From positions 1 to 64,000 of IMG/VR virus record IMGVR_UViG_3300028532_000002: a stretch of 64,000 bases of DNA; one strand, written 5' to 3'. Positions 1 through 64,000 of this stretch are shown here, piece after piece (the first letter of the stretch is position 1; every line of letters starts with the position of its first letter). Origin of the DNA: a virus. Its lineage: Duplodnaviria > Caudoviricetes. A model generated the notes under the pieces. That model saw nothing but the letters and a program-made list of their open reading frames with translations. It was not told the origin of the DNA and ran no database searches. A program made the position numbers and the translations under genes.

Positions 1-187
1 GGGTGGCGGCGGGGGTGTAGGGAGCCTGGTAGGTGTACGCGGCGGAGCGGACGGCGTCCGCGTGTGTGGGGGCCTGGACGGTCTCCAGAAAGTCCGGCTC
101 GTAGTCGTAGGGGGAAGTGATGATGGCGGGCCAGTAGGGGCCGGTGGAGTCGGCGAGGGGCTGGGTGTCCTGCTGGGTGGTGGCCAC
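1..187 (-). CDS. Hypothetical protein, runs off left edge (MATTQQDTQPLADSTG...)
   Basis: GTG at 187 preceded by GAAGGAG RBS; open to window edge. Confidence 0.55.
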   Translation of the reverse strand, partial: MATTQQDTQPLADSTGPYWPAIITSPYDYEPDFLETVQAPTHADAVRSAAYTYQAPYTPAAT

Positions 188-245
188 GGGGTCTCCTTCG
201 GGGTGTGGGGGCCGGGGCGCGCTGTCCGCGCGCCCCGGCGGGGGG

Positions 246-803
246 CTATGCGCGGGACTGGGCGAGGAACGCGTCGTGGTGGGGCAGGTCGGCCAGGGGC
301 CAGCTGGCCACGAGCGCGATGGGGTAGCAGCCGATTTCGGGGTTCGCGCGGGCGGCGAAGCGTCCCGCCTCGTGCGGCTCGTCCTGGTGGCCCCTGTAGA
401 CCTCGAAGGTGTCGGCGTCGAGGTCGACGACGTAGCCCCACTCACAGGCCACGGAGTTGAGGGGGAAGTCCGAGACGTCCTCCACGATCCCGGCGAGGAG
501 GATCAGGTCCGGCTTCCCCTGGGTCTCGGCCAGCAGGCCGTACCAGTCCTCGGGGGTGCGCTCGGGGACCCGGATGTCGTCGTGCTGGCGGACGCGCTCG
601 ATGTCGGCAGTGGTCGGGGAGGAGCCGGGGGTCACCACGCGGAGTTCGCGGACGGCCTGACGCAGCGCGTCCATGTCCGTTTCCGCCCCGATCAGCCAGG
701 AGAAGACGGTGTCCCCAAGGACCTCCGGGTAGCTGTCGTGGTGGTTGTAGGCCGTCTTCTCCTGGCTGTCGATGACGAAGGTGATGGATCCGCGCGTGCT
801 CAT
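246..803 (-). CDS. Hypothetical phage protein (MSTRGSITF...EWGYVVDLD)
   Basis: ORF track 246..860; ATG at 803 with GAAAGG RBS; first gene downstream of promoter cassette 842-896. Confidence 0.75.
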   Translation of the reverse strand: MSTRGSITFVIDSQEKTAYNHHDSYPEVLGDTVFSWLIGAETDMDALRQAVRELRVVTPGSSPTTADIERVRQHDDIRVPERTPEDWYGLLAETQGKPDLILLAGIVEDVSDFPLNSVACEWGYVVDLDADTFEVYRGHQDEPHEAGRFAARANPEIGCYPIALVASWPLADLPHHDAFLAQSRA

Positions 804-841
804 GCGGTGCCCTTTCGGTGGTGGTGCAGCCCAACTTGTTC

Positions 842-896
842 CTGTCCCCCCACTATACATAGCCGGGGGGACAGTTTCAACATGGCGGGGGGACAG
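842..896 (-). promoter_or_regulatory. Promoter/operator cassette copy 1 (TTGAAA-17-TATAGT with three CTGTCCCCCC boxes)
   Basis: Minus strand: CTGTCCCCCC gccatg TTGAAA CTGTCCCCCC ggctatg TATAGT GGGGGGACAG. Confidence 0.85.
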
Positions 897-1125
897 AAAT
901 GACCCTCCGTGCAGCCGCCGTGTGCGCCGGGCACAGGTCCGGCTTCCCCTTCGCCCTGTTCTTCGCGCTGGTCGGCATCCGCCACCCGGCCCGGCGGGCG
1001 AGGGGCCGCAGCTCCTTCACGTTCCGCACGGCCCCCCGGGGCGGGTAGTACTCCACGCACCCGGGGGTGTCGCACGAGGCGGTCCACAGGGGGCCGTCCT
1101 CGTCCTCGCCCGGCCCGACGGCCAC
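877..1125 (-). CDS. Small Cys-containing hypothetical protein
   Basis: C-terminal part of ORF 877..1530 (CDTPGC...CPAH); GTG just after ssb stop; stop codon lies in the -35 box of cassette 1. Confidence 0.5.
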   Translation of the reverse strand: MAVGPGEDEDGPLWTASCDTPGCVEYYPPRGAVRNVKELRPLARRAGWRMPTSAKNRAKGKPDLCPAHTAAARRVISVPPPC

Positions 1126-1127
1126 GG

Positions 1128-1667
1128 TCAGAAGGGAGGCTCGTCGGAGAACCCGCCGCCCCCGCCTCCGCCTCCGGCGGCCCAGGGGTCGTTCTGCGGC
1201 GGGGGCCCGCCGGCCTGCCCGCCTCCGAACCCGCCGCCCTGGTTCCCGTAGCCGCCGCCCTGCTGGGCCGGGCCGCCACCGAAGCCACCGCCTCCGCCCT
1301 GGCGCTGGGTCTTGGTGACCTTCGCGGTGGCGCTGCGCAGTGCCGGGCCGACCTCCTCGACGTCGATCTCGAACACGGTCCGCTTCTCGCCCTGCTGGGT
1401 CTCGTAGTTGCGCTGCTTCAGCCGCCCCTGGACGATGACGCGCATGCCGCGCTGGAGGGTCTCGGCCACGTTCTCCGCGTACTGCTTCCACACGGTGCAG
1501 GTGAGGAACATGGACTCGCCGTCCTTCCACTCCCCCGACTGTTTGTCGAAGGTGCGCGGGGTGGAGGCGACGCGGAAGTTGGCGACCGCGGCGCCGCTCG
1601 GCGTGAAACGCAGCTCGGGATCGTCCACGAGGTTGCCCACGAGGGTGATCATCGTTTCGCCTGCCAT
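1128..1667 (-). CDS. ssb: Single-stranded DNA-binding protein
   Basis: Actinobacterial SSB signature ([32 protein letters not shown]), Gly-rich linker, acidic tail FSDEPPF. Confidence 0.97.
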
Positions 1668-1669
1668 GG

Positions 1670-1945
1670 TCAGGACTCCTTCTCGGTGTTGGGGAACAGC
1701 GGGTTGTGGGTGGCGTCGAGCTCCAGCGCCTCGGACTGCGCGAACATCCACGCGGGGGCGTCCTTGGGGCAGCGGACGACCTTCCCGGCGCGCAGCCACC
1801 CCCACGACGCCAGCTCGGCGCTGACGGACGCGTCGTCGGGGTTGTCGAACAGGGCGTCGGTCTCCGTCTCGAAGTGCTGGTAGACGGCGTCGCAGCCGTC
1901 CTCGTCGCACACGGCCACGTAGAAGGTGCGGGGCTGGAGACCCAT
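1670..1945 (-). CDS. Hypothetical protein (CDEDGC ... CPKD)
   Basis: ATG overlapping upstream stop; contiguous with ssb. Confidence 0.6.
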
Positions 1946-2217
1946 CACGACCCGCCGACCATGTCGTGGGGCTCCTGCGTGGCGTCTTGGTGGCCCATCC
2001 CGTAGGAGACGTAGGACGTGTACACGAGGAGGGCGACCCACGCCGCCACGTCGACCAGGACGTAGGCCAGACTCTGGTCGGTCCACAGCACCTCGGTGAT
2101 CAGCCGGGCGGTGCTGCCGCCCGCGATGATGGCGAACAGGGTCCCGGCGATCGCGATCGTCCGCTCCGGCTGGGCCTGCGAAGGGTCGCGGTTGTCGGTC
2201 GTCGGCGGCGCGCTCAC
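1945..2217 (-). CDS. Small membrane protein (2 predicted TM segments)
   Basis: C-terminal part of ORF 1945..2775; hydrophobic stretches; RBS GGAGG. Confidence 0.6.
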
Positions 2218-2885
2218 CGTCCACCTCCGTCGGGCAGGCCGCGGGGCTCGACGCGGCCGTGCCGGTAGTGCGGGTACGGGTTGGGGACGCGCACGGCCAC
2301 GCGCTGGTGGCGGTCGAGTTCGTTGCCGTCGGCGTCGTGGTGCTGTTCGTTCTCGTGCGCTTGGACCCACGCCTTCTCGTGGGCGTCGAACTCCTCCTGG
2401 GTGGGGTTCTCCGGCGGGCGCGGGATGCGGACGCTGTCGAGCGTGGAGGTCACCCCGGCGGCCTTCGCCTCTTCCGCAGTGAGTTCGTCCACGGCCACCC
2501 ACTTGCAGGTGTTGACCTGGAAGTCGGGGTGGTCCATGTGGGAGTAGGCGGCGTACAACTGCTCCAGGCGGTGGACGACGTCGAGCTGCCACCAGGTGGG
2601 CATGTGCTCCAGCAGCACCCGCGGGATGACGAGGTAGTTCGAGTAGGTGAGGGAGAACCACGTCGACACGTCGTGGCCAGTGCCCTGGGCGGGGTCCTCC
2701 AGGCGGTCGGCCATCTGGTCGAGGTAGTCCTGGACGGCCTCGGGGGCGTGGTGCGCCTCCTGGGTCTGCCCGCACTGTCGGCCGCCGTTGAGGACGACTC
2801 CGCAGTAGTCGTCGTCCTCGTGGCCAGCGATGGGCTGGTACTCGTGGCGGAGCCGGAGGGTCAGGTCATCCAGGTCAACGAGCAT
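2214..2885 (-). CDS. Hypothetical phage protein
   Basis: MLVDLDDLTLRLRHE..., RBS GAAGGAG, overlapping gene chain. Confidence 0.7.
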   Translation of the reverse strand: MLVDLDDLTLRLRHEYQPIAGHEDDDYCGVVLNGGRQCGQTQEAHHAPEAVQDYLDQMADRLEDPAQGTGHDVSTWFSLTYSNYLVIPRVLLEHMPTWWQLDVVHRLEQLYAAYSHMDHPDFQVNTCKWVAVDELTAEEAKAAGVTSTLDSVRIPRPPENPTQEEFDAHEKAWVQAHENEQHHDADGNELDRHQRVAVRVPNPYPHYRHGRVEPRGLPDGGGR

Positions 2886-2887
2886 GG

Positions 2888-3097
2888 TCAGGTCTCCTTC
2901 GTGGTGGGGCGCGGGCGTCCGGTCCAGTCCTGACCGGCGGCGATGCGGTCGATGATGCGCAGCGCCCGCTCGTAGCCGGACTGCACGCCGCGGGCGTGCG
3001 TGGGGTAGTGCGCGGCCCCGAACGAGGCGGCGTCGCGGGCGGCGGCCTGGCGGAGGCCGTCCTTGATGAGGTCGATGAGCTCGGCTGAGGTGGCCAT
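2888..3097 (-). CDS. Hypothetical protein
   Basis: MATSAELIDLIKDGL...; RBS GGAGG. Confidence 0.6.
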   Translation of the reverse strand: MATSAELIDLIKDGLRQAAARDAASFGAAHYPTHARGVQSGYERALRIIDRIAAGQDWTGRPRPTTKET

Positions 3098-3819
3098 CAC
3101 GCCTCCTGCGCGGCCGAGGTGCGGTCGCCGTGGTTCGCGTTGGTGGGGCAGTCCCAGCCACCGTCGGGACGCCGGGGCCATCCGAGGTCGTCGGCGACCT
3201 CTCCGACCTCGACGGCGGACGCGTAGTGGGTCTGGCCGTAGTCCGTGGCCAGGGGGGTTCCGCAGGCGCACGTGTAGGTGTGGCAGAGCAGGGTGTCGCG
3301 GGCGACGGCCAGGCCCGCGGCGACGTCGGCGGGCAGGGACGCGAGGTGGGCCTCGGCGTCGGCGCGGGTGGGCTGGCACGGGATGCCGGCGGGTCCCTCC
3401 CAGTTCTCGCCGGTGGTGGGGCCGGTGGTGTGGATGAGGGTCCACCCCAGGTGGGTGCGGGTGGGTTCGGTGCGGTGTGGCCACCAGGCGTCGTGCAGAT
3501 CCTGGCGGCACAGGACGCACAGGCCGTCCCGGGAGGTGTCTTCCTCGCAGTCGCGGCACGGGCCGCTCTCGCGGGCGCTCGTGTCGGGCTGCTGGCCCTG
3601 CACCGCGGCAACGCAGGTGGGGCACAGCCCCTCGGGGGCGTCGTCCAGGTTGGTGAGGGTCAGCGGTTCGGTGGGGACGACGGAGAGGTTGTCGCAACCG
3701 GTGAGCGCGAGGGCCCCGGGCGTGGGGTCGCAGAAGACGAAGGCGAGGATGGTGTGCCGGTACTGGGGGTCGGCGGTGGCGTAGGGGCTGTGGGGGTTCG
3801 GGGCGATTCGGGTGCCCAT
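3097..3819 (-). CDS. Hypothetical Cys-rich protein
   Basis: 240-aa ORF with several CxxC pairs; 1-bp overlaps with neighbours. Confidence 0.65.
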   Translation of the reverse strand: MGTRIAPNPHSPYATADPQYRHTILAFVFCDPTPGALALTGCDNLSVVPTEPLTLTNLDDAPEGLCPTCVAAVQGQQPDTSARESGPCRDCEEDTSRDGLCVLCRQDLHDAWWPHRTEPTRTHLGWTLIHTTGPTTGENWEGPAGIPCQPTRADAEAHLASLPADVAAGLAVARDTLLCHTYTCACGTPLATDYGQTHYASAVEVGEVADDLGWPRRPDGGWDCPTNANHGDRTSAAQEA

Positions 3820-4208
3820 CAGCTGTTCTCCTTCGCGGCCTGGACGCCGGACTCGATCAGCGCGTCGGGGTCGATGCCGGCCTCACGCGCACGGTCGGCC
3901 GCCCACTCCGAGGCGTCGCCGAAGACGAACTGGGCCGCGAGGTCCTCCATGACCTTGTCCGCGGCGGCCGGGGCGTGCTCGAGGAGGGCGCGGGCCAGGT
4001 AGGCGATGGTGTACGCGGTGGTGGATGCGTGGTAGGCGGTGTGCGCGGCGGCGTTGTCGCCGCGGCTGATGTGGCCTCGGGCGAGGCCGGTCTGGTGCAG
4101 GACCACGGCGGTGTGGTGGTCGGCGAGCTGGCGGGGGGTCATGGTCGCCAGGGACGGGATGGGGGCGGCGGTGTCCGGGGTGACGTCCGTGGCGGTGAGG
4201 GGGCTCAT
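3819..4208 (-). CDS. Hypothetical protein
   Basis: MSPLTATDVT..., RBS AGGAG. Confidence 0.65.
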   Translation of the reverse strand: MSPLTATDVTPDTAAPIPSLATMTPRQLADHHTAVVLHQTGLARGHISRGDNAAAHTAYHASTTAYTIAYLARALLEHAPAAADKVMEDLAAQFVFGDASEWAADRAREAGIDPDALIESGVQAAKENS

Positions 4209-4273
4209 CGGGTGCTCCTGTCGTGAGGGGGCCCGGGGTGCGCTGCGGGTGCGCGCCCCCGGGGCAGGGCGGG

Positions 4274-5110
4274 TCAGAAGAGGGCGGCCTGGAGGGGCCC
4301 GGCGGGAATCACCCGTGCGCGGGTGGTGTCGGTGCGCGGGTCGTAGTGCGGTCCGTCGACGGAAACCCATCCGGCCATGGCGATCACGTCGGCGACATCC
4401 CGGTGCACGGCACCATCGGCGGAGAGGATTTGCCACACCTCGGGGGTCCGGTCGGTGGTGTGCTGGATGGACAGGACGTCGACCCGGCGGCCGTCGGGCA
4501 GGGTGCGGTGGCGGGCGAACTCGGCCTCGAAGAACTCGGTTGGCCGGGGCGGCGCGGGGGCTGCGGCGCACTCGGGGCAGTGCGGGCGGCCGAACGCCGA
4601 GGGGTTGCCCACGGGGCCTGTGAAGGCGTCCCCGCACATGGTGTGCGTCGGCAGGTCCGGGTCTGCTCGGTGCAGGACGCGGCCGAGATCCAGCGGGCCG
4701 GGCGAGATGGCCACGTACTCCCACGGGTCCCACAGCCACCCGGCGTCGGCCCCGGGGCGGAGGTAGGTGCGACGGAAGCCAGCGATCCGAGGGGAGGCAG
4801 CCGCAGTGTGGTGCTCGCACGTGCACGTCCACCGGCAGGTGCGGTCGGCGAGCCATACCGAGACTGGGGCGCCAACGTCCAGGACGCACGGCCCGCCCGC
4901 GTAGGTCAGGTGGGTCTCCGGGCGGGGCCCGGCCACCTCGGCGGCGCGGCACCGGGCGTGGTCCCCGTGCAGGCAGTGGCCGCTCGGCCCCCACTGGCAG
5001 GCGCACACGGGGAGCTGGGCGGGGTGTCCGGTCCCGTACCGGCCGGGGGCACGGCGGGGGCGGGGCGGGGCGTCGCCGGGCAGGTGCGCGTCCCGCACGG
5101 CTGCGGTCAC
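4274..5110 (-). CDS. Hypothetical Cys/His-rich phage protein
   Basis: CACQWGPSGHC, CRWTCTCEHH, CPEC motifs; GTG overlaps stop of upstream HTH gene. Confidence 0.65.
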   Translation of the reverse strand: MTAAVRDAHLPGDAPPRPRRAPGRYGTGHPAQLPVCACQWGPSGHCLHGDHARCRAAEVAGPRPETHLTYAGGPCVLDVGAPVSVWLADRTCRWTCTCEHHTAAASPRIAGFRRTYLRPGADAGWLWDPWEYVAISPGPLDLGRVLHRADPDLPTHTMCGDAFTGPVGNPSAFGRPHCPECAAAPAPPRPTEFFEAEFARHRTLPDGRRVDVLSIQHTTDRTPEVWQILSADGAVHRDVADVIAMAGWVSVDGPHYDPRTDTTRARVIPAGPLQAALF

Positions 5111-5334
5111 GACTGGCTCCCCGGGGTGGGGTGGGCCACGGCAACGTCGCGGGCGGCGAGGTAGTCGCGGAGGGCTTGGGGGCGGATGCGGTACTCGCGG
5201 CCGGCGCGGGTCGCGGGCAGGGTGCCGCTCCGGCACCAGCGGGTGATGGTCTTGCGGGTGACCCGCAGGCGGTCGGCGACGTCGCGGACGGTGAGGAGTG
5301 TTTCGCCGCTCGGGTGCGGCGGGTGGTCGGTCAC
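5107..5334 (-). CDS. Excisionase-like HTH DNA-binding protein (HTH_17/MerR-like)
   Basis: LLTVRDVADRLRVTRKTITRWCRSGTLPATRAGREYRI is the typical Xis-family pattern. Confidence 0.88.
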   Translation of the reverse strand: MTDHPPHPSGETLLTVRDVADRLRVTRKTITRWCRSGTLPATRAGREYRIRPQALRDYLAARDVAVAHPTPGSQS

Positions 5335-5411
5335 GGCCGTGTCCTTCCTGGGCGGTGAGCGTGAGGGGCCCCTGCCCCCGAAGGGGCCTTGAGGGTCACT
5401 GAGGTTACTTT

Positions 5412-5431
5412 AGGGCTCTTTTGGGTTCATG
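5412..5431. promoter_or_regulatory. Putative operator, copy A (AGGGCTCTTTTGGGTTCATG)
   Basis: 19/20 identical to 17614-17633; upstream of the Xis-like gene. Confidence 0.55.
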
Positions 5432-5538
5432 GGTAGCCCCTTGGACGAACGAACCCCCGTTCGGCCGTCTGGGGCCGCACGGGGGCGCGTGAGATGATGC
5501 GGGGCGAACCCCGGGTGTCGGAAGCACCCGGGGCTCAC

Positions 5539-6768
5539 CTATGCCGCAGCGGCGACCTTGGGTTCGGGCCGGGTGATGCGTTCCCCGGTGAGGGCCTCGA
5601 CCTGGGCAGCGCCGAGGTCGCGCATCATCGGCGGGCACACCGCGTTGCCGATCTGGATGACCTGCTGCTCCCTGTTGCCGGTGAGCACGTATCCGGGCGG
5701 GAACCCGGACGCGCCCATGTACTCCCCCACCGTGAACATCCGGTACCGCAGGTCGTCCAGGTGGCGGTAGCGGCCTCCGAGGAGAAGCCCGTGCCGGTCC
5801 CGGGTGGTGATGGTCGGCAGCGGCCGGTCGGCCGGGCGCGGGCTGGAAGCGCTGTAGTACGGGGACACCAGGTCCGGCACGGTGTACTCGGCTCCGACGG
5901 TGCGGGCGTACCGGTCCAGGCCGCGCTGGAGGCGGGCCCGGGTCGCGGGTACGAGCGGCCGGGTGCGGGTGCCGGGCTGGCGCTCCCCGATCCGCAGGGC
6001 CGGGGCGGTGCGGTCGATGATGTCGGCCGCCGTGCGCACCGCAGGGAACACCTTCTGATGGCGGCAGCTGGCGTTCGGGCACCGCCAGTCGTACTGCTCC
6101 CCGTAGGAGCCCACCCGCACCTCGGGGTTGCGCCACCCCTGCACCGCGGCGACCGGCCCGCACTCGGGGCAGTGGGCGGACGGGCGGGTCCACCGGGCCA
6201 GGTCCGGCGCCGTCGCGCCCTTGCGCCAGGCCAGGACGATCAGCCGGTCCCGGGACGTGGCGGCGCCAGGGCCGAGCGCGGTTGCGTACAGGGCGTTCAC
6301 CGACACCACGGTCCACTCGTAGCCGAGGCTGGTCAGGCCCATGCACCAGGGCGCCCACAGCGCCCACTGCCGGACCTCGAAGACGTTCTCCACGATGAGC
6401 CGGGGGTAGCGGTGGTGCTCGGCGAAGCGGAGCACGTCCCACATGGTCGCGCGCGACTTCTCGACGTCGACGTCGACCAGGCCGTCGTCGAACAGGGCGG
6501 GCTGGCCGTCGCGCTGTCGGCCGGCGGCCCGGGAGTGCTTGGTGCACTCGGGGGTGAACATGCCGATGTCCGTGCGCGGGTACCGGCGCGGGCTGACTTG
6601 GGACAGGTCGGCGGTGTCGTGCAGGGCGCCGGGGAAGTTGGCCTCGTGGGTGGCCATGGCGGTCGGCCAGTGGTTCGCGGCCAGTGCCAGCCGGGTGCCG
6701 GGCACCTGGGTGATACCGGCGCCGCCGCCCCCGGCCCCGCCGTAGAAGTCGGACACGGTCACGGTCAC
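5539..6768 (-). CDS. C5 DNA cytosine methyltransferase
   Basis: Motif I FYGGAGG, motif IV TPEC, motif VI ENV, motif X QIGNAVCP. Confidence 0.93.
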   Translation of the reverse strand: MTVTVSDFYGGAGGGGAGITQVPGTRLALAANHWPTAMATHEANFPGALHDTADLSQVSPRRYPRTDIGMFTPECTKHSRAAGRQRDGQPALFDDGLVDVDVEKSRATMWDVLRFAEHHRYPRLIVENVFEVRQWALWAPWCMGLTSLGYEWTVVSVNALYATALGPGAATSRDRLIVLAWRKGATAPDLARWTRPSAHCPECGPVAAVQGWRNPEVRVGSYGEQYDWRCPNASCRHQKVFPAVRTAADIIDRTAPALRIGERQPGTRTRPLVPATRARLQRGLDRYARTVGAEYTVPDLVSPYYSASSPRPADRPLPTITTRDRHGLLLGGRYRHLDDLRYRMFTVGEYMGASGFPPGYVLTGNREQQVIQIGNAVCPPMMRDLGAAQVEALTGERITRPEPKVAAAA

Positions 6769-6965
6769 GACAGGTCTCCCAGGTCGGCGTGGCGGATGTC
6801 GATGTTGATCCACTCGTCGTCGTCGCCGACCAGGACGTCGACCTCGACGGGCTCGTACACGTGCCCGGTGCCGTGCTCGTCGATGTCGGTGAGCAGGACG
6901 GGCCACTGGCCGTGGCCTTCGGCGATCAGCTCGCCGAGCCGGGTGTGGAGCTGTTCGAGGTTCAC
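6765..6965 (-). CDS. Hypothetical protein
   Basis: GTGA overlaps on both sides. Confidence 0.55.
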   Translation of the reverse strand: MNLEQLHTRLGELIAEGHGQWPVLLTDIDEHGTGHVYEPVEVDVLVGDDDEWINIDIRHADLGDLS

Positions 6966-7297
6966 GCTGCCTCCTGGGCGTGGTGGGCGGTGGCGGCCCG
7001 GGACAGGGCCTCCTCGTAGATCTCCACCAGCGCCGTCCGGCGCGGGGAGCGGTTGGGGAGCTGCTGCCACATCTCCGGCGGGATGTAGCCGGTCCACCGG
7101 GACGGGTCGCTGTAGGCCAGCGGCGGCTCGGTGAGGCGCGCGGCCAGGTCCGGGTGCGCGAGGACCGCGCGGCGCCGCTCAGCGTTCGTGGTCACCTCGA
7201 TCTCCACCTGACCCAGGCGCATCGCCCGGATCGCCAGCTCCTGCATGAGCTTGATGTCGCCGGGGATACCGGGTTCGCCCTTGCGTCGGAAGGTCAC
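6962..7297 (-). CDS. Hypothetical protein
   Basis: C-terminal part of ORF 6962..7957; GTGA overlap with ATPase stop. Confidence 0.55.
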   Translation of the reverse strand: MTFRRKGEPGIPGDIKLMQELAIRAMRLGQVEIEVTTNAERRRAVLAHPDLAARLTEPPLAYSDPSRWTGYIPPEMWQQLPNRSPRRTALVEIYEEALSRAATAHHAQEAA

Positions 7298-8001
7298 GCC
7301 GCACGCCCCTGCCCGTTGATCTCGGCCGCGAGGCGCGCGCGCTGGCGGGCGTTCTGGCGGCGGTCCTCGCCCTCCACGACGGCCCGGTTGGTGACGAACT
7401 CGCGCATGCGCGACTCCACCCGGTCGCCGAAGCGGGCCTTGAGCTCGCCGGGGGTCACGTTCGAGGTGATCAGGGTCGGCAGGCGGCGCGGGTTGCGGTG
7501 CTCGATGAGCCGGTAGTTGACCTCCTCCACGAACTGGGTGTCCTTGGTGTTGGCCCCCAGGTCGTCCAGGACCAGGAGTGGTGCTCCGGCGATGGAGCGG
7601 AACTCGGCCTCGGAGTCGATGCCGTGGCGCGGGCGCAGCCGGGCGTAGAGCTCGGGGCCGTTGACGAACACCCACGGGCAGCGGATACCGGAGACCGCGA
7701 GCGCGCGCAGCGCCCCGTAGGCCTGGTAGGTCTTCCCGCGTCCGACCAGGCCCATGATCATCAGGGTGGGGCCCTTGCGGATGGCCAGCATGTCGGAGCG
7801 GGACCCCTCGACGGCGGCGGTGACGATCGCTTCCACCCAGGCGATGACGTTGGGGTCGTCGGCGACGGCGTTCGCGTACATGTCGGGGACGGTCTCCTCG
7901 ACGCGCCGTGCGGCGGCGTCGCGGGCCACCTGGGCAGCGATGGGGTCGGCGTCGCACAGGTCCTCGACGCGGATGATGGTCGGGTCGGTGGGCTGGATCA
8001 T
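7294..8001 (-). CDS. DnaC/IstB-like AAA+ ATPase (helicase loader)
   Basis: Walker A GLVGRGKT, Walker B LLVLDDLG, TLITSN, RVESR; directly after replication initiator. Confidence 0.92.
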   Translation of the reverse strand: MIQPTDPTIIRVEDLCDADPIAAQVARDAAARRVEETVPDMYANAVADDPNVIAWVEAIVTAAVEGSRSDMLAIRKGPTLMIMGLVGRGKTYQAYGALRALAVSGIRCPWVFVNGPELYARLRPRHGIDSEAEFRSIAGAPLLVLDDLGANTKDTQFVEEVNYRLIEHRNPRRLPTLITSNVTPGELKARFGDRVESRMREFVTNRAVVEGEDRRQNARQRARLAAEINGQGRAA

Positions 8002-9131
8002 TACCACTCCTCGTGGAAGGCGGATGAGTCGGTGGGGCCGGCGTAGGGCACGTGGCCGCCAGCGGCAGGACGGAGCTGGACGACGTTGTCGCCCGCGCGG
8101 CTCATGTCGCGCATGGGCCAGGAGCCCTCCCACATGCCGTCGGAGAGCCACTTGGAGGACTTCACGGCGTAGTGGAGTTCCTCAGGGGTGGCGCCCTGCC
8201 ACATACGGCCGTAGAGCTGGGCCCCGGCGACGATCTCCCGGGCGTCCGTGCCGTCAGCAATAGCGCGGGACCAGGCGCGGCGGGCGCCGTCCTTGTCGGT
8301 CTTCTTGGGGTAGGCGTCCCAGAACTCGACGAAGAACGGGTCATCCTTCTTCTTCGCCCGTGGCTTGGGAGCGTCCTCGGTGCCGCCGAAGAGATCCGGC
8401 GCGCCACTTGGCGCGTCAGCGCCAGGCTGCGTAGCAGAGGTAGTTACCTGTTCCCCTGTTCCCCTGTTCCCCTGTTCCCCTGTTCCAGGGCCGGAGCTGT
8501 GCGGAGCTTCCGCCGCGCCGGGGCGGACATTGTCGGAAGTTCCGCTACTCCCCTGTTCAGGGCGGGTTTCGTGGTTGGATCGGGAGTCGTTCTCCTGGTT
8601 CTGTTCGGGGGCGGTGCCCTCGTGCCGCGCCTGGACCTCAGGGGCCTTTGCGGGGGTCTGCGCCGGGTCGTTCCCGGGCTCCGCAGAGGGCCCAGAATCT
8701 TCCGCCGCACCGCGTCGGAGATTGTCGGAAGTTCCGCCCCTTCGCTGGTCACGGGCCAGGAAGTCCCACGGTTCGCCCTTATCGGGGGCGGGGTACTTCG
8801 ACTGGGCGGTCCGCTCGTTGCGCTGGTGCCGCTTCCAGGAGGGGATGGCGTAGTAAGGGCGTCCACCGACCTTGTAGAACTGCACTCCGAACAGGTCGCG
8901 GACCTGGGCGAGGGTGTTCTTGAACCCAGCCATGGTGGCGACCTCCGGGGCGTCCTCCTCCTCGTCGAAGGGGAACGCGAACCCCTGGAGCTCACGGAGC
9001 TGGCAGGTGCCCCTCCCCGCGTCGTCTGCCCAGTTCCACATGGCGATGAAGAGCAGACGCGCCCAAGGGCTGATGGTTTCGATGCCGGGACTGCTCCAGA
9101 ACTCCGGCTTCGTGGTGCGGATACGCGGCAT
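8001..9131 (-). CDS. Phage replication initiator protein (lambda O/DnaD-like organisation)
   Basis: MPRIRTTKPEFWSS...ARLLFIAMWNWADDAGR N-terminus, low-complexity linker, C-terminal FVEFWDAYPKKTDK; paired with DnaC-like gene. Confidence 0.85.
   Translation of the reverse strand: MPRIRTTKPEFWSSPGIETISPWARLLFIAMWNWADDAGRGTCQLRELQGFAFPFDEEEDAPEVATMAGFKNTLAQVRDLFGVQFYKVGGRPYYAIPSWKRHQRNERTAQSKYPAPDKGEPWDFLARDQRRGGTSDNLRRGAAEDSGPSAEPGNDPAQTPAKAPEVQARHEGTAPEQNQENDSRSNHETRPEQGSSGTSDNVRPGAAEAPHSSGPGTGEQGNRGTGEQVTTSATQPGADAPSGAPDLFGGTEDAPKPRAKKKDDPFFVEFWDAYPKKTDKDGARRAWSRAIADGTDAREIVAGAQLYGRMWQGATPEELHYAVKSSKWLSDGMWEGSWPMRDMSRAGDNVVQLRPAAGGHVPYAGPTDSSAFHEEW
8447..8486 (+). repeat. Tandem 8-bp repeat (CCTGTTCC) x5 inside replication gene
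   Basis: Read directly from sequence; encodes GTGEQGNRGTGEQ. Confidence 0.85.
8508..8737 (+). repeat. 38-bp direct repeat pair (8508-8545 and 8700-8737), candidate iterons
   Basis: 34/38 identical, core ATTGTCGGAAGTTCCGC, 192 bp apart. Confidence 0.7.
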
Positions 9132-9205
9132 GTGTGCGCCTTCAGTACTTCGGGTTCGGATGGTGGGGGCCGCCCCGGTGCGGGGCCGGGGCGGCGCAGG
9201 GTGGG

Positions 9206-9658
9206 TCAGCCGACGGCCAGGCTGAGCGCGAGCGCGAAGGCGACCCCGCTGGCACGGTCGGGGCAGATCCCCCATCCCGCGGGTCCGGCCTTGGGGTGGA
9301 AGACCCACCACGTGCCGTCCTCCTGCTGGGTGACAATCGCGAGTCCGCCGGGACCGTCGTAGGTGAACTGGCGGGCGGCCTCCAAGAGCTTGCGTGCGTC
9401 GGCGAGCTGCCTCCGGACGCGCTCCAGCTCGGCCGTCACCTCGTCCAGGTCCGACAGCGCCTGGTCGTGCTGCGTGGGGGGCTCCGTAACGGCCTGGCCG
9501 TCCACGGTGGCGCGGACGAACCGCCAGTCGCGCTCGTCGTCCTCGTATTCGTCGGGGTCGTCGATCGGCCTAGACCCACCGATCGCCTCGTCCAGGGACA
9601 GGGCCTCGACCTCGACAGTGCGGTGCTGGTGGGCCTCGAAGGTGAGTGCGTACAACAC
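9206..9658 (-). CDS. Hypothetical protein with coiled-coil segment
   Basis: 150-aa ORF with RBS AGGAG. Confidence 0.65.
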   Translation of the reverse strand: MLYALTFEAHQHRTVEVEALSLDEAIGGSRPIDDPDEYEDDERDWRFVRATVDGQAVTEPPTQHDQALSDLDEVTAELERVRRQLADARKLLEAARQFTYDGPGGLAIVTQQEDGTWWVFHPKAGPAGWGICPDRASGVAFALALSLAVG

Positions 9659-9684
9659 GGGGTTCTCCTCTCAGAGGTCAGGGG

Positions 9685-10119
9685 TTAGCGGGCGTCGTGG
9701 ACGTCGACGGCGAGGTGGCGCACCTCGCGGCGGACCCAGGCCAGGTCCCGGTAGAAGTCGGAGGACATCGCCTGCTCGAAGTCGCTCATGCGGGCAAACG
9801 CGGCGGGCACGAGGTCGCCGATGTGGTCGCACGAGAACCCGATCCACCAGCGGCCGTCGGGCTCCCCCGCCGTCCAGGAGATGTGCTCGTTGCCCAGCGC
9901 GGAGTAGGTGAGGCCGCCGTGGGTGTCGTCGTAGGAGCCGGTCAGGTCCGGCAGCTGCCGGGAGTGCCAGGGGTGGTCCTCGGGTACGGCCACGTACCCG
10001 CACAGGTGTCCGCCAGCGGCGCGCGCCACCAGGCACAGCAGGCCGCTCGCGTCGTCCTTCCACTGGTCGCGGTCGGGCTCGTCCTGCCAGAGGCCGTCCG
10101 GCCACTCGGGGTGCGTCAT
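9685..10119 (-). CDS. Conserved phage hypothetical protein
   Basis: HLCGYVAVPEDHPW...HGGLTYS...WWIGFSCDH pattern recognisable from many phages. Confidence 0.75.
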   Translation of the reverse strand: MTHPEWPDGLWQDEPDRDQWKDDASGLLCLVARAAGGHLCGYVAVPEDHPWHSRQLPDLTGSYDDTHGGLTYSALGNEHISWTAGEPDGRWWIGFSCDHIGDLVPAAFARMSDFEQAMSSDFYRDLAWVRREVRHLAVDVHDAR

Positions 10120-10191
10120 CGTCTGTCTCCTCGGGTGCTTGTCTGTTGGGGGGCCGCCCCCCCACTTCCCTGGGGGGCGGCCCGGGTGCCG

Positions 10192-10572
10192 TCAGGAGGA
10201 CGGCAGGTGTCGCACCCAGCGGCCGAGGCGAAGCAGCTCCAGGAGGTGGGCCACCTCCTTGGCCACGGCCTTCGGCTCGGGGTTGACCTCGCCGTCGGGG
10301 CGCACCGGGTAGTGGTGGGCGCGGGTGGAAATGAGCCACCCCGCGCCGGACAGCGGCCCTTCGTCGGGGTGGCTGTTCCACACCAGGTCGGCGTGCAGGC
10401 CCGTCGACCAGTCGCGCTGGATCTCCACCCCCACCCACTCCCTCCCCAGCTCCTTGGCCAGCTCGGGCGTGTCCATCTCGACGTGGGAGACGGGGATGCC
10501 CACCTCGCCCAGGGCCTCGGCGACCTGGTCGGCGTAGGAGCGGATCTCGGCGCGGTTCGTGGGCTTGGGCAT
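10192..10572 (-). CDS. Hypothetical protein
   Basis: 126-aa ORF, RBS AAGGAG, preceded by GC hairpin. Confidence 0.65.
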   Translation of the reverse strand: MPKPTNRAEIRSYADQVAEALGEVGIPVSHVEMDTPELAKELGREWVGVEIQRDWSTGLHADLVWNSHPDEGPLSGAGWLISTRAHHYPVRPDGEVNPEPKAVAKEVAHLLELLRLGRWVRHLPSS

Positions 10573-10632
10573 CGGGGTCTCCTTGGGGGTGGTGGCGGCC
10601 CCGTGTGCGGGGCCGCCGTGCGGCGTTGGGGG

Positions 10633-10857
10633 TCAGGCGGACTGGCGGCGGTTGTACTCGGTGACGACGGCGTCGCGGGCGTGGGTGGGGTAGCCGAACT
10701 CGGGCTGGTTGCGCAGGTCCAGGGGGACGTAGCCCTGGCGGTCGGCGGTGAGGAGCCAGCCCTCCCAGGTGCCCTCGGCGGTGCGGACGATCGCGCCGAT
10801 CTCGGTGCCGTTGTCGGTGACGGGGAGGGGGCGGGTGCGGGTCGCGGTGTTGGCCAT
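10633..10857 (-). CDS. Hypothetical protein
   Basis: MANTATRTRPLP...; first gene downstream of cassette 2. Confidence 0.65.
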   Translation of the reverse strand: MANTATRTRPLPVTDNGTEIGAIVRTAEGTWEGWLLTADRQGYVPLDLRNQPEFGYPTHARDAVVTEYNRRQSA

Positions 10858-10897
10858 CGGTGTCTCCCTGGTTCTGGGGGATGCCCCCAACTTGTTG

Positions 10898-10952
10898 CTG
10901 TCCCCCCACTATACACAGACGGGGGGACAGTTACAAATAAATGGGGGGACAG
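10898..10952 (-). promoter_or_regulatory. Promoter/operator cassette copy 2 (TTGTAA-17-TATAGT)
   Basis: Minus strand: CTGTCCCCCC atttat TTGTAA CTGTCCCCCC gtctgtg TATAGT GGGGGGACAG. Confidence 0.85.
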
Positions 10953-11164
10953 TTTGGGGTGTGTGGCCACGCACCCCTGCCACCAGCACGAACAGCCGCC
11001 GCAGCCTCCCCGAAACCCAACCGCTCCAACTCGAGCACCACCCGTGCCCGCTCCTGCGCCCGCGTCCGCGCCACGAACCCCTCCACCCGCGCCACCTGCT
11101 CACGGGACGCCGACGTCGGATCGAACTCCGCCGCTTGGAGGGCCGCATCCACAACCGCGCTCAC
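10931..11164 (-). CDS. Hypothetical protein
   Basis: GTGA overlap with upstream gene; stop TAA lies in the -35 box of cassette 2. Confidence 0.45.
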   Translation of the reverse strand: MSAVVDAALQAAEFDPTSASREQVARVEGFVARTRAQERARVVLELERLGFGEAAAAVRAGGRGAWPHTPNCPPIYL

Positions 11165-11484
11165 GACCGCGCCACCCCCTCCCACACCCGGATCGGGTGC
11201 CGGTGCGTGCGCGGGTCCGTCGAAGGCGTGTAGCCCACCCCGCGGATCAACCCGGCCTTGACGGCCGCCTGGAACCGGCCGCCGACCGCCCCCGGCCGAA
11301 CCCCCTCCGGGATCTCCCCCCGCAGATCGTTCGCAGAGAACCGCTCCCCCGTCGCCGCCCGGCGCGCGATCAGCGCGTCCAGGCCCGCGATCCCCTCCGG
11401 CAGGGACGCCCGCACCGCGCGCCCCATGCCCTCCTCTGCGCGCCGGCCACCCTCGGCCAGCGCTTCCTCGATCGTCAGCTGCAT
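11161..11484 (-). CDS. Hypothetical protein
   Basis: 107-aa ORF MQLTIEEALAEG...; RBS GGAGG. Confidence 0.65.
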   Translation of the reverse strand: MQLTIEEALAEGGRRAEEGMGRAVRASLPEGIAGLDALIARRAATGERFSANDLRGEIPEGVRPGAVGGRFQAAVKAGLIRGVGYTPSTDPRTHRHPIRVWEGVARS

Positions 11485-11557
11485 GTCCCCTCCCTGGGGG
11501 TTCGAGTGGGCCCGCCGTGCCCATGGCGATCCGAGGGCACGACGGGCGGACAGTGGG

Positions 11558-12367
11558 TTAGGCGGCCGGCACCGCGGGCAGCGGACGTCGGGGGGCGCTC
11601 TCGGATTCGAGATCCAGCGGCACCGCGTCCGGGTCGGTGATGTCCAGCCCCGCCCATGCCGCAGCCGGAACCCATCCCTCCCGGGCGGCCTTGCGGCGGG
11701 ACCGCTCCGCGTCCGCAGCCGACGCCGGAACAGGGAGGGTCCCCCACATACGCCGGATGGCGATCGCGCTCGAGAGCCGCACCTCCGGGTACACGCCGCG
11801 GCGAATCTTGCCGAGCGCAGTCACCGTCAGCCCTGACGCATCGGCCATCGTGGTCAGCGAGTGCCCGGCCGCGGTCATGGCCTGGAGTATGCGTCGGGGG
11901 CCGGTGGCGTCCACCAGGGCGGGGGGCGGCCCATCGGTGGTGTCTGCGGGGTCCGGGACGATCACCAGGGCGCACGCCTCCTCCAGGGGCCCCTGTGCCT
12001 CTTCCTCCTCCGAGACGTCCCCCGGCTCTGGTTCGTCCGCTGCGGCCTCCCGGGCGGCAGCGGCAGCGAGGACCTGCGCGACGATCCCCTCCAGGTCGAC
12101 GGGCTCCTCGGCCCGGCGCCGCGCCATCACCCTCTTGCGGACCCGCGCACGCTCGTCTTCGGTCAGCCCGCCCCACATGCCCCATTGCTTCGCCGGGGGC
12201 CGCTCCAGCTCGACCTCCAAGCAGTCCAGCCGCACCGGACACGCGGCACAGATCTCCCGCGCGGCGGCCTCTCGGGCCTCGCGCTCGGGCTGGCGTTCAC
12301 CGGGCGGACCGAAGAAGAGCACCAGGTCCTCGCCGCGGCACTCGGCGTCGTCCTGCCACCGCCACAC
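11558..12367 (-). CDS. whiB: WhiB-family Fe-S transcription regulator with C-terminal extension (HTH-like)
   Basis: WQDDAECRGED...ICAACPVRLDC...WGMWGGLTEDER: four Cys plus GxWGG turn. Confidence 0.9.
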   Translation of the reverse strand: MWRWQDDAECRGEDLVLFFGPPGERQPEREAREAAAREICAACPVRLDCLEVELERPPAKQWGMWGGLTEDERARVRKRVMARRRAEEPVDLEGIVAQVLAAAAAREAAADEPEPGDVSEEEEAQGPLEEACALVIVPDPADTTDGPPPALVDATGPRRILQAMTAAGHSLTTMADASGLTVTALGKIRRGVYPEVRLSSAIAIRRMWGTLPVPASAADAERSRRKAAREGWVPAAAWAGLDITDPDAVPLDLESESAPRRPLPAVPAA

Positions 12368-12378
12368 CGTGGACCTCC

Positions 12379-12900
12379 TCACGGGGCCACCTCCAGCTGG
12401 CGGACGAGGATGACCACGCCGGGAACACGGCGGGCGTACAGGTCGAACACGTCGGGGTCGTCCGCCACGTAGCGCTTCGCGAGGGCCCCGTACTCGACCA
12501 CCCGGGCGTCGTCCTTCCACAGGCCCGCGGACGTGAGCGCGTCCTCGGTGGACCGGGCGAGCTTGGACAGGTCGGGCGGCCCGGTCGGGTGGGCGGTCTT
12601 CGCCCAGCCCTTCAGCACGCCTTCGTTGCGCCCGGTCCCGTAGTGCGACTTTGGGCGAGCGATCGAGAAGACCATGTCCACCGACAAGGCACCGGGGAGC
12701 GGGAACCGCGACCGGTTGGGCTGCCGGTACATCCACACCTCGGCGGCCGTGCGCACGTCCTCGCGCCACGGCCTGACATATTCCGACATCTCGACCATGG
12801 CGATCTTCTCGCCGCGGGCGAACGCCTTCTTGCTGCCCTGGGGTGCGGGCCTCCCTGCGACGTTGAGGTAGACGTCGGTCCCTGCTGGGATGAGTTTCAC
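12379..12900 (-). CDS. rusA: RusA-like Holliday junction resolvase
   Basis: GRPAPQGSK...PDLSKLARSTEDAL...WKDDARVV motifs. Confidence 0.9.
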   Translation of the reverse strand: MKLIPAGTDVYLNVAGRPAPQGSKKAFARGEKIAMVEMSEYVRPWREDVRTAAEVWMYRQPNRSRFPLPGALSVDMVFSIARPKSHYGTGRNEGVLKGWAKTAHPTGPPDLSKLARSTEDALTSAGLWKDDARVVEYGALAKRYVADDPDVFDLYARRVPGVVILVRQLEVAP

Positions 12901-12969
12901 GTGGTGCTCCTGCTGATGAAGGGGGCCGCCCCGTGCCCCACGCGACGGGGCGGCCCGAAGGGGGAAGGT

Positions 12970-13296
12970 CTAGTAGCGCTGCTCGGCCTGGCGGAGCAGC
13001 TCCTCAGCGACCTTGTGGCCGCCGTACCTACGGCGAAGCTCCCGGACTGCAGACCGCAGGTCGGAGTCCGTCGGCGAAGGAACCGGCTGACACCGGCTGG
13101 TACGCCCGTCCTCGAACCCGCGGTCGTAGATGCGCTGCCAGTCGAGACGGGAAGCTGCACCGTCGTGCGGCATCCGGCAGTTCGAGCACGGCGCGTCGGT
13201 GGTGCTGGTCGCCGGGTCGATACCGGCACCACCGCACCGGCCGCACTCGGCGCCCGCAACCTGTCCGGCGGGGGCTGCGCTGGTGGGGGTGCTCAT
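12970..13296 (-). CDS. Hypothetical protein with CxxC zinc-finger-like motifs
   Basis: CGRCGGAG...CSNC; RBS AGGAG. Confidence 0.55.
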   Translation of the reverse strand: MSTPTSAAPAGQVAGAECGRCGGAGIDPATSTTDAPCSNCRMPHDGAASRLDWQRIYDRGFEDGRTSRCQPVPSPTDSDLRSAVRELRRRYGGHKVAEELLRQAEQRY

Positions 13297-13553
13297 CGGG
13301 TCTCCTGCGGGGGCTGGTAGGGGCGGCGGGTGGGCATGTCGATGGGCTCGATCACGGCCCACAGCATCGGGTCCACCCACGGGGTGCGGCCCGGGTCGGT
13401 GTCCAGGACCGGCGGGGCGGCCGGGGCCGGCCGCGGCGGGGAAGCCTCCGAGCGGGCACGCACCCGCGGGGCGACCTCCGCTGGAGAGGGGGTCTTCGGA
13501 AGCTCGTCATGGCCGACCAGCCAGCCCCTGAGGTTCTGCATCCAGGTGTTCAC
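13293..13553 (-). CDS. Hypothetical Pro-rich protein
   Basis: GTGA overlaps; RBS GGAGG. Confidence 0.5.
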   Translation of the reverse strand: MNTWMQNLRGWLVGHDELPKTPSPAEVAPRVRARSEASPPRPAPAAPPVLDTDPGRTPWVDPMLWAVIEPIDMPTRRPYQPPQETR

Positions 13554-13903
13554 TCGGAGCCTCCGGTCAGGTCGTCGGGCACGTAGTCGGGGACGTCGAT
13601 CTCGACGTCGGCGGCGATCATCTGCGTGGCGAACCGCTCCAAGTGCTCCGCGGCGTGCAGCGCCAGCGCCGCCAGCTCGGCGTCCGACACCTCGCGGGCG
13701 CCGATCACCGACCGGGCGTGGGCAAACAGCACGGCGTGCAAGGTTCGGTGGGCGCACCGCAGGTTGTACTCCGGGGTGCCGGGGCCGGTCGCGAGGAGAA
13801 GCGCGAGCGGCGGGGCCGCCGCCCCCCGGAGGGGGCGGCGGAACGTGAGGATGCGGCCGAGGTCGTTGACGGTGAGTTCCCGCAGGAACCGGCCCAGGCT
13901 CAT
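13550..13903 (-). CDS. Hypothetical protein
   Basis: MSLGRFLRELT...; ATGA overlap. Confidence 0.55.
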   Translation of the reverse strand: MSLGRFLRELTVNDLGRILTFRRPLRGAAAPPLALLLATGPGTPEYNLRCAHRTLHAVLFAHARSVIGAREVSDAELAALALHAAEHLERFATQMIAADVEIDVPDYVPDDLTGGSE

Positions 13904-13989
13904 CGCTGCCTCCGCTCGGCGCGGGCGACCACGAGGACCAGGACTGCCGCGACGAACGCCGTGGCGAGGATGGCCACGATGAGGATCAC
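13900..13989 (-). CDS. Very small single-TM peptide
   Basis: VILIVAILATAFVAAVLVLVVARAERRQR; overlaps both neighbours by 4 bp. Confidence 0.4.
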   Translation of the reverse strand: MILIVAILATAFVAAVLVLVVARAERRQR

Positions 13990-14336
13990 GACCCACCCCC
14001 GGAGTTCACGAAGTTCATCTCGGCCTTCTGGGCGGAGAAGATGCTCCGACCAACCTCCACGCGGGTGTGCAGCGCCCGGATGTGCGCCTGCTGAACCTTC
14101 GTGACGGACTCCGCGAGCGACCAGGTGCGCCACTGCTTCTCGCACTCCAGCCACGCGGTCTGCTTGCGCATCTCCGCCGACCCGGGCGTGTCCCGGAAGG
14201 CGCGCGCGAACGCGGCCTTGAAGTCGCCCTCGGTGCCCACCCGAATCTCGTCCAGGCGACGGAGCTCGACGACGGCCGCAGCAAGCTCACGGGAGATCGC
14301 CTTGAGCTCCTGAAAGGTCTGTTCCAGCTCAGACAT
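13986..14336 (-). CDS. Hypothetical helical protein
   Basis: 116-aa ORF after recT. Confidence 0.7.
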   Translation of the reverse strand: MSELEQTFQELKAISRELAAAVVELRRLDEIRVGTEGDFKAAFARAFRDTPGSAEMRKQTAWLECEKQWRTWSLAESVTKVQQAHIRALHTRVEVGRSIFSAQKAEMNFVNSGGGS

Positions 14337-15207
14337 CGGACCCGCCCTTGGTCTCCTGCGGGCCCGGCGTCTGCACCTGCGGGCCGCCCTCCTGCGCCGG
14401 GGGCAGGGCGGGGCGGGCGTGGACGCCGTCGGCCGTCACGTCGGTGCGCACGGCCCCGTCGTGGGCGAGTGCCTGCGCCAGCTCCGGCGTCTTCGGCAGG
14501 ATCTTGAACAGGGTGCGGATGACCGTCTTCTTGGCCATCTCGTCGTAGTGGTCCTTCCACGGGCCGAAGTCCGGCTGCTTGGACTGGCGGCGGTGCTCCT
14601 CGATCTCGTCCGGCTCCATCACCAGGAACACGAACCCGCCGTTGGACAGGTGGGCGACCGCGTAGTAGTCCGTCACCGGTCCGCGCTCACCCCGGGCGGG
14701 CTTGTGCCGCAGGTACCGCTGGGTGCCGTACTCGTAGTCGAAGGCGTCCCGCTCCCGAACCGCCTGCACGTCGATCCCGGCCGCCAGCGGGTGCTGCCAG
14801 AACAGCTTGAGCATGCCCTTGTAGCCGATGACCAGCTGGACCTGGTGCTCCCCGTCCCGGCTGCTGTAGAACGGCAGCAGGTACGCCTCACCGGCCGCCC
14901 CGCCCGGTTCCAGCCCCAGCTGGACGCAGTTCATCAGCGCCCCGGTGAACGACTGGAGGTTGGCCTTCCCCAGGTTCTTGACGTTCTTGACCTCGGTCAG
15001 GGCGATGCGCGCCATACGGTCCGCGCTGATCATCCCGGGCAGGGCCCGTTCCATCTGCGGGATCATCTGCTCGATCGCCTGGTGCGGCGTGCGCGGGGGC
15101 ACCGCAACCTGCTGGCCGGCGTTCTCCTGCTCCAGCGAGGGAGAGTCCTGGCGGGAGGTGTTCTCGGCCTTGGCGGCCAGGGCCTGGTTCAGGGAGTGGT
15201 GGTTCAC
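14329..15207 (-). CDS. recT: RecT-family single-strand annealing recombinase
   Basis: SFTGALMNCVQLGLEPG...AYLLPF...QLVIGYKG...EMAKKTVIR. Confidence 0.95.
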   Translation of the reverse strand: MNHHSLNQALAAKAENTSRQDSPSLEQENAGQQVAVPPRTPHQAIEQMIPQMERALPGMISADRMARIALTEVKNVKNLGKANLQSFTGALMNCVQLGLEPGGAAGEAYLLPFYSSRDGEHQVQLVIGYKGMLKLFWQHPLAAGIDVQAVRERDAFDYEYGTQRYLRHKPARGERGPVTDYYAVAHLSNGGFVFLVMEPDEIEEHRRQSKQPDFGPWKDHYDEMAKKTVIRTLFKILPKTPELAQALAHDGAVRTDVTADGVHARPALPPAQEGGPQVQTPGPQETKGGSDV

Positions 15208-16271
15208 TTCTGGGTCCTCTCAGCGGGCACGCGCAGCACACGCGCCCGGAACTGGGCGTAGATCTCGGGGTGGTCGACGGCCAGGCGCTTGTCGTCGACG
15301 GCGGCGACCTGGTGGATGTACTCGCGCGCCAGGTCGGGGTGCGCCTCACGGAACCGCTTCGCGGCGAAGGTCCCGTTGGCCTTGTAGGTGAACAGCTCAG
15401 CGCTGTCGTCCTCGCCGACGATCACCTCGGCCGCCCCGGCGAGCTTGCGCAGCCGGTTCTTCACCCCGCGCAGGGCCGCGGTGGCTTCCTTCTCAGCGAC
15501 CTTCAGCCGCTCCAGCTCGGCCAGCAGCGGCTCCACCTCGGCCGGGTCGACGTTGGCGATCGCACCCGGGTCGACCTGGTACAGGTGGCCCAGGAGTTCG
15601 CTGGTGGCCTCGGAAGAGTCGATCTGCGGCTCCCGGCCCTCCAGCACCCCCCGCCAGAAGTCCGCAACGAGCGTGACCAGGTTGGCTTCCAGCTCGTGGT
15701 CGCGCTCGATCCTGTGCCACCGAACCTTGTTGCCGCCGATGAGGGCGGCCACCGCCGCGTAGGGGTAGCCGGAGACGGCCATCCCCCAGTGGCCCTGGAT
15801 CGCGGGCGCGGCCGGGACACCGTCCTCCCACTGGTCGAGCTGGTACTCGCTGCGGTTCTTCACCTCCAACACGCCCCGCTCCCCCCAGGGGTCGGAGGCG
15901 ATGCCGTCGAGGTTGACGCGCATCCACGGGGCCTCGGCGTGCGCGAGGGTGCCGGGGGCACGCTCCCAGGAGTAGCCGGACCGGTGTGCCCACCGGTCCG
16001 CGATGACGTCCTGGAGGGCGTGCCCCATCTCGCCGTACTCGGCCAGGTCGGGGTTCTCGGGCAGGGTCGGCATCTCCCCGCGCTTCTCCAGGTACACCGA
16101 CAGCGGCGACGTGTACCGGCTCATGCCCAGCGCGGCGGCCACGTCCGACCCGCCCATGCCACCGAGACGGGTCTGGTGCCACTCCGGCGACCCGTCGGGC
16201 GCGGTCGACACGACGTAGGCGGTCGGGGTCACGAGCGCCCGGGTGCCCGGGCGCTCCTCGATGACGGTCAC
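15204..16271 (-). CDS. YqaJ-like viral recombinase exonuclease
   Basis: WHQTRLGGMGGSDVAAALG, NLDG, LEVKN, Q..W.M motifs; adjacent to recT. Confidence 0.93.
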   Translation of the reverse strand: MTVIEERPGTRALVTPTAYVVSTAPDGSPEWHQTRLGGMGGSDVAAALGMSRYTSPLSVYLEKRGEMPTLPENPDLAEYGEMGHALQDVIADRWAHRSGYSWERAPGTLAHAEAPWMRVNLDGIASDPWGERGVLEVKNRSEYQLDQWEDGVPAAPAIQGHWGMAVSGYPYAAVAALIGGNKVRWHRIERDHELEANLVTLVADFWRGVLEGREPQIDSSEATSELLGHLYQVDPGAIANVDPAEVEPLLAELERLKVAEKEATAALRGVKNRLRKLAGAAEVIVGEDDSAELFTYKANGTFAAKRFREAHPDLAREYIHQVAAVDDKRLAVDHPEIYAQFRARVLRVPAERTQK

Positions 16272-16711
16272 AGCTGTCGTCCCTCCGTCGTCACAGGGCA
16301 GGTGCGGTCGTGGATCTTCGCCGTCGCTTTGGCCTGGACGTCGTCGACGAAGCCGCGCTCGACCCCGCCGCACCGGAAGTGCCGGAAGCCGGTGCCGCCG
16401 TCGACCAGCTCCCACGCGGGCGCCGGGCTCGGCGTCGGGTCAGGAATCGGGGCGGTCTTCGCCGGGGCCTGCTCCACCTCGGCCCGGTGGGCGCGCATCG
16501 CCCGGCGGTTCTCGGCGGCGCGGGACTCCGCGGAGCCGAGCAGGAGGGCCCGGCGCACCAGGCGCTCCAGGGCGGGCAGGTGTCCGGCCTCGGCGGCGTG
16601 GGAGAGGGCGACGCGCTCAGGCTCGAAGACCTCCAGGCCGGAGTTCTCGATGCTGTCGAACGCGCGCTGGAGGGTGGCGTCGGCGGCCATCAAGTTCGGG
16701 TCGTAGCTCAC
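16268..16711 (-). CDS. Hypothetical protein
   Basis: 147-aa ORF in overlapping chain. Confidence 0.65.
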   Translation of the reverse strand: MSYDPNLMAADATLQRAFDSIENSGLEVFEPERVALSHAAEAGHLPALERLVRRALLLGSAESRAAENRRAMRAHRAEVEQAPAKTAPIPDPTPSPAPAWELVDGGTGFRHFRCGGVERGFVDDVQAKATAKIHDRTCPVTTEGRQL

Positions 16712-16968
16712 GACGCCTCCCCGTGGTCCGCGATCAGCTCGCGGTCCTGGTAGTAGCCGTCCAGCTGACCGAGCGCGTACACGAGCGACTCGATCGTGCA
16801 GCGGGCGCCGGTCGGGTCGCCGTCCGCGACCGTCAGCGTCTGGGTGATCCCGGTGGCGGGGTCGGTGACCTCCACCGCAGGCTCCGCACTCAGGCGGGGA
16901 ACGGCGGCGTCCCCCATCAGGGGGAGGACGAGATCGACCGTGTGGTCGATCGGGCTAGGGTGTTTCAC
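16708..16968 (-). CDS. Hypothetical protein
   Basis: 86-aa ORF, RBS AGGAG. Confidence 0.6.
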   Translation of the reverse strand: MKHPSPIDHTVDLVLPLMGDAAVPRLSAEPAVEVTDPATGITQTLTVADGDPTGARCTIESLVYALGQLDGYYQDRELIADHGEAS

Positions 16969-17049
16969 GGCACTGCTCCTGTCAGGTTGGTGGTGCCTAC
17001 GCCCTCGCCCTGGGGTCCAAGCCGGGCGGGGGCATCTTCATGCGCGCGG

Positions 17050-17325
17050 TCAGGCCGCGCGGGTGCTCGGCTCAACGGCGGTCGTCGCGGGGACGCACAT
17101 GCGGGAGATCTCGCGGGCGACGCTGGGCGGGAGCGGGCCGACGATGATCGAGCCCAGACGGCCGACCAGTGCGGTACTCCACGCCTGCCCCGGACGCGGC
17201 GGCCCGGTCAGGTACTTCACGTACTCCTCGCGCGGGGTGCCGGTGTAGGCCACCGACGCCTGAATGTGCGGCTCACACTCGGCCAGGAACGCGGTCAGGT
17301 CAGGGGTTTCGGTCGGCCCGCTCAT
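17050..17325 (-). CDS. Hypothetical protein
   Basis: ATGA overlap with Cro-like gene. Confidence 0.6.
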   Translation of the reverse strand: MSGPTETPDLTAFLAECEPHIQASVAYTGTPREEYVKYLTGPPRPGQAWSTALVGRLGSIIVGPLPPSVAREISRMCVPATTAVEPSTRAA

Positions 17326-17570
17326 GCCGATTCGCCAAGTTCTGTGCCGTCGGCCGTGGGGAGGGTGGGGAAGCTGATGTCCTCCAGCTCCGCAGCGAGC
17401 GCGTCGGCGATCCCTACCGCCGTTTCCGGCGCGGCGCGGCGCTTCCCGCGCTCGATCCGGGAGATCGACGACGGCGTGACACCAGCGACATCAGCGATCT
17501 CGCGCTGTGTCAGGCCTGCCTTCTTCCTCAGCTCCCGCACGGCCAAGCCGTAGATTTTTCGTGTCGCCAT
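17322..17570 (-). CDS. Cro-like XRE-family HTH regulator
   Basis: VRELRKKAGLTQREIADVAGVTPSSISRIERG; divergent from repressor-like gene. Confidence 0.92.
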   Translation of the reverse strand: MATRKIYGLAVRELRKKAGLTQREIADVAGVTPSSISRIERGKRRAAPETAVGIADALAAELEDISFPTLPTADGTELGESA

Positions 17571-17590
17571 GAGGGCACTCTAGGGGACTT

Positions 17591-17750
17591 CTGGGCACAT
17601 TCACAACCCTTGAAGGGTTCTTTTGGGTTCATGCGGAGTCCCAAACCCCACCAGTAAAGTTGGGAACTTTTTTGCACCCGGCTATCCGTCGAGAATCCTT
17701 ACGGGGTAGCATCTGCGCGAGACTGGGGCCCGAGCCCAAATGTGCCCAAA
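17591..17750. promoter_or_regulatory. Divergent switch region with palindrome AACCCTTGAAGGGTT (17605-17619) and operator copy B (17614-17633)
   Basis: AT-richer intergenic region between divergent HTH genes; inverted ATGTGCCCA copies at ~17592 and ~17740. Confidence 0.65.
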
Positions 17751-17786
17751 GGGCCCCTTCGGGGGGTGAATCGCGAAGGAGCGAGC

Positions 17787-18359
17787 ATGACTGACACGCC
17801 TGAACTCGACTACTGGAAGCGCATCGCAAGTTGCCTACAGCGACAGCGCGTAACGCTGCACCCCGACTACGCGGTGCGTCGGGCGTGGATCAAGCACACC
17901 GTCCCTCTCGGACTGAAGAAACGGGTCGTGGACGACCTGGAACAAGGAGCCCGCGGCAACTTCAAAAAGTCGACACTCGCCCTGGCCGAACGGCTCTATG
18001 GTCTGCCTGAGGGGTGGATTACCGACTCCCTCGAATCGATGCGCGCCGGCGGAGACCCCCTCCCTCTCCCCGAGCAGCCCGTCTCCCACACCGGCCCCAT
18101 ACTTGTGCCCGCAGGACAGCACCCGCCGGGCCATCAAGGCGAGCCAGCGCAGATACTGCGCGGCATCCCTCCCCTGGAGAAGGACGAGAAGCTCACCGTC
18201 TGGGACTCCGGAGACGGCCGGCTGGACTACGAGTTCGTGAAGAAGGAGATCCCTGGAGCCCGGTCGCCCGTGACGCTCACCGCGGACTACCCGGCCGAGG
18301 ACACCCTGGAGGCCGTGGTGCGGCGCCTACGCCACACGGTTCTCGGTCTTCACAGGTGA
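17787..18359 (+). CDS. Putative immunity repressor (degenerate XRE-like HTH plus C-terminal domain)
   Basis: VVDDLEQGARGNFKKSTLALAERLYGL resembles actinobacterial XRE recognition helices; position between cro-like gene and integrase. Confidence 0.6.
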   Translation: MTDTPELDYWKRIASCLQRQRVTLHPDYAVRRAWIKHTVPLGLKKRVVDDLEQGARGNFKKSTLALAERLYGLPEGWITDSLESMRAGGDPLPLPEQPVSHTGPILVPAGQHPPGHQGEPAQILRGIPPLEKDEKLTVWDSGDGRLDYEFVKKEIPGARSPVTLTADYPAEDTLEAVVRRLRHTVLGLHR

Positions 18360-18617
18360 ACACCAGGTGACCTGGTGAACCGGATTTACCTCTTGTGCGT
18401 CGTATTGTCACGAGGCGATGTAAACCCCGCCTCTGCATAGCCATGCCCGAACGACCTTTTGTGGCGTTTTGCCTGGTCAGATAGGGTAAAATTTGTCACG
18501 ACGGTGTGATTTGGGCTTTACCAAAGTGACCCAGATCACATAGCGTCGCAGATCCGCCCACCCGGGCACCCCCGACCTTCCCCCGGGGCCTCCTACCACG
18601 ACGCGAGGCGGTCTACG

Positions 18618-18965
18618 GTGATCCCCTACCCCTTCCACCCACCATCCGACGGCCGGATGATCCCCTTCTACGTCACCATCGCGAAGCTGGGTGACAGCAG
18701 CCGAGCTGGGCAGCGCTTCGTCTTCGATGACCGCATCGTGTGGGCCCTCCAGGACCACGCACCCGTCACCGAAACCGCCGTCGCAAGCTTCAACGACTTG
18801 TCCGAGGCCGAGCAGATCGCCATGCTCATCGGCTTCAACATCCACTGGCCGCTCGAAGCGGTCCGCCGCAACCCCGAAGCCGCGCTGGGTCCCCTCTACC
18901 GCGGCTTCGCTACTGCGGACATCATCCCGGCAGCGCTCCAGGAACCCGCCCGACTCAGGGCATAG
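18618..18965 (+). CDS. Hypothetical protein
   Basis: 115-aa ORF convergent on integrase, followed by terminator hairpin. Confidence 0.55.
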   Translation: MIPYPFHPPSDGRMIPFYVTIAKLGDSSRAGQRFVFDDRIVWALQDHAPVTETAVASFNDLSEAEQIAMLIGFNIHWPLEAVRRNPEAALGPLYRGFATADIIPAALQEPARLRA

Positions 18966-18981
18966 CCCCCAGGGCATAGAC

Positions 18982-19007
18982 AAGCCCCGGCCGTTCGGCC
19001 GGGGCTT
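18982..19007. terminator. Probable bidirectional terminator
   Basis: AAGCCCCGGCC-gttc-GGCCGGGGCTT between convergent genes. Confidence 0.8.
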
Positions 19008-19020
19008 TCCCGTGCACCAC

Positions 19021-20547
19021 CTACGCGGCAAGCACGCCCTTCCACGCGACCCTGACATGCTGCTCAGGCAGAAGCTTGCGCCGACCCACATTCCCCACGG
19101 CCAGCATCCGCACCTCCTTCGCAAGCAGCCGCACAGCTGCCCGCCGCTGCGCTTGCGTCCACCCGGACCACACTCGACGGGCCGCCTGCGCAGACCCCGC
19201 AGCCAGCTCCACCAGAAGCGGATCCACCATCACCGGACGCGCCGCCACCCGCGCCGCCTCCAGCTGCATCAGCAACGGCTTCTCCGCGCGCTCCCCCATC
19301 TGCCAGGAAACCCGTCCTGCCTCTACCGCCTCATACAGGCCGGCAAGCTCAGCCTCCAGCTCCTCGACCTGCTTCTCGGCCGCCGTCAGCGCCTCCCGAT
19401 TCTCCCGAGGGACCAGAGCAGCCCGCACATCCGGGTGCTCCAGCCGGTCGAACAGGAACGACTGGAACGCCTCGTCGAGAACCGCCACCCGCCGCGACCC
19501 GTGAACCGGCGCCCCCTTCCCCAGCCCCACACACCGGTACAGACGGACGTTCTCCCGCTTGATCGGCACCGCGTACACCACGGCCCCACACTCATCGCAC
19601 AGCGCGATCCCCGACAGCAGATCCATCGAGGATTGCTCCCGCGGGAGCCGTCCGTTGTTGTTCTCCTTCGGAGTGAGTGCCTCCTGGACCGCCTGCCACC
19701 GCGGCGGCGCCAGCACCGCCTGCCAGCCGCCCTGCTCGATCACCCGCCCGTTGTACCCGCGCTTGCCCTTCAGCGTGGGGGAGGACAGCAGCTGCTTCAC
19801 CGTCTTGTGCGTCCACCCCTTCGACCGCACCTTCCGGCCGTTCTTCAGCTCCCGCGTCTCCCCCAGGAGTTGCCCACGTGGCGTCCGCACCCCACGCCGG
19901 TTCAAGTCCGCAGCGATCGCCGTGGGGGTGTGCTTGTCCTCAAGCAGCCGATCCGCGATCTCCACGACGAGAGCCGCCCGCTGAGGGTGGATCACCTGCC
20001 GCACCAGCTCCCCAGTGTCCGGGTCGTAGTCCCGGGTGTACGCGTAGTGGGCGTACCCGTGCGGGCGCCCTTCCTCCGCGTGCGCATCCACGTCCCGCAG
20101 CACCCGCTTCCGAGTGGTGCCGGACTCCTGAATCACCTTGGCCATCTGCGTGTCGAGGTACCCCATGTCATCGGGGTCGTTGGTGTCCCAGAGTCGTTTG
20201 TCGAGTCCGATGTAGACATTGTTGTCCTGGCAGGCCAGCACCAGGTGCGCCCACACCATCCTGTCGCGGGTGCCTCGGGACAGCTCCCACAGCCACAGGA
20301 TGTCTGCGCCACCTGCGCGAATCAGTGCCTCGACCTTGGGCCAGTCCTCCCGAACTCCGGCCGCCCACTCGCTAGCGGAGATGTCGTTGTCGGAGAACTC
20401 GGCCACCACATCCCAGTCGTGCTCCTCTGCCCGTCTGCGGCCGATCTTCAGCTGCTGACCTACCGACCGGCCCTGATGGGAGTCCTGAGACACGCGCGCG
20501 TAGATGACGACGCGCAGCCGCCGCGGGGGCATCCTCGCACCGGACAT
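19021..20547 (-). CDS. int: Large serine recombinase (integrase)
   Basis: VIYARVSQD catalytic motif, DNDISAS, WELSRGTR, recombinase domain, zinc ribbon (LCDECG...YRC), coiled coil; start uncertain (20532 or 20547). Confidence 0.96.
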   Translation of the reverse strand: MSGARMPPRRLRVVIYARVSQDSHQGRSVGQQLKIGRRRAEEHDWDVVAEFSDNDISASEWAAGVREDWPKVEALIRAGGADILWLWELSRGTRDRMVWAHLVLACQDNNVYIGLDKRLWDTNDPDDMGYLDTQMAKVIQESGTTRKRVLRDVDAHAEEGRPHGYAHYAYTRDYDPDTGELVRQVIHPQRAALVVEIADRLLEDKHTPTAIAADLNRRGVRTPRGQLLGETRELKNGRKVRSKGWTHKTVKQLLSSPTLKGKRGYNGRVIEQGGWQAVLAPPRWQAVQEALTPKENNNGRLPREQSSMDLLSGIALCDECGAVVYAVPIKRENVRLYRCVGLGKGAPVHGSRRVAVLDEAFQSFLFDRLEHPDVRAALVPRENREALTAAEKQVEELEAELAGLYEAVEAGRVSWQMGERAEKPLLMQLEAARVAARPVMVDPLLVELAAGSAQAARRVWSGWTQAQRRAAVRLLAKEVRMLAVGNVGRRKLLPEQHVRVAWKGVLAA

Positions 20548-20906
20548 ACCGGCCGCACCCAGGCGAGCCTCGTGTAGGGCAGTTACGCTGGCCCCGTGCC
20601 CGCCCGTGGCAGCCACCCTGTGCCCGGCAGGGCCGCGCCCGTTCGCCGTCGCACATATCGGGGAAGATCTATGGCCCCTCACCAGCCCAAACGTGCGCTC
20701 TGCGGTGCATGGCGCGTACTGAGTGTGGCGGAAGCTCGTCAAGACTGAGGGCATGGGGCTATAGTAGACCCCGAATCACCACACTAAGAGTTCTTCGCCT
20801 TGCTGAAGAACCCTTAATAGCACCTTAAATATGTGCGCCCCCGGGCGGTGCGGACACACCACCTGAGGGCTGACCCGCCCCTGAGCACACCAGGAGACGA
20901 GCTGTG

Positions 20907-21098
20907 ATGACCGTACCCTCTGGCGTCCCCGTGGACGCCGCCGCCCTCGCGCTTGACGGGATTGTGACCCTCGCGCGAATGCTGACCCTCACCGAGTGGG
21001 CTGTGCTCGTCGCCTGCTTCTCCCTCCTCGCGGCGACGTTCTTCCTCGCGACCTTCACCCGTCCGTTCTTCGTGGATCAGGCCCCCTCCTCCCGATAG
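20907..21098 (+). CDS. Small membrane protein
   Basis: Hydrophobic C-terminal segment; first ORF of plus-strand transfer region. Confidence 0.45.
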   Translation: MTVPSGVPVDAAALALDGIVTLARMLTLTEWAVLVACFSLLAATFFLATFTRPFFVDQAPSSR

Positions 21099-21175
21099 GC
21101 GTGCGGCCCCGCTGGTACCCGCCCCTGCACCCGTCGGGCGCCGGCGGGACTGTACGCCCACAACAAGGAGGACCC

Positions 21176-21307
21176 ATGGCCACCGTGATCATCTACCGCG
21201 TCGACGGCACCGAAGAGACCAAGACGGTTCGGGACGAGGACACCGCCCAGTACGACGACCTGCCGTTCACCGACCCGAACGTGGTCCGCACCGAGATCCG
21301 ATTCTGA
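21176..21307 (+). CDS. Small hypothetical protein (43 aa)
   Basis: Strong RBS AAGGAGG; TGATG overlap with next gene. Confidence 0.6.
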   Translation: MATVIIYRVDGTEETKTVRDEDTAQYDDLPFTDPNVVRTEIRF

Positions 21308-21504
21308 TGCCCGGCCGAGTCGCCGCTGGCGTCGCCATCAGCGCGGGAACGCACGCGCTGATCGACAGGCGTTGGCCGGTGCGCGAGTGGATGGACCGCG
21401 CCGGCGCCAGCCGATTCCGACAGCACGGCGGCGCGGCGCATGTCGACCAGGCCATGCATCACGTCGCCCTGTACGCCGCGGCCCTCGTGATCGCTGGCCG
21501 CTGA
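21307..21504 (+). CDS. DUF3307-like protein, apparently only the C-terminal half
   Basis: SAGTHALIDRRWPVR...DQAMH motif; short for the family. Confidence 0.5.
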   Translation: MPGRVAAGVAISAGTHALIDRRWPVREWMDRAGASRFRQHGGAAHVDQAMHHVALYAAALVIAGR

Positions 21505-21556
21505 ACATCTGCCCGCCCCCTCGCCGGGGGCGGGCCCCACTCTCCTGGAGGATCCG

Positions 21557-21802
21557 GTGTCCGACACCGCGACTGCCCGCAGTGTCGGGCCCCACACCCA
21601 GCTCGGTCCCGCCTGGACCCGGCTGCCGACCAACCCCGAGCGCTCCCGCGAGGCCGCCGACCGCGCCCTGGCCGAGTGCCAGGTCGACCCGACCACGGGC
21701 CTGTGGCCGTCGGGTCGGGGCCCCTCCCCGTCGTGGCAGCGGCTGATCAAGGAAGCCGCTGCGGCGGCTACGGCGGCCGACGAGGAGGAGATCGCAGCAT
21801 GA
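21557..21802 (+). CDS. Hypothetical protein
   Basis: GTG with GGAGG RBS after GC hairpin. Confidence 0.55.
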   Translation: MSDTATARSVGPHTQLGPAWTRLPTNPERSREAADRALAECQVDPTTGLWPSGRGPSPSWQRLIKEAAAAATAADEEEIAA

Positions 21803-22245
21803 TCGAGTCCGCCAACATCGCCGCCAGCGTGGTGTTCCTGATCGTCGCGTTGGTCCTGTGGTTCGCGAAGACCTGGCCCAAGTTGCAGCTCATCCTGTTC
21901 ATCCTCGCGGGTGCGGGCATGTCCGCCGGGGTCATCGGCGGCGGGATCCAGGACGGTGTCGTCGGTCTGATCGACGGCGTGAACCGGGGCATGGTCTGGG
22001 CGTTCGGGTCGCCCGTTCCCGGGCTGCTCGCCGTCCTCGCCGTCGTCATCATCGTCCTGACCTGGATGGGCAAGGTGGGGTGGATGAAGAAGGCCGCCCG
22101 CTATGTGCCGGGCCTCACCGCGCTGGCCGCGCCGATCATCTGGCACCTGACGGGCGGGATTTTCGCCCCCCTCGCTCTGATCGTCGGCAGCTTCGGTTCC
22201 ATCATCGGCGCGATCATCTTCGGAACCATGGGCCTGACCTTCTAA
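21799..22245 (+). CDS. Multi-pass membrane protein, transfer accessory (Spd-like)
   Basis: About four hydrophobic helices; upstream of traB. Confidence 0.7.
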   Translation: MIESANIAASVVFLIVALVLWFAKTWPKLQLILFILAGAGMSAGVIGGGIQDGVVGLIDGVNRGMVWAFGSPVPGLLAVLAVVIIVLTWMGKVGWMKKAARYVPGLTALAAPIIWHLTGGIFAPLALIVGSFGSIIGAIIFGTMGLTF

Positions 22246-22262
22246 CCCCTCTCGGAGGAACC

Positions 22263-22550
22263 ATGCGTAGTACCCGTAACTCCCTGTTCGCCGTCGCCAT
22301 CGGCGGAAGCATCGGCTTCCTGGCCGTCCGCCCCGACCTTGGCGCCGTTGGTGAAGTCCTGGACGCGCAGGCCGAGATCCTCGGACTCGAGATCGCCATG
22401 GTCGCCCCGGTCCTGTTTCTCCTCGCCGTGCTGACCGTCTTCCTCTTCGTCCTGGTCGAGATCGTGACCGGGGTCGTGGACCTCGTTACCTGGCTGATCC
22501 GGCGCCACCGCAACCGCAACGCCCCCGCGGAGGTGCACGGTGACCGCTGA
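22263..22550 (+). CDS. Membrane protein, transfer accessory
   Basis: Two hydrophobic segments; overlaps traB start. Confidence 0.6.
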   Translation: MRSTRNSLFAVAIGGSIGFLAVRPDLGAVGEVLDAQAEILGLEIAMVAPVLFLLAVLTVFLFVLVEIVTGVVDLVTWLIRRHRNRNAPAEVHGDR

Positions 22551-24624
22551 GCCGACCGACGCTCAGGTCATCCCGCTGCGCCCCCGGCGTGACGCCGAGG
22601 ACCGGCCGATCCGTCCCGAGTGGACGGGCCGCGCCGGCCGTCGGCGTGCCGACCGGCCGACCGTCGGGGCGTCGGGTGGACCCGCCGCCCGACCCGACAC
22701 CCCGACCGACCACCCGACGCCCGACCCCGACCTGGAGAAGACGCAGGTCATCAGGCGTCGGCGTCTACCGACCCTGCCGTCGGGGATCGGCGCGGCCACG
22801 CTCGCCGTGCCCGCCCGGTGCGCGTGCTGCGTGGGGCGCGGCATCAAGGCCGGCGGGGACCGGTTCGGCGAGTGGGCGTCCGAGAAGGGCCACAAGGCCG
22901 AGCGGGCGAAGAAGACCCTCTGGTGGGTCGTCGGCGGGGTGGCCGTCCTGTACGTGACCGCTCCCTATGGCCTGCTGTGCCTGCTCACCGTCGGCGCCAT
23001 CGCCGCGGTGGTCGCGGGCCGGAGGGTCCCTCCGGCGGTGTCGGGTGGGGCCGACGCTCCGGGCAGGACGTTCACCGGCCCGACCGCTCCCCGAGCCGAC
23101 ACGTCGGGCAACGAACCGACCATCCCGGCCGACCACCCGACGCCTCCCCCGCTGCCCGACTACACGGTGGCCGACCACCCGACCGACAGCACCGACGGCG
23201 CGAGCCGCTACTCCGGGCCCGCCATGACGGCCCGCATCACCCCGGCGACCCTGACCGCCGAAGCGCTCCCCACCCTGCTCGCCCAGGCCGGGATCATCCG
23301 ACCGGCCGACCGACGGCTGGTCGTCGTCGAGGGAGAACCGACCCGACACCCGACCGGGGCGGTGTCGGCGTCCATGCTGCTGCCGCCCGGCGCCGACGCG
23401 GAGGAGGTCATCGCGCAGGCGCGGGTGGTCGCGTCCGCGCTGGGTGTCGGCAAGATGCTCGTCGGGCTGTCGGCCGACCCCGAGCACGCGGGTCGGCTGG
23501 AGCTGTATGTGGCCGACGCCGACCCGTTCACGGAGTCGGTTCCGTCGCCGTTGGTCGGTCGGGAGGAGGAGCTGTCGGTGTGGGAACGGCTGCCGGTCGG
23601 GTGGGACGTGCGTATGGACTCGGTTGCGCTGCGTCTGGTTGACGCGTCCATGCTCATCGCCGGAGAGCCCCGCGCCGGGAAGAGCGTGGCGCTGTCGGAG
23701 ATCATCGCCGCGTTCGCCTTGGACCCCTCTGCGGACCTGTTCCTGTTCGATGGCAAGGGCGCTGGCGACCAGGCGGTGTGGAGGCCCGTCGCGCGGGTGT
23801 TCTGCAAGCGCAACGCCGAGATGCTGCGGGTCCACCTGGAGTGGGCGGTGGAGGAGATGGAGCGGCGGTTCGACGCCCTGGAGGAGGACGGGCGCGACAC
23901 CAAGCTCACGCCGGAGATCGCCGAGGACCTGGGATTCAACGTGAGCTTGCTGGCCGTGGACGAGACCCGCTACTACATGTCGGATCCCACGCACGGCAAG
24001 GCGATCGCCCGCCTGGCGGTGGACCTCGCGGCTCGCGGCCCGGCGGCCGGGATGATCTCGGCGTGGGCCACCCAGTACATGGACAAGACCGCCATCCCCC
24101 CACAGCTCAAGGGTGTGTGCTCGCTGCGGTGGGCGTTCCGCACCCCGGACGCGGTCGCGAGCAACCTCGTGTTGGGTCCAGGGGCGGTCGGCCGTGGCTA
24201 CAACTCCTCCAGGATTCCCCGGGTGACGCACCGCGGCGTCAGCATTCTGGACGCGGACGGCGACGAGCCTCAGATGATGCGCACCCACTACCTGACCCCG
24301 GCCGAGCTGCGCGAGATCGCGGACACCGCGACCGCGCTGCGCGGCGGCCCGGTGGAGGCCAGCGAGCCCGCGGCGGCGGATGCCGACGGGGCGCAGGTGC
24401 TGGAGCGGGCGCTGGCGGCGCTCGCCGACAACGAGGACCGAGTCGAGCGCGACGACCTCGCCGAGCGGCTCGACGTGGACCCGGACGACCTCAGGGCCCG
24501 GCTCAGAACGGCCGGCGCGGGCGCCCCGCAGAGCATGCGGATCAACGGCGTTCCGAACGCGCGCGGCTGGTATCGGCGGGTCCTGGAGGAGGCGTTGGAC
24601 GCTGTCACGGACGCGCCGCCGTGA
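22540..24624 (+). CDS. traB: FtsK/SpoIIIE-family conjugative DNA translocase (TraB/TraSA-like)
   Basis: N-terminal TM segments, Walker A AGEPRAGKS, Walker B LLAVDE, LAARGPAAG...WATQ motif typical of actinomycete TraB, C-terminal wHTH-sized domain. Confidence 0.92.
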   Translation: MTAEPTDAQVIPLRPRRDAEDRPIRPEWTGRAGRRRADRPTVGASGGPAARPDTPTDHPTPDPDLEKTQVIRRRRLPTLPSGIGAATLAVPARCACCVGRGIKAGGDRFGEWASEKGHKAERAKKTLWWVVGGVAVLYVTAPYGLLCLLTVGAIAAVVAGRRVPPAVSGGADAPGRTFTGPTAPRADTSGNEPTIPADHPTPPPLPDYTVADHPTDSTDGASRYSGPAMTARITPATLTAEALPTLLAQAGIIRPADRRLVVVEGEPTRHPTGAVSASMLLPPGADAEEVIAQARVVASALGVGKMLVGLSADPEHAGRLELYVADADPFTESVPSPLVGREEELSVWERLPVGWDVRMDSVALRLVDASMLIAGEPRAGKSVALSEIIAAFALDPSADLFLFDGKGAGDQAVWRPVARVFCKRNAEMLRVHLEWAVEEMERRFDALEEDGRDTKLTPEIAEDLGFNVSLLAVDETRYYMSDPTHGKAIARLAVDLAARGPAAGMISAWATQYMDKTAIPPQLKGVCSLRWAFRTPDAVASNLVLGPGAVGRGYNSSRIPRVTHRGVSILDADGDEPQMMRTHYLTPAELREIADTATALRGGPVEASEPAAADADGAQVLERALAALADNEDRVERDDLAERLDVDPDDLRARLRTAGAGAPQSMRINGVPNARGWYRRVLEEALDAVTDAPP

Positions 24625-24711
24625 CGTCACGCCCCGCGCGCGTGACAGGCGCGTGACACCAGGGCGTGACACCGATTCACCTGCATAAACACCCGTGTGG
24701 CGGGCGTGACA
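24603..24711 (+). repeat. clt-like locus: GCGTGACA 8-mer direct repeats
   Basis: Exact copies at 24640, 24651, 24664, 24704; variants at 24619 and inverted at 24603; at and just downstream of traB stop. Confidence 0.7.
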
Positions 24712-24853
24712 CTCACCCCGACCACACCCCAGAAAACGGCCCCCAGGAGGGGGTCCGGCGCCACCGCCACACCGCCACACCACACAGAAGCGGCCTGCCC
24801 CCTACCGGCCAAGGACCAGGGGCGGGCCTAGACCCCGAGAAGGAGCCTGAACC

Positions 24854-26452
24854 ATGTTCGCAGACGCCATCACCGACCCGGCCGTCCAGGAGGCCGCGTC
24901 CGCCCCGTGGTGGGTGTGGGCGCTGACCGCCGTGGCCGTCCTGGGTGTGACGGTGTGGGTGGTGCTCCGCCTGCACCAGACCGTCCGGGACGGGTGGAGC
25001 ATCCGGGACGTTCTGCCCCGGGTGGTCGCCTCGGTGCGGTCCGCACGCCCCCGGCCGGCCGCCGCTGTGACGGTGCCCCGGCCGCGGCCCGCCGCCGCGC
25101 CCTCCGTGCCGCCGGTGCCGCCCGCGCCGGACCCCGTCGCCCCGGTTGAACCCCCCCAGGCGGCCCCGGTCGAGGCTGCGGGACCGCCCACGGCGTCCCG
25201 CCTCAAGGGCCTCATCGTCGCCGCCAGCATCCCGTCCACGTTCTCTCTGGTGTGGACCGTGTGGACGTTCATCGACATGCTGACCGCGCCGCTGCCCGCC
25301 GCGCTGGCGGCCGGTCTGGTCCTGGACGTGGCGCTCGTCGCCGCGGTCGCGATCGGATTCCTCGTCCCGGACAGGGCGACCCCCGCGAAGATCGCCGGGT
25401 GGATCATTGCGGCCCTGGCGGCGGTGATCGTGGGCTGGCACAGCATGACGCTGATGACGGTGCTCGTGCTGCTCGGCGCGATTCCGCTGGCGTCCAAGGC
25501 GCTGTGGCACCTGGCGCTCGACGCCTACCTGACGCAGCGGCGCCAGCTGGCGGCCTGGCATGCCCGACAGGAGGACGAGGCGCGGGCGGCGCGGGAGCGG
25601 GAGGCGGAGGAGGCCCGGCAGCGGAAGGAGGCCGAGCTCGCCGCGGAGGAGGAGCGCAAGCGCCGCGAGGAGGAGCTGTCCTCCGACCTGGACCACAAGC
25701 AGCAGGTGCTGATCGCCAAGAAGCAGAAGGAGGCCGAGTTCGCCCGGCGGATGGCCGCTGCGGAGCTGGAGCTGGAGATGGCCAAGTCCGAGGCCGAGCA
25801 CAAGGCGGCCCTGGCCAAGATCCGGCGTCTGGGTGAGCAGCAGCGGGCGATGGACAAGGAGTCCGCGGAGGTCGAGAAGGGACGCCAGCAGCTGATCCGG
25901 GAGATCAAGGCGGGCGAGGGTATCGACTTCGCTGTCGAGGCCGCGCGCCCGGCGCGGCGTGCACTTGGCCGACCCGACGACCCGACCGACGGTCCCGACG
26001 GGCCCGGCGGCGGGAAGCCGGTGGAGGACGTGTGGTTCCCGGAGCCGACCGACGTGCAGTGGGAGCGGCACGGGCAGCCGACGGCCCGGCCGACTGCCGA
26101 CCCGATCCCGGTGGGACAGTCGGTCGACGCCCGACCGACCGCCGACCTGCCGCCGTTCCTGTGGCCCGACGCCGCCCCGACGCCCGACCCGACCCCGGCG
26201 CCGGGTCCGTCGGTGGACGTGCCGCGCGACGACGACGCTCTCCTGGAACGCGTGCACGCCTTGGTGATGTCCGGGGAGTTGCCGCTGGTGCTGACCCGTG
26301 AGCAGCGGGCCGCCGGGCAGGTCGTCCCGGACCGACCGGCCGCCGAATCGCTGCGCAACGCGGTCGGGTGCGGGCAGGTCCGATCGCGGAGGCTGCGTGA
26401 CGCCTACCCCGACTACGCCACCGGCCGAGAGAACACGTGGGGTGCGGCGTAG
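24854..26452 (+). CDS. SpdB-like spread protein (TM bundle + long coiled coil + Pro-rich tail)
   Basis: About 4-5 TM helices, Glu/Arg/Lys coiled coil, position after traB/clt. Confidence 0.72.
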   Translation: MFADAITDPAVQEAASAPWWVWALTAVAVLGVTVWVVLRLHQTVRDGWSIRDVLPRVVASVRSARPRPAAAVTVPRPRPAAAPSVPPVPPAPDPVAPVEPPQAAPVEAAGPPTASRLKGLIVAASIPSTFSLVWTVWTFIDMLTAPLPAALAAGLVLDVALVAAVAIGFLVPDRATPAKIAGWIIAALAAVIVGWHSMTLMTVLVLLGAIPLASKALWHLALDAYLTQRRQLAAWHARQEDEARAAREREAEEARQRKEAELAAEEERKRREEELSSDLDHKQQVLIAKKQKEAEFARRMAAAELELEMAKSEAEHKAALAKIRRLGEQQRAMDKESAEVEKGRQQLIREIKAGEGIDFAVEAARPARRALGRPDDPTDGPDGPGGGKPVEDVWFPEPTDVQWERHGQPTARPTADPIPVGQSVDARPTADLPPFLWPDAAPTPDPTPAPGPSVDVPRDDDALLERVHALVMSGELPLVLTREQRAAGQVVPDRPAAESLRNAVGCGQVRSRRLRDAYPDYATGRENTWGAA

Positions 26453-26577
26453 CCCGCACCCGACCCGGGGGCGTCGGACTGTCCGACGCCCCCGCTGTGA
26501 TGGACCCGACCGACCGACAGGAGACCCGACGCCATGACCGACACCCGACCCCCGACCCCCCGACCGGGGTGGTCGCC

Positions 26578-27396
26578 ATGATGGGACGCTCCCACGCGGC
26601 GACCGGTGTACTCGCCGGAGTCGCCGTCGCGGCGGCGTTCGGCGCCCACGGTTCCGACTACTTCATCCTCGCGGCCGTCGGCGCGGGGGCCGCTCTCCTG
26701 CCCGACCTCGACGAGCCCGGCTCCACGGTCGGTCGGTCCCTCGGGGGGCTGACGCAGGGCGTGTCCCGGTGGACCCGACGCCTGTCCTCCGCCGCGTTCC
26801 GGGCGACCGCGACCCGGTGGGACACCGGCCGCATCCGCCGCGAGGAGGACGGCGAGGGGCTGGCCCCCGGCGGGCACCGCCACCTCACCCACACCCTGCC
26901 CGCCGTCGCCGTCTACGGACTGCTCGCGTGGGGGACGGCGTCGCTCGGGCCGATCGGGCTGGGGGTGACCGTCGCCGCCATGGCCGCGCTCGGCCTCGGC
27001 CTGGTCCTGCGGGAGATCGGGGTGCACTCCACCCCGCGGCGGCGCGACGACGAGTCGACCATGGCGTGGCGGGCCCGTGCGCGGATGGCCGGCCTCCAGA
27101 CCGTGGGTGTGCTTGCCGTCGGCCTGGGGATGGGCGCGGTCGTGTTGGACGGGGGCGCCCCGTGGCTGGTCGGGGTGACCGTCGCGGTGGGGGCGCTGGT
27201 GCACATCGGCGGGGACTGGCTGACCCGGGCCGGCGTCCCGCTTGCGTGGCCGGTCCCGTACCGGGGGAAGAGGTGGCGGATGTTCCGGTCGCCGGTCGCG
27301 TTCCACACCGGGAAGTCGAAAGTGGAGGACGGCATCCGGTGGGCGAGCCTCGCGGGCGCCCCCATGCTCGCGCTCCTTGCCGAGGCACCTCTGTGA
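26578..27396 (+). CDS. YdjM-like membrane-bound metal-dependent hydrolase
   Basis: MMGRSHAATG, ALLPDLD, HRHLTH, HIGGDWLT..GVPLAWP motifs. Confidence 0.88.
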   Translation: MMGRSHAATGVLAGVAVAAAFGAHGSDYFILAAVGAGAALLPDLDEPGSTVGRSLGGLTQGVSRWTRRLSSAAFRATATRWDTGRIRREEDGEGLAPGGHRHLTHTLPAVAVYGLLAWGTASLGPIGLGVTVAAMAALGLGLVLREIGVHSTPRRRDDESTMAWRARARMAGLQTVGVLAVGLGMGAVVLDGGAPWLVGVTVAVGALVHIGGDWLTRAGVPLAWPVPYRGKRWRMFRSPVAFHTGKSKVEDGIRWASLAGAPMLALLAEAPL

Positions 27397-27448
27397 ACCG
27401 CCCTCGCCTGGATGCCCGACCGGCCATGATGATGAGCAGGAGGACACG

Positions 27449-27682
27449 ATGAACGACACCGCGATCCCGCTGCCCGCCGACGCGGAAGCACGATTCGCCG
27501 CGCTTACCGACGCGTGGCGGCCCCTCTTCGACGAACTCGCGTGCGGGCTCGAAGCCGCCGGGCGGGTCCTCCAGGAGTCCATGGAGACGTCCGCGCAGTA
27601 CTGGGCGGTCGCCTCGATGATGCCCACCCTGAGCATGCGGCAGACCATGGTGCACGGCTACGTGCCCTGCGGGGGGGCGTGA
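27449..27682 (+). CDS. Hypothetical protein
   Basis: RBS AGGAGG. Confidence 0.55.
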   Translation: MNDTAIPLPADAEARFAALTDAWRPLFDELACGLEAAGRVLQESMETSAQYWAVASMMPTLSMRQTMVHGYVPCGGA

Positions 27683-27915
27683 TGAGCTACCCGCTCCACG
27701 GCGGTCCCCTCGACGGGGCGACCGCCCCGGCCGGCGACATCGTCGACGGCCTGTACACCATCACCCGCTACGTGGGGGCTCCGCTCTCGGCGTTCACCGC
27801 CTCCCCCGTGCCGGACGAGGAGGCCAAGCCCGGCGGGCGCGAGACCGTGGTGTACGAGATCCAGACCTACAGGGGCCGCAAGCGGCTTGAGTACGCAGGA
27901 GGGAACACGTGGTGA
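27682..27915 (+). CDS. Hypothetical protein (GGPLDG motif)
   Basis: TGATG overlap; GGPxDG start motif shared with 32579..32800. Confidence 0.55.
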   Translation: MSYPLHGGPLDGATAPAGDIVDGLYTITRYVGAPLSAFTASPVPDEEAKPGGRETVVYEIQTYRGRKRLEYAGGNTW

Positions 27916-28391
27916 TGAACGTGCAGGCAGGCGAGGACGTGGACGTGCTTCACACGCGCGTCTGTCAGGCGCTGGACGGCCACCGGAGGCGGCTGCACCC
28001 GCGCTTCATGGACGGCGCCCTACCGGCGAAGACCGCCGGGGAGCTGTGGGAGGCCATCGACAAGGCGCGCGCCGCGGCCGACCAGGCCCACGCCGACGGT
28101 GACCTCGCCGCGCTCCAGGTGCTGGCGAAACGGTGGCCGTCCCCGGCGCCCACCCGGTCGGAGGCCCCCGAGGCATTCGACGCGCTCGCGGACCGGGCGG
28201 AGCACCTGATCATCAGGGTCGGCGAGTCCCGCGCCCGGGAGCAGCTGGAGGAGGAGCTGGGGAAGGCGGTCCAGGGCGCCCAGGAGGGGGCCGTGACTCT
28301 GGTGGCGGTCGCCGTGGAGGGCGCGATCCGGCAGGCCCGGGACGCGGTCAGGGACCGGCAGGACGTGTTCGCGAAGAGCAGCGAGGAGTAG
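27915..28391 (+). CDS. Hypothetical helical protein
   Basis: ORF 27909..28391; TGATG overlap. Confidence 0.6.
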   Translation: MNVQAGEDVDVLHTRVCQALDGHRRRLHPRFMDGALPAKTAGELWEAIDKARAAADQAHADGDLAALQVLAKRWPSPAPTRSEAPEAFDALADRAEHLIIRVGESRAREQLEEELGKAVQGAQEGAVTLVAVAVEGAIRQARDAVRDRQDVFAKSSEE

Positions 28392-28393
28392 AC

Positions 28394-28663
28394 GTGAACG
28401 AGGACGAGCAGGGGGCCGCCGCGTACCGGCGCGACGATGGATGGACGCCCCGGGGCGAGGCCGGGCAGCGGACCCTCGCGGAGGCCACGGCCGCCGCCCT
28501 CGGGCACGAGATCGTCGAGGAGGACGACATGACCCCCCAGGACCGGCCGTGCGACGACGGCCACTTCCTGCCGAAGGACGAGGCCGACAAACGGTACGGG
28601 ACCTGCACCAAGTGCGGGTGGTTCGTAGACCAGTGGGCCGACCAGGAAGAGGAAGGCCCCTGA
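28394..28663 (+). CDS. Hypothetical protein with CxxC
   Basis: GTG after GAGGAG; followed by terminator. Confidence 0.55.
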   Translation: MNEDEQGAAAYRRDDGWTPRGEAGQRTLAEATAAALGHEIVEEDDMTPQDRPCDDGHFLPKDEADKRYGTCTKCGWFVDQWADQEEEGP

Positions 28664-28696
28664 CCACAGGTCCCCCAGGATGCGGCCATAGCCGCT

Positions 28697-28724
28697 GGCC
28701 CTCACCTTCGGGTGGGGGCCTTCT
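28697..28724 (+). terminator. Rho-independent terminator
   Basis: GGCCCTCACC-TTCG-GGTGGGGGCC-TTCT. Confidence 0.75.
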
Positions 28725-28848
28725 GTGTTCGCCCACAACTGCTAGCGACCTGCAACTTTCGCTTGCTCTTGCAGTTGGCGCCCGAGCGGGACGGGCACCC
28801 TGTCGGTCCCGCACGGTAGGACAGGAACCTCACCACCCGAGGAGCCCC

Positions 28849-29190
28849 ATGCTGCCGCGCTGCGCCGACACCACCATCCTGACCGACACCGAGACCGCCA
28901 CGCTGACCCCGGACGGGCCCGTGCAGCTGGCGCTCATGGAGACCGAGGAGTCCGCGGAGGAGTTCCGGTGCGAACTCCAGGCCGCCCACCCCGACCGGCA
29001 TGCCGGGTACGTGCAGGACGGCGACGACGAGATGGTCTGGTGGGTGCGGTGGGGGCCCGGCGGCCCCCGGGAGCTGGTCACCGTGCCCAACGACGACCAC
29101 TGTCAGGGCGAGCTGCCCGAAGACGAACTGGTGTGCACCCTGCTGGAGCACTGGGGTGGGCACTGCTTCGAGCTGGAGGGAGGACAGTGA
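28849..29190 (+). CDS. Hypothetical Cys/His-containing protein
   Basis: RCELQAAHPDRH...WWVRW...C...CTLLEHWGGH; RBS GAGGAG. Confidence 0.7.
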   Translation: MLPRCADTTILTDTETATLTPDGPVQLALMETEESAEEFRCELQAAHPDRHAGYVQDGDDEMVWWVRWGPGGPRELVTVPNDDHCQGELPEDELVCTLLEHWGGHCFELEGGQ

Positions 29191-29279
29191 CCCGCGCGTG
29201 AGGCCGGTCGTCCCGGCACACGTAGAACCTGTCCTCTTCCCCTTCCTCGGGCGGGGTCGCCCGGCTACGGTGGGCTCCC

Positions 29280-29486
29280 ATGGACACCTCCAAGGACACG
29301 ACCCGTATCCAGCCGTCCGGGATCTGCCGGCGCGGCCACCACGAGTGGCGGCACGACCGTCCGGGCGGAAAGCGGCTGACGTGCACGCGGTGTCGATCCA
29401 TGTCGATGACGAACTACTCCCCTGAGGGCGGGGGCTGCCGGTCGGACTGCGCGGACTGCAACCCCCGCCCCCCTGAGGGTCAGTAG
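29280..29486 (+). CDS. Small zinc-finger-like hypothetical protein
   Basis: CRRGHHEW...CTRC. Confidence 0.4.
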   Translation: MDTSKDTTRIQPSGICRRGHHEWRHDRPGGKRLTCTRCRSMSMTNYSPEGGGCRSDCADCNPRPPEGQ

Positions 29487-29714
29487 TTCTTCGCGCGGAA
29501 CGCCCCGCATGTGCTGCACTGCTCGGTGCCCGGGTTCGGTCCGGGCCCCCAGTCGTGCTGCCCGCCCTGACAAGGTCCTGACATGGCCACCTCCACAGGG
29601 AGATGTACCCCGTGGGTGGTTCGTGCTGGTGGCCAGGTGTGGCCAGAAGCAATGCCGGGCTCCCGCCCCTTGGGGAGGGTGAGGGCAGAGGGGTAGCCTC
29701 GAAGGGTGTCGCGA

Positions 29715-29753
29715 CAAAACCGACCCCCGCCAACTGGTCTGGCGGGGGTCGGT
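29715..29753 (-). terminator. Terminator after DUF397 gene
   Basis: 14-bp stem ACCGACCCCCGCCA/TGGCGGGGGTCGGT with T-run on minus strand. Confidence 0.75.
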
Positions 29754-29771
29754 CACGTCACGCAGCAGCTC

Positions 29772-29948
29772 CTACTGGACGCGCACCGCCGCGAGGAGAG
29801 CGGTCCACTCGGGGGCCGGGGCCTCCAGGTGGCCCAGTTCCCGGTTCTGGGTGTCCCGCATCAGCGTCTCGAAGCCCTCGCTGACCTCGACGCAGTTCCC
29901 CGATCCGCTGCTGTAGCTGGCTTTGTGCCACGTGCGGGTTTCATTCAT
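29772..29948 (-). CDS. DUF397-family protein (Scr2-like)
   Basis: WHKASYSSGSGNCVEVS...RDTQN...EWTALL signature. Confidence 0.92.
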   Translation of the reverse strand: MNETRTWHKASYSSGSGNCVEVSEGFETLMRDTQNRELGHLEAPAPEWTALLAAVRVQ

Positions 29949-30760
29949 CGTCCACCGACCTCTCGCAACATCGTGAGTGTCGCGGCTTCCGAAAGGGCCT
30001 CTCCTTGGAGAAGACCAAACGTGGTCGCGCACTCCTGGTATCGATCCATATCGCTGATGACCGTCTCCCCGGTCATATACTCCGCCGATGCCACGGGGGG
30101 CTCGTCCGCGAAGGTGTACAGCCTGAAAGCGCCACCACTGCCGTAGTGACGCCCCGTGCTCCGGGGGATGATCTGAACCCTGACCTTACCGCTGTCCATG
30201 TCGTCGAGGACCCTCTGCACCTGATTTGTCAGCAGCTCAGGGCCGCGCGCTCCGACCTGCTGGTGGAGGACCGCTTCGCCGAGGAGGCACAGGACCAGGG
30301 GGCGGGGTTCTTCGTCCAGGAGACGCTGTCGCGTCATGCGGTTGTGCACGAGCTGATCGACGGCGGATGAGGGCATGCCGGGGAAGATGTCCTCGAAGAC
30401 CGCGCGGGCGTAGTCCTCGGTCTGGAGCAGGCCGGGGATGACGAGTGGCTGGAAGTCGCGGATCTGGGTGGCCGCGGTCTCCAGCTCGGGCAGTTCCGCG
30501 AATCGGAACGGGGTCTGCACCTGGCGGCGGACCTTGGCCCATTCGTCGGCCAGGCGACCTCCGGCCTTGAGGTGCTCGTCGAGCTGGTTGATGTACTTCT
30601 CGTCGACCTTGCGGGATCCCGTCTCCCACGAGGAGTAGTAGCTGCCCACGACGTCGAGTTTCTTGGCGACGTCGATTTGCCGCAGGTTCAGGTCCTCGCG
30701 GTGCTTCTTCATCTGCTTCCCGAAGTGCTTCCATGCCGGGTCGGTCGGGCGCTTCGACAT
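29945..30760 (-). CDS. XRE HTH + DUF5753 regulator (Scr1/WhiJ-like)
   Basis: N-terminal HTH, then FQPLVIPGLLQTEDYARA...ALSEAAT; ATGA overlap with DUF397 gene. Confidence 0.93.
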   Translation of the reverse strand: MSKRPTDPAWKHFGKQMKKHREDLNLRQIDVAKKLDVVGSYYSSWETGSRKVDEKYINQLDEHLKAGGRLADEWAKVRRQVQTPFRFAELPELETAATQIRDFQPLVIPGLLQTEDYARAVFEDIFPGMPSSAVDQLVHNRMTRQRLLDEEPRPLVLCLLGEAVLHQQVGARGPELLTNQVQRVLDDMDSGKVRVQIIPRSTGRHYGSGGAFRLYTFADEPPVASAEYMTGETVISDMDRYQECATTFGLLQGEALSEAATLTMLREVGGR

Positions 30761-31075
30761 TCACTCCTCCAAGATTTCGCTGAGATGGTCAGATTACACA
30801 GAAATTTCACCCCAAGGGAAGAGTCTTCTGTGAAATCTCCTATCGCGCGACCGTTCCGTGAAGTCCCTTGATCTGGATACTTCACTACGGGATCGTGTGG
30901 GCACGGAGAAATATCTGTGGAATGCGGAGAAGCCACCCCATTGCGGATGAATGCCTTGCCGTAGGACAAACGCTCCACACGGTGACACATCCGACCAAAA
31001 GAAAAGCCCCGACGGCCGAAGTCAGAGGCGGCCGTCGAGGCTCAGCGCCCCACCCCGAAACACCCGAGGTGAGAC

Positions 31076-31528
31076 ATGCAGAAGTGTACCGCTCCACCCC
31101 TGCCACTTCCACGCCGACTGTGCGGAACCGACACCAGGTCGGGCATCCTGATCGGCCCCGACCGCGCACACGTCCGGGTCGCCCGACAGTGGGCGTCTCA
31201 GGCCACCCGATCCCGGACCGGCCTGGCCGAGCCCGTCGCGGTCGTCGTGTCCGAGCTGGCCACGAACGCCCTGATGCACACCGCATCAGGGCTGGCCAAC
31301 GGCACCGTCCGCATCGAGCTCGAACGCACGCCCCGCCACCTGGAACTGCGTGTCACTGACGGCGGGCCCCGCCCCGGCCTCGTGGGCACCCTGCCTGCGA
31401 TCCCCGACCCGGCTCCACTTCGGGTCGGCGGCAACGGCCTGCGTCTGGTTGAGGCCATGTGTTCCTACTGGGACTGGTCGCAAGGGACCGGCGGAGCGAT
31501 CACCGTGCGAGCCGTCTTCCACTGCTAG
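31076..31528 (+). CDS. HATPase_c-like ATP-binding protein (anti-sigma-factor-like)
   Basis: VVSELATNALMH, LRVTDGG, GGNGLRLVEAM...W; divergent from the XRE gene as in canonical clusters. Confidence 0.88.
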   Translation: MQKCTAPPLPLPRRLCGTDTRSGILIGPDRAHVRVARQWASQATRSRTGLAEPVAVVVSELATNALMHTASGLANGTVRIELERTPRHLELRVTDGGPRPGLVGTLPAIPDPAPLRVGGNGLRLVEAMCSYWDWSQGTGGAITVRAVFHC

Positions 31529-31824
31529 CCCCCAGCTTCCGCGCCGACCGTTCCCGGCGCGGAACCACTGTGGTGCAGCGGTGACGCGCCTCCTCCCGTC
31601 CCATGGGGAGGATTCCGCCGCCGCACCACACCCGGGCCCTGCACCGCACCGCACCGCAGGGCCCGGGGCCCACACCACACGCCCCCGCAGCACACGCGGG
31701 GGCTCCCCACCCGGCCTGGACGCCGGGGCGGGGCCGCCGATCGGGAAGTCGGCGGCCCCGCACACCCCCGCACACCCACAGACCTCCGGGAGATCCCGTG
31801 ACACCCGCCACCCCCACTCCTGCC

Positions 31825-32172
31825 ATGGAGCCGCAGGGCTACCCGCACCGGACCCAGGTCACCGCCTGGCCGAGCACACCTGCTCAGGTCGGACGGTGGG
31901 TGGCAGCACACCTGACCCGTGCCGGCCGGACGGTACCCGAGGTGTTCGTGACGGACCTGCGACTACTCGCCGAGGCGTTCCCGGAGCGCGCGGTGTACCG
32001 CGTGGTGTGCTGGCCGGGCGAGACCACCCGCGTGCACCTGGCCCCCGTAGAGGCGGCCGAGCCGTCCCCCGCTGTCCCTGTCCTGGACCGGCCGGGCGCG
32101 GAGTGGGGGCCGCTGCCTGAGGGTGGCTGGTGGATCCAGAGCCCCACCCATCCCAGCTCTGCTGAGAGCTAG
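31825..32172 (+). CDS. Hypothetical protein, possibly degenerate HATPase-like
   Basis: C-terminal part of ORF 31603..32172 (AWPSTPAQVGRWVAAHL). Confidence 0.5.
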   Translation: MEPQGYPHRTQVTAWPSTPAQVGRWVAAHLTRAGRTVPEVFVTDLRLLAEAFPERAVYRVVCWPGETTRVHLAPVEAAEPSPAVPVLDRPGAEWGPLPEGGWWIQSPTHPSSAES

Positions 32173-32234
32173 GCCCACAGTCCCCCGGGGTGGAACCCGG
32201 GTGGGCCCGACGGGGAAGCAGGTAGTCGGGCCCG

Positions 32235-32266
32235 GCCCCGCCCACTGAAAGGTGGGCGGGGTTTTC
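32235..32266 (+). terminator. Rho-independent terminator
   Basis: GCCCCGCCCAC-tgaaag-GTGGGCGGGGT-TTT. Confidence 0.7.
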
Positions 32267-32578
32267 GCGTTCCCGCCCGCCCGGCACGCCCGGGTGGAAA
32301 AATGGGGCGCCCGAGAGGAGCGAGAATGGCTGACACCCCCGAGAAGCCGAAGGTCATGAAGGGCTGGTCGAAGGCGTCGAAGCGCCGAGCAGCGACGAAG
32401 CGGAGGCAGCTCCCGGGAGGTCGCGACCAGGGTGAGCCTGTGGACCCGAAGGCACCGTGCGAGACGTGCGGAATCCGCGGCGGCTGCGACTGCCGGTGAA
32501 CGTGCTCCCCGCCTCTGCGGGGATGGTCCCCTCAATCGGGACGACACCACCTGCTCCCCGCACGCGTGGGGATGGCGT

Positions 32579-32800
32579 CTACGGCGCCCAGCCCTGCCAG
32601 TGCCACACGGTGGGGTCCGCGCCGGGCGCGGCTCCGTACACGACGCGCCCGCCCGGGAGATCCGCAGGCGCTTTCAGGTCCGAGTCGGGGATCATGATCG
32701 TGCCCGGCTCCGGGTCCTCGTACACGGACGCCCGTTCCACGTCCTGTACGGTCCCGTCCATCGGGCCGCCGACCAGTCGCACCTGCACCACTTCGCTCAT
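32579..32800 (-). CDS. Hypothetical protein (GGPMDG motif)
   Basis: RBS GGGAGG; small ORF. Confidence 0.55.
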   Translation of the reverse strand: MSEVVQVRLVGGPMDGTVQDVERASVYEDPEPGTIMIPDSDLKAPADLPGGRVVYGAAPGADPTVWHWQGWAP

Positions 32801-33004
32801 GCTGTGATCCTCCCAGCCGGATACGACCTGTGGACGAGGTGGCCGAGATCGGCCAGCGGGGTACACCACCTGCATGGACACTGCTCCCCAGACCCCGGAA
32901 GACCGTGACGATCAGGCGTGGCTCGCAGGCCTCTTGGCGGAGCTGAGCACCGAGGATGCCTACGAGATCGCCGAGTCGCTCGGCATCGACCCCGACACCC
33001 TCTG

Positions 33005-33310
33005 ATGCCCGCGCCCACCCACCGCCCGCCGCCCATGGTCCGTGTGACCGTCCAGGGGGTGCGCCTGCACGCCTACCTCCTCGCGTGGGTGGGCGCCGCC
33101 CGCGCGCGTGTGGGGTGGTGCGAGCAGTACCAAGTTGTGCCGGGGGTGGCTGAGCCCTACCAGTGGCGGTGGGTGGAGCAAGACCTGCCGCGGGGCGACG
33201 TGGAGACACTGGACGGCCAGTCGGCCCTCGCGGTGCCGCGGGCGGAGACCGCGCAGGAGCCGGAGCAGGACACCGACCCCAGGACGTGGCGGCAGATGAA
33301 GCGGGGGTGA
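33005..33310 (+). CDS. Hypothetical protein
   Basis: TGATG overlap with a 43-codon ORF at 32874..33005. Confidence 0.5.
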   Translation: MPAPTHRPPPMVRVTVQGVRLHAYLLAWVGAARARVGWCEQYQVVPGVAEPYQWRWVEQDLPRGDVETLDGQSALAVPRAETAQEPEQDTDPRTWRQMKRG

Positions 33311-33323
33311 GGCGGTCGAGCGC

Positions 33324-34925
33324 TCACCGCGCCTCGATGGCGGCCACCCACGCCGCCAGCTCTGCGCGCGGGTCCACCTCTGCGGAGCGCGCCGACGCGG
33401 CCTTGGAAGCGACGTCCCACCCACCGTCCAGCAGCTCTCGCAGGGCCCGCTCCCAGCCGTCGATGTCGGCCCGGTCCACGAACACCCCGGCGGGGCCGAG
33501 CGCCTCGCGGAGCCCGATCGTGGGGTGCGCGATGGTGGGGATGCCGGACGCCGCGGCCTCGATGGCGACCATCCCGTAGGACTCCTCCGCCGAGGGCATG
33601 AGCAGGACGCGGGTGCGCGCCCACACGTCCCCCGCCATGTCGTCGGTGTGGTCCTGCCAGGTGACGTTGGGCAGGCCGTCGGGGCGGACCTGTTCGGTCT
33701 GCTGGTAGCCGCCCTCCACCGCGAGGAACTGCGCGTCGGGCATCCGGCGGGCCAGCTCGTAGAACACCCCGGCGCCCTTCGCGGGGATCGGGTTGACCAG
33801 GGTCACCATGTCGCCCGGCGCCGCACGGTGCTGCTCCGCCCACACGGGCGGGTGCACCACCAGGTGGGCGCCGCGGGCCGCCAGGCGCAGGCTCCGCGCG
33901 ACGTGGTGGGTGTTCGCGACGAACAGGCTGGCGCCCGCGCGCACGTCCCGCAGGATCCACGGGGCCGCCGAGTGCAACACCTGGACGAGGCGGGCGCGCG
34001 CCTGCCGGGCGAGCTGGCGGGCGAGAGGTACGGACTTCAGGTGGGAAACGACCACGTCGGCGTCCAGGCGTTCGGGCGTGCCGACGCGGACCGTGACCCC
34101 GTCCACGACCGCGTCGTCGGTCTCGTCGGTCGCCCACACCGTCACCTCGTGGCCGCGGTCGGCCAGGGCGCGCAGGAGCTCGTGGAGCATCAGCTCGGCC
34201 CCGGCCCGGTGGGCGGGCAGGTAGTAGTGGGCCAGGGCTGCGATACGGAGCGGGCGGTCGTCGGCGGCGGCGGCGACGAGGCGGCGCATGGCCGCCGGGT
34301 CGCGGCGGGCCCGCACGTACTCCTGGTACCGGGCCCGGTTGGTGCGGTACTGGGGGGAACGCACGTTCGCGGCGGGGGTGTGGTGCAGGTGGGTGATGGT
34401 GCCGTGGTGGCGCACGCCTTCCCCCAGCAGGACGTTGGAGGCGGTCCAGAACGCGTCGTCCTCGAACCCCCAGCCGACGAAGTCCTCGTCCATGCCGCCG
34501 GCCTTCCACCAGGCGTCCGTCGAGATGACCCACACGCCGCCGATCGGCCGCCGGGACTCGTCGGCCACGGGCGCGTCCATGGGGTCGACACCCCGCGCGT
34601 ACACGGCGAGGGTGCCCTCGGGGGTGAGGGCCCGGTACCGGGTGTAGGGCAGGTGCAGGCGCCCGTCGGCCGCGGCGCCCTCGATGGCGGCCCGGAGCGG
34701 CGCCTCCTCGGCGATGGTGTCGGCGTCGCACAGCACCACCACCCCCGACCCGGCCCGGCGCACCGCGGCGTTGCGCACCCGGGCCCGGGAGAACTCGCCG
34801 TCGACGTCGACCAGGAGGTGGTCGGCGTCGGGGAGCATCTCGCGGAGCCGCCACTGCACGTACTCGGCGTGGATCTCCCGGTCCAGCTGGCCGCCCCGGA
34901 ACGGGACCGCGACGGTCACCTTCAC
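33324..34925 (-). CDS. Bifunctional glycosyltransferase (N-terminal GT-A/GT2-like, C-terminal GT-B/GT4-like)
   Basis: CDADT (DxD), GGMDEDFVGWGFEDD; C-terminal MPSAEESYGMVAIEAAASGIPTIA. Confidence 0.9.
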   Translation of the reverse strand: MKVTVAVPFRGGQLDREIHAEYVQWRLREMLPDADHLLVDVDGEFSRARVRNAAVRRAGSGVVVLCDADTIAEEAPLRAAIEGAAADGRLHLPYTRYRALTPEGTLAVYARGVDPMDAPVADESRRPIGGVWVISTDAWWKAGGMDEDFVGWGFEDDAFWTASNVLLGEGVRHHGTITHLHHTPAANVRSPQYRTNRARYQEYVRARRDPAAMRRLVAAAADDRPLRIAALAHYYLPAHRAGAELMLHELLRALADRGHEVTVWATDETDDAVVDGVTVRVGTPERLDADVVVSHLKSVPLARQLARQARARLVQVLHSAAPWILRDVRAGASLFVANTHHVARSLRLAARGAHLVVHPPVWAEQHRAAPGDMVTLVNPIPAKGAGVFYELARRMPDAQFLAVEGGYQQTEQVRPDGLPNVTWQDHTDDMAGDVWARTRVLLMPSAEESYGMVAIEAAASGIPTIAHPTIGLREALGPAGVFVDRADIDGWERALRELLDGGWDVASKAASARSAEVDPRAELAAWVAAIEAR

Positions 34926-35465
34926 CTACGTACCCCTCACTGCCTTCTCAGCGGACCACAGGTAGTAGCCCAGCACGTCGCCCTCGTGGGCCTCGACGAG
35001 GCCGGGCCCCAGCTCCGCGCGCATCTGCGGCCCGGTCCAGTGGTCCCGGTGGATCTCGAACCAGTTCCCGTTGACGTCCGCCTGGTCGTGATGGGCCAAC
35101 GGGACGCTGACGAGGACGTGGTGCGCCCAGTCCCGCATGCGCGCGAGCACCGCCCGCGCCTCCGGCTGCGTCATGTGCTCCAGCACGTCCGCGAGGATGA
35201 CCAGGTCCGGTTCGCGCAGGATGGTGTACGGGTCCAGGTGGCGGATGTCCGCGACGACGACGTGGTCGTAGGCCTCGAACAGCTGGAACTGCTGGATGTA
35301 GGGGGCCCACGCCTCCACCCCCACCCACCGGCACCCCGGGGTGGCGTCGCGGGCCAGCTGCACGTAGGTGCCCTCGCCGGGTCCCACGTCCACCACAGAG
35401 GCGGGCGCGAGAGACCTGATGATCTCCCGCGCCCACCCCTTTCCCTCACGGTCGGAGGTCGGCAC
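34926..35465 (-). CDS. Class I SAM-dependent methyltransferase
   Basis: VVDVGPGEG, GVEAW, DVLEHM motifs. Confidence 0.9.
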   Translation of the reverse strand: MPTSDREGKGWAREIIRSLAPASVVDVGPGEGTYVQLARDATPGCRWVGVEAWAPYIQQFQLFEAYDHVVVADIRHLDPYTILREPDLVILADVLEHMTQPEARAVLARMRDWAHHVLVSVPLAHHDQADVNGNWFEIHRDHWTGPQMRAELGPGLVEAHEGDVLGYYLWSAEKAVRGT

Positions 35466-35816
35466 CTACGCCGCCACCGGCCGGACGGGCGTGGGCGACA
35501 CCTCGTGGCGGAGCACCAGGGTCATGATCGCGACGATCGCGCCGTTGATCGCGACCACCAGCTCGGGGCTCACCCCGATCCCGTAGTGGGTCAGCAGCGG
35601 GGCGAGCGTCAGTATGACGGCAGTGAACGCCGCGGGGGCGATGGGGCGGACGTAGACCGCCTGCACCGCACCCAGGACCGCGCCGAGCGCCCCGACGATC
35701 AGCGGCACCGCGGCGTCGGTCAGGTACGGCAGGCCGACCGCGACGCCGACGAGGAGGACGGCCTGGACGGCGTTCAGGATGACGACCGGCTCGCGGCCGA
35801 ACACGGGAGACTTCAT
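35466..35816 (-). CDS. Holin
   Basis: FGREPVVI start, 3-4 short TM segments, downstream of endolysin. Confidence 0.8.
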   Translation of the reverse strand: MKSPVFGREPVVILNAVQAVLLVGVAVGLPYLTDAAVPLIVGALGAVLGAVQAVYVRPIAPAAFTAVILTLAPLLTHYGIGVSPELVVAINGAIVAIMTLVLRHEVSPTPVRPVAA

Positions 35817-36001
35817 GGGCTGGATTCCTGTTCTCGGGCTTCTCGCCCGTCAAGACTGCTGTGAGTGATGACCCAGCCGACCGATCCGTCTTTGCGTTTG
35901 ATCGGTCGGGTGGTGGGGCCGCACATGCAGTCGGCCTCGTTGGTGTCGGTGTCGTGCTCGACCAGGTCATTGTCGGGGTAGACGTGCACGGTGTCGGACA
36001 C
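35813..36001 (-). CDS. Small conserved hypothetical protein
   Basis: HVYP.NDLVEH...CMCGP...HSSLDGRE. Confidence 0.6.
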   Translation of the reverse strand: MSDTVHVYPDNDLVEHDTDTNEADCMCGPTTRPIKRKDGSVGWVITHSSLDGREAREQESSP

Positions 36002-36007
36002 GGTGGC

Positions 36008-36994
36008 CTACTTCGGCCAGTAGAAGACGTCCGCGGTGGCCGACACGACCTTCGCGGCAGCGTCCCCGTACTGGACGACGCGGACCCGGACCCGGCGGCC
36101 CTTGGCGAGGTTGCCCTTCCAGCTGTAGGTGAAGTGGCCGTTGCCGCCGGCGTGCACGGGGCTGTCGATGGGCCGGTTGCGGGCGTACACCCACGACCCC
36201 TTGCCGTCCTGTTCGTACTCGGTGGCGCGCAGCTGCACCTCCGCACCGGCGGACAGGTCGGCGATGGTCACCCCCACGGAGAAGTCGTAGAGGGCGCCGT
36301 CCTTCTCGTTGACGCCCACCAGCGAGTACAGGCTGCCGGTGGAGGTGCCGCCGTGGTCGGCGTCGACCACGGTCTCGAACTCCAGGGAGGTCCACTCGCC
36401 GGGGTTGAGGGTCTGGGTCCGGTCCTTCTCGAACCGGCGGTGTCGGGGCATGCCGTCTTCTCCCTTGTCGTTATCGGTGAAGCTCGTGGGCGGCTTCGCG
36501 AACGTGCCGTCCTCGACGAGCCGGTAGGCCCTGGCGCCGGGGCACGAGGTGGAGATGAAGTCGCGGTGGCCGAGCACCTTCCCGGAGATGGAGGTGTCCG
36601 GTTCCATCAGCCACTGGCGCAGCTGGCGGACGGCGTTGATCTGCTCCGGGGTGATCTCGTCGTTCGGGCCCGTGGCCAGGGTCACCGAGTAGTGCGAGGT
36701 GTTGCCGCCGGGCTGGGCGGCCTGCGCCCGGTACAGGCCGCGCCCCTCCAGGACGTAGCCGTGGCTGCACGCCATCCAGCTGTAGCCGATGTCCGCCCAG
36801 CCGCGGGACGGCCCGGTATGGAAGCGACGGGTGTTGCGCCAGTACGTGATGCAGGCCGAGTGATCCTTGTCGGCGAGGCCCTGGTCGGCGCTGTCGTAGT
36901 GGATGACCAGACCCGATCGGGGGTTGGCCCTCTCGGCGGGCGTCGACCCCCAGCCGAGGTCGGCGCGAGACACGTACTTCGTGGGTATGGGCAT
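36008..36994 (-). CDS. Endolysin, N-acetylmuramoyl-L-alanine amidase (Amidase_2/PGRP-like)
   Basis: LVIHY, WADIGYS, LEGRG, GHRD...TSCPG zinc-amidase motifs; C-terminal putative binding domain. Confidence 0.92.
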   Translation of the reverse strand: MPIPTKYVSRADLGWGSTPAERANPRSGLVIHYDSADQGLADKDHSACITYWRNTRRFHTGPSRGWADIGYSWMACSHGYVLEGRGLYRAQAAQPGGNTSHYSVTLATGPNDEITPEQINAVRQLRQWLMEPDTSISGKVLGHRDFISTSCPGARAYRLVEDGTFAKPPTSFTDNDKGEDGMPRHRRFEKDRTQTLNPGEWTSLEFETVVDADHGGTSTGSLYSLVGVNEKDGALYDFSVGVTIADLSAGAEVQLRATEYEQDGKGSWVYARNRPIDSPVHAGGNGHFTYSWKGNLAKGRRVRVRVVQYGDAAAKVVSATADVFYWPK

Positions 36995-37009
36995 GTGCTC
37001 CTCCGAGCG

Positions 37010-37480
37010 TCAGGACAGGGGCGGCAGCGGGGTGACGGTCTCCACCGGCCCCGGCGGGCCGGGCGGCCCGGGTGGGCCCTGCGGACCTTCGGGACCCTGA
37101 GGTCCGGCAGGCCCCGGGACACCGGGGGCGCCGGACGGACCGGCCGGGCCCGGGGCGCCATCGGCCCCGCTCTCCCCGTCGGCGCCGTCGCCTCCGGGGG
37201 GTCCGCTCGAACCGTCGTCGCCGTCCCTCCCGGAAGGTCCGGGGCGGCCGGGCGGGCCGGACGGGCCCGGCACAGGAATCGGGGTGGAGGTCGGCGGCGG
37301 CACCGGCGTTCCGCCGAGCTGCTCCACCTGCTGGGACAGCTCCTCGCGGTGCTGCTCGGCGTCGGACAGGCGCTGGGCCTGCTGCACGGCCGCGCCGATC
37401 AGGGCCGCCAGCACCCCGTAGAGGACGAGGAGAGCCAGGACGTACAGGATGCCGGCCGCACGTACTCGTCTCCGGGTCAT
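37010..37480 (-). CDS. Membrane-anchored collagen-like (Gly-X-Y) protein
   Basis: N-terminal TM, about 20 GXY triplets; within lysis cassette. Confidence 0.85.
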
Positions 37481-37764
37481 CCCATCCCCCTCAGAAAGAG
37501 GGCAACCGCGATGCCCACGAAGATCGGTCCGATGAAGGAGGTGATCGCGGTGAGAAGGGCAGTCCGCGTCTGGGTCCGCTGCTCGGTGAGCTGGGCCTCC
37601 AGCCGGGCGATGCGGTCCAGATCAGCTTTCCGCTGCGCTTCGTACACCTCTTTCAAGACGTACATCGACAACCGCTGATCGAGCTGTCCGATGTCCCCGG
37701 ACAGCTCTCGGTAGCCCGACTCGATCGCCCTCTTGAGCTCCCACATGGTGGGTTCGTCAGCCAC
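37477..37764 (-). CDS. Coiled-coil protein with C-terminal TM (lysis-cassette accessory)
   Basis: GTG with GGAGG RBS; C-terminal hydrophobic helix. Confidence 0.7.
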
Positions 37765-37870
37765 CGGCCACCTCCCACCCCGACAGGGGGGTGCTCGTGG
37801 CACTCGACGGTCTCTGTGGTGTCACACCCACTCCCCCCGAAATCGGTGGTGACTCACCCAGTATGCCGCA

Positions 37871-37900
37871 AAGGTATCGACACACCGTTTTCGATACCTT
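37871..37900. promoter_or_regulatory. Perfect 10-bp inverted repeat upstream of lysis cassette
   Basis: AAGGTATCGA-N10-TCGATACCTT in divergent intergenic region. Confidence 0.55.
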
Positions 37901-38028
37901 CGGGGTATGCTCCTGGAGAGAGATGAGAGGGCACGAGAGATCGTGTCTGCTCAGGGGGGTGCGAGGGCCTTGGCTTGGGGGAGCCAAGGCCCTCACCTTT
38001 TGTCCGGCCCGGCCCGTAGCCTCAGATC

Positions 38029-38526
38029 ATGGACATCTCCCTCTCCCCCCTCGACGTCGGCGACCTCTCCGGCGTTGCTGCTCTGCTTGTCGCGATCGTC
38101 GCTGGCGTCATCGCTGGCCTGGCCAAACGGGAAGCGCGCCGCGCCGCCGACGCGGCCGAGGACTCCGCAACGTCCTCGAAGAGGTCAGCGGACGCGGCCG
38201 AGGAGCAGACGAACCTCGCGCGCGCCCAGGACGACCGCTACGACCCGATGTGGGAACTGAGCATGCTGCCCGCAGAGGGCCTCGGCGCCATGAGGCTGGC
38301 GGTGACCAACCGAACGGGAGAGACCGCCTACGGAGCGACGGTCTCAGGCGAGGGGGTCGGCAGCAGCTCCCCTGCCGATGTTCTCGATGGCTCGCCCGTG
38401 GAGTTCGACTTCAAGCCGCCCCGGGGTCGCCTCGAAGGTTGTGAGGTGGAAGTTCGGTGGCGGCGACCGGAGTACCGCGGATCGACGGAACAGGTGTGGC
38501 TCGGGGGTCTCTCCTCATTGCTGTAG
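38029..38526 (+). CDS. Moron-like membrane protein (N-terminal TM + coiled coil)
   Basis: Stand-alone gene followed by its own terminator. Confidence 0.7.
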   Translation: MDISLSPLDVGDLSGVAALLVAIVAGVIAGLAKREARRAADAAEDSATSSKRSADAAEEQTNLARAQDDRYDPMWELSMLPAEGLGAMRLAVTNRTGETAYGATVSGEGVGSSSPADVLDGSPVEFDFKPPRGRLEGCEVEVRWRRPEYRGSTEQVWLGGLSSLL

Positions 38527-38533
38527 GGACAAC

Positions 38534-38567
38534 ACGAAGGCCCGCACCACACGGTGCGGGCCTTCGT
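38534..38567. terminator. Probable bidirectional terminator
   Basis: 15-bp perfect stem ACGAAGGCCCGCACC/GGTGCGGGCCTTCGT between convergent genes. Confidence 0.85.
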
Positions 38568-38578
38568 TGTTTCCAGGG

Positions 38579-38851
38579 TCAGCGGAGGTCCCAGGGCGGC
38601 GCCCCGGCGCCCTTGACCTCCACGTAGTCGTCACCGGCCGCGAAGGACACGGGGATGGCCCGCCCCTCCCCTTCGTCGGTGCGCAGGGTGACCATGTTGC
38701 GGCGGAACACGACCGCGAGGTCCTCCTCGTCCAGGTGGAGTTGGCCGCCCCACTCCTTCAGGGGGCCGCCGGCGCTCGTGGCAAGGACGGCGTGGGCGGA
38801 GGCTGAGCCCCCGTCGTGCACGACCTCGACCGGGCCTTCGTAGCTGCTCAT
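38579..38851 (-). CDS. Hypothetical protein
   Basis: MSSYEGPVEVV...; RBS AGGAG. Confidence 0.6.
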   Translation of the reverse strand: MSSYEGPVEVVHDGGSASAHAVLATSAGGPLKEWGGQLHLDEEDLAVVFRRNMVTLRTDEGEGRAIPVSFAAGDDYVEVKGAGAPPWDLR

Positions 38852-39195
38852 GTCTTCTCCTGTGTGGTCTTGCGGGGCCGGTTCGTGCGCTGGAGGCCGT
38901 AGGCCATCCCGCACGCTCCGAACAGGGACACCAGCGAGACCACGACCGCAGGGGCGATCCACCACCCACCCATGACGGCCATCCACGCGCCCAGGGCGCC
39001 GAAGATCCCCATCAGGCCTGCGCCCAGGGTGATGATGGTCGGGTCCCGGGACGGTTCGGCCGCGGGCGCCTCGTTGCTCGGCCGGTCGTCGATTTGGGCG
39101 TGGGTGACCTCGATGCCGGCGTCGTGCAGTGCGTCGACGGCCCGTCGGCGGGTGTTCTCGTCGGCGTTGGCGACCGCCAGTCGCAGGGTGCTCAT
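38848..39195 (-). CDS. Membrane protein (2 TM)
   Basis: ATGA overlaps; hydrophobic C-terminal half. Confidence 0.6.
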   Translation of the reverse strand: MSTLRLAVANADENTRRRAVDALHDAGIEVTHAQIDDRPSNEAPAAEPSRDPTIITLGAGLMGIFGALGAWMAVMGGWWIAPAVVVSLVSLFGACGMAYGLQRTNRPRKTTQEKT

Positions 39196-39542
39196 GACTC
39201 CTCCTGCTGAGCCCGGGCGAGTTGGGCGCGCAGGTCGGCGACCTCGCGGGCCCACTCCACGACAGTGTGCTCCTTCAGGTGCGCCTCCAGGACACGCTCG
39301 GTGGTCGCCGCGGTTCGCCGGTGCACGTCTGCGGCCAGCTGCGCCAGGGGCACGCTTCCGAACCCCGGTACGACGGAGAGGTCCGCGGGCAGGGGCTCCT
39401 CGGTGTGCAACCAGGTGCAGGCCGAGATCGGGCAGTGCCTGACCACGGTCGGACCGGTGAGGACGCCGCCGCGCCGGAACGCCTCCACGTTGCCGGCCTC
39501 CTGCGCCTCGCGTCTGCCGGCCTTCGGGGCGCAAGCGTTCAC
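39192..39542 (-). CDS. Hypothetical protein
   Basis: 116-aa ORF, GTGA overlap. Confidence 0.6.
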   Translation of the reverse strand: MNACAPKAGRREAQEAGNVEAFRRGGVLTGPTVVRHCPISACTWLHTEEPLPADLSVVPGFGSVPLAQLAADVHRRTAATTERVLEAHLKEHTVVEWAREVADLRAQLARAQQEES

Positions 39543-40126
39543 TGCTGGACCCAGGCGTCGACCTTGCCGTACTCGCGCAGGTCGTCGATCAGATCCGCAG
39601 CGCCCTCGACTCCGGCTGCGGCCTGGCCCTCCAGGAAGGGGATCAGGTCCTTGTCGAGGGTGAGTATCGAGCCGACGACGCCGTCCGGCGCGATGCGCTG
39701 GATGAGGGTGTGGAGGAGTTGCTGCGGGATGGTGACCCGAACGCTCCGAGCTCCTGCTGTGTCCTCGATGTCGAGGACCCGCAGGAGGTCGCGGGCCGCA
39801 GTGATGGCCAAGTCCGCGCGGGCGTTGTCGCGGAAGCCGCCCCCCGTGTACTGCTCGGTGAGGAGTTCGACGACCTCCCAGGGATCGACCTGCGGGGCGC
39901 CCTCGGAGAGGGGGTGCCCGTAGATCTCGACGCGCTCCTGGAGGACGTTGGTCAGGGTGATCTTTTTGGCGCCCGCGGGCAGGGCCTCGGTCTCCGCTTC
40001 AGCGCGGGCGAGGGCGGGGGTCCAGATCTTGTCGGTGATGCGGACGTTGCGCTTGGGGGTGGGCCCGTCGGGGCTGGGTGTGCGAGGCATGCGGCCAGTC
40101 TCGCATGTGGGGGTACGGCTCGTCAT
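39539..40126 (-). CDS. Putative DNA-binding regulator with N-terminal ribbon-helix-helix-like segment
   Basis: TPKRNVRITDKIWTPALARAEAE resembles Arc/RHH strand-helix; start 40126 or 40090; divergent from cassette 3. Confidence 0.55.
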   Translation of the reverse strand: MTSRTPTCETGRMPRTPSPDGPTPKRNVRITDKIWTPALARAEAETEALPAGAKKITLTNVLQERVEIYGHPLSEGAPQVDPWEVVELLTEQYTGGGFRDNARADLAITAARDLLRVLDIEDTAGARSVRVTIPQQLLHTLIQRIAPDGVVGSILTLDKDLIPFLEGQAAAGVEGAADLIDDLREYGKVDAWVQQ

Positions 40127-40165
40127 TTTTGTCCCTCCATGTGCTGTGTCTGTCCCTACGGGGGA

Positions 40166-40204
40166 TTGAACCTGTCCCCCCATCTGACTATACTGGGGGG
40201 ACAG
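40166..40204 (+). promoter_or_regulatory. Promoter/operator cassette copy 3 (TTGAAC-17-TATACT)
   Basis: TTGAAC CTGTCCCCCC atctgac TATACT GGGGGGACAG; upstream box degenerate (CTGTCCCTAC at 40150). Confidence 0.8.
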
Positions 40205-40228
40205 AAACAGTCAAGGGGAGGAACCACC

Positions 40229-40561
40229 ATGGGGATCCAGTTCTGCGCCGCCGCCGACCGTCCGGCCGCCCCCGTGGTGGACGTGAACGCCTTCCACGGG
40301 TCGCGCCTGCTGCGCCTCCTGGGCCTGCCCGTCGAGCCGGTCGGCGACGTTCCGGCCGCCGAGCTGCGCGAGCGCGCCACGCTCGCCATCGCCATGTGCG
40401 AGGCGGGCGAGGCGCACGCCGACGGCGAGGCCGGGGCCGCCCTGGAGTCGGCCGCGCGCGGCGCGGACCCCTCGCACCTGCGCATGCGCCTCGTGGAGCT
40501 GCTCGGCGTCGCCGAGTGGGTCCGCGAGCACCGCCCCGGCGGCCCCGTCACCTGGGGCTGA
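40229..40561 (+). CDS. Hypothetical protein
   Basis: ATG with GGAGG RBS immediately after cassette 3. Confidence 0.7.
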   Translation: MGIQFCAAADRPAAPVVDVNAFHGSRLLRLLGLPVEPVGDVPAAELRERATLAIAMCEAGEAHADGEAGAALESAARGADPSHLRMRLVELLGVAEWVREHRPGGPVTWG

Positions 40562-40625
40562 CCCCTCCCCCACCACACACCCCACCGGGGCGGCCCCACC
40601 GGGCCGCCCCAGGAAGGACACTCCC

Positions 40626-41159
40626 ATGCACGACATCTCCGACCGCCTGCTGAACCGCCTGGTCGAGGCCGTCAAGGAGGCCGAGCGCACCGGCGTCTAC
40701 GCCCACCTGCCCGCGAAGACCCCGGCCGCGTCCCGTGAGGCGCTCCTGCGCCGCGAGCTCGTCTACCGCAACCACGTCGAAGGGCGGTGGGAGCTGTCGC
40801 TGGAGGCCGTCGGCATGGCAGAGGAGGAGATCGAGCGCCGCGCCCACGACGCGGCCGAGGAGGCTGCCCGGCCCGCCCTCCAGGCCGCCGCCGACCGGGT
40901 GTTCCTCGCCCAGTGGGCGGGCCTGCCCGGGGAAGAGGAGTTCCGCGCGGTCGCCCCCGCGCGGGGCGTGCGCACCCACGAGGCCCGGTGTGCCGACAGG
41001 GCTCTGCGGCCGACGTGCGCCGAGCCGGGCCGGAGCCTGCGGACGAACTTCCTCCCCACCGACGCCGACATCACCTGCCCCAAGTGCCGCAAGCGACGGG
41101 CGCTACGCGCCGAGAGCCGCGCCGAGCTGGCCGCCGCCCGCGCCCGGCTCGCCGTCTGA
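40626..41159 (+). CDS. Hypothetical protein with CxxC
   Basis: Hairpin + GAAGGA RBS; ITCPKC. Confidence 0.65.
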   Translation: MHDISDRLLNRLVEAVKEAERTGVYAHLPAKTPAASREALLRRELVYRNHVEGRWELSLEAVGMAEEEIERRAHDAAEEAARPALQAAADRVFLAQWAGLPGEEEFRAVAPARGVRTHEARCADRALRPTCAEPGRSLRTNFLPTDADITCPKCRKRRALRAESRAELAAARARLAV

Positions 41160-41212
41160 CCCCACGAACCGTCGGGGCGGCCGACCGGCCGCCCCGCAGA
41201 AAGGACACCGCC

Positions 41213-41764
41213 ATGACCAGCACCCCCTCCTGGACCCCGCCCCGCGCCATGGTCGACCTGCTGGAAGAGGCCACCCGATTCGGCCGCAACTCCTCGGTGA
41301 CCCACGCCACCGATTCCGGCGGCGCACCCTTCGTGACCGTGCGTCTGTCGTGGCAGCGCGAGCGCCAGGACTACCCGGTCGAAATCCGCGCGACGTGGCA
41401 CACCCGCACCACGGGCACGTACCGACTGAAGTCCGCCATCGCCCGGTGGCCGGGGCAGGACTGGGTGGACGTGAGCCTCACCCGCGCACAGGCGCTCGTG
41501 GCCGACGGCCAGGAGCTTCAGCCCGCCCCCGAGGAGGCCCCCGACCCGGCGCAGGAGTGGGCGCGGGTGTGGGGTAACCCCTACCTGGCCGGGGACGTAG
41601 GGGGGCGACTGACGTGCGAGGAGACGGAGGTGGTCGCCGACCTCCTCGCGACCCTGGGAATGCCGGACCGGGGGTTGGCGTGGCTGGTGGAGCACGCCCA
41701 GGATGATGACGAGGGCGACAGTCACTGGGACCTGCGCCAGCAGTACCCGCTTGGGTGGATCTAA
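41213..41764 (+). CDS. Hypothetical protein
   Basis: Hairpin + GAAAGGA RBS; ends 1 bp before cassette 4. Confidence 0.65.
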   Translation: MTSTPSWTPPRAMVDLLEEATRFGRNSSVTHATDSGGAPFVTVRLSWQRERQDYPVEIRATWHTRTTGTYRLKSAIARWPGQDWVDVSLTRAQALVADGQELQPAPEEAPDPAQEWARVWGNPYLAGDVGGRLTCEETEVVADLLATLGMPDRGLAWLVEHAQDDDEGDSHWDLRQQYPLGWI

Positions 41765-41765
41765 C

Positions 41766-41821
41766 CTGTCCCCCCATTTGAGTTGCAACTGTCCCCCCAT
41801 TTGTATATAGTGGGGGGACAG
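41766..41821 (+). promoter_or_regulatory. Promoter/operator cassette copy 4 (TTGCAA-17-TATAGT)
   Basis: CTGTCCCCCC atttgag TTGCAA CTGTCCCCCC atttgta TATAGT GGGGGGACAG. Confidence 0.85.
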
Positions 41822-41856
41822 CAAGCGGGGGAGCCCGCCGAGACCGGGGAGACACC

Positions 41857-42183
41857 ATGGCCGAGAAGTACGAGTTCAGCGGGCGCACCATGACCGTCCA
41901 CGAGTACCGCGCCCTGGACACCCGCCGCCCCTACGCGGTCGTCGACATCGACGGCGTCCCCGTCTGGCTCACCCTGGACGCGCACGGCCTGCTCTCCACC
42001 TCCGTCCGCCACCCCGAGGGCATCAACGCCGGGGCCGACGTCCTGTGGGACCTGCGCGGCTCGGGCCTGGTCGACCTGGTCTGCCGGGGCACCTCGGCCG
42101 AGGCCGACGACACCGAGTCCTGGCTGGGCCCCGTCCCCGTCCGGCTGCGCCCGTTCACGTCCCGCGCCACCACCTGCCCGTAG
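41857..42183 (+). CDS. Hypothetical protein
   Basis: First ORF after cassette 4; GGAG RBS. Confidence 0.65.
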   Translation: MAEKYEFSGRTMTVHEYRALDTRRPYAVVDIDGVPVWLTLDAHGLLSTSVRHPEGINAGADVLWDLRGSGLVDLVCRGTSAEADDTESWLGPVPVRLRPFTSRATTCP

Positions 42184-42238
42184 CCGCCCCGCCCGCCCCC
42201 TCTCCGGGGGCGGGCCCCACCCCCACCGGGAGCACCCC

Positions 42239-42739
42239 ATGGCCACCGCCGTCCGCGCCACCCGCGCCGCCACCAGCCCCGTCGTCGGCCACTACGTCAC
42301 CGTCACGGTCACCGACACCGACTGGGACACCGGGCAGGCCAGCGGGACCCGCACCCTCTACCGCGCCTACCTCGCGGACGGCACCCCGGCGGGGTCCCCG
42401 ATCAGCTGGGGGAACGGACTCGCCCCCGACACGAACGCCTACCCGACCGAGGCCAAGGCGCGCGCCGGGATCCGCCGCGCCCACCGCCACCTCACCGAGA
42501 TCCGCGCCGAGCTCGACACCCTCCGCGCCGAGGCCGCCGCCCGCGCCGAGGCCGTCATCTCCGTCGCCCCGGTGGCCGACGAGTCCGGCCGCGAGGTCGG
42601 CACCGTCCGCGAGCGCCGCGACGGCCGCTACCTGGCCGCCCTGCCCGCCGCCGACGGGAGCGGCTACCTGCCCGTCCAGGTGTGCGACACCCACACCGAC
42701 GCCGAGGCCGCCGTCCACGCCCACCTGAACGGGAGCTGA
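42239..42739 (+). CDS. Hypothetical protein
   Basis: Hairpin + GGGAG RBS. Confidence 0.65.
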   Translation: MATAVRATRAATSPVVGHYVTVTVTDTDWDTGQASGTRTLYRAYLADGTPAGSPISWGNGLAPDTNAYPTEAKARAGIRRAHRHLTEIRAELDTLRAEAAARAEAVISVAPVADESGREVGTVRERRDGRYLAALPAADGSGYLPVQVCDTHTDAEAAVHAHLNGS

Positions 42740-42741
42740 CC

Positions 42742-43122
42742 ATGAACCCCACGACCGCCCGCCGCCTCTCGCGCGGGCTGACCGGCGACGCGCGCGCCAT
42801 CGCCCGCGCGGCCGAGCGCCTCCTGTCGCTCCGGCCGGACCGCCCCACCTCTCCGAGCCCGCACGCGCGCATGGCCGCCGCCCTGTACGCCCTACACGCC
42901 GCTCGCGCCGCCACCGAGGGCCCCGGGCCCACCTGCGAGCAGTGCCGCAAGGGCGTCGACCTCGACACCGGCCGGTGCGCCTGCCCCGGCCGGGCGTGGG
43001 GCCTGCCCGTGGTCGACGTCGTCCCTGACGCGGTCGGACTCCCCCGGTGGGAGGGCCGCCCCGAGCGGGCCCCGGCGCGGCTGGTCGCCGCCGGGTTGCG
43101 CCACGGCTACCACCTGTCCTGA
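42742..43122 (+). CDS. Hypothetical protein with zinc-finger-like motif
   Basis: CEQC...CAC. Confidence 0.55.
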   Translation: MNPTTARRLSRGLTGDARAIARAAERLLSLRPDRPTSPSPHARMAAALYALHAARAATEGPGPTCEQCRKGVDLDTGRCACPGRAWGLPVVDVVPDAVGLPRWEGRPERAPARLVAAGLRHGYHLS

Positions 43123-43167
43123 ACCCGCGGCCGGCGCCCGCCGACCGCCATCTGAGAGGAACTCACC

Positions 43168-43455
43168 ATGCAGCAGCTTCCGATCCGCGTCCGCGCCAGC
43201 GTCGTGCAGGACGCCATCGACGCCCACCCGACCCCGGCGGCCGAGTGCGCGTGGGCCGAGACCCGGTTCGCCGTGGCCTCCAGGCCCTCCAGGAGGGCGG
43301 CCACCCGCGCCCCGCACCGGATGGCCCCGGGGTCGTTCAGCACGCCGCAGGGAATGCGCCACTCGGCGCTGTGCGCGGACTGCCCCTATCGGACGCCGCC
43401 GACGGTGACACCGGAGGCCATGGACGCACTGGTCGAGGCGCACGAGGCCGGATAG
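43168..43455 (+). CDS. Hypothetical protein
   Basis: GAGGA RBS; CADC. Confidence 0.5.
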   Translation: MQQLPIRVRASVVQDAIDAHPTPAAECAWAETRFAVASRPSRRAATRAPHRMAPGSFSTPQGMRHSALCADCPYRTPPTVTPEAMDALVEAHEAG

Positions 43456-43501
43456 TCGGCCTGATCTGCCTTTGACCTGCGGGGATACCCCCACCGCCAA
43501 A

Positions 43502-43557
43502 CTGTCCCCCCATTTATGTTGATACTGTCCCCCCACTGGGTTATAGTGGGGGGACAA
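43502..43557 (+). promoter_or_regulatory. Promoter/operator cassette copy 5 (TTGATA-17-TATAGT)
   Basis: CTGTCCCCCC atttatg TTGATA CTGTCCCCCC actgggt TATAGT GGGGGGACAA. Confidence 0.85.
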
Positions 43558-43578
43558 GAACGGATGAGGGAGACGGAC

Positions 43579-43965
43579 ATGGCGAGCACCACCAAGAACA
43601 CCGAGACCAACACCCCGCGCTGCGCCCGCTGCGCCCGCGTGCTCACCAGCACCACTTCCATCGCCCGTGGCATCGGCCCCGGCTGCGCGACCATCCTGCG
43701 CCGCGAGGCACGCGCCGAGTACCGCGCCCACCAGATCGAGTCCGCCCGCGAGCTCATCGCTGACGGCGGCATCGCCCACCTGCGCAGCGCGGTCTACCTC
43801 ACCGTCTCCACCGACGGCACCCGCGTCCACCGCACCACCACCACCCACTGCACCTGCGACGCCGGTATCCGCAACGGCCGCTGCTACCACTCCGCAGCGG
43901 TCCGCATCATCACCGCCCTGTCCCTGGCCCGCCCCGCCCGCCCCGCCCACACCCTCGCCGCCTGA
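43579..43965 (+). CDS. DUF6011-like zinc-binding domain fused to SWIM-like zinc finger
   Basis: RCARCARVLT...SIARGIGPGC and CTCDAG...CYH. Confidence 0.7.
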   Translation: MASTTKNTETNTPRCARCARVLTSTTSIARGIGPGCATILRREARAEYRAHQIESARELIADGGIAHLRSAVYLTVSTDGTRVHRTTTTHCTCDAGIRNGRCYHSAAVRIITALSLARPARPAHTLAA

Positions 43966-44019
43966 GCCCGCCCCCGGCGGCCCCGCACACGGGGCCGCCA
44001 CCCCGGATAGGAACCCCCG

Positions 44020-44325
44020 ATGACCGCCACCGCCCGCGAGATCGCCGTCCGCACCGCCACCGAGTTCGCCCGCATGGCCGAGGCATGGGAGGACGCCACC
44101 GACGCCGATGGCGACACCAGCCGCCGCCTGGCGACCCTCCTGCGCACCGGCACCGCGTGGCCGACCGGCCCCCGGTCCGTGGCCGCCACCGTCACCGGGA
44201 CCGACGCCGCCCTGTGGGGCTACACGGCCGGACAGGTCCTCGACGCCGCCGCCGACCTTGACGAGGTGTTCACCACCGGCCAGATCACCGAGACCGCCCC
44301 CGGTTCTTGGCACCTCACCTGGTAA
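44020..44325 (+). CDS. Hypothetical protein
   Basis: Hairpin + AGGA RBS. Confidence 0.6.
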   Translation: MTATAREIAVRTATEFARMAEAWEDATDADGDTSRRLATLLRTGTAWPTGPRSVAATVTGTDAALWGYTAGQVLDAAADLDEVFTTGQITETAPGSWHLTW

Positions 44326-44383
44326 CCGCCCGGGGGGGTCGCGCCCGTCCGCGACCTTCGCCCCCTCCCCGAAGGAGAGTTCG

Positions 44384-44767
44384 ATGCACCCCGCCAACAC
44401 CACCGTGATCATCGTCCGCGCCACCAGAAACAAGCCGTTCGAGGTCGTGCGGCGCAACGGCCGGTTCCGTGTCCGCGACTCGCGCACCGGTCGGATGATG
44501 ACCGGCCAGCTCCCCAAGGCAGACGCCGTACAGATGGCCAACTATCACAACCGGCGCACGCCGGGCCCGTGTGTGGCCGCTGCCGGGGGTCATTCCGTGA
44601 GGCGGTCGCCGTCGGGGCGGTACTGGGAGGTTCTCGACCCTGACGACATTCCGATCAAGGAACTGGCCTCCCCGACCCGTAGGGAGGCACTGGCCAGGGT
44701 CGACGCGATGCTTGCCACGCGAGCCCTGACAGCTATTGAAACCACCGAGGAGATCCACCATGTCTGA
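44384..44767 (+). CDS. Hypothetical basic protein
   Basis: GAAGGAG RBS. Confidence 0.6.
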   Translation: MHPANTTVIIVRATRNKPFEVVRRNGRFRVRDSRTGRMMTGQLPKADAVQMANYHNRRTPGPCVAAAGGHSVRRSPSGRYWEVLDPDDIPIKELASPTRREALARVDAMLATRALTAIETTEEIHHV

Positions 44768-45296
44768 CCGCACCGACCACGTTCTGAGCGCCATCGACCA
44801 CGCCGTTTCCGACTGGGAGGTGGGCCCCGACGCCATGCGGTCGATGCCCGACCTGCCGCCTGCCCCCGAGGTGGACGCGCACGCGCTGGCCACCGACGCG
44901 GCCGTGCGGGCACTGAGCGACGCCCTGGACCGGTCGGGCACCACCCGGGCCGGGCTGATCGAGGCCGGCCACCTCGTGGAGGCCCCGGCTGGCATGGCGG
45001 CAGAGGCCGGGTGGACGGTGCCCGTCGCCGTCACCCGGGCGCTGTGGCTGGACATGGTCGAGTGGCCCGACTCCGAGGCGTGTCCGCAGGACGAGTCCGG
45101 GCGGTGGTGGGATGTGCTGTGGATGAGCGCGTTCGCGGCCCGCCGGAACCGGGCCCGAGGCGGGATGGTGCGCGCGGGACTGTTCCGGGTGCCGCGCGGC
45201 GGGATGGTGGCCGAGAAGGTGACGGTGGAGGTGTCGATCGGGCCGGGCGACGACGGGGGTCCGGCGGTGACGCTGTCGCTTCCGCAGGAGGGGTGA
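44760..45296 (+). CDS. DUF6573-like protein
   Basis: EAGWTVPVAVTRALW.D.VEW...QDESGRWWDVLWM motif. Confidence 0.65.
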   Translation: MSDRTDHVLSAIDHAVSDWEVGPDAMRSMPDLPPAPEVDAHALATDAAVRALSDALDRSGTTRAGLIEAGHLVEAPAGMAAEAGWTVPVAVTRALWLDMVEWPDSEACPQDESGRWWDVLWMSAFAARRNRARGGMVRAGLFRVPRGGMVAEKVTVEVSIGPGDDGGPAVTLSLPQEG

Positions 45297-45310
45297 CCTG
45301 CCATCCAAAT

Positions 45311-45366
45311 CTGTCCCCCCACATGACTTGAAACTGTCCCCCCATCTATATATAGTGGGGGGACAA
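45311..45366 (+). promoter_or_regulatory. Promoter/operator cassette copy 6 (TTGAAA-17-TATAGT)
   Basis: CTGTCCCCCC acatgac TTGAAA CTGTCCCCCC atctata TATAGT GGGGGGACAA. Confidence 0.85.
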
Positions 45367-45396
45367 GAACGGATGAGGGGAAAGGAGGCGGCGCAC

Positions 45397-45582
45397 ATGC
45401 ACCGCGAGGACTACCTCTACCTGGCCCCCGAGGCCGACGACGCCGAGGGCGAGTGCGTGTACGAGACCGGCGGCGACGACACCTGCGACGCCCCCGCGAC
45501 CGACCTGTTCTGCGACGTCCACGACGACGCGATCAGCCCCGAGGACCGCGCCCTCTACGAGCGCCACCACCTCGCCGCATGA
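45397..45582 (+). CDS. Small acidic Cys/His protein
   Basis: AAAGGAGG RBS; C...C...CDVH. Confidence 0.6.
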   Translation: MHREDYLYLAPEADDAEGECVYETGGDDTCDAPATDLFCDVHDDAISPEDRALYERHHLAA

Positions 45583-45665
45583 GAGCGGCCCGGCCGGGGC
45601 TCCACCCCCGGCCGGGCCTACGGACCCCCGACAGCGACCAGCGACCAGCCACCAGGAGAACCACG

Positions 45666-46157
45666 ATGAACGCTACCGCTACCGCCGCCGCCCTCGCGGC
45701 CCTGCTCGACTCCCTCGCCGCCGACACCCCGGCGCACCTGTCCACGCTGATCGAGGACACCGACAGCTACGGCACCGGAGACGACGACGGCGACACCGCC
45801 GTAGGCAACTACCTCGCCCTGCGCCTGCTCATAGGGGGCGTCCCCGCGCAGGTGCTGGTGCAGTACCACACCGTGACGGCCGTGGACCTGCACACCCGAG
45901 CGGTCCTCGCCCGGGGCGAGATGACCGGGGGGCTCGCGGAGCTGCGCGACCTGATCGAGGAGGAGGACACCGAGTTCGCCCACCTGCACCAGGCGGGAGC
46001 GGTGGAGGCCTCCCGTGGTGGTGCGGCCGACCGCGCCGAGGAGGCCGCGACCGGCCCGATCTGGGAGCGCGCGGACACCGACGACGCCGACTTCTTCGAC
46101 CTGATCACCGGCATGTGGGACGGGGTGAACGCCCCGGCACTGACCGCCGTCGCCTGA
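45666..46157 (+). CDS. Hypothetical acidic protein
   Basis: AGGAG RBS. Confidence 0.6.
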   Translation: MNATATAAALAALLDSLAADTPAHLSTLIEDTDSYGTGDDDGDTAVGNYLALRLLIGGVPAQVLVQYHTVTAVDLHTRAVLARGEMTGGLAELRDLIEEEDTEFAHLHQAGAVEASRGGAADRAEEAATGPIWERADTDDADFFDLITGMWDGVNAPALTAVA

Positions 46158-46227
46158 CCCGACCAGGGCCGCCCCGCCCGTCCTGCGGGGCGGCCCCTCC
46201 CCTCCCACGCCCACACGAGGAGACGCC

Positions 46228-46494
46228 GTGACCACCCACAAGAACTACTCCCTCAAAGGTTTCACGCCCCAGATCGAGTGCAGCACCGACCCCATCGGCG
46301 TCAACAGCTCGGACGACCTCAACCGAGTGGACTGCGTCGAGTGCCTGCGCGCCGTTGCCAAGAGCACCACCGCCAAGGTCGCCGAGCTGGACAAGAAGTA
46401 CGCCCGGGCCCGCTACGACCGCAACCGCTACTGGGAGCAGCGCAACACCGCCCGCGAGCGCGCGAACAAGCTCGCCGCCGAGTCCGCCGAGTAG
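46228..46494 (+). CDS. Hypothetical protein (CxxC + coiled coil)
   Basis: Hairpin + GAGGAG RBS. Confidence 0.6.
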   Translation: MTTHKNYSLKGFTPQIECSTDPIGVNSSDDLNRVDCVECLRAVAKSTTAKVAELDKKYARARYDRNRYWEQRNTARERANKLAAESAE

Positions 46495-46555
46495 CCACCC
46501 GGCCGGCCGCCCCCGACCGCCACCGGGGGCGGCCCCCACACCCGAAGGAGACACC

Positions 46556-46735
46556 GTGGTCACCTATCAGGACCTGCCCCCTGCCGACCGCGCCATCCTC
46601 GCGCTCGCCAGCCACGAGGTCACCTCGGCGCTGATCGACGGCGACAAGGCACGCGCGGCCAGCTGCGAAGACTTCTTTCGGTGGGCGTGCGGAACCTACG
46701 GGATCGACCCCGACGAGACCTTGACGCACCTGTGA
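46556..46735 (+). CDS. Small hypothetical protein
   Basis: Hairpin + GAAGGAG RBS, GTG start. Confidence 0.5.
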   Translation: MVTYQDLPPADRAILALASHEVTSALIDGDKARAASCEDFFRWACGTYGIDPDETLTHL

Positions 46736-46796
46736 CTGAACCGCCCGCCCCGGGCCCGCCCCGGGGCGGGCCCCACAACCCGAACGGGGAGACCCC

Positions 46797-47312
46797 ATGA
46801 CCAGCATCGACCACCACCTGACCGAGGCCGAGAAGCTGACCGCCCGCGGCTTCGAGGAGAACGACGGGACGTGGGCGCTGGTGTACCAGCAGGCTGCACA
46901 GACGCACGCCACCATCGCCCTGACCATGGCCACGGCCGCCAAGACGAACCAGGAGCTGGCTGCCGAACTGGAGACGGTCCGCGCCGAACTGGAGGCCGAG
47001 CGACGCAAAAACCGGGACGCCGCCCTGTCGATGCGCAACCGCGCCGCGGCCACCGCCGTCACCGCCGTGTGGCAGATGCCCGCCCACGGGTGGGCGGAGC
47101 TGAACAAGGCCATGCGCTCGGTGTACGCCCTGCCGCTGGACACCGACCGCACGCCCGGCGCCCCCACCATCCACGACGACGCCGTGCACGGGCGAAGCAA
47201 GCTCGCCGCCACCCACGGGGCGACCACGTGTGGCCTGCCCGCTGGCGACGTGGGGCGCACGAGCGACAACCCTGACGGCGTCACGTGCCCGTGGTGCCGC
47301 GACCTGCTGTAG
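46797..47312 (+). CDS. Hypothetical protein (coiled coil + C-terminal zinc-finger-like)
   Basis: VH...TCG...VTCPWC. Confidence 0.6.
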   Translation: MTSIDHHLTEAEKLTARGFEENDGTWALVYQQAAQTHATIALTMATAAKTNQELAAELETVRAELEAERRKNRDAALSMRNRAAATAVTAVWQMPAHGWAELNKAMRSVYALPLDTDRTPGAPTIHDDAVHGRSKLAATHGATTCGLPAGDVGRTSDNPDGVTCPWCRDLL

Positions 47313-47368
47313 CCCAACCCCCCGCCCCGCGCCCGCGGGGCGGGCCCCTCTTCCTGTTGGAGAACACC

Positions 47369-47821
47369 ATGAACAGCACCTCCACCCTCCGCCTCCTCGC
47401 CGACCTCTCCGAGCGCGCCCACAGCGCCCTTCTGGGAGGCCAGATGGAGTGGTCCGTGACCATCGCCGGGGCGGCCGTCGGCACCCTCTTCGACCGGGAC
47501 AGCCGCCCCGACTCGCAGCGCGCACGCCTCCAGCAGTGGGGTGCCCTCATGGGGCAGGACCTGGACATCACCGAGACCCAGGAGGGCGACACCACCCACC
47601 TGGAAGCACGCCTTCAGTACGACGACGTGCCGGTAACGCTGCGCGCCGTGTGCCCGCCCTACCGGCCCCGCCTGTGCGGGCACGTCTCGGATGAGGGGTT
47701 GTCCTGCCAGATGCGCCCCGGCCACACCAGCTGGGTGACGAGCTACGCGATGCACCTGCACCGCGCCGAGGACGGCACCACCACGCGCTGGGAGTACAAC
47801 AGCGCCGACCTGAACCGATAG
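47369..47821 (+). CDS. Hypothetical protein
   Basis: Hairpin + GGAG RBS; last gene before terminator. Confidence 0.6.
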   Translation: MNSTSTLRLLADLSERAHSALLGGQMEWSVTIAGAAVGTLFDRDSRPDSQRARLQQWGALMGQDLDITETQEGDTTHLEARLQYDDVPVTLRAVCPPYRPRLCGHVSDEGLSCQMRPGHTSWVTSYAMHLHRAEDGTTTRWEYNSADLNR

Positions 47822-47840
47822 GACTGACCCCGCACACGAC

Positions 47841-47884
47841 GAAGCCCCGAACTCTTTCCTGTTGGGAAAGAGCTCGGGGCGTTC
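47841..47884. terminator. Probable bidirectional terminator
   Basis: ~16-bp stem GCCCCGAACTCTTTCC/GGAAAGAGCTCGGGGC between convergent genes. Confidence 0.8.
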
Positions 47885-47891
47885 GCGCGCG

Positions 47892-48488
47892 CTACGCGAC
47901 GGGGACGACGGCGACCTCCGGGGCGCCCTCCGCGGCCAGGCCAAGCGCGGCCAGCTCGGTGCCCTCCGGCAGGTCGAACACCATCGTGTACTCGCTGGTG
48001 TTGCCGGGGTTGGTCTCCTCGGAGAACGAGCAAACCTCCGCGTGGGGAGCGAACTCCGTGCCGTCCGCGGCGTAGGCGTGCACGCCCGACCAGGAGTCGG
48101 CAGGCGGGTAGGCCGGCGCGGTGCTGGTGTTCTCCGCGCTGATGGTGACCACGTAGAACTCGCCACTGGCGGTGTACTGGCTGCCGCAGTCGTCGTCGTT
48201 GTAGGTGGCCGCGGTGCCGATGTCGGTGACCGCGTAGTCGAACACGCCGTCGGTCGGCTCACCCGACGGCGGTGCGGTCGGGGCGGGCGGCGCCTCTTCC
48301 TCGTACTCCTCCATCGCCTCCATGTCCTCGGGGACGCTGGCGTCTTCGATGTCGGCGCCGATGTCCTCGAACGCGCTGTTCAGGGAGGCGCGGATATAGG
48401 CCTGGTTGGAGATCCATCCGAGGCCGAAGCCGATCACGACCGCGACGGCGGCGCTGGCCATGGTGACGATCCACCCGGTTCTGGTCAC
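47892..48488 (-). CDS. Membrane-anchored extracytoplasmic protein (DUF4352-like Ig fold), moron
   Basis: N-terminal TM, acidic/Pro linker, FYVVTISAEN...TNPG...MVFDLP. Confidence 0.72.
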   Translation of the reverse strand: MTRTGWIVTMASAAVAVVIGFGLGWISNQAYIRASLNSAFEDIGADIEDASVPEDMEAMEEYEEEAPPAPTAPPSGEPTDGVFDYAVTDIGTAATYNDDDCGSQYTASGEFYVVTISAENTSTAPAYPPADSWSGVHAYAADGTEFAPHAEVCSFSEETNPGNTSEYTMVFDLPEGTELAALGLAAEGAPEVAVVPVA

Positions 48489-48621
48489 TGGGGGTTCTCC
48501 TTACTGGGGGCCGGGCAAGGAGCGGGGGCTGGCGGCCGGCGGTGGTGGGCAATTCGCCGCACAGTATCCCGCTCCAGAGACATCGGGGGGTGGTTTCGGT
48601 GGATCGTCCTACACTCGTGGC

Positions 48622-48861
48622 ATGAGCGATCGGGAGCTGTACAAGGTCGGGTTCCACTTCGGCGACGAGGACTTCCAGTCGGTGACCCTGGCGACCAGCC
48701 CGGACGACGACGAGTCGCTGGAGAAGTACCTGGGCAAGAAGCTGAACGGCGCCAGCGCCGCACGCTTCGCGGCGTTCGGCGACGGCGCGGACGGGTTCAC
48801 CTTGATCAACACGGACCGGTTGACCAAGGTGTCCGTCCGCAAGATCACCGAAAGCGCTTGA
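48622..48861 (+). CDS. Small hypothetical protein (moron)
   Basis: 79-aa ORF with high GC3, convergent on tail operon. Confidence 0.55.
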   Translation: MSDRELYKVGFHFGDEDFQSVTLATSPDDDESLEKYLGKKLNGASAARFAAFGDGADGFTLINTDRLTKVSVRKITESA

Positions 48862-49579
48862 CCCACAGGTTCGACCTGGCGTTGACCACGGTCGCAGTGG
48901 TCGAGGCGGCGTTCTGCGCCCACCTCAGCTGGAGGCGCCCCGGCGACGCCCCGGTCCTGAGAAGCCCGTGCTCGATGATGCTGTTCGCCGAGCTGCTGCA
49001 CCCGTAGGAGCGCTCGGTGGACCACACCGCCGCGCCGGTCTGCATCGTCACCCCCGCCCCCGGATCCTGGGACACGTAGGGGCCCTGAAGCCACCGGCCC
49101 CCGGAGTCGGACCCGGCCGGGATCGACCAGGCGACCTTGATGTCCGAGGCGGTGGACCCGGTGGCGTTCATCGCGAGGATCACCCGGTAGGTCGCATTCG
49201 CGGCCACGTCCAGGTACAGCTCCGTGTCATCCACCAGGCTGGTGGAGTTGGTGACGGACTGCTCGGTGTCCTTGATGACCAGCCACTCCGTGGGCTCCGG
49301 CGCCGACATCGGCCCGGCGACCACGTAGGTGTCCCGGCCGGCCGGGATGAGCAGCACCCGCACACCGGGGGTTGGCCGGTACCCGTACAGGGTCGGGTAC
49401 CGGCGCCGCCCCGCGCCGTCCTCGCCGTCGAACTGCACCCGTGGGGCCGCGCCGTGGGGGCCGTCCGGGTCGTGATCGTAGGCCACCCGGGCCAACCGGG
49501 TGGGCTTGTCGGCGTTGCTGTGAGGTCGGGTGGCGTGCGTGTACCCGGCGATGTTGGCCAGGGCCTGCTCCACACTCAC
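48845..49579 (-). CDS. Minor tail / tail-fibre-associated protein
   Basis: Last gene of tail operon; K..D.SVTNST.L.DD.EL... pattern seen in actinophage tail proteins. Confidence 0.7.
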   Translation of the reverse strand: MSVEQALANIAGYTHATRPHSNADKPTRLARVAYDHDPDGPHGAAPRVQFDGEDGAGRRRYPTLYGYRPTPGVRVLLIPAGRDTYVVAGPMSAPEPTEWLVIKDTEQSVTNSTSLVDDTELYLDVAANATYRVILAMNATGSTASDIKVAWSIPAGSDSGGRWLQGPYVSQDPGAGVTMQTGAAVWSTERSYGCSSSANSIIEHGLLRTGASPGRLQLRWAQNAASTTATVVNARSNLWVKRFR

Positions 49580-49950
49580 GAGAGCACCACCCCGGGGTCT
49601 TCTTCTTCGATGTCCTCGACCGGGGGCTCCTCCTCGCCGTCGCCGGGCTGGGGCAGGTTCGGGGCGGGCGCCGTGTTGACGATCTCGTAGACGCCGTCGG
49701 TGAACTCGGCCTCGATGCGGGTGGGGTACCCGCAGGCACCGCAGCCCGCGGCGACGCCGCCGACGTTGGTGTGCAGGGCCCCCTCGCGGCCGACGCCCTG
49801 CGCCGTACACCCGGGGGTGTGACAGGTGACGGTGCCGACCACCTGGTGCCAGTCCTTGACCTCGTCGGGCCATATGCCCTGGAGGAGCTGGGTCACGAAC
49901 GCGGCGGCGGCCGTCAGGTACTCGTCGTGGGTCATGGGGTTCACGGTCAC
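49576..49950 (-). CDS. Hypothetical tail-region protein (CHTPGC, CGAC)
   Basis: GTGA overlaps. Confidence 0.6.
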   Translation of the reverse strand: MTVNPMTHDEYLTAAAAFVTQLLQGIWPDEVKDWHQVVGTVTCHTPGCTAQGVGREGALHTNVGGVAAGCGACGYPTRIEAEFTDGVYEIVNTAPAPNLPQPGDGEEEPPVEDIEEEDPGVVLS

Positions 49951-50243
49951 TGGTCTCTCCACATCAGTACGGAAATGTTGGTCTCGGTGGCGTTGGTGCG
50001 GCGGATCCACACCAGGCACCCGGACGGGGTCACCGAGGACACCGACACCTCCACCACCCGCAGTCCGGGCACGGAGGAGTGGGCGGTGGCCAGGGCCTGG
50101 ACGGGGCCGGTGCCGCGCAGCGCCAGGCCGGTGATCTCCACGGACGTGGGGACGTTGGGCTGGGGGGTGACGGTGACCATCAGGCTGGCCATGTTCCCGG
50201 CGGACACGGACCCGGTGACCTGCACGTCGTCGTTGTAGATCAC
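49947..50243 (-). CDS. Small beta-rich tail protein (H-type-lectin/gp53-like), paralogue C
   Basis: Aligns by eye with 50240..50536 and C-terminus of 50537..52612. Confidence 0.72.
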   Translation of the reverse strand: MIYNDDVQVTGSVSAGNMASLMVTVTPQPNVPTSVEITGLALRGTGPVQALATAHSSVPGLRVVEVSVSSVTPSGCLVWIRRTNATETNISVLMWRDQ

Positions 50244-50536
50244 GCGAGGTCCCGGATGCTGATCCACCGCACGATGGTCGCGGTGGTGTTGGTGCGGTAC
50301 ACCCAGATCGTGAATCCGAACGGGGTGATGTCGGTGACGCCCAGGCCGAGCACGGTGCCGGGGACCAAGGTGTTCGCGGTGACCCACGCACGGGTCGCGC
50401 CGGCCCCGGCGAGGTTGTGCCCGGACACCACGTAGGACGTGGGCGAGTTCGCGAGGGGGGCAATGCTGACCTCCCCCGTGACGATGTTGCCCGCCCGCAG
50501 CGCCCCCGAGATACGCAGGTCGTGGGTGAGGATCAT
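50240..50536 (-). CDS. Small beta-rich tail protein (H-type-lectin/gp53-like), paralogue B
   Basis: GALRAGN...TPFGFTIWVYRTNTTAT. Confidence 0.75.
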   Translation of the reverse strand: MILTHDLRISGALRAGNIVTGEVSIAPLANSPTSYVVSGHNLAGAGATRAWVTANTLVPGTVLGLGVTDITPFGFTIWVYRTNTTATIVRWISIRDLA

Positions 50537-52612
50537 TCAGGCCCCCCGGATGGCGAGGTAGTGGATGTTCGTCGCGGTCGCGTTGGTCCGGTACACCCAC
50601 AGCACGAACCCGTCCGGGGAGGGGTTGCGCAGGGTGACCTCACGCAGGGTGCCGCCGGGGACCGCGGTGACGGCGGTCAGCTGCACCCGCACCGGCCCGG
50701 TCCCGGTGAGGTTGAGGCCGGTCACTGTGACCGGCGTCGGCGTGTTCGGCACCGGGGAGACGTTGATCGTGCCGGTGCGGATGTTGCCTGCGGACAGCGC
50801 CCCGGTGATGGTGGCGTCGCCGACGACGATGGAGGGGTCGGTGGCAGGGGTCAGGGACACCACCCGGCGTGCACGGTGGCGCATCAGGCCCGTGGACGCC
50901 AGATCCATTTCCCAGGTGTGGCCGGTGAAATCCGCGTCCACGGCCAGGTCGTCACGGCGGATCGAGTACACGTCATCGTGGGAGTGCAGTGGGTTCAGGG
51001 CGGTCGCGAACTCCTGCGCCTCGTACAACTGGCTCGACTCGAACGCGACCTGGGCTATCTGTTCGATCAGCGCCGACTCCGAGGTGGCGTCCTGTTGGTC
51101 GCGGACTTCGGTGATGACCCGCCCGCGCCGCACCGTCGACGTCGGCGAGGCCGGGTCGCGGTTCGTGAACGTGATGTTCAACTCGTCGCGGTCCGGCTCC
51201 GAGACGGTGCCCGTCCACCGGTTGGGGACGGCGTACAGGTCGTACTCCTCCACGGCGTCGGGCACCATGATCGACCTCGAGTCGTCGACGTACACGAACT
51301 CGGTCGCCCTCTGGCCGGGCGGGACGTAGGGGGCGGCTACCGCTGTCCCCTCCTCATCGAAGGACAGCGACCTGTAGTTGATGGACGAGAGCAGGTCGGC
51401 GATGATCATCGCCCGCGACGTGCCCGGGTCCCAGTCGCGCGGGGTCGGCATCACCTCCACGGAGGGGGTGATCTGGTGCTGCACGACCCCGGCCTGCTCC
51501 AGGACCCGACGCACCTCCCCCGTCACCAAGTCGGTCGGGTTCGCGTTCAGCTCGAACCGGGAGAACCGGAACTGCGGGGACACGTTGGTGTTGGCGGCGG
51601 CCGTGCTCACGGACACCCCGAACTGGCCGTCGGCGACCTGCGCCGAAGTGATGGTGCGCTCCAGCATCCACCCGGTCGGCTCCGGGGTGCCGTCCAGCCA
51701 TACCCGCGCCATCAGGTCCTGGCCGACCAGGCGGGCCCGCGCGTGCAGCCACCCGCCGGCGGTGTAGGTCAGCCCCGTCGGTTCGGTGGCCCCGACCTGT
51801 GATGTGCCGCTGGCCGCCGACATGGACACGGACCCGTCCACCCCCAGGTGGATGCGGGCCCGGTAGTAGACGCCGACACCGATGTAGCGGAGCAGGAGGG
51901 AGGGCAGGTAGGTGGCGCCGGTCGCGATCTGGTTCACGGACAGGCGTGTGTACACTTCCCCGTCCCGGTAGCGGCGGTCGGGGATGCTTACCCGCACGAT
52001 GGAGGGGCTCCCGGTCAGGGTCACCGACCCGATCCCGTTGCTGACCGTGTAGACGGTGTTGGCGGTGCTCTGCTGCCAGACGGGCCCTACGTCCGGCGTC
52101 CCCCAGAACCCGGAGGCGGTGCGCTGGTACGTGTCGAGGATGTCGAGGTGGGCGCCAGTGGTGTACCGGCCGGGGATCTGGTCGTCCGCGAGGATGACTC
52201 CCTGGTCGTAGGCCTGGATGTCGCGCCACACGTACCGTGTGGCGTCGACCGACTGGGTGGGAGTGGTGGGCAGGAAAACCCCGAGCGGCCACTCCACCCA
52301 GTCCTGAGGGCCGTAGGGGGGCAGGTGCAGACGGGCCCACGGCTGGATGCGGTTCGACCCCCAGTCCACGCCGGTCCCCGACCGGACCCGCAGGGACAGA
52401 TCCCTCTTGATGTCCCCCAGGTTGTTGAGGGTGACGCGGCCGGAGTCCGCGGCGACCTCGTCCAGGGGGCGCAGCAGCCGGTTGGTGCGGTCTAGGAGGT
52501 CGTAGCGGAACGTCATCCGCTGGGAGCCGTCGACGCCGTGCAGAGCACGCCGCACCTCGTCCTCGGTGTGCCCGTTGGGGTTGCGGGGCCCCTGCACTGG
52601 GATGGGCTGCAT
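50537..52612 (-). CDS. Minor tail protein (hub/Tal-like) with inserted beta domain and C-terminal lectin-like domain
   Basis: 691 aa in tail operon; C-terminal ~98 aa paralogous to the two downstream genes. Confidence 0.8.
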   Translation of the reverse strand: MQPIPVQGPRNPNGHTEDEVRRALHGVDGSQRMTFRYDLLDRTNRLLRPLDEVAADSGRVTLNNLGDIKRDLSLRVRSGTGVDWGSNRIQPWARLHLPPYGPQDWVEWPLGVFLPTTPTQSVDATRYVWRDIQAYDQGVILADDQIPGRYTTGAHLDILDTYQRTASGFWGTPDVGPVWQQSTANTVYTVSNGIGSVTLTGSPSIVRVSIPDRRYRDGEVYTRLSVNQIATGATYLPSLLLRYIGVGVYYRARIHLGVDGSVSMSAASGTSQVGATEPTGLTYTAGGWLHARARLVGQDLMARVWLDGTPEPTGWMLERTITSAQVADGQFGVSVSTAAANTNVSPQFRFSRFELNANPTDLVTGEVRRVLEQAGVVQHQITPSVEVMPTPRDWDPGTSRAMIIADLLSSINYRSLSFDEEGTAVAAPYVPPGQRATEFVYVDDSRSIMVPDAVEEYDLYAVPNRWTGTVSEPDRDELNITFTNRDPASPTSTVRRGRVITEVRDQQDATSESALIEQIAQVAFESSQLYEAQEFATALNPLHSHDDVYSIRRDDLAVDADFTGHTWEMDLASTGLMRHRARRVVSLTPATDPSIVVGDATITGALSAGNIRTGTINVSPVPNTPTPVTVTGLNLTGTGPVRVQLTAVTAVPGGTLREVTLRNPSPDGFVLWVYRTNATATNIHYLAIRGA

Positions 52613-55600
52613 CAGCGCTCACCCCCGGGCAGGTCCGAGCTGACGCGGGTCATGGTCCAGGAGGGCTGGTCGCCCCACTCGGTGTCGCCGACGTCGAAAC
52701 CGTCCATGGTGCTGATCCACACCCGTCCCCTGTTGTCCCTGCACACGAGGGTGCGGCGGGCCTCGTTCCACGAGCGCAGGCTGTCGGTGGCGGGCAACCG
52801 GCCGGGGCCCTCGGGGATGTCCACGGTGATCGACCAGGTGTCGATGCGGGTGTCGCCCCACGCCGCGACGGGCAGGGCCCGGCCCACGAACTGGTGGTGG
52901 GCCTGCTCCACCGCGCTGCTGTCGGAGCGTTGGGCGCGGCCGTACAGGTACTGGGTGATGGTGTCCTCCGGGGCGGCCGGGTCGTGCAGCCACACCCCGA
53001 GGAAGTCGACCCTGCCGGGCGCCGGGGCGGAGTCCACGGTGACGCCGTCCGGCGCCAGGGCGCGCGCGAGGTAGGTGTAGACGCGGCCGGACCCGGCGAG
53101 GTAGTCGCGCAGGGCCTCGCCGGGGGCGACGGTGCCCACCAGCTCCGGCCGCCCGCCCCGGTAGGTGCGCCAGACCTCGTTGGCGGTGGGGGCGGGCACG
53201 TCGGAGGCGGTGCGCACCTCGACACCGTCCACGAACAGCACCTGCCCGTCCGTGGGGGCGGCCAGGTCGGGCCCGTACCCGGCTGTGGTCGCGCCCGCCG
53301 GCGCGGACGCGGTGTGCTCGACCAGGGTCCACTCCCCCGCCTCCACGGGCACGTCCGTGCTCGCGGAGGCGAGCAGCGCCCCGTCGGTGCCGTAGAAGTC
53401 CAGGACCGGGCGGACGGTCGCCGCGGTGGGCGAGTACGCCCACAGGGCCAGGGTGTACCGGCGGAACTCGGCCACCTCGACCCGCCACACGGGCCCGCAG
53501 CGGATCCCCGTCGCCGCCGGGGCGCCGGCCACCTCCAGGCGCCCGGAGTGGGCGCCGGCGTGGGCCTGCTCGGTGGAGGAGGTCAGGGTCACCGACGCAT
53601 CGGGCACCCACCCGTCGGTGCCGGTCTCGAACCCCCCGTCGAGCTGGGACAGGAGTTCGCCGGGTTCGGGGTTGTCGACCTCGATGCGGAGGTGCGCGCC
53701 GTCGGGGACGGGCACCAGGGCGATGGTGGGCTGCATCGGCGAGGAGTAGTCCGGCCGCACGAGCCGGGTCCCGGTGGAGGAGGCGACGCCGGCGGCGCGG
53801 CCGGTGACCTCGATCCGGTACTCCACCTGGGAGGCGAGCCCGGTGACGAGGTGGGTGGTGGCGGTGGAGGCGATCCACCCGGTGTCGGAGTGCACGGCCC
53901 CGGTGGCGGTGGCGATGGCCACGACCCGGTAGGAGTCCTGGACAGCGCCCGTCACCTCCCACACCACCTGCACGTCAGCGGTCTCCAGCGGCTCCAGGTC
54001 GGTCGCCGGGACCGTAATGGTCGTGTTGCCGCTGGCGCTGGTGGCGAAGAACCCGAACCCGGAGAAGGGCCCGGCTTCGCCGAGGCGGTCCCAGGTGCGG
54101 ACCCTCCACCGGTACGTCTGGCCGTTGGCGAGGGTGTTCGCGGGCAGAGTGTGGGAGGAGGAGGTGGCGGTGGTCTGCCCGGTGCTGTAGACCACCGTGT
54201 CGGTGAGGTCGTCCCACACCTCCAGCGTGTAGGCCGACTGGGTGTCGGCCGGGTTGGGGTCGCGGAAGGACCATGCGAACGTGGTGGCCGCGGTGGCGTC
54301 GAAATTCGCCTTCGCGGTCACCTGGGGAGCGTCGGGGGCCTGGTTGATCTCCTCGGCCACGTACAGGAGCTGCTCGGCGAACCCCTGCTGGTTCGCCACT
54401 GAGATGAGGACCTGCTGGCCGGCCGACTCGCCCCTGTGCACGCGGATGGCCCGGTTCACGGACCCGGAGGCTCCGATGTCGGTGGCGACCTCCACCTCGT
54501 CCCCCGCGGCGAGACCCGTGGCCAGGTTCACGTGGGTTTTCATCAGCCGCCGAGGGTTGGTGGCGTCCAGGTAGTACACCCACACCAGGTGGGTGACGGG
54601 GTCGTAGAGGGCATCCCATGCCGAGGACCCGGCGAGGGTGGTGGGTGCGGGCATGGTCGCCATGCCCAGGCCGTCCAAGCTCGCGCGTGCGAGCACCGAC
54701 CACGTCGACCCTCCGGTGCCCTGCTGGCGGTGGGTGACGGTGATCCCGAACCCAGCGCTGGAGGAGGCGTGCACGGTCACGCACTGGGAGGCCGAGACGG
54801 GCAGCACGCGGGCCTTGGCGTCGGCGTCCTTGGTGGCGTACTCCGCGGCGGTGTCCAGGGTGCGGACGGTGCCGATGGACGCCCCGTCGTCGGCGAGCTG
54901 GTAGCGGGCGAAGGACTGGGCGGCGCGGGCGCCGAGCGCCTGGTGCTTGGCCGTCGAGGTGATGAACCCGCGGTTGGAGACGTTGCCGTCGGCGTCGCGG
55001 ACCGCGCACAGGTCCGCGAGCGTCCCGGTCTCGTTCGGGTAGTTGTTGAACCCGTCCGCCGAGCTCGCGTCCACCATCGTGCCGTCGGCGTTCCCGGACC
55101 CGCGCAGGAGCGACCCCGTGCCGGTGAGGACGTGGTCGCAGGAGATGAGCGCATACCCGAGCGGGGTGCCCGCGTTGTCTCCGGCCTCGCGGCCGACGAG
55201 CGCCACGAGGGTGCCGCGGGTGCCGCCCTGCGGGTGCCACGCCATGGTGACGTTGTTGACCCTGCGGTCGTAGGTGGGTAGGGCCGCGGTGCGGTTCGTG
55301 GTGGCCGCCGACCAGGTGTTCCCGGGCCCGCGCGTGTAGGCGCGGATGATGATCTGGTTGTCGCCGTTGTCGTTGCACACGTACACCGTGTCGGCCTCGT
55401 CGCGGGCCATCGCGACGGTCTGCGCACCCCGGCGTTCCGCCACCGAGGACAGGGTGTCGATGGTGGTCGGCGCGGTGCCGTCGTGGTGGCGCACCAGGAA
55501 GGACAGCGGGCCCGGCGCGGGAGCGGTCTGCTCCAGCACCATGTGCGTGCCGTCGGACAGCTGTACCTGCGCCCCCAGAGACAGGTCGAGCAGGTGCTTG

Positions 55601-56178
55601 GTGGTGGCGGTGACGTACAGGGCGGGCCGCTGCGCCGCCGAGTTCACCAGCTCGGCCTGGCGCAGCGTCTGCCACTCCAACCCGCCCGGCGCCTGCTGGC
55701 CCCGGTTGCGGGAGGAGCACACCACGTACCGCAGGGACGCGGAGGCGTCGAGCTCGGCCAGGTCCAGGCCGGCGCGCATCAGCTGCCCGCCCGCCTGGTG
55801 GGCGCCCACGATGCGGGCCCGCAGCGCAGCCGCCGACAGCTGGGACGGGGTACGCCAGTCCGCTGCGTTGATCAGGCTGCCGAAGTCGTAGCTGCGCAGC
55901 TCCATGTCGCGGGCAGTACCGGCCCCGGCCGTGGACCCGGCCTGGAGGCGCAGGTAGGCGCCCACGGGGGTCGCGGTGCCGTCGGTCGCCCAGTCCAGGC
56001 GCACGAAGGACTGCCACACGTACCGGGTGCCGGACGCGAGCGACTGCCCGTAGTACATCAGCGGCGCCGAGTTGTCGGGGGCCTGGACGTTGGACCCGGA
56101 CAGGGCGGAGGAGTAGGAGCCCGACGACGACTCGAGGTAGCCGTCGAAGTTGTGGCCCAGGACGATGCTCACGGTCAT
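52612..56178 (-). CDS. Large minor tail protein with Ig/Fn3-like and carbohydrate-binding-like domains
   Basis: ~1190 aa, Ser/Thr/Gly-rich beta composition, DGGFETGTDGW (CBM4_9-like), Y.WRVRTWD. Confidence 0.8.
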   Translation of the reverse strand: MTVSIVLGHNFDGYLESSSGSYSSALSGSNVQAPDNSAPLMYYGQSLASGTRYVWQSFVRLDWATDGTATPVGAYLRLQAGSTAGAGTARDMELRSYDFGSLINAADWRTPSQLSAAALRARIVGAHQAGGQLMRAGLDLAELDASASLRYVVCSSRNRGQQAPGGLEWQTLRQAELVNSAAQRPALYVTATTKHLLDLSLGAQVQLSDGTHMVLEQTAPAPGPLSFLVRHHDGTAPTTIDTLSSVAERRGAQTVAMARDEADTVYVCNDNGDNQIIIRAYTRGPGNTWSAATTNRTAALPTYDRRVNNVTMAWHPQGGTRGTLVALVGREAGDNAGTPLGYALISCDHVLTGTGSLLRGSGNADGTMVDASSADGFNNYPNETGTLADLCAVRDADGNVSNRGFITSTAKHQALGARAAQSFARYQLADDGASIGTVRTLDTAAEYATKDADAKARVLPVSASQCVTVHASSSAGFGITVTHRQQGTGGSTWSVLARASLDGLGMATMPAPTTLAGSSAWDALYDPVTHLVWVYYLDATNPRRLMKTHVNLATGLAAGDEVEVATDIGASGSVNRAIRVHRGESAGQQVLISVANQQGFAEQLLYVAEEINQAPDAPQVTAKANFDATAATTFAWSFRDPNPADTQSAYTLEVWDDLTDTVVYSTGQTTATSSSHTLPANTLANGQTYRWRVRTWDRLGEAGPFSGFGFFATSASGNTTITVPATDLEPLETADVQVVWEVTGAVQDSYRVVAIATATGAVHSDTGWIASTATTHLVTGLASQVEYRIEVTGRAAGVASSTGTRLVRPDYSSPMQPTIALVPVPDGAHLRIEVDNPEPGELLSQLDGGFETGTDGWVPDASVTLTSSTEQAHAGAHSGRLEVAGAPAATGIRCGPVWRVEVAEFRRYTLALWAYSPTAATVRPVLDFYGTDGALLASASTDVPVEAGEWTLVEHTASAPAGATTAGYGPDLAAPTDGQVLFVDGVEVRTASDVPAPTANEVWRTYRGGRPELVGTVAPGEALRDYLAGSGRVYTYLARALAPDGVTVDSAPAPGRVDFLGVWLHDPAAPEDTITQYLYGRAQRSDSSAVEQAHHQFVGRALPVAAWGDTRIDTWSITVDIPEGPGRLPATDSLRSWNEARRTLVCRDNRGRVWISTMDGFDVGDTEWGDQPSWTMTRVSSDLPGGER

Positions 56179-56426
56179 CGGCCGGCCTCCGTCTGCGAGC
56201 CGAGGAGGGCGGCGATGGTGCGGCCCGGGTCGCCGCCGAGCGGGTCCAGGAGCCGCACCGGGGCCTGTCCCTGGTTGGGGCCCTCCCACACCAGCAGCAT
56301 GGGGCTGTCGGGGTCCTGGGCGACAGCGGCGACGGTGGCGTACCCCTGGGCGCCCAGCACGCGCAGGGTGCCGTCGGCGCCCCGGTCGGGGTTGGCCGAC
56401 CATAGGGCGAGCGCGTTCTCGTTCAT
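56175..56426 (-). CDS. Small hypothetical protein after tape measure
   Basis: ATGA overlaps on both sides. Confidence 0.6.
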   Translation of the reverse strand: MNENALALWSANPDRGADGTLRVLGAQGYATVAAVAQDPDSPMLLVWEGPNQGQAPVRLLDPLGGDPGRTIAALLGSQTEAGR

Positions 56427-59400
56427 CGGGTGGGGGCTCCTACTCGGGTACGCGCGCCGTGGCGGCGCGCTTCGGACTGGAGGCGGTCGAAGAAGGCGAC
56501 CGCGCTCTTCATCTGGGCGATGTCGGCGGCGGGGATGGTGATGGCCCCCGACTCGAAGTGCAGGTGGACGTCGCCGCCGGTGCGGGTGGCTTCGGCCCAG
56601 GCGCGCATCTCCTCGCGGAGCACCACGAGCTCGGCTTCGCCGCGGTGGTTGACGGCGGCCCGCTTGTCGAGGACGACGCCGCCTGTGTCGTGGGTGGGCG
56701 CCACGTCCAGGGCGCGGCGCATGACCTTGTCGCGCAGCGGCGTGAACGCGTCCGGGGTTTCCCGCTTGTCCTGGTTCCAGAACTGGCGGGCCTCGACCAG
56801 GCCGCCGCCCGCGAACGCCGGGCGGCGGATGCTGGACGCCGAGTTCATGTACCCGAACTGCCTGCGCACCGCGTTGGATTCGTTGCCGCCGACGCTCTCG
56901 CCCGTGGCGGGGTCCGCGACGATGTTGATGTGGCCGGCGTCGGATCGGTACAGGGCCAGGTCGCCCGGCTGGGCCTCTGAGCGTGACACCCGCGGCAGGG
57001 TCGTGAAGTTGGAGACGAGCGGTGTCCACCCGTCGCGGACCGCGTCCAGGGCCTTGTGTGCGTTGGCCTTCTTGAAAACCCAGTCCACGAACATCCCGCA
57101 CCAGGCGGCGGAGAAGAACGGCTCGGTGAACTTGTTGGGCCGCCCGCTGATGCCGACCTGGGAGCGGGCGACGTCCACGACCTTCTGTCCGTCGCCGCCC
57201 TCCAGCTGGGACGCGAACGGCGACCAGAACCCGTGGAGCTTCCCAATGAGGTGTTCGATGATGTTCGTGGGCAGGCCCTGAAAACCGGTGGACCCGTAGT
57301 CGTCGCGGAGCGCGCCGAGGATGGGCCCGGTGACGCCGTTGACGGCGTCCATGAACCCGCCCTTGAAGAACCCGGACATCTTGTCGCCGAAGTCGCCGAT
57401 GATGCCGCCGAACCGGAACCCCGGCAGGCCCGCGAGGAGGCTGCTGGCGCGGCCCTTGAGGTTGTTCGCGGCGTGCACGAACGACGGGCCGAGGGACTGC
57501 ACGGCCTCGGGGACGAGCACACCCTCACCGTCGCGGAACAGGGCCACCCGGTTGTCCTGCGCGGAGTACCCGGGCTGGACGCCGCCGGCGCGCATGTCGA
57601 CCATGCCGCCGTCGCGGAACCCGCGCGGCAGGTCCACCTTTCCAATACTTCCGACGCCGGGAACTTTATCCGCAATTCGATTCCATAGTTTGCGAATTCC
57701 CTCATTATAAACCGTGGAAATTACGAACCGAACGGGCTTTTTGGCGACTTCTTCCAGCTTATTCCAGACGCTTCTAATTCCGTCTCGCGCGCGCTCGAAA
57801 CTACTAATTGCCCGGGATCGGAAACTGTCGAACGCGGCGGACACCTGGTCGCGCAGCGCGCGGGCGCGCGCCACCACCCAGTCGCGCATGGCCCCGACGA
57901 TGGCGGTGCCGCGGTCGCGCAGGTTCGTGAGAGTGGAGACGCCGCGGTCGCGCAGGCCCGTGAAGAAGCCGAGCACCCGGTCGCGGAGCTGGAGGGCGGC
58001 GGCGACCGCCCGGTCGCGCAGCGCCCGCACCCGGGCGACCACCCAGTCCCGGAGTGCGGCGACCAGGGCCGCCCCGCGGTCGCGCAGGCTCACGAACCAC
58101 CCGATGATCGCCTCGACCATGTCGGGGATGATCGAGTTGCCGACGAGGGTGTCGTACAGCCAGGTGAACGCGCCGACGACCGCGTCGACGATCCCCCCGA
58201 CGATGTTCGTCAAGATCTGCCAGGCGCCGGTGACGATGCCGACCAGGGCCTGCCAGATTCCGGCGAAGACCTGCTTGATGCCGTCCCAGGCGCGCGACCA
58301 GTCGCCGGTCAGGATGCCGATGGCCGTGTTGAAAATGCCCTTGATGACCTCGAATCCGCCGGAGACCATCCCGGACAGGATCGTCCACAGGCCGGAGAAG
58401 TGGCCGATGATGCGCTCGCCGAAGGTCTCCCAGATCCAGGTGGCGGCGTCCGTGGCCCGGCGCAGGATCGTGCCGATGAGCTCACCGCCGAGGGAGACGA
58501 TCTCACTGATCTCCGACCACCAGCCGGACACCGTGTCGAGGACGTCGGAGTCGGCGAGTCTGCCCTGGATGTCGTCCAAGATCGGCAGGAGCCGCTCGCG
58601 GGCGTAGTCCATCGACTCGGAGATGAAACCGCCGGCCTCGGAGAACGCGGCGCCCATCTCGCGCATCTTGCTGGTGAGCTTGCCGCCCGCCTCGTCGCTG
58701 TCCAGGAGCGCCGTGGTGAGGCCGCCGAGCGGGGAGATGAGGGTGAGCAGGCCGCCGGGGATCCGCTCCGTGATCCACACGTAGGCCTCGGACAGCCACC
58801 CGACGAGCCGGATGGTCCCGGTGATGAAGTCGAGGAGGCCGATGACGATGCCCCCGAAGACGTCCGGGTTCTCCTCGACCGTCGTGAAGAGCTCGGACAG
58901 GGCTGTGCCCATCCGGTCGAAGGCGCCCTCAAGTTCGGGGCCGATCACGTCCAGCAGCGCCGTGAAGGAGCCGGTGATGGAGTCGATCAGGGACCCGTCG
59001 CCCTCGAACGCCCCGAACAGGTCCGCGGAGAAGCGGGACAGGGCGGGCGCCATGTCCGCGAATGCCTGCTCCAGGTGCGGGCTGAGGCTGTCGAACAGGT
59101 CGGTGAGGTCGTCGGAGACGTCCACCAGCGTCTGTTCGAGGGGGCGCGCGATCTCCTGCATCGTGGAGACGACGTGGTCGCGCAGCCCGGAGAACGCCTC
59201 TCGGACCCGGTCGGCCTGGGCCGCCGCGAACAGGCCGATACCGGCGATCCCGGCGCCGAACGCCAACGTGAACGCCACACCGGCTGTGGCGCCGATCAGC
59301 GGGAGGGCGGCCATCGCCGCAGCTACGATGCCGACCAGCAGCCAGGGGACCTTGCCGAGCATCCCGAACGAGCGGGTGAACATGTTGGTGATGCCGCCGA

Positions 59401-59881
59401 GGCCGCCGGAGACCGCGTCGGACATGCCGCCCATGAACCGGCCGCCGCCACGGCGGCCACCACCGCCCCAGTCGGGGCCGTCCTCCAGGCCCTTGATGAA
59501 CCGGCCGTGGGCGTCGCGCATGCGCCCCTCGGCGCCGCGGGTGAACCCCTCGCCGAACCCTTCCCCGGAGTCCTCCCCTGCGGAGATGAACCGGCCGCGC
59601 TCCACGCGGATGCCGCGCTGGGCGGCGGAGGAGAACGCGCCCGCGTAGGCGGCGCCCTGCTGGGTGCCGGAGGCCACGAACCGGCCGCGGGCGTCGCGCA
59701 GGGGCCGGTGGGCGGCAGACACCCCGCGGCGCATCCCCGATCGGGCGCCGGCGGAGAACCCGTCGGTGTACCCGTCGGCGGCTTCCTGGCCGACCTGGCG
59801 GGCCGCGCGCCGCATCTGCGCCCGGTCCGTCTGTGCGGACACGTGCACATACGCGGACGCGATCCTGAATCCGCCGGCCAC
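56423..59881 (-). CDS. Tape measure protein with C-terminal CHAP-like peptidase domain
   Basis: 1152 aa, Trp-periodic amphipathic repeats, VARSQVG...AWCGMFVDWVF...PGDLALY...GHINIV...GGN. Confidence 0.95.
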   Translation of the reverse strand: MAGGFRIASAYVHVSAQTDRAQMRRAARQVGQEAADGYTDGFSAGARSGMRRGVSAAHRPLRDARGRFVASGTQQGAAYAGAFSSAAQRGIRVERGRFISAGEDSGEGFGEGFTRGAEGRMRDAHGRFIKGLEDGPDWGGGGRRGGGRFMGGMSDAVSGGLGGITNMFTRSFGMLGKVPWLLVGIVAAAMAALPLIGATAGVAFTLAFGAGIAGIGLFAAAQADRVREAFSGLRDHVVSTMQEIARPLEQTLVDVSDDLTDLFDSLSPHLEQAFADMAPALSRFSADLFGAFEGDGSLIDSITGSFTALLDVIGPELEGAFDRMGTALSELFTTVEENPDVFGGIVIGLLDFITGTIRLVGWLSEAYVWITERIPGGLLTLISPLGGLTTALLDSDEAGGKLTSKMREMGAAFSEAGGFISESMDYARERLLPILDDIQGRLADSDVLDTVSGWWSEISEIVSLGGELIGTILRRATDAATWIWETFGERIIGHFSGLWTILSGMVSGGFEVIKGIFNTAIGILTGDWSRAWDGIKQVFAGIWQALVGIVTGAWQILTNIVGGIVDAVVGAFTWLYDTLVGNSIIPDMVEAIIGWFVSLRDRGAALVAALRDWVVARVRALRDRAVAAALQLRDRVLGFFTGLRDRGVSTLTNLRDRGTAIVGAMRDWVVARARALRDQVSAAFDSFRSRAISSFERARDGIRSVWNKLEEVAKKPVRFVISTVYNEGIRKLWNRIADKVPGVGSIGKVDLPRGFRDGGMVDMRAGGVQPGYSAQDNRVALFRDGEGVLVPEAVQSLGPSFVHAANNLKGRASSLLAGLPGFRFGGIIGDFGDKMSGFFKGGFMDAVNGVTGPILGALRDDYGSTGFQGLPTNIIEHLIGKLHGFWSPFASQLEGGDGQKVVDVARSQVGISGRPNKFTEPFFSAAWCGMFVDWVFKKANAHKALDAVRDGWTPLVSNFTTLPRVSRSEAQPGDLALYRSDAGHINIVADPATGESVGGNESNAVRRQFGYMNSASSIRRPAFAGGGLVEARQFWNQDKRETPDAFTPLRDKVMRRALDVAPTHDTGGVVLDKRAAVNHRGEAELVVLREEMRAWAEATRTGGDVHLHFESGAITIPAADIAQMKSAVAFFDRLQSEARRHGARTRVGAPTR
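57640..57810. other. AT-rich, rare-codon island inside tape measure gene
   Basis: Run of ATT, AGT, AGA, AAT, AAA, GTA, TAT, CTA, CGA codons; TATAAT on coding strand at 57704-57709. Confidence 0.8.
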
Positions 59882-59891
59882 CGGCCACCCC

Positions 59892-60742
59892 CTACGTGCG
59901 CTTCTTCATCCGGCCGATCACGGGAGGCATCCCGTTGGTGTCGCCCTGGAAGGCGGGTGACATGGCCAGCTGGTCGAGGTCGCGCGGGGGCGCGTCCTGG
60001 GTCGGGGCGGACGGTGGGCCGGGGGTGGAGTGGCCGTGGTACCCGTCCGCGCGCTGCTGCTGCTCGTGCTCTCGTCGTGCGTTCTCGTTCTCGGACCAGC
60101 CGCGGACCGCCGACCCCTCCTGGAAGGGCAGGGCCTCGCAGAGGCGGAAGAACCGCTCGGCGCCCATCTGGGGCGGGAACACCTCGTCGGCGATCCCGGG
60201 CCCCCAGTCGGGCGGCCACTGGTAGAACCGTCTGAAGTCCGCGTCGACCAGGTCGATGAGGTCTACGACCCACGCGACCTCGGCCGCGCGGGTCAGGAGT
60301 TTCCCAGGGCCTTCGACGTCGCAGAGGTCATCTTCACCTCCACGATGTCCATGACCTGCTGCATGTTCTCGTCGGTCATGCCCTCGGCCTCGGCGAGGGC
60401 ATCCAGGGTGTGCTCACCCAGGAGCAGCGCGAACGCCTCCGCGACGGCGTACTGGTCACCGCCCGCGCGCACGTCCCGCAGGTACCGCATGGCCAGGTTC
60501 GGCGGCACGTCCTTGGGGATCGAGTAGGTGACGTCCTCCACGCGGGGGGTGCCGTCCTCGTCGACCTCCTGGTAGCCGTCCTCCCCGATGACCGGCTGGT
60601 CCTCCAGGACGAACAGGGCCTCCATCTCGACCTCGACCTCGGGGGCCTTCGCGCCGATGCGCACAGGCCCGTCCGGCAGCTGCGGGCGCACCCGCGGGGC
60701 GGCCGGACGGGCGGGGCGGTTCGGGTTCTTCTTCTTCGGCAT
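59892..60742 (-). CDS. Tail assembly chaperone pair: short form 60293..60742 and -1 frameshift-extended form ending at 59892
   Basis: Slippery G GGA AAC at 60299-60305 just before the stop; -1 frame is open into ORF 59892..60182; lies between major tail and tape measure. Confidence 0.88.
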
Positions 60743-60786
60743 GGTCTTCTCTCCGGTCTGGGTCGGTCAGGGGTGTGTGGCGCGGG

Positions 60787-61389
60787 TCAGGACGCGAGCG
60801 CGACCTCGTCGACGTACTCCACGGGGGAGGTTTCGGAGTCCACGAACATCGCGTTGAACACCACGGGGTACAGCCACAGGCCGTCCTTCTGATAGGCGCT
60901 CTCGACGTTCTCGATCGAGATGCACCGGTACAGGACGACACGGCGCCGCATGTTGCCGCCGGGCGCCCACCCGTCCAGGACGATGGACAGCTCGTCGGGC
61001 AGGAACGCGTCCTGCCCGGCCTTCATCGTGAAGCGCCGGTATCCGGCGCCTTCAGTGATGAACTCGTCGGGGTCGTGGTTGAGGGCGATCGCGAGGTTGG
61101 CCAGGGTGCCCTGCGCGAGGCTGGTGGAGACCTGGGTGTCGCGCTCGGTCAGGCGCTGGCCGACGGCGTCGGCGACCTGGTCGACGCTCATCCTGAAGAA
61201 CGACTGGTTGTTGGTGAGGGTGACGCCTCCGTCAGTCGCGCCGCAGTCGTGCCAGCCGTCCGCCTCCAGCAGCGGGTGGGCGACGTCCTCGGGGTCGGGC
61301 AGGGTGCTGATGCCGTACCGGCCGCGCCAGAGCTGGGCGGGTCCGGCCAGGATGGTCTCCCGGTCGACGACTGCGCGGGGTCCACTCAT
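60787..61389 (-). CDS. Major tail protein
   Basis: ILAGPAQLW...W.DCGATDGGVTL...VDQ...SLAQGTLANL; position before chaperones. Confidence 0.85.
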   Translation of the reverse strand: MSGPRAVVDRETILAGPAQLWRGRYGISTLPDPEDVAHPLLEADGWHDCGATDGGVTLTNNQSFFRMSVDQVADAVGQRLTERDTQVSTSLAQGTLANLAIALNHDPDEFITEGAGYRRFTMKAGQDAFLPDELSIVLDGWAPGGNMRRRVVLYRCISIENVESAYQKDGLWLYPVVFNAMFVDSETSPVEYVDEVALAS

Positions 61390-61856
61390 GACTGCTCTCC
61401 TTCTTCGAGGTCGGCCTGCACCCAGTTCAGGGCGAGGTCCATGCGGTAGAGGGCGTAGGAGGAGGGGTCGGTGGGGATGCGGCGGAGCCCGCGGGGGATC
61501 GCTCCGGTGACCCGCGCGCCGTGCCATCCGGTGCGCAGGGTCAGGGGGGTGTTCAGGGAGAGCCCGGCGACGGCGGCGTTGGCGACGCGCTGGCCGAGGG
61601 CCGCGGCGAGCCCGTAGTCGGGGCGCAGGCTGTTGGGGTTCACGGCCCGGAACTCGATCTGGTGCACGGACTCCCCCCACGGGACGGTGGGGTTCTGGGA
61701 GCCGGACACGTCGGGGCCCACCACGCAGAAACCCCGCTCCGCCCAGCTGTTCTGATCCTTGGGGAGCTGAGTGGAGCACATGCCCGGCGCCCAGTCGGGC
61801 AGGGACAGGATCCAGGCGACGGCGACGAGCTCGGAGGTGGCCGGGTGCAGGCTCAC
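61386..61856 (-). CDS. Tail terminator-like protein
   Basis: Position immediately before major tail; 156 aa. Confidence 0.65.
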   Translation of the reverse strand: MSLHPATSELVAVAWILSLPDWAPGMCSTQLPKDQNSWAERGFCVVGPDVSGSQNPTVPWGESVHQIEFRAVNPNSLRPDYGLAAALGQRVANAAVAGLSLNTPLTLRTGWHGARVTGAIPRGLRRIPTDPSSYALYRMDLALNWVQADLEEGEQS

Positions 61857-62110
61857 AGTTCCTCGTCCTCCCCGCGCTCGGCCCCGCAGGTGAGGTCCAT
61901 GTCGGTGGTCAGCGTCGCGGCGCGCAGCAGGCCGGCCACGTCCCACGGCTGGAGGCCGTCGGAGTAGCGCTGGGCGAGCGCGTAGGAGCCCATGCCCTCC
62001 CCCTCGGGGAGCAGGCACTTGACGATGACGAGGACCTCGACGGGCTGCCACCCCTCGGGGAGGCCGTCGACCTCCACGCCGAACACGTGCTCGCGGTCGT
62101 CGGTGCTCAT
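61853..62110 (-). CDS. Hypothetical protein
   Basis: ATGA/GTGA overlaps in head-tail cluster. Confidence 0.6.
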   Translation of the reverse strand: MSTDDREHVFGVEVDGLPEGWQPVEVLVIVKCLLPEGEGMGSYALAQRYSDGLQPWDVAGLLRAATLTTDMDLTCGAERGEDEEL

Positions 62111-62502
62111 GAGGTTCCCGATCCCTTGGGGCGTCCGCGGCGCTTGTACGCGGCCGGGCGCAGGGTCGGCTGCGCGGGCGTGCCCGGGTGCTGGACCACC
62201 GCGACGGGGTGGTCCGCGCCGGGCCACCACAGCGCTTCGGCGTGGACGGGGCGGATCTCGTGGGGGTCGGTGCCGAACTCGGGGTGGTCCGCGTAGTCCA
62301 GGGAGGAGCCGACGTTGCGCTCGCACTGGCGGGGCTTCTCGGTGCCGTAGGACTCCGAGAGGCGGCCGGTGTCGATCGCGGCGCCGTCGCCGGCATCCTC
62401 GGCGATCGCCTCGGCCAAGGGCCCGACGGCGTTGCGGTCGACGGCGTCGTCGACGTGCTGCTCCCAGCCGCGGGCCATGACGACCCGCACGCGCTGTGTC
62501 AT
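62107..62502 (-). CDS. HK97 gp10-like tail-completion protein
   Basis: AAIDTGRLSES...YADHPEFGT...HPGTPAQPTLRPA. Confidence 0.85.
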   Translation of the reverse strand: MTQRVRVVMARGWEQHVDDAVDRNAVGPLAEAIAEDAGDGAAIDTGRLSESYGTEKPRQCERNVGSSLDYADHPEFGTDPHEIRPVHAEALWWPGADHPVAVVQHPGTPAQPTLRPAAYKRRGRPKGSGTS

Positions 62503-62574
62503 GCTCTGCTTCCCCCTGGGCCGTTTGCGGGCCGGATCGGGTGGTTCGGTTGTCCCTGCCTGGGCGGTTGCGGC

Positions 62575-62916
62575 TCAGGCGGGGGGTTGGTTGGACAGGT
62601 CCACGCAGGCGCAGACCTTGTCCACGAGCCACCCGGACAGGCGCGGCTGGTGGATCTCACGGACGGGGTAGATGCGGCCGGTGGCCTCGTCGACCAGGCG
62701 GTCGAGGGCGGCCACGTCCACGTCGCCGGGGACCTTGATCTTGATGTCGCGGACGGTGCGCGGGGCCCCGGTGGAGGGGTCCCAGATCCGCTGGGCGTGT
62801 TCGATCAGCTCGCCAGGCACACCCGTGGCGACGGTCTGCTCGGGGCCGGTGCCGGTGTAGTCGTCCACCGGCCCGTCGCGCAGCACCGTCCACGCGGTGT
62901 TGACCTGGCTGGTCAT
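62575..62916 (-). CDS. Head closure / head-tail adaptor
   Basis: DDY...ALDRLVDEATGRIY.V pattern; position. Confidence 0.65.
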   Translation of the reverse strand: MTSQVNTAWTVLRDGPVDDYTGTGPEQTVATGVPGELIEHAQRIWDPSTGAPRTVRDIKIKVPGDVDVAALDRLVDEATGRIYPVREIHQPRLSGWLVDKVCACVDLSNQPPA

Positions 62917-63266
62917 CAGACGGCCGGGGTCTCGGTGTCCGGCGTCGCCTTCGTCTTGCTGCGGGTACGTGCGGGCGCGGCCGGGGTCGCGGTCTCGGCG
63001 TCCTTAGCGGCCTGGATGGCGGCGAGCTGCTCGGCGACTCGCTGATCCACGAGGGCGTCCACATCCACCTGCGGGGCCGCGGGGGCGGGGGTGTCGGCGC
63101 GCTGCCACTTCGCGGAGCGGTCCAGGGTGGTGAGCAGGCGCTGCTGGCGGCCCTGGATCTTGCGGGTGTGCTGGGGGTTGCGGCCGGTCAGCTCGTGCGG
63201 GGAGGCGACCTCCTGCACGTGGCCGGTGGGCTTGCCGCCGCGGTACAGCTGGAAGTGGATGGGCAT
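62916..63266 (-). CDS. Hypothetical protein in head-tail cluster
   Basis: TGATG overlaps on both sides. Confidence 0.6.
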   Translation of the reverse strand: MPIHFQLYRGGKPTGHVQEVASPHELTGRNPQHTRKIQGRQQRLLTTLDRSAKWQRADTPAPAAPQVDVDALVDQRVAEQLAAIQAAKDAETATPAAPARTRSKTKATPDTETPAV

Positions 63267-63694
63267 CACGAGTCTCCAAACATGGTGTGGATCTGGTTGC
63301 GGTAGGGGTAGAGGAGCCGCTCGGGGAGGTCGATGGTCATGTCGATGCCGGACAGGGCTCCGAGGCCGACGGCGCCGCGGATGATCTCCGCCTCCTCCTC
63401 GGTGGCGTAGAGGGTGTCCTGGCCTTCGGCGACCTGCCACCGGAAGACGGTGTCGGTGCCCTCGGTGGTGAAGCCGTGGGGGTTCTCGACGGCGCGGCGG
63501 ACCATCTCGTAGGCGACCCGGCGGACGGCCACGGGCACGGTCTCGTGGGTGGCCTCGTCTAGGTGGCCGTCGGCGATGTCGCGCACGAGCCCGGACACGT
63601 CCTCGCAGTGCGCCTGTACCTGGGTCAGCCAGGAGTCGGCGAAGGTGCGGCGCATGCGGGCGCCCACTTGCTCGGGTGTGATCAGGTCAGCCAC
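63266..63694 (-). CDS. Head-to-tail connector (gp19/gp15/gp42-like)
   Basis: DVSGLVR...VRRVAYEMVRRAVENPHG...LYATEEE. Confidence 0.75.
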   Translation of the reverse strand: MADLITPEQVGARMRRTFADSWLTQVQAHCEDVSGLVRDIADGHLDEATHETVPVAVRRVAYEMVRRAVENPHGFTTEGTDTVFRWQVAEGQDTLYATEEEAEIIRGAVGLGALSGIDMTIDLPERLLYPYRNQIHTMFGDS

Positions 63695-63767
63695 CCGGCA
63701 CCTCCTCCACTGGGTTGGGGTGCGGGGCGGACGCGACCGGAGAAGGGACGCCCGCCCCGCACGTTCA

Positions 63768-64000
63768 TCAGGACACGTCGTCGTTGCCGATGACGACGGC
63801 CCGGTCGGCATCGACCAGCGCCGCACCCGCGAAGGTCGAAAGAAGCGACCGGTCGGTGGCGGTCGTCGGGTCGAACATGTAGATGTGGCGGAGCGAAATG
63901 CCCTCTTCCACGGCGGTGGAGGACTGGGTGGCGCCCTCGGGGTCGGCCGGCGCGCTGTTCGCGAACGCGAACGAGCTCTCGTGGTAGAGGACGCCGCGGG
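63768..64000 (-). CDS. Major capsid protein, C-terminal fragment (P22 coat-like); 5' end outside window
   Basis: RGVLYHESSFAFA...GISLRHIYMFD...DRSLLSTFAG; upstream of connector. Confidence 0.7.
   Translation of the reverse strand, partial: RGVLYHESSFAFANSAPADPEGATQSSTAVEEGISLRHIYMFDPTTATDRSLLSTFAGAALVDADRAVVIGNDDVS

Follow-up and report, generated by a model that had tools for sequence, protein, structure and literature searches.

The analysed window covers 64,000 bp of an 81,051-bp genome with 71% G+C. The source is a temperate siphovirus with a Streptomyces-like host. The window held six cassettes of a common layout: a box, a gap of 6-7 bp, a -35 hexamer, a second box, 7 further bp, a -10 hexamer and an inverted third box. 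The box, CTGTCCCCCC, is 10 bp long and asymmetric. Box 1 lies 5' of the -35 hexamer beyond the gap, box 2 directly abuts this hexamer within the -35/-10 spacer, and inverted box 3 directly abuts the -10 hexamer, covering the discriminator and start region. Positions and layout given by the initial annotation were reproduced, as was its constant -35/-10 spacer of 17 bp, which was found in all six. Its distance of 22-23 bp between the direct boxes was 22 bp in copies 1 and 2 and 23 bp in copies 4-6; from box 2 to box 3 it was 23 bp in every cassette. The gap between box 1 and the -35 hexamer was A/T-rich in four copies, against the high G+C content of the genome. In the cassette flanks, similarity between copies was lost immediately.

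Two cassettes were located on the reverse strand. P1 (842..896) comprised box 1 at 896..887, TTGAAA at 880..875, box 2 at 874..865, TATAGT at 857..852 and inverted box 3 at 851..842. P2 (10898..10952) comprised box 1 at 10952..10943, TTGTAA at 10936..10931, box 2 at 10930..10921, TATAGT at 10913..10908 and inverted box 3 at 10907..10898. The other four were on the forward strand. P3, together with extra degenerate boxes, spanned 40129..40204, with TTGTCCCTCC at 40129-40138, CTGTCCCTAC at 40150-40159, TTGAAC at 40166-40171, box 2 at 40172-40181, TATACT at 40189-40194 and inverted box 3 at 40195-40204. The degenerate upstream box reported for this copy was found (CTGTCCCTAC), and the start was corrected, with the full cassette running from 40150. 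P4 (41766..41821) showed box 1 at 41766-41775, TTGCAA at 41783-41788, box 2 at 41789-41798, TATAGT at 41806-41811 and inverted box 3 at 41812-41821. In P5 (43502..43557), box 1 at 43502-43511 was followed by TTGATA at 43519-43524, box 2 at 43525-43534, TATAGT at 43542-43547 and inverted box 3 at 43548-43557. P6 (45311..45366) held box 1 at 45311-45320, TTGAAA at 45328-45333, box 2 at 45334-45343, TATAGT at 45351-45356 and inverted box 3 at 45357-45366. Box 3 of P5 and of P6 each had one mismatch, and both read TTGTCCCCCC; these were the only one-mismatch boxes in the cassettes.

Stop codons of upstream ORFs had been described inside the -35 hexamers of copies 1 and 2. In copy 1, TGA at 879-877 lies within TTGAAA. 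The TAA in copy 2 was likewise present. The ORF ending there is probably a 77-aa ORF (11164..10931), whose GTG start overlaps the preceding stop; a 197-aa ORF has a 5' half that is out of the coding frame as judged by GC3.

Exact copies of CTGTCCCCCC were counted 15 times in the window, compared with 0.68 ± 0.91 expected from 100 shuffles (maximum 5), which is about 20-fold above chance. All 15 were inside the six cassettes. A scan of the full genome added a single stray copy at 80139, within coding DNA. The box reached a density of about 200 per Mb in the phage genome, whereas two actinobacterial genomes had about 2 per Mb, and the inverted-repeat pattern occurred at most once per genome among 401 Streptomycetaceae genomes. 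The lack of enrichment in these genomes favours a phage-encoded over a host factor.

A scan of the whole genome for consensus sigma-70-like promoters yielded eight sites versus about two in shuffles. These were the six cassettes, a reverse promoter within P3 and an unrelated site at 20736-20765. The sequence agrees with the earlier match of the hexamers to housekeeping sigma-70/HrdB promoters, the cassettes and the internal reverse promoter making up seven of the eight, and the cassettes are the strongest sigma-70/HrdB-like promoter candidates of the genome. All six point at a Shine-Dalgarno sequence and ATG on the same strand, 21-40 nt past box 3. Transcription would start about 7 nt past the -10 hexamer, where the G run ends; promoter activity and strength are likewise predicted. 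Mean pairwise identity between copies was 0.93 for box 1, 1.00 for box 2, 0.95 for box 3, 0.94 for the -10 and 0.79 for the -35 hexamer, whereas the two spacers reached only 0.26 and 0.43. With boxes 93-100% identical and spacers 26-43%, the box sequence itself appears to be under selection, and conservation far exceeding that of the spacers would be expected of a sequence-specific binding site. Compensatory changes were absent from the box arms among the six copies, which together with the diverged spacers suggests a constraint on sequence beyond mere pairing. The first genes downstream of the cassettes are not paralogues, so the conservation does not stem from segmental duplication.

P1 faces gene 803..246 on the reverse strand, followed by a block running across the record ends (the circle junction) to about 77.2 kb. 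This block holds one or more T7 gp5.9-like RecBCD-inhibitor domains. P2, also leftward, precedes small ORFs and then a replication module consisting of the initiator (9131..8001), a DnaC/IstB-like loader, a C5 methylase and SSB. The forward cassettes precede genes 40229-41764 (P3), 41857-43455 (P4), 43564/43579-45296 (P5) and 45397-47821 (P6). Within the putative regulon, 17 small unknown genes were located at 40.2-47.8 kb. A hairpin with a stem of about 15 bp was read by eye at 47843..47881. It separates this rightward small-gene island, which ends at 47821, from the final gene of the late operon, which converges on it (47892), and is likely a two-way terminator bounding the island. The initial annotation had proposed a genome-wide host-takeover regulon of short uncharacterised genes. 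The genome-wide scope was not borne out: six sites were counted, and the remaining 17 kb had none. With the replication module behind P2 and the gp5.9-like domain in the block behind P1, the description as short uncharacterised genes is overstated, and the host-takeover label is only partly apt.

P3 overlaps the control region of a divergent gene. The reverse consensus promoter at 40187..40214 (TTGACT, 16 bp, TATAGT) shares 4 bp of its -10 with that of P3, uses the same box2/box3 inverted repeat and faces gene 40126..39539 on the reverse strand. The leader of this gene contains two further degenerate boxes in 21-22 bp steps, and TTGTCCCTCC at 40129-40138 covers its ribosome-binding site. The gene is the first in a leftward four-gene operon (to 38579) and encodes a 195-aa protein of the Arc-like ribbon-helix-helix (RHH) family, which is extended at its C terminus by a segment of unknown fold. 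The RHH assignment is based on profile matches: 9 of 9 family members matched phrog_6506, the PHROG Arc-like repressor profile (best E 1.8e-12), and Pfam gave weak Arc/NikA/VapB matches in single members. Foldseek and VIA-align fold searches of the protein returned no convincing match. Genes for small RHH relatives in Streptomycetaceae genomes likewise follow promoters that have direct repeats of their own on the flanks. Because P3 and the divergent promoter have the box2/box3 repeat in common, the RHH protein is the best candidate for a box-binding repressor. Among the four binders suggested initially, only this one gained support, through its family and the shared repeat.

The reading that we prefer, at about even probability, is a host-RNA-polymerase (HrdB/sigma-70-type) early promoter in six copies, each with a three-site operator and with the RHH protein as the likeliest binder. 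A sequence-specific phage protein on the boxes would occlude RNA polymerase and turn the six promoters off together, be it in the lysogen, after early expression or both. The RHH gene, with its promoter back-to-back with P3 on the shared repeat, would be autoregulated. The regulon would consist of the 17 small genes, the replication module leftward from 10.9 kb and the gp5.9-like anti-RecBCD block leftward from 0.8 kb. That a protein binds the boxes, that it represses and does not activate, and which protein it is are all predictions from sequence features. The sites bound by Arc, CopG, MetJ and omega are adjacent or contiguous; the 23-bp centre-to-centre spacing is wide for cooperative RHH dimers and counts against an RHH binder. 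The five other DNA-binding proteins encoded by the phage, a Cro-like HTH, a WhiB-domain, an XRE-DUF5753, a LexA-type winged-helix and a DUF433 protein, also weigh against it.

Promoter-early stem-loop (PeSL) cassettes of the T4-type phages RB49 and phi1 combine strong sigma-70-like promoters with polyG/polyC stem-loops, mostly between -35 and -10 or over the -10, with an upstream stop codon inside the cassette and small ORFans downstream (Arbiol et al. 2010; PMC2839356). The cassettes described here are likewise multicopy strong early promoter candidates fused to a G/C-tract stem-loop at -35/-10, with an upstream stop, then a Shine-Dalgarno sequence and start codon, clustered amid small ORFans. 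They differ in having no sequence relation and a high-G+C actinobacterial instead of a proteobacterial host, in near-identical 10-mer arms across copies with a third, direct copy upstream at fixed distance, and in one cassette being shared with a divergent regulator gene. The cassettes might accordingly be strong constitutive early promoters with a stem-loop, formed by box2/box3 or box1/box3, that ends or attenuates upstream transcription and insulates gene modules with no dedicated regulator, the identical sequences serving as recombination points for shuffling. This is possible, although doubtful. Read-through RNA would pair box 2 with box 3 in a 10-13-bp G/C stem, cassette segments of 75-76 nt fold at -28 to -36 kcal/mol (z-scores -2.1 to -4.2), upstream stop codons lie in or beside the cassettes, and every listed trait of the T4-type cassettes is also present (PMC2839356). 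The hairpin, a feature that the initial annotation had left out of account, could explain part of the box conservation. However, all six copies share one stem sequence, free of compensatory and G-U changes next to randomised spacers, and the sole arm changes, those in the third boxes of P5 and P6, make the stem weaker. A hairpin requires neither a direct box 1 in fixed phase (22-23 bp) nor the degenerate boxes in the RHH leader, and no U tract follows the stem. A stem-loop would also be compatible with an additional operator function.

That the boxes are an operator for another phage protein, the RHH gene being merely regulated, appears unlikely. Candidates would be the Cro-like HTH (17322-17570), XRE-DUF5753 (29945-30760) and LexA-type winged-helix (genome 74073-74708) proteins and the product of 17742-18359. 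Besides this choice of DNA-binding proteins and a box spacing atypical of RHH proteins, monomeric repressors of actinophages and phage P1 read asymmetric sites (PMC9283540, PMC8546580). Against this, no candidate gene adjoins a cassette, and the operator-bearing intergenic region with a cassette is common to the RHH gene only. Beside the leaderless-type promoter of the Cro-like gene lies a different palindrome, AACCCTTCAAGGGTT, in agreement with the earlier separation of the cassettes from the Cro/repressor switch. Quite improbable is recruitment by the boxes of a positive factor that stimulates or retargets host RNA polymerase, which would make the cassettes delayed-early and activator-dependent. 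WhiB-like proteins work via sigma region 4, and a candidate is the 274-aa WhiB-domain protein encoded immediately upstream of P2, which has about 190 aa of additional C-terminal sequence; box 1 lies just 5' of the -35 hexamer, beyond the often A/T-rich segment. Yet an activator seems unneeded at hexamers and a spacer already near consensus, repressors classically bind where these boxes lie, within the spacer and across the start site, and the C-rich box is unlike AT-hook targets. Least probable is a host transcription factor tying phage early genes to a host signal. The palindrome TGTCCCCCC-N13-GGGGGGACA, with the same arms and spacing, was present as a single copy in 5 of 401 genomes of the family Streptomycetaceae and in one MAG, upstream of a small membrane-protein gene. 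This host element is nevertheless rare, once per genome in few genomes, and terminator-like, a perfect hairpin with 14-bp arms about 100 nt past a stop codon; independent matches approximate the chance number for palindromes, and the box is unenriched in those genomes.

The repressor reading has parallels in dispersed asymmetric operators, namely the operators/stoperators of cluster A (L5-type) mycobacteriophages and those bound by C1 in phage P1, 22 asymmetric sites of 17 bp (PMC9283540, PMC6550527, PMC8546580). Shared features are a short asymmetric site recurring across the genome, early promoters included, and one phage repressor, which is predicted here. In contrast, the present sites are confined to promoters, three in each, in both orientations and fixed phasing; stoperator-like inter- or intragenic sites are absent, the single stray copy of the 81-kb genome lying in coding DNA, and the candidate binder is an RHH protein where those systems use an HTH monomer. 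Cluster O mycobacteriophages (Corndog group) have 8-9 strongly predicted SigA-like promoters and more than 30 copies of a 17-bp dyad, TGTTCGGNNNCCGAACA (PMC4351075). They too are actinophages in which a few promoters of consensus host type occur along with a short invariant repeat, but their dyad is a compact palindrome apart from promoters, whereas the repeat described here is inside every cassette promoter. In archaeal viruses, a strong promoter and regulator site precede many small unrelated early genes, and shut-off is thought to be due to a small virus-encoded DNA-binding protein (PMC11065993). Aca-type control of anti-defence operons and the archaeal systems resemble the cassettes in the shared promoter-regulator sequence before small early genes, here including the gp5.9-like, putative anti-RecBCD domain in one block. 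They differ in that the candidate regulator gene of the phage is transcribed away from the operon it would control and is not inside it, the replication module belongs to the same putative regulon and the promoter type is bacterial. In the temperate Streptomyces phage phiC31, a family of conserved early promoters carries conserved inverted repeats for the c repressor, which is similar in placing one repressor at many conserved sites beside repeated early promoters. Its early promoters are not known to follow the -35/-10 consensus and its repressor sites are compact palindromes, unlike the cassettes. No homologous cassette was found in any searched collection, nor were relatives carrying a variant box.

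Altogether, six early gene blocks of this phage each begin with a near-identical copy of one strong, host-type candidate promoter. Three 10-base boxes are woven into every promoter, probably for joint switching by one phage protein. The control logic is already familiar, and the sequence layout is new.

The 10-bp asymmetric box CTGTCCCCCC was present in 15 exact copies in the window, compared with 0.68 expected, and no shuffled sequence contained more than five. As the initial annotation had described, all 15 were located in six cassettes arranged as box 1, a gap of 6–7 nt, the −35 hexamer, box 2, 7 nt, the −10 hexamer and an inverted box 3. These cassettes were P1 (842..896) and P2 (10898..10952) on the minus strand and P3 (40129..40204), P4 (41766..41821), P5 (43502..43557) and P6 (45311..45366) on the plus strand. 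The full-genome motif scan proposed as a check returned just one stray box in the rest of the genome, located in coding DNA, giving 16 exact boxes of which all but one lie inside the six promoters. The repeat is real and far beyond chance. One-mismatch box sites outside the cassettes numbered six, fewer than chance alone would give over the whole window, and additional weak boxes acting as stoperators were ruled out on these grounds.

The conserved stretch comprised about 60 bp. Identity between copies was 0.93–1.00 for the boxes, 0.94 for the −10 hexamer and 0.79 for the −35 hexamer, compared with just 0.26 and 0.43 for the two spacers. The flanks of the cassettes were unrelated and the first downstream genes were not paralogues, which ruled out segmental duplication as the source of the conservation. 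No compensatory changes were found in the arms although the neighbouring bases were randomised, which argues that the box sequence itself is what is read. The sites were conserved beyond their surroundings and abutted the −35 and −10 hexamers, as is expected of an operator, and the boxes probably constitute a binding site for a regulatory protein. G-quadruplex and i-motif structures were ruled out by eye, with never four runs on one strand.

All six cassettes carried a predicted promoter of the sigma-70/HrdB type, with a TTGACA-like −35 and a TATAAT-like −10 hexamer within the spacing of 16–18 bp. The housekeeping hexamers and constant spacer noted previously were confirmed, with 9–10 of 12 matches to the consensus and 17 bp in every copy. 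A consensus scan of the whole 81-kb genome yielded eight sigma-70-like sites, compared with approximately two in shuffled sequences; six of them belong to the cassettes, a seventh is a reverse promoter within cassette 3 and the eighth is unrelated. In each cassette, box 3 was followed at 21–40 nt by a co-oriented Shine–Dalgarno sequence and ATG. From established promoter knowledge, hexamers this close to consensus, set 17 bp apart and followed by a G-rich discriminator, should be recognised strongly by the host holoenzyme. The cassettes very probably function as promoters. The stop codon of the upstream ORF within the −35 hexamer was also found as described, except that in copy 2 this codon more likely belongs to a 77-aa ORF that is coupled to its upstream neighbour. 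The reverse promoter in cassette 3 (40214..40187, minus strand; TTGACT, 16 bp, TATAGT) had been overlooked by the initial annotation. Its −10 hexamer overlaps that of P3 by 4 bp. Boxes 2 and 3 of this cassette form a perfect inverted repeat and hence frame both P3 and the reverse promoter.

The virus record comprises 81,051 bp with 71% G+C; the window covers its initial 64 kb, and genes were called by third-position G+C. Its last 126 bases (genome 80926–81051) were identical to window positions 7–132, closing a circle of approximately 80.9 kb, and the record listed as linear in IMG/VR is a closed circular assembly. The ORF at 2–187 (minus strand) runs on into 80267–80911 across the circle junction. 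The closest named phages were the Streptomyces phages Zuko and KimJongPhill, with only 41–42% amino acid identity in a tail protein. A serine integrase was encoded at 19021–20532. The record represents an uncultured temperate phage of roughly 81 kb with a Streptomyces-like host.

On the minus strand, the leftward gene order starts with a Cro-like HTH gene (17322–17570), followed by a YqaJ-type exonuclease, RecT, RusA, a WhiB-domain protein and then P2. Beyond P2, which heads the replication module, are small ORFs, the replication initiator, a DnaC/IstB-like loader, a C5 methylase, SSB and then P1. Beyond P1 follow unknown genes, a T7 gp5.9-like domain, a LexA-type winged-helix protein, the terminase and virion genes to 47.9 kb. 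P1 heads the block with the gp5.9-like RecBCD-inhibitor domain (PF25708, E 1.4e-12), which was detected in a 106-aa protein outside the window (genome 79167–79487, minus strand; L014:15167–15487). A 41-aa stretch of this protein resembles the product of 80267–80911, and both genes are downstream of P1. P3–P6 head 17 small genes or ORFs, almost without family matches, and a hairpin opposite the late operon closes this run. The regulon, previously proposed to serve host takeover, has the character of an early regulon but is not devoted to that function alone: it includes the replication module and the RecBCD-inhibitor block.

The intergenic region of the Cro-like gene (17571–17740) carried the palindrome AACCCTTCAAGGGTT, which by eye overlaps a promoter with TTGTGA, 18 bp and TAGAGT. 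By its sequence, this region appears to be a second control region with an operator different from the cassette box. The predicted start of the Cro-like gene promoter coincides with the ATG, as in a leaderless transcript. Four tandem copies of GGAACAGG were located at 8452–8487 within the replication-initiator gene (8001–9131). The GGAACAGGGGAACAGG repeat of the initiator gene was also present in more than 20 of 50 related viral loci, which suggests that these repeats are probably origin iterons conserved over a wide phage group. An XRE-type HTH protein with DUF5753 (E 1.4e-48) and a subsequent 58-aa ORF were encoded at 29772–30760 (minus strand), a layout that resembles Streptomyces WhiJ/BldB-type pairs, here borne by a phage. 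A candidate Amidase_2 endolysin (36008–36994, minus strand) adjoins a protein with collagen triple-helix repeats (37010–37480, minus strand). The 694-aa protein encoded at 22540–24624 (plus strand) had no match by phmmer against PDB sequences. ARAGORN called a 90-nt tRNA-Gln(CTG) at 21935–22024 (plus strand) within the ORF 21799–22245; this call is probably spurious, since Rfam at gathering score placed no tRNA there. Known RNA families were absent from the window, the rest of the genome and the host palindrome loci considered below.

The leftward promoter of cassette 3 leads to the gene 39539–40126 (minus strand), which encodes a predicted ribbon-helix-helix (RHH) protein of 195 aa. Its leader contained two further degenerate boxes in steps of 21–22 bp, one of them over the ribosome-binding site. 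The product was an orphan at the level of 90% clusters, and a full HMMER search found eight relatives sharing the N-terminal pattern MPRPxxGxTPKRNxRIxDSxWxPALERAxAEG. The profile phrog_6506 (‘Arc-like repressor’) was matched by nine of nine family members with a best E value of 1.8e-12, and the query alone matched it over residues 19–49 (E 3.9e-4), which by profile places the protein in the RHH (Arc/MetJ/CopG) superfamily. Pfam gave just weak Arc, NikA-like and VapB matches for single members. In the alignment-based monomer model (pLDDT 76.5), helices at 32–47 and 58–70 followed an extended segment. Foldseek found no PDB match for this model, and in a wide VIA-align search the best Z score was 4.7, on the C-terminal part, with no match to a PDB fold. 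Sequence searches of PDB gave no relative and those of the Atlas no lead. Relatives were also absent from the viral and metagenome contigs searched, from GenBank phages and from 167 genomes of one genus, and four of 401 family genomes held short N-terminal RHH matches only. In Streptomycetaceae, small related RHH genes were located behind a TTGTCA-type promoter at two loci. One of them (L025, approximately 1420–1500) had the direct repeat TTTGTACTTACAGAA on both sides of the RHH-gene promoter, and the other (L023) had a single similar box preceding the −35 hexamer. Judged by sequence, such an arrangement is typical of a repressor that controls its own gene and lies next to its principal target.

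A protein bound to the boxes, which lie immediately 5′ of the −35 hexamer, within the spacer and over the start region, would be placed to exclude polymerase. A phage-encoded repressor may act on all six promoters in this way, with the RHH protein as the first candidate, and we give this combined reading an even chance. Taken separately, the assignment of the RHH protein as the binder of the boxes is tentative and somewhat doubtful. The earlier interpretation, that of very strong early promoters clamped by one protein through three boxes in a host-takeover regulon, was supported in part. Instead, the boxes may be read by a different DNA-binding protein of the phage, or by an activator, for which the WhiB-domain protein adjoining P2 is a candidate. 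A host factor would be a further possible binder, an idea prompted by a single-copy palindrome with the arms of boxes 2 and 3 in a few Streptomycetaceae genomes. The perfect hairpin CTGTCCCCCCACGG-GKCTA-CCGTGGGGGGACAG was found at the centre of loci L029–L033 (Streptomycetaceae genomes and one MAG); in five genomes it is conserved ahead of a gene for a small membrane protein, and its arms and spacing equal those of boxes 2 and 3. However, it has the look of a terminator that follows a conserved gene, and its frequency is in line with chance. The host hairpin is probably a terminator and its match to boxes 2 and 3 a coincidence.

The strongest rival to a repressor is a cassette of the PeSL type, in which a promoter is combined with a stem-loop that ends upstream transcription and the repeats serve module shuffling. 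Both roles, termination by the stem-loop and shuffling by the repeats, are described for the PeSLs of T4-type phages (PMC2839356). These repeated cassettes consist of a strong sigma-70-like promoter and a G/C-tract stem-loop that overlaps the −10 or lies in the −35/−10 spacer; the upstream gene ends at a stop codon inside the cassette, and ORFans follow. The phage cassettes studied here likewise combine a promoter with a predicted stable stem-loop that overlaps it, repeated near small ORFans. Boxes 2 and 3 would form a stem of 10–13 bp in read-through RNA, and cassette segments of 75–76 nt, with the hairpin over the −10, folded at −28 to −36 kcal/mol. However, a hairpin alone explains neither the invariant sequence of the arms nor the third, direct box nor the link to the RHH gene. 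Operator and PeSL-like hairpin functions could coexist.

Dispersed operators are known from several phages. The C1 repressor of P1 has 22 dispersed asymmetric operator sites (PMC8546580) and L5-type repressors use dispersed asymmetric operators with stoperators (PMC9283540). The cassettes differ from cluster A stoperators, which are many asymmetric sites in short intergenic spaces, oriented with transcription and located off promoters, in that their boxes belong to promoters only and each promoter has boxes in both orientations. Cluster O mycobacteriophages have consensus promoters with a separate invariant dyad (PMC4351075), and in archaeal viruses and Aca systems one regulatory sequence precedes many small early genes (PMC11065993). 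The likeness to the phiC31-type c repressor/CIR system is in control logic only. That system is defined by its c repressor together with conserved inverted repeats of 17 bp.

A layout of two direct and one inverted box at 22–23 bp, abutting both hexamers and with one bidirectional copy at a regulator gene, was not found described in the literature. Exact-pattern scans of IMG/VR and JGI metagenomes gave no homologous cassette, and three matches in 185,579 species genomes were all long perfect hairpins, one of them in a Treponema MAG. Neither blastn of the cassette against GenBank phages nor megablast of 8 kb returned a homologue. The 50 loci with the same replication initiator contained no box, and none held three or more consensus promoters. 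Zuko had no such cassette; its arm of small leftward genes (L012/L013, 64–75 kb) had approximately 10 intergenic copies of another repeat, around GGTATGCCGGGTATCC.

It is improbable that the cassette is a three-in-one element undescribed in actinophages, at once a promoter of consensus type, an operator for the RHH protein and a tail-less terminator for upstream transcription. The RHH protein, unusual and long, would then bridge boxes 23 bp apart, two direct and one inverted, via its C-terminal domain, and this bridging would loop or wrap the promoter. If so, one 55-bp module would insulate and co-regulate the early, replication and anti-defence blocks, and would also be a portable junction for gene shuffling.

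The control logic is already well known from P1, L5, phiC31 and PeSLs, and the finding is of value chiefly for its specific layout and for the RHH protein as a candidate regulator. Together they represent a compact regulon of six defined sites and one candidate regulator in an uncultured phage. A very strong promoter tightly shut by a small repressor could serve Streptomyces genetics. Early genes are the class that usually holds anti-defence and host-takeover functions, and the cassettes mark which of the small unknown genes of this phage are early genes.

What the first reader, a model, noticed from the sequence alone, without database searches (positions are those of the whole stretch)
20846..27396. 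Streptomyces-plasmid-type conjugation module (TraB-clt-SpdB-YdjM) inside a tailed temperate phage genome
Seen in sequence: between the serine integrase and the lysis/tail genes lies a co-oriented cluster of small membrane genes, an FtsK/SpoIIIE translocase with the actinomycete TraB-type RGPAAG..WATQ motif, 8-bp repeats at its 3' end, an SpdB-like TM/coiled-coil protein and a YdjM-like hydrolase. No plasmid/AICE Rep (RepSA, RepAM) and no tyrosine integrase is visible. Established: TraB alone mediates dsDNA transfer between mycelia via clt, and Spd proteins promote intramycelial spread. Plasmid-phages such as Streptomyces pZL12 are a precedent, but this combination is rare. Inference: one element could spread by virion, by integration and by hyphal conjugation, using the phage O/DnaC-like replicon for the transferable circle. 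Alternative: an integrase+tra satellite spanning ~19-32 kb was inserted into the phage.
Basis: partly seen in the sequence, partly recalled or inferred. Interest (0 to 1): 0.88.

Follow-up and report, generated by a model that had tools for sequence, protein, structure and literature searches.

The report
Temperate actinomycete phage carrying TraB-clt cassette
A complete 81-kb temperate tailed phage of a filamentous actinomycete carries, next to its integrase, the one-protein DNA pump (TraB), its DNA docking repeats and membrane partner genes that Streptomyces plasmids use for mating, so the phage may also pass between hyphae as naked DNA; this is untested, and related phages and prophages carry the same kind of cassette.

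Summary
The window is part of an 80.9-kb circular assembly, recovered identically in three permutations. It encodes a full siphovirus: TerL, portal, capsid, tape measure, lysis genes, RecET, DnaC and a serine integrase.

Divergent from the integrase lies a co-oriented cassette:
- six small, mostly membrane genes;
- a 694-aa TraB (35% identity over 371 aa to pSVH1 TraB, E 1e-45; E. coli FtsK gives only 33 bits);
- a GCGTGACA x4 array directly after the traB stop;
- a membrane/coiled-coil protein with remote SpdB2 likeness;
- a YdjM hydrolase.

AlphaFold2 gives an FtsK motor plus a C-terminal winged helix. The 81-kb contig has no RepSA, RepAM, Prim-Pol, ParB or tyrosine integrase.

The combination is not rare. 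A sister 82.7-kb element and a 58.9-kb phage carry the same cassette. Four proviruses have TraB and integrase at opposite ends. At least 10 of 22 genomic TraB relatives sit beside phage lysis or tail genes. Most have their own 7-8-bp repeats after traB, as does the pSVH1 control.

Best reading (0.55): a working TraB-clt system moves the phage's circular dsDNA between hyphae or compartments. Transfer itself is untested. The precedent is plasmid-phage pZL12, whose Tra protein is unrelated in sequence. This scan has noted TraB/clt cassettes in actinophages of at least 40 other genomes.

The parts
19021..20532 (-). Large serine integrase. The open frame extends to 20754; the public gene call is 503 aa.
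   Evidence: Pfam Resolvase, Recombinase and Zn_ribbon_recom; phrog_95 E 1e-68. 83% aa identity to the integrase of phage record G003.
20533..20906 (.). Integrase-cassette intergenic region. It holds a promoter-like site at 20736-20765 (+) and a 12-nt-arm palindrome at 20785-20816, a candidate attP core or operator (inference).
   Evidence: 82% nucleotide identity with G003 continues through this non-coding stretch. Palindrome and promoter scans.
20907..21098 (+). 63-aa small hydrophobic protein, the first gene of the cassette.
   Evidence: GC3 gene call and hydropathy; public gene call.
21176..21504 (+). Two small genes: 43 aa (21176-21307) and 65 aa (21307-21504).
   Evidence: The 43-aa product is 67% identical to its counterpart in sister L006. 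The 65-aa product hits phrog_2470 'membrane protein' and is 85-86% identical in G003.
21557..21802 (+). 81-aa small protein.
   Evidence: Public gene call; 43% identity to L006.
21799..22245 (+). 148-aa protein with four predicted membrane helices, the best-conserved cassette partner of TraB. Spd-type role is inferred.
   Evidence: Hydropathy. 80% identity to L006, 55% to G003, 63% to the Nocardiopsis loci.
22263..22550 (+). 95-aa membrane protein whose stop overlaps the traB start.
   Evidence: 52% identity to L006. A weak sub-threshold TraL match was not relied on.
22540..24624 (+). TraB-type dsDNA translocase, 694 aa. Layout: disordered N-terminus, two hydrophobic helices (about 119-160), FtsK alpha/beta motor (about 240-600), C-terminal winged helix (611-690).
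   Evidence: 35% identity over 371 aa, E 1e-45, to pSVH1 TraB, against 32.7 bits to E. coli FtsK and no PDB sequence hit. AF2 pLDDT 85-97 in the motor and 83-93 in the wHTH. Foldseek top hits are FtsK motors. Catalytic residues are invariant across 21 homologues.
24603..24790 (+). clt-like locus. It holds GCGTGACA x4 (24640, 24651, 24664, 24704), the CGTGACGTCACG palindrome over the stop codon, an inverted copy at 24604, the variant TTCACCTGC at 24676-24684 of a conserved CTGACCTGC box, and CGCCACAC x3 at 24756-24790.
   Evidence: The pSVH1 control shows GACCCGGA x5-6 in the same position.
24854..26452 (+). 532-aa Spd-like protein. Layout: membrane helices (18-44, 139-222), charged coiled-coil region (about 225-345), Pro-rich linker, conserved C-terminal domain (about 445-525; a DNA-binding role is inferred from HTH domains in relatives).
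   Evidence: Hydropathy. 51 family representatives. hhalign to pSVH1 SpdB2: prob 72%, E 3e-5, 57 columns. The L006 orthologue hits DUF2637 at 31 bits. Relatives carry HTH domains.
26578..27396 (+). YdjM-family membrane-bound metal-dependent hydrolase, 272 aa. The open frame starts at 26437.
   Evidence: PF04307 E 7e-23; phrog_20744 E 7e-51. 53-56% identity in L006, G003 and Nocardiopsis cassettes. No hit in plasmids or phages by tblastn.
27449..29190 (+). Five further co-oriented small ORFs of 77, 77, 160, 89 and 113 aa. Function is unknown, and they are not conserved in the sister cassette.
   Evidence: Public gene calls; no Pfam, PHROG or PADLOC hits; absent from L006.
29772..31528 (.). WhiJ/AbaA-type regulatory triad bordering the cassette: DUF397 (29772-29948, -), HTH_31+DUF5753 (29945-30760, -) and HATPase_c_2 (31076-31528, +).

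Best explanation
The element is a temperate siphovirus of a mycelial actinomycete. Its genome is an 80.9-kb circle in the assembled form and carries a large serine integrase. A transfer cassette of the Streptomyces plasmid/AICE type is a resident part of that genome.

Proposed mechanism:
1. TraB is held at the membrane by its N-terminal hydrophobic helices and forms an FtsK-like ring.
2. Its C-terminal winged helix docks on the GCGTGACA repeats just after its own gene. ATP hydrolysis then pumps the double-stranded circular phage genome into a neighbouring hypha or compartment.
3. The small membrane proteins, the 532-aa Spd-like protein and perhaps the YdjM hydrolase help passage through cross-walls.
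4. In the recipient the DNA integrates through the serine integrase or replicates from the phage replicon.

Shown here: gene content, TraB family affinity and fold, the repeat array, the circular assembly, and conservation and recurrence of the cassette in phages. Inferred: ring formation, binding to the repeats, the roles of the partner proteins, and any transfer at all.
For: 1. Phage identity and one molecule. Full head, tail, lysis and recombination gene sets are present. The contig has a 132-bp terminal overlap, and two independent 81,060-bp assemblies are 100% identical over the 22.1-kb and 14.0-kb stretches retrieved but permuted.

2. TraB membership.
- 161 bits, E 1e-45, to the experimentally studied pSVH1 TraB, including the region upstream of the ATPase core.
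- Only 32.7 bits to E. coli FtsK, and no PDB sequence hit.
- AF2 gives a motor plus a C-terminal wHTH, and Foldseek matches FtsK motors.
- Walker A/B, Q512 and R534 are invariant.

3. clt. Four of the window's 6 GCGTGACA copies lie within 72 bp right after the stop. The pSVH1 control shows its known GACCCGGA array in the same place. Relatives have their own arrays: CCTAGCA x6, GGTAGAC x5, CTATCCCC x4, CCGCTACC x9. The window and sister L006 share the CGTGAC core and the 'RING' wing residues. L012 has CCTAGCA and L013 scattered CTAGCA-like copies, and both share 'WRDG'.

4. Plasmid ancestry. Sister L006 has the pSVH1-type traR (51%, E 6e-78) and GNAT (42%) pair, divergent from the cassette exactly as in pSVH1.

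5. Conservation in phages.
- The cassette is shared with L006 (TraB 64%, 4-TM protein 80%) and G003 (integrase 83%, YdjM 56%).
- Proviruses G001, G002, G004 and G011 have TraB and integrase at opposite ends, which is the integrated form of the integrase|cassette layout seen here.
- At least 10 of 22 genomic relatives have endolysin or tape-measure homologues downstream.

6. No known defence system matches the cassette.
Against: - No experiment shows transfer, and no data show expression.
- The window lacks the TraR/GntR repressor that controls traB in plasmids and in sister L006, so regulation is unknown.
- The Spd assignment is weak: hhalign prob 72% over 57 columns, and no Pfam hit for the window's own protein.
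- YdjM has no precedent in plasmid transfer regions.
- An 81-kb circle is large for the small-plasmid TraB type.
- The circular assembly could reflect terminally redundant virion DNA or replicating DNA rather than a stable episome.
- TraB could serve another DNA-handling role in the phage cycle.
Confidence: 0.55

Rival explanations
1. The cassette is kept by the phage for a job other than cell-to-cell transfer. One option is moving or anchoring phage or prophage DNA during septation and sporulation, so that spores inherit it. Another is excluding incoming plasmids, AICEs or phages that use the same route. On this reading the repeats serve as a loading site for that purpose.
For: - FtsK/SpoIIIE-like genes are reported in Streptomyces phages and discussed in terms of replication or host development (PMC11536984, PMC13587820).
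- The cassette sits in the integrase-proximal region, which in my own knowledge often holds lysogeny-expressed accessory genes.
- No TraR repressor is present in the window.
Against: - The protein is specifically of the conjugative TraB lineage, with a plasmid-type repeat array and Spd-like partners.
- The sister cassette retains the plasmid traR-GNAT pair.
- No defence family matches.
- The FtsK-like genes of isolated Streptomyces phages are not detectably related: tblastn over 50,697 phage records found one weak Bacillus phage hit.
Confidence: 0.22
2. The 19-33 kb stretch (integrase, transfer cassette, regulators) is a separate integrative element or satellite that inserted into the phage and can excise on its own.
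For: - The integrase and its upstream DNA (82% nt) and a 1.1-kb block at 32.2-33.3 kb (75-92% aa) are far better conserved with G003 than the phage core genes, which are 28-45% identical. That pattern suggests exchange as a unit.
- Serine integrases leave no long direct repeats, so the lack of repeats is weak evidence against this reading.
- 15-kb elements carrying TraB and a D5 primase-helicase exist (L013, L060).
Against: - This is the only integrase in the 81-kb genome, so the phage would have none of its own.
- There is no Rep gene in the stretch or elsewhere and no att-like repeats.
- Sister L006 has the cassette with no adjacent integrase.
- In proviruses G001, G002, G004 and G011 the only integrase found lies at the far end of the prophage.
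- Similarity to G003 continues, at lower level, into the early genes beyond the integrase.
Confidence: 0.1
3. The cassette is a decaying remnant of a captured plasmid or AICE transfer region, with no present function.
For: - The window has no TraR repressor.
- The N-terminal membrane part of the Spd-like protein differs between the window and L006. Only the C-terminal 160 aa align.
Against: - All cassette genes are intact.
- TraB catalytic residues are invariant.
- TraB is 64% and the 4-TM protein 80% identical to the sister, over full length and without stops.
- The repeat array is exact.
- The same layout persists in several diverged phage lineages.
Confidence: 0.08
4. Assembly chimera joining a phage and a conjugative element.
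For: The data are metagenomic short-read assemblies.
Against: - Three assemblies of the same length have different break points and are 100% identical over the 14-22 kb of each that was retrieved.
- Fragments come from two further runs.
- The same integrase|cassette junction occurs in G003, and the cassette sits among phage genes in L006 and L012.
Confidence: 0.02

Closest known systems
TraB-clt-Spd transfer region of Streptomyces venezuelae plasmid pSVH1 (NC_007431; also pSG5, pFP11-type plasmids and AICEs)
   Same: - TraB is 35% identical over 371 aa, E 1e-45.
- Both have three parts: membrane anchor, FtsK motor and C-terminal winged helix.
- An array of 8-bp direct repeats lies directly after the traB stop.
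- Small membrane genes lie upstream, in the same orientation.
- A membrane/charged protein with remote SpdB2 likeness is adjacent.
- The sister cassette keeps the traR-GNAT pair at 51% and 42% identity.
   Different: - The carrier is an 81-kb tailed phage with a serine integrase and phage replication genes, not a 12-kb rolling-circle plasmid.
- The repeat word differs (GCGTGACA, not GACCCGGA).
- The Spd-like gene lies after traB, not before it.
- The window has no TraR.
- A YdjM hydrolase is part of the conserved cassette.
Streptomyces plasmid-phage pZL12 / phage ZL12 (GQ919031; Zhong et al. 2010, J Bacteriol 192:3747, as cited in PMC3583192 and PMC4487206)
   Same: - It is a tailed actinomycete phage genome of similar size (90 kb, circular) that also carries an FtsK/SpoIIIE-type transfer gene with adjacent genes and a GntR regulator.
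[quoted passage not shown]
   Different: - pZL12 is a plasmid-prophage with annotated ParA and ParB genes; the window has neither ParB nor a plasmid Rep.
- Its integrase/recombinase gene is a different one from the window's large serine integrase.
- Its Tra protein (pZL12.71c) shows no significant similarity to the window's TraB: BLASTP E 0.5 and no tblastn hit.
- I saw no repeat array directly after that gene.
- The original paper was not available to read.
[quoted passage not shown]
   Same: They combine an integrase with a single FtsK-type Tra protein, clt and Spd genes, and they transfer as a double-stranded circle after excision (PMC2440964, PMC3218068).
   Different: AICEs are 9-24 kb and are defined by Int + Rep (RepSA, RepAM or Prim-Pol) + Tra. 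This element has none of those Rep genes and has a complete virion gene set instead.
FtsK/SpoIIIE-like genes of isolated Streptomyces phages (e.g. Geonosis, Jaresh, AndoPrime)
   Same: Both are FtsK-family ATPases encoded by actinophages. The window's protein scores E 3e-31 against phrog_1358.
   Different: - There is no detectable tblastn similarity to any of 50,697 phage records apart from one weak Bacillus phage hit.
- Those genes are discussed as replication or development related. The papers read make no mention of TraB or conjugation.

Membership tests
TraB (conjugative dsDNA translocase of Streptomyces plasmids/AICEs) | FtsK/SpoIIIE-type motor with intact Walker A/B and ATQ motifs | tested here: met
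   PF01580 29.8 bits. GEPRAGKS, VDE and WATQ are present. G375, G380, K381, D474, E475 and Q512 are invariant in 21 homologues. AF2 plus Foldseek: FtsK motor, E 1e-16, about 410-430 aligned columns.
TraB (conjugative dsDNA translocase of Streptomyces plasmids/AICEs) | Closer in sequence to characterised TraB than to chromosomal FtsK, SpoIIIE or EccC | tested here: met
   pSVH1 TraB: 161 bits, E 1e-45 over 371 aa, including the pre-motor region. E. coli FtsK: 32.7 bits. No PDB chain at E<=0.01. 66 of 75 plasmid hits are Streptomyces plasmids. In the quick tree E. coli FtsK sits on a very long branch.
TraB (conjugative dsDNA translocase of Streptomyces plasmids/AICEs) | N-terminal membrane association | tested here: met
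   A hydrophobic stretch at 129-163 by hydropathy, modelled as two helices, 119-139 and 144-160. This is a prediction only.
TraB (conjugative dsDNA translocase of Streptomyces plasmids/AICEs) | C-terminal winged helix-turn-helix that reads the repeats | tested here: met
   AF2 models residues 611-690 as three helices plus a beta-hairpin wing, pLDDT 83-93. The domain is present, but binding was not tested.
TraB (conjugative dsDNA translocase of Streptomyces plasmids/AICEs) | Adjacent clt made of repeated 8-bp recognition words | tested here: met
   GCGTGACA x4 within 72 bp after the stop, with further CGTGAC cores. The pSVH1 control gives the same pattern.
TraB (conjugative dsDNA translocase of Streptomyces plasmids/AICEs) | Mediates transfer of clt-bearing DNA between mycelia | not testable with these tools
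   Needs mating assays.
SpdB2-type spread protein | Integral membrane protein encoded next to traB, with sequence relatedness to SpdB2 | tested here: inconclusive
   Membrane helices and the position next to traB are present. BLASTP to pSVH1 SpdB2: E 0.036. Family profile against SpdB2: hhalign prob 72%, E 3e-5, 57 columns. No Pfam hit for the window's protein, while the L006 orthologue hits DUF2637. pSVH1 SpdB2 itself hits no Pfam family.
AICE | Int + Rep (RepSA, RepAM or Prim-Pol) + Tra in one 9-24 kb element | tested here: not met
   Int and Tra are present. RepSA, DUF3631 and Prim-Pol are absent from the whole contig (the first two searches had no positive control). The element is 81 kb with virion genes.
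Phage-plasmid (pZL12-type plasmid-prophage) | Plasmid replication and partition genes alongside virion genes | tested here: not met
   No ParB and no plasmid Rep families. A large serine integrase points to integration. ParA was not searched separately.
Tailed temperate phage (Caudoviricetes) | TerL, portal, major capsid, tape measure and tail, lysis genes, and an integrase | tested here: met
   PHROG hits. The portal is 45% identical to that of Thermobifida phage P1312. CheckV completeness is 92%.

The most novel reading that the evidence does not exclude
TraB-clt cassettes are a standard, selected organ of a broad set of temperate phages of mycelial actinomycetes (Streptomyces, Streptosporangiaceae, Nocardiopsis). 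They sit beside attP, so that in the prophage they lie at the end opposite the integrase. They would give these phages a capsid-free, receptor-independent route. After excision or infection, the double-stranded genome is pumped across hyphal contacts and cross-walls. Lysogeny would then spread through a multinucleate mycelium and into neighbours that virions cannot infect.
Probability: 0.35. Interest if true: 0.85.

Novelty: new variant of a known kind. Interest (0 to 1): 0.62.

Why it matters
Phages are assumed to move between cells only as particles. Streptomyces-type conjugation is treated as the property of plasmids and AICEs.

An integrating tailed phage with a working TraB-clt system would blur that line in three ways:
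- It could bypass receptor-based resistance.
- It could spread lysogeny through compartmented, multinucleate hyphae.
- TraB acting on an integrated clt might mobilise flanking chromosome, as AICEs do (PMC11571958).

It also bears on annotation. Surveys of AICEs count FtsK-domain genes, and prophage surveys ignore them; the actinobacterial prophage survey PMC10023795 does not mention FtsK, TraB or conjugation. A whole class of hybrid elements may therefore be filed wrongly.

The idea is directly testable by ordinary matings in laboratory Streptomyces strains.

Tried and rejected
- **Phage and plasmid similarity searches.** Megablast of 19-28.5 kb against 50,697 phage records found nothing. tblastn of TraB against phages gave one weak Bacillus phage hit. 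So no cultured relative exists, and the usual phage FtsK-like genes are a different lineage. tblastn of the 532-aa protein and of YdjM against plasmids, and of YdjM against phages, found nothing.
- **Curated families.** NCBIfam has no model that fits; plasmid_TraB gives only 41 bits even for pSVH1 TraB. PDB sequence search found nothing.
- **Defence reading.** PADLOC gave only weak ATPase-core hits to SspH and mad8. Rejected.
- **Nested element.** No convincing direct repeats around 17-34 kb. This is uninformative for a serine integrase.
- **tRNA.** The ARAGORN tRNA-Gln at 21935-22024 lies inside the conserved 148-aa ORF and is not supported by Rfam. Rejected as false.
- **pZL12.** Its Tra is not homologous at BLASTP level. 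The original paper is not held.
- **PhiNon1.** I looked for TraB near the portal hit in the Nonomuraea gerenzanensis chromosome (PhiNon1 was the target; its position in that record was not confirmed). None was found within 45-95 kb.
- **L006 record.** The genome search on it failed because the record is not held. Only 20.6 kb of the sister element was seen, so its head genes are unverified.
- **G005.** The TraB in this 75-kb provirus record is nearly identical to pSVH1 TraB, with a tyrosine integrase 6 kb away. It is probably an AICE lying next to a prophage, so I did not count it as phage-borne.
- **Tree.** The careful tree did not finish. Only the quick tree is reported, and the joining of E. 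coli FtsK with the Nocardiopsis/G003 clade there is likely long-branch attraction.

Full report
**Where the window lies.** The window is bases 1-64000 of an 81,051-bp IMG/VR virus record, with CheckV completeness of 92%.
- The record's last 132 bases repeat its first 132.
- The same sequence was assembled as 81,060-bp contigs in two ENA metagenomes. Over the 22.1-kb and 14.0-kb stretches of them that I retrieved they are 100% identical to it. One contig begins at window position 20669; the other, by its coordinates, should end near 36804.
- Fragments occur in two further sequencing runs.

Three permutations of one length mean a closed circle of about 80.9 kb, or a circularly permuted population. 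This is not an integrated prophage with host flanks.

**Gene map.** GC content is about 71%, so I called genes by third-position GC and checked them against the public gene calls. PHROG and Pfam scans give the following layout. All genes are on the minus strand unless stated.
- Early genes at 1-17.5 kb: SSB, DNA methyltransferase, DnaC-like loader, RusA, RecT, RecE.
- Large serine integrase at 19021-20532.
- The plus-strand cassette at 20.9-29.2 kb.
- A WhiJ-type regulator triad at 29.8-31.5 kb.
- Glycosyltransferase, holin and endolysin at 33.3-37.0 kb.
- A plus-strand block of small genes at 40.6-47.8 kb.
- Tail genes at 50.5-63 kb, including a 1152-aa tape measure.
- Beyond the window: capsid, scaffold, portal and TerL at 63.8-71.4 kb.

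The portal is 45% identical to that of Thermobifida phage P1312 and has 824 actinophage matches. This is a complete temperate siphovirus with no close cultured relative.

**The cassette.**
- Six small genes come first (63, 43, 65, 81, 148 and 95 aa), several of them hydrophobic. The 148-aa product has four predicted membrane helices.
- traB (22540-24624) overlaps the stop of the 95-aa gene.
- After a 229-bp gap come a 532-aa protein and then a YdjM-family hydrolase (PF04307, E 7e-23).
- The 532-aa protein has membrane helices, a long charged coiled-coil stretch, a proline-rich linker and a conserved C-terminal domain.
- Five further small plus-strand ORFs follow. They are not conserved in relatives.

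**Is the translocase a TraB?**
- Against the plasmid collection it hits 75 records, 66 of them Streptomyces plasmids. These include pSVH1, pSG5 and pFP11, at 34-37% identity over the central half.
- Pairwise with pSVH1 TraB it gives 161 bits (E 1e-45) over 371 residues. The alignment starts about 130 residues before the Walker A motif, so it covers more than the shared ATPase core.
- E. coli FtsK gives 32.7 bits over the core only. No PDB chain is found by sequence at E 0.01. No NCBIfam model fits.
- An AlphaFold2 model built on 21 homologues is confident for residues 240-600 and for 611-690. The first part superposes on FtsK motor domains (Foldseek E 1e-16, 410-430 columns), ahead of TcpA and EccC. 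The second part is three helices plus a beta-hairpin, that is, a winged helix.
- Two hydrophobic helices lie at about 119-160.

These are the three parts described for pSVH1 TraB; that description is from my own knowledge of Vogelmann et al. 2011, which I did not read here.

**The repeats.**
- GCGTGACA occurs six times in the window on both strands. Four copies lie at 24640, 24651, 24664 and 24704, starting 16 bp after the traB stop.
- The six-base core CGTGAC is under-represented in the window (44 copies found, 82 expected). Even so, seven copies fall within 24604-24710, including a CGTGACGTCACG palindrome over the stop codon.
- As a control I looked at pSVH1. Its published recognition word GACCCGGA is repeated five to six times in the 140 bp after its traB stop.
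- The same test on 22 further TraB-encoding loci showed locus-specific 7-8-bp words in the same place:

| Locus | Repeated word | Copies |
|---|---|---|
| L012 | CCTAGCA | 6 |
| L018 | GGTAGAC | 5 |
| L025 | ACCCGGA | 5 |
| L027, L030 | CTATCCCC | 4 |
| L031 | CCGCTACC | 9 |

- In 8 of the 24 loci tested (the window and pSVH1 included), 5% or fewer of random 250-bp windows from the same locus reach the count.
- The window and its sister share the CGTGAC core, and their wing reads R-I-N-G. L012 has CCTAGCA and L013 scattered CTAGCA-like copies, and both read W-R-D-G at the same place. This fits co-variation of protein and site but is not a test of it.

**The partner genes.** The 532-aa protein has no Pfam hit and no plasmid tblastn hit.
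- A whole-library search found 51 family representatives. They are mostly 350-470 aa and align over the membrane and coiled-coil part. Many carry C-terminal HTH domains.
- The family profile aligns to pSVH1 SpdB2 with hhalign probability 72% (E 3e-5) over 57 columns. Those columns hold the family's near-invariant W, H, K and W residues.
- The orthologue in the sister element passes the DUF2637 threshold.

I therefore call it Spd-like, not SpdB2. YdjM is conserved in the three closest cassettes and in two Nocardiopsis genomes. It has no tblastn match in plasmids or phages. It is thus a feature of this phage cassette rather than of the plasmid system, and its role is unknown. A wall- or membrane-acting role would be a guess.

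**Relatives.** The closest TraB (64% over full length) lies on an 82,694-bp contig, of which I hold 20.6 kb as L006.
- It has the same cassette: the 43-aa gene at 67%, the 4-TM gene at 80%, the 95-aa gene at 52%, then TraB, a 544-aa Spd-like protein, and YdjM at 54%.
- Upstream and divergent are a GntR regulator and a GNAT gene that are 51% (E 6e-78) and 42% identical to the pair in the same position in pSVH1. This is strong evidence that the cassette descends from a plasmid or AICE transfer region.
- Its neighbours include a phage-type regulator (phrog_5823, E 6e-102), a replication initiator and a tail fibre gene.

A 58.9-kb IMG/VR record (G003) has an integrase 83% identical and the same integrase|cassette layout.
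- Its 65-aa gene is 85% identical, its 4-TM gene 55% and its YdjM 56%.
- Its TraB motor is only 30% identical, and its tape measure, SSB and replication genes are 28-45% identical. The cassette region is therefore mosaic.

**How common is it?** A profile scan of IMG/VR found 29 loci with TraB relatives.
- In proviruses G001, G002, G004 and G011 (34-56 kb, CheckV 81-89%), TraB lies 1-2 kb from one end of the record. A tyrosine integrase lies at the other end. TerL is present in G002 and G004, and endolysin and tape-measure homologues lie just inside TraB in G002.
- For G001 the chromosomal context is visible in L012: host DNA ligase, then four small genes, TraB, regulators, an endolysin and a large phage protein (phrog_5313, E 1e-246). 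No integrase or Rep lies in between.
- TraB and integrase at opposite ends of a prophage is what recombination at an attP lying between them would produce. The window shows the circular counterpart: integrase and cassette are divergent neighbours. The DNA between them is conserved with G003 at 82% and holds a 12-nt-arm palindrome.
- In one genome per species, 22 loci were found in Streptosporangiaceae, Streptomyces and Nocardiopsis. At least 10 have an endolysin or tape-measure homologue a few kb downstream on the opposite strand. That is a lower bound, because only tblastn with a few queries was used.
- A quick maximum-likelihood tree places the window and L006 as sister to this largely prophage-borne clade. 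pSVH1 groups elsewhere, with G005 and L026.
- G005's TraB is almost identical to pSVH1's and has an integrase 6 kb away. It is probably an AICE beside a prophage, so I did not count it.

**What is absent.** Six-frame searches of the whole contig found none of the following:
- a tyrosine integrase;
- RepSA, RepAM/DUF3631 or Prim-Pol;
- ParB.

The RepSA and RepAM searches rang in no control genome, so they are weaker. No known defence family fits the cassette. The window has no homologue of the TraR repressor found in L006, so control of traB here is open. A promoter-like site at 20736-20765 faces the cassette, with the palindrome just downstream of it.

**Comparison with what is known.** The published precedent is plasmid-phage pZL12. 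[quoted passage not shown] I could not read the original paper.
- Its record shows ParA, ParB, a GntR regulator and an FtsK-like gene, pZL12.71c.
- That protein is not similar to the window's TraB: BLASTP E 0.5 and no tblastn hit.
- pZL12 is maintained as a plasmid. The present element is an integrating phage with a pSVH1-lineage TraB and a plasmid-style clt.

The papers I could search treat FtsK-like phage genes as replication or development related. The actinobacterial prophage survey does not mention TraB or conjugation. Within this scan, earlier notes report TraB/clt cassettes in actinophages of at least 40 other genomes. My census agrees with the claim that many prophages carry them.

**Verdict.**
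- The reading 'phage with a plasmid-type transfer cassette' is supported by family membership, fold, the repeat array, plasmid-type regulators in the sister, and conservation across phage lineages.
- That the cassette actually transfers phage DNA is inference; I put it at 0.55.
- It is a new variant of a known kind: pZL12 showed that a Streptomyces phage genome can conjugate. This is a different TraB lineage in integrating phages, and the pattern is recurrent rather than rare.

Noticed in passing
window 24676-24684; L006 12075; L012 11892; L003 (pSVH1) 8288; L019, L022, L023, L025, L028, L030, L031: An invariant 9-mer, CTGACCTGC (the window has TTCACCTGC), lies 24-146 bp after the traB stop in 10 of 24 TraB loci, including plasmid pSVH1, and is usually followed within about 10 nt by the locus-specific repeat word. 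Ten of its 30 copies in 460 kb fall in this 0.5% of the sequence space. It is not the sps palindrome of SpdA (PMC4170104). Its function is unknown; it may be a fixed part of clt or a promoter element.
   Followed up: partly
L006 5418-6739: The sister element keeps a GntR (51%) and GNAT (42%) pair homologous to the pair upstream of the spd-traB operon of pSVH1, in the same divergent position. The window has the serine integrase there instead.
   Followed up: yes
L013 and L060: Elements of about 15 kb (19 contigs in one sample series) combine a TraB of this clade with a D5_N/DUF5906 primase-helicase, an HTH_17 excisionase-like gene and a weak small-terminase-like gene. They could be AICE-like elements or phage satellites with their own TraB.
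   Followed up: no
window 29772-31528: A WhiJ/AbaA-type triad (DUF397, HTH_31+DUF5753, anti-sigma-like HATPase_c_2), typical of Streptomyces-like hosts, sits inside the phage. A similar HTH_31/DUF5753 gene flanks TraB in L006 and L012, and tblastn finds homologues near TraB in several other loci.
   Followed up: no
window 21935-22024: ARAGORN calls a 90-nt tRNA-Gln inside the conserved 148-aa membrane-protein ORF. Rfam finds no tRNA at gathering score, so it is likely a false positive.
   Followed up: yes
window 33324-35465 and contig 65786-67012: Two glycosyltransferase genes: a 533-aa fusion directly after the holin, separated from it by a 179-aa ORF, and a 408-aa one between portal and scaffold. 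Both hit phrog_1721.
   Followed up: no
contig 74073-74708 (outside the window): A 211-aa protein with a LexA DNA-binding domain, a candidate SOS-linked phage repressor.
   Followed up: no
G005 = IMGVR_UViG_2918501144_000002, 1-13 kb: This 75-kb 'provirus' record starts with a TraB almost identical to pSVH1 TraB, with the same ACCCGGA repeats and a tyrosine integrase 6 kb away. It is probably an AICE fused to a prophage call, so provirus boundaries can merge two elements.
   Followed up: partly
window 24756-24790: A second repeat, CGCCACAC x3, follows the GCGTGACA array. It resembles the CCGCACA(C/G)(C/G) clt repeats reported for pJV1 (PMC3583192).
   Followed up: no
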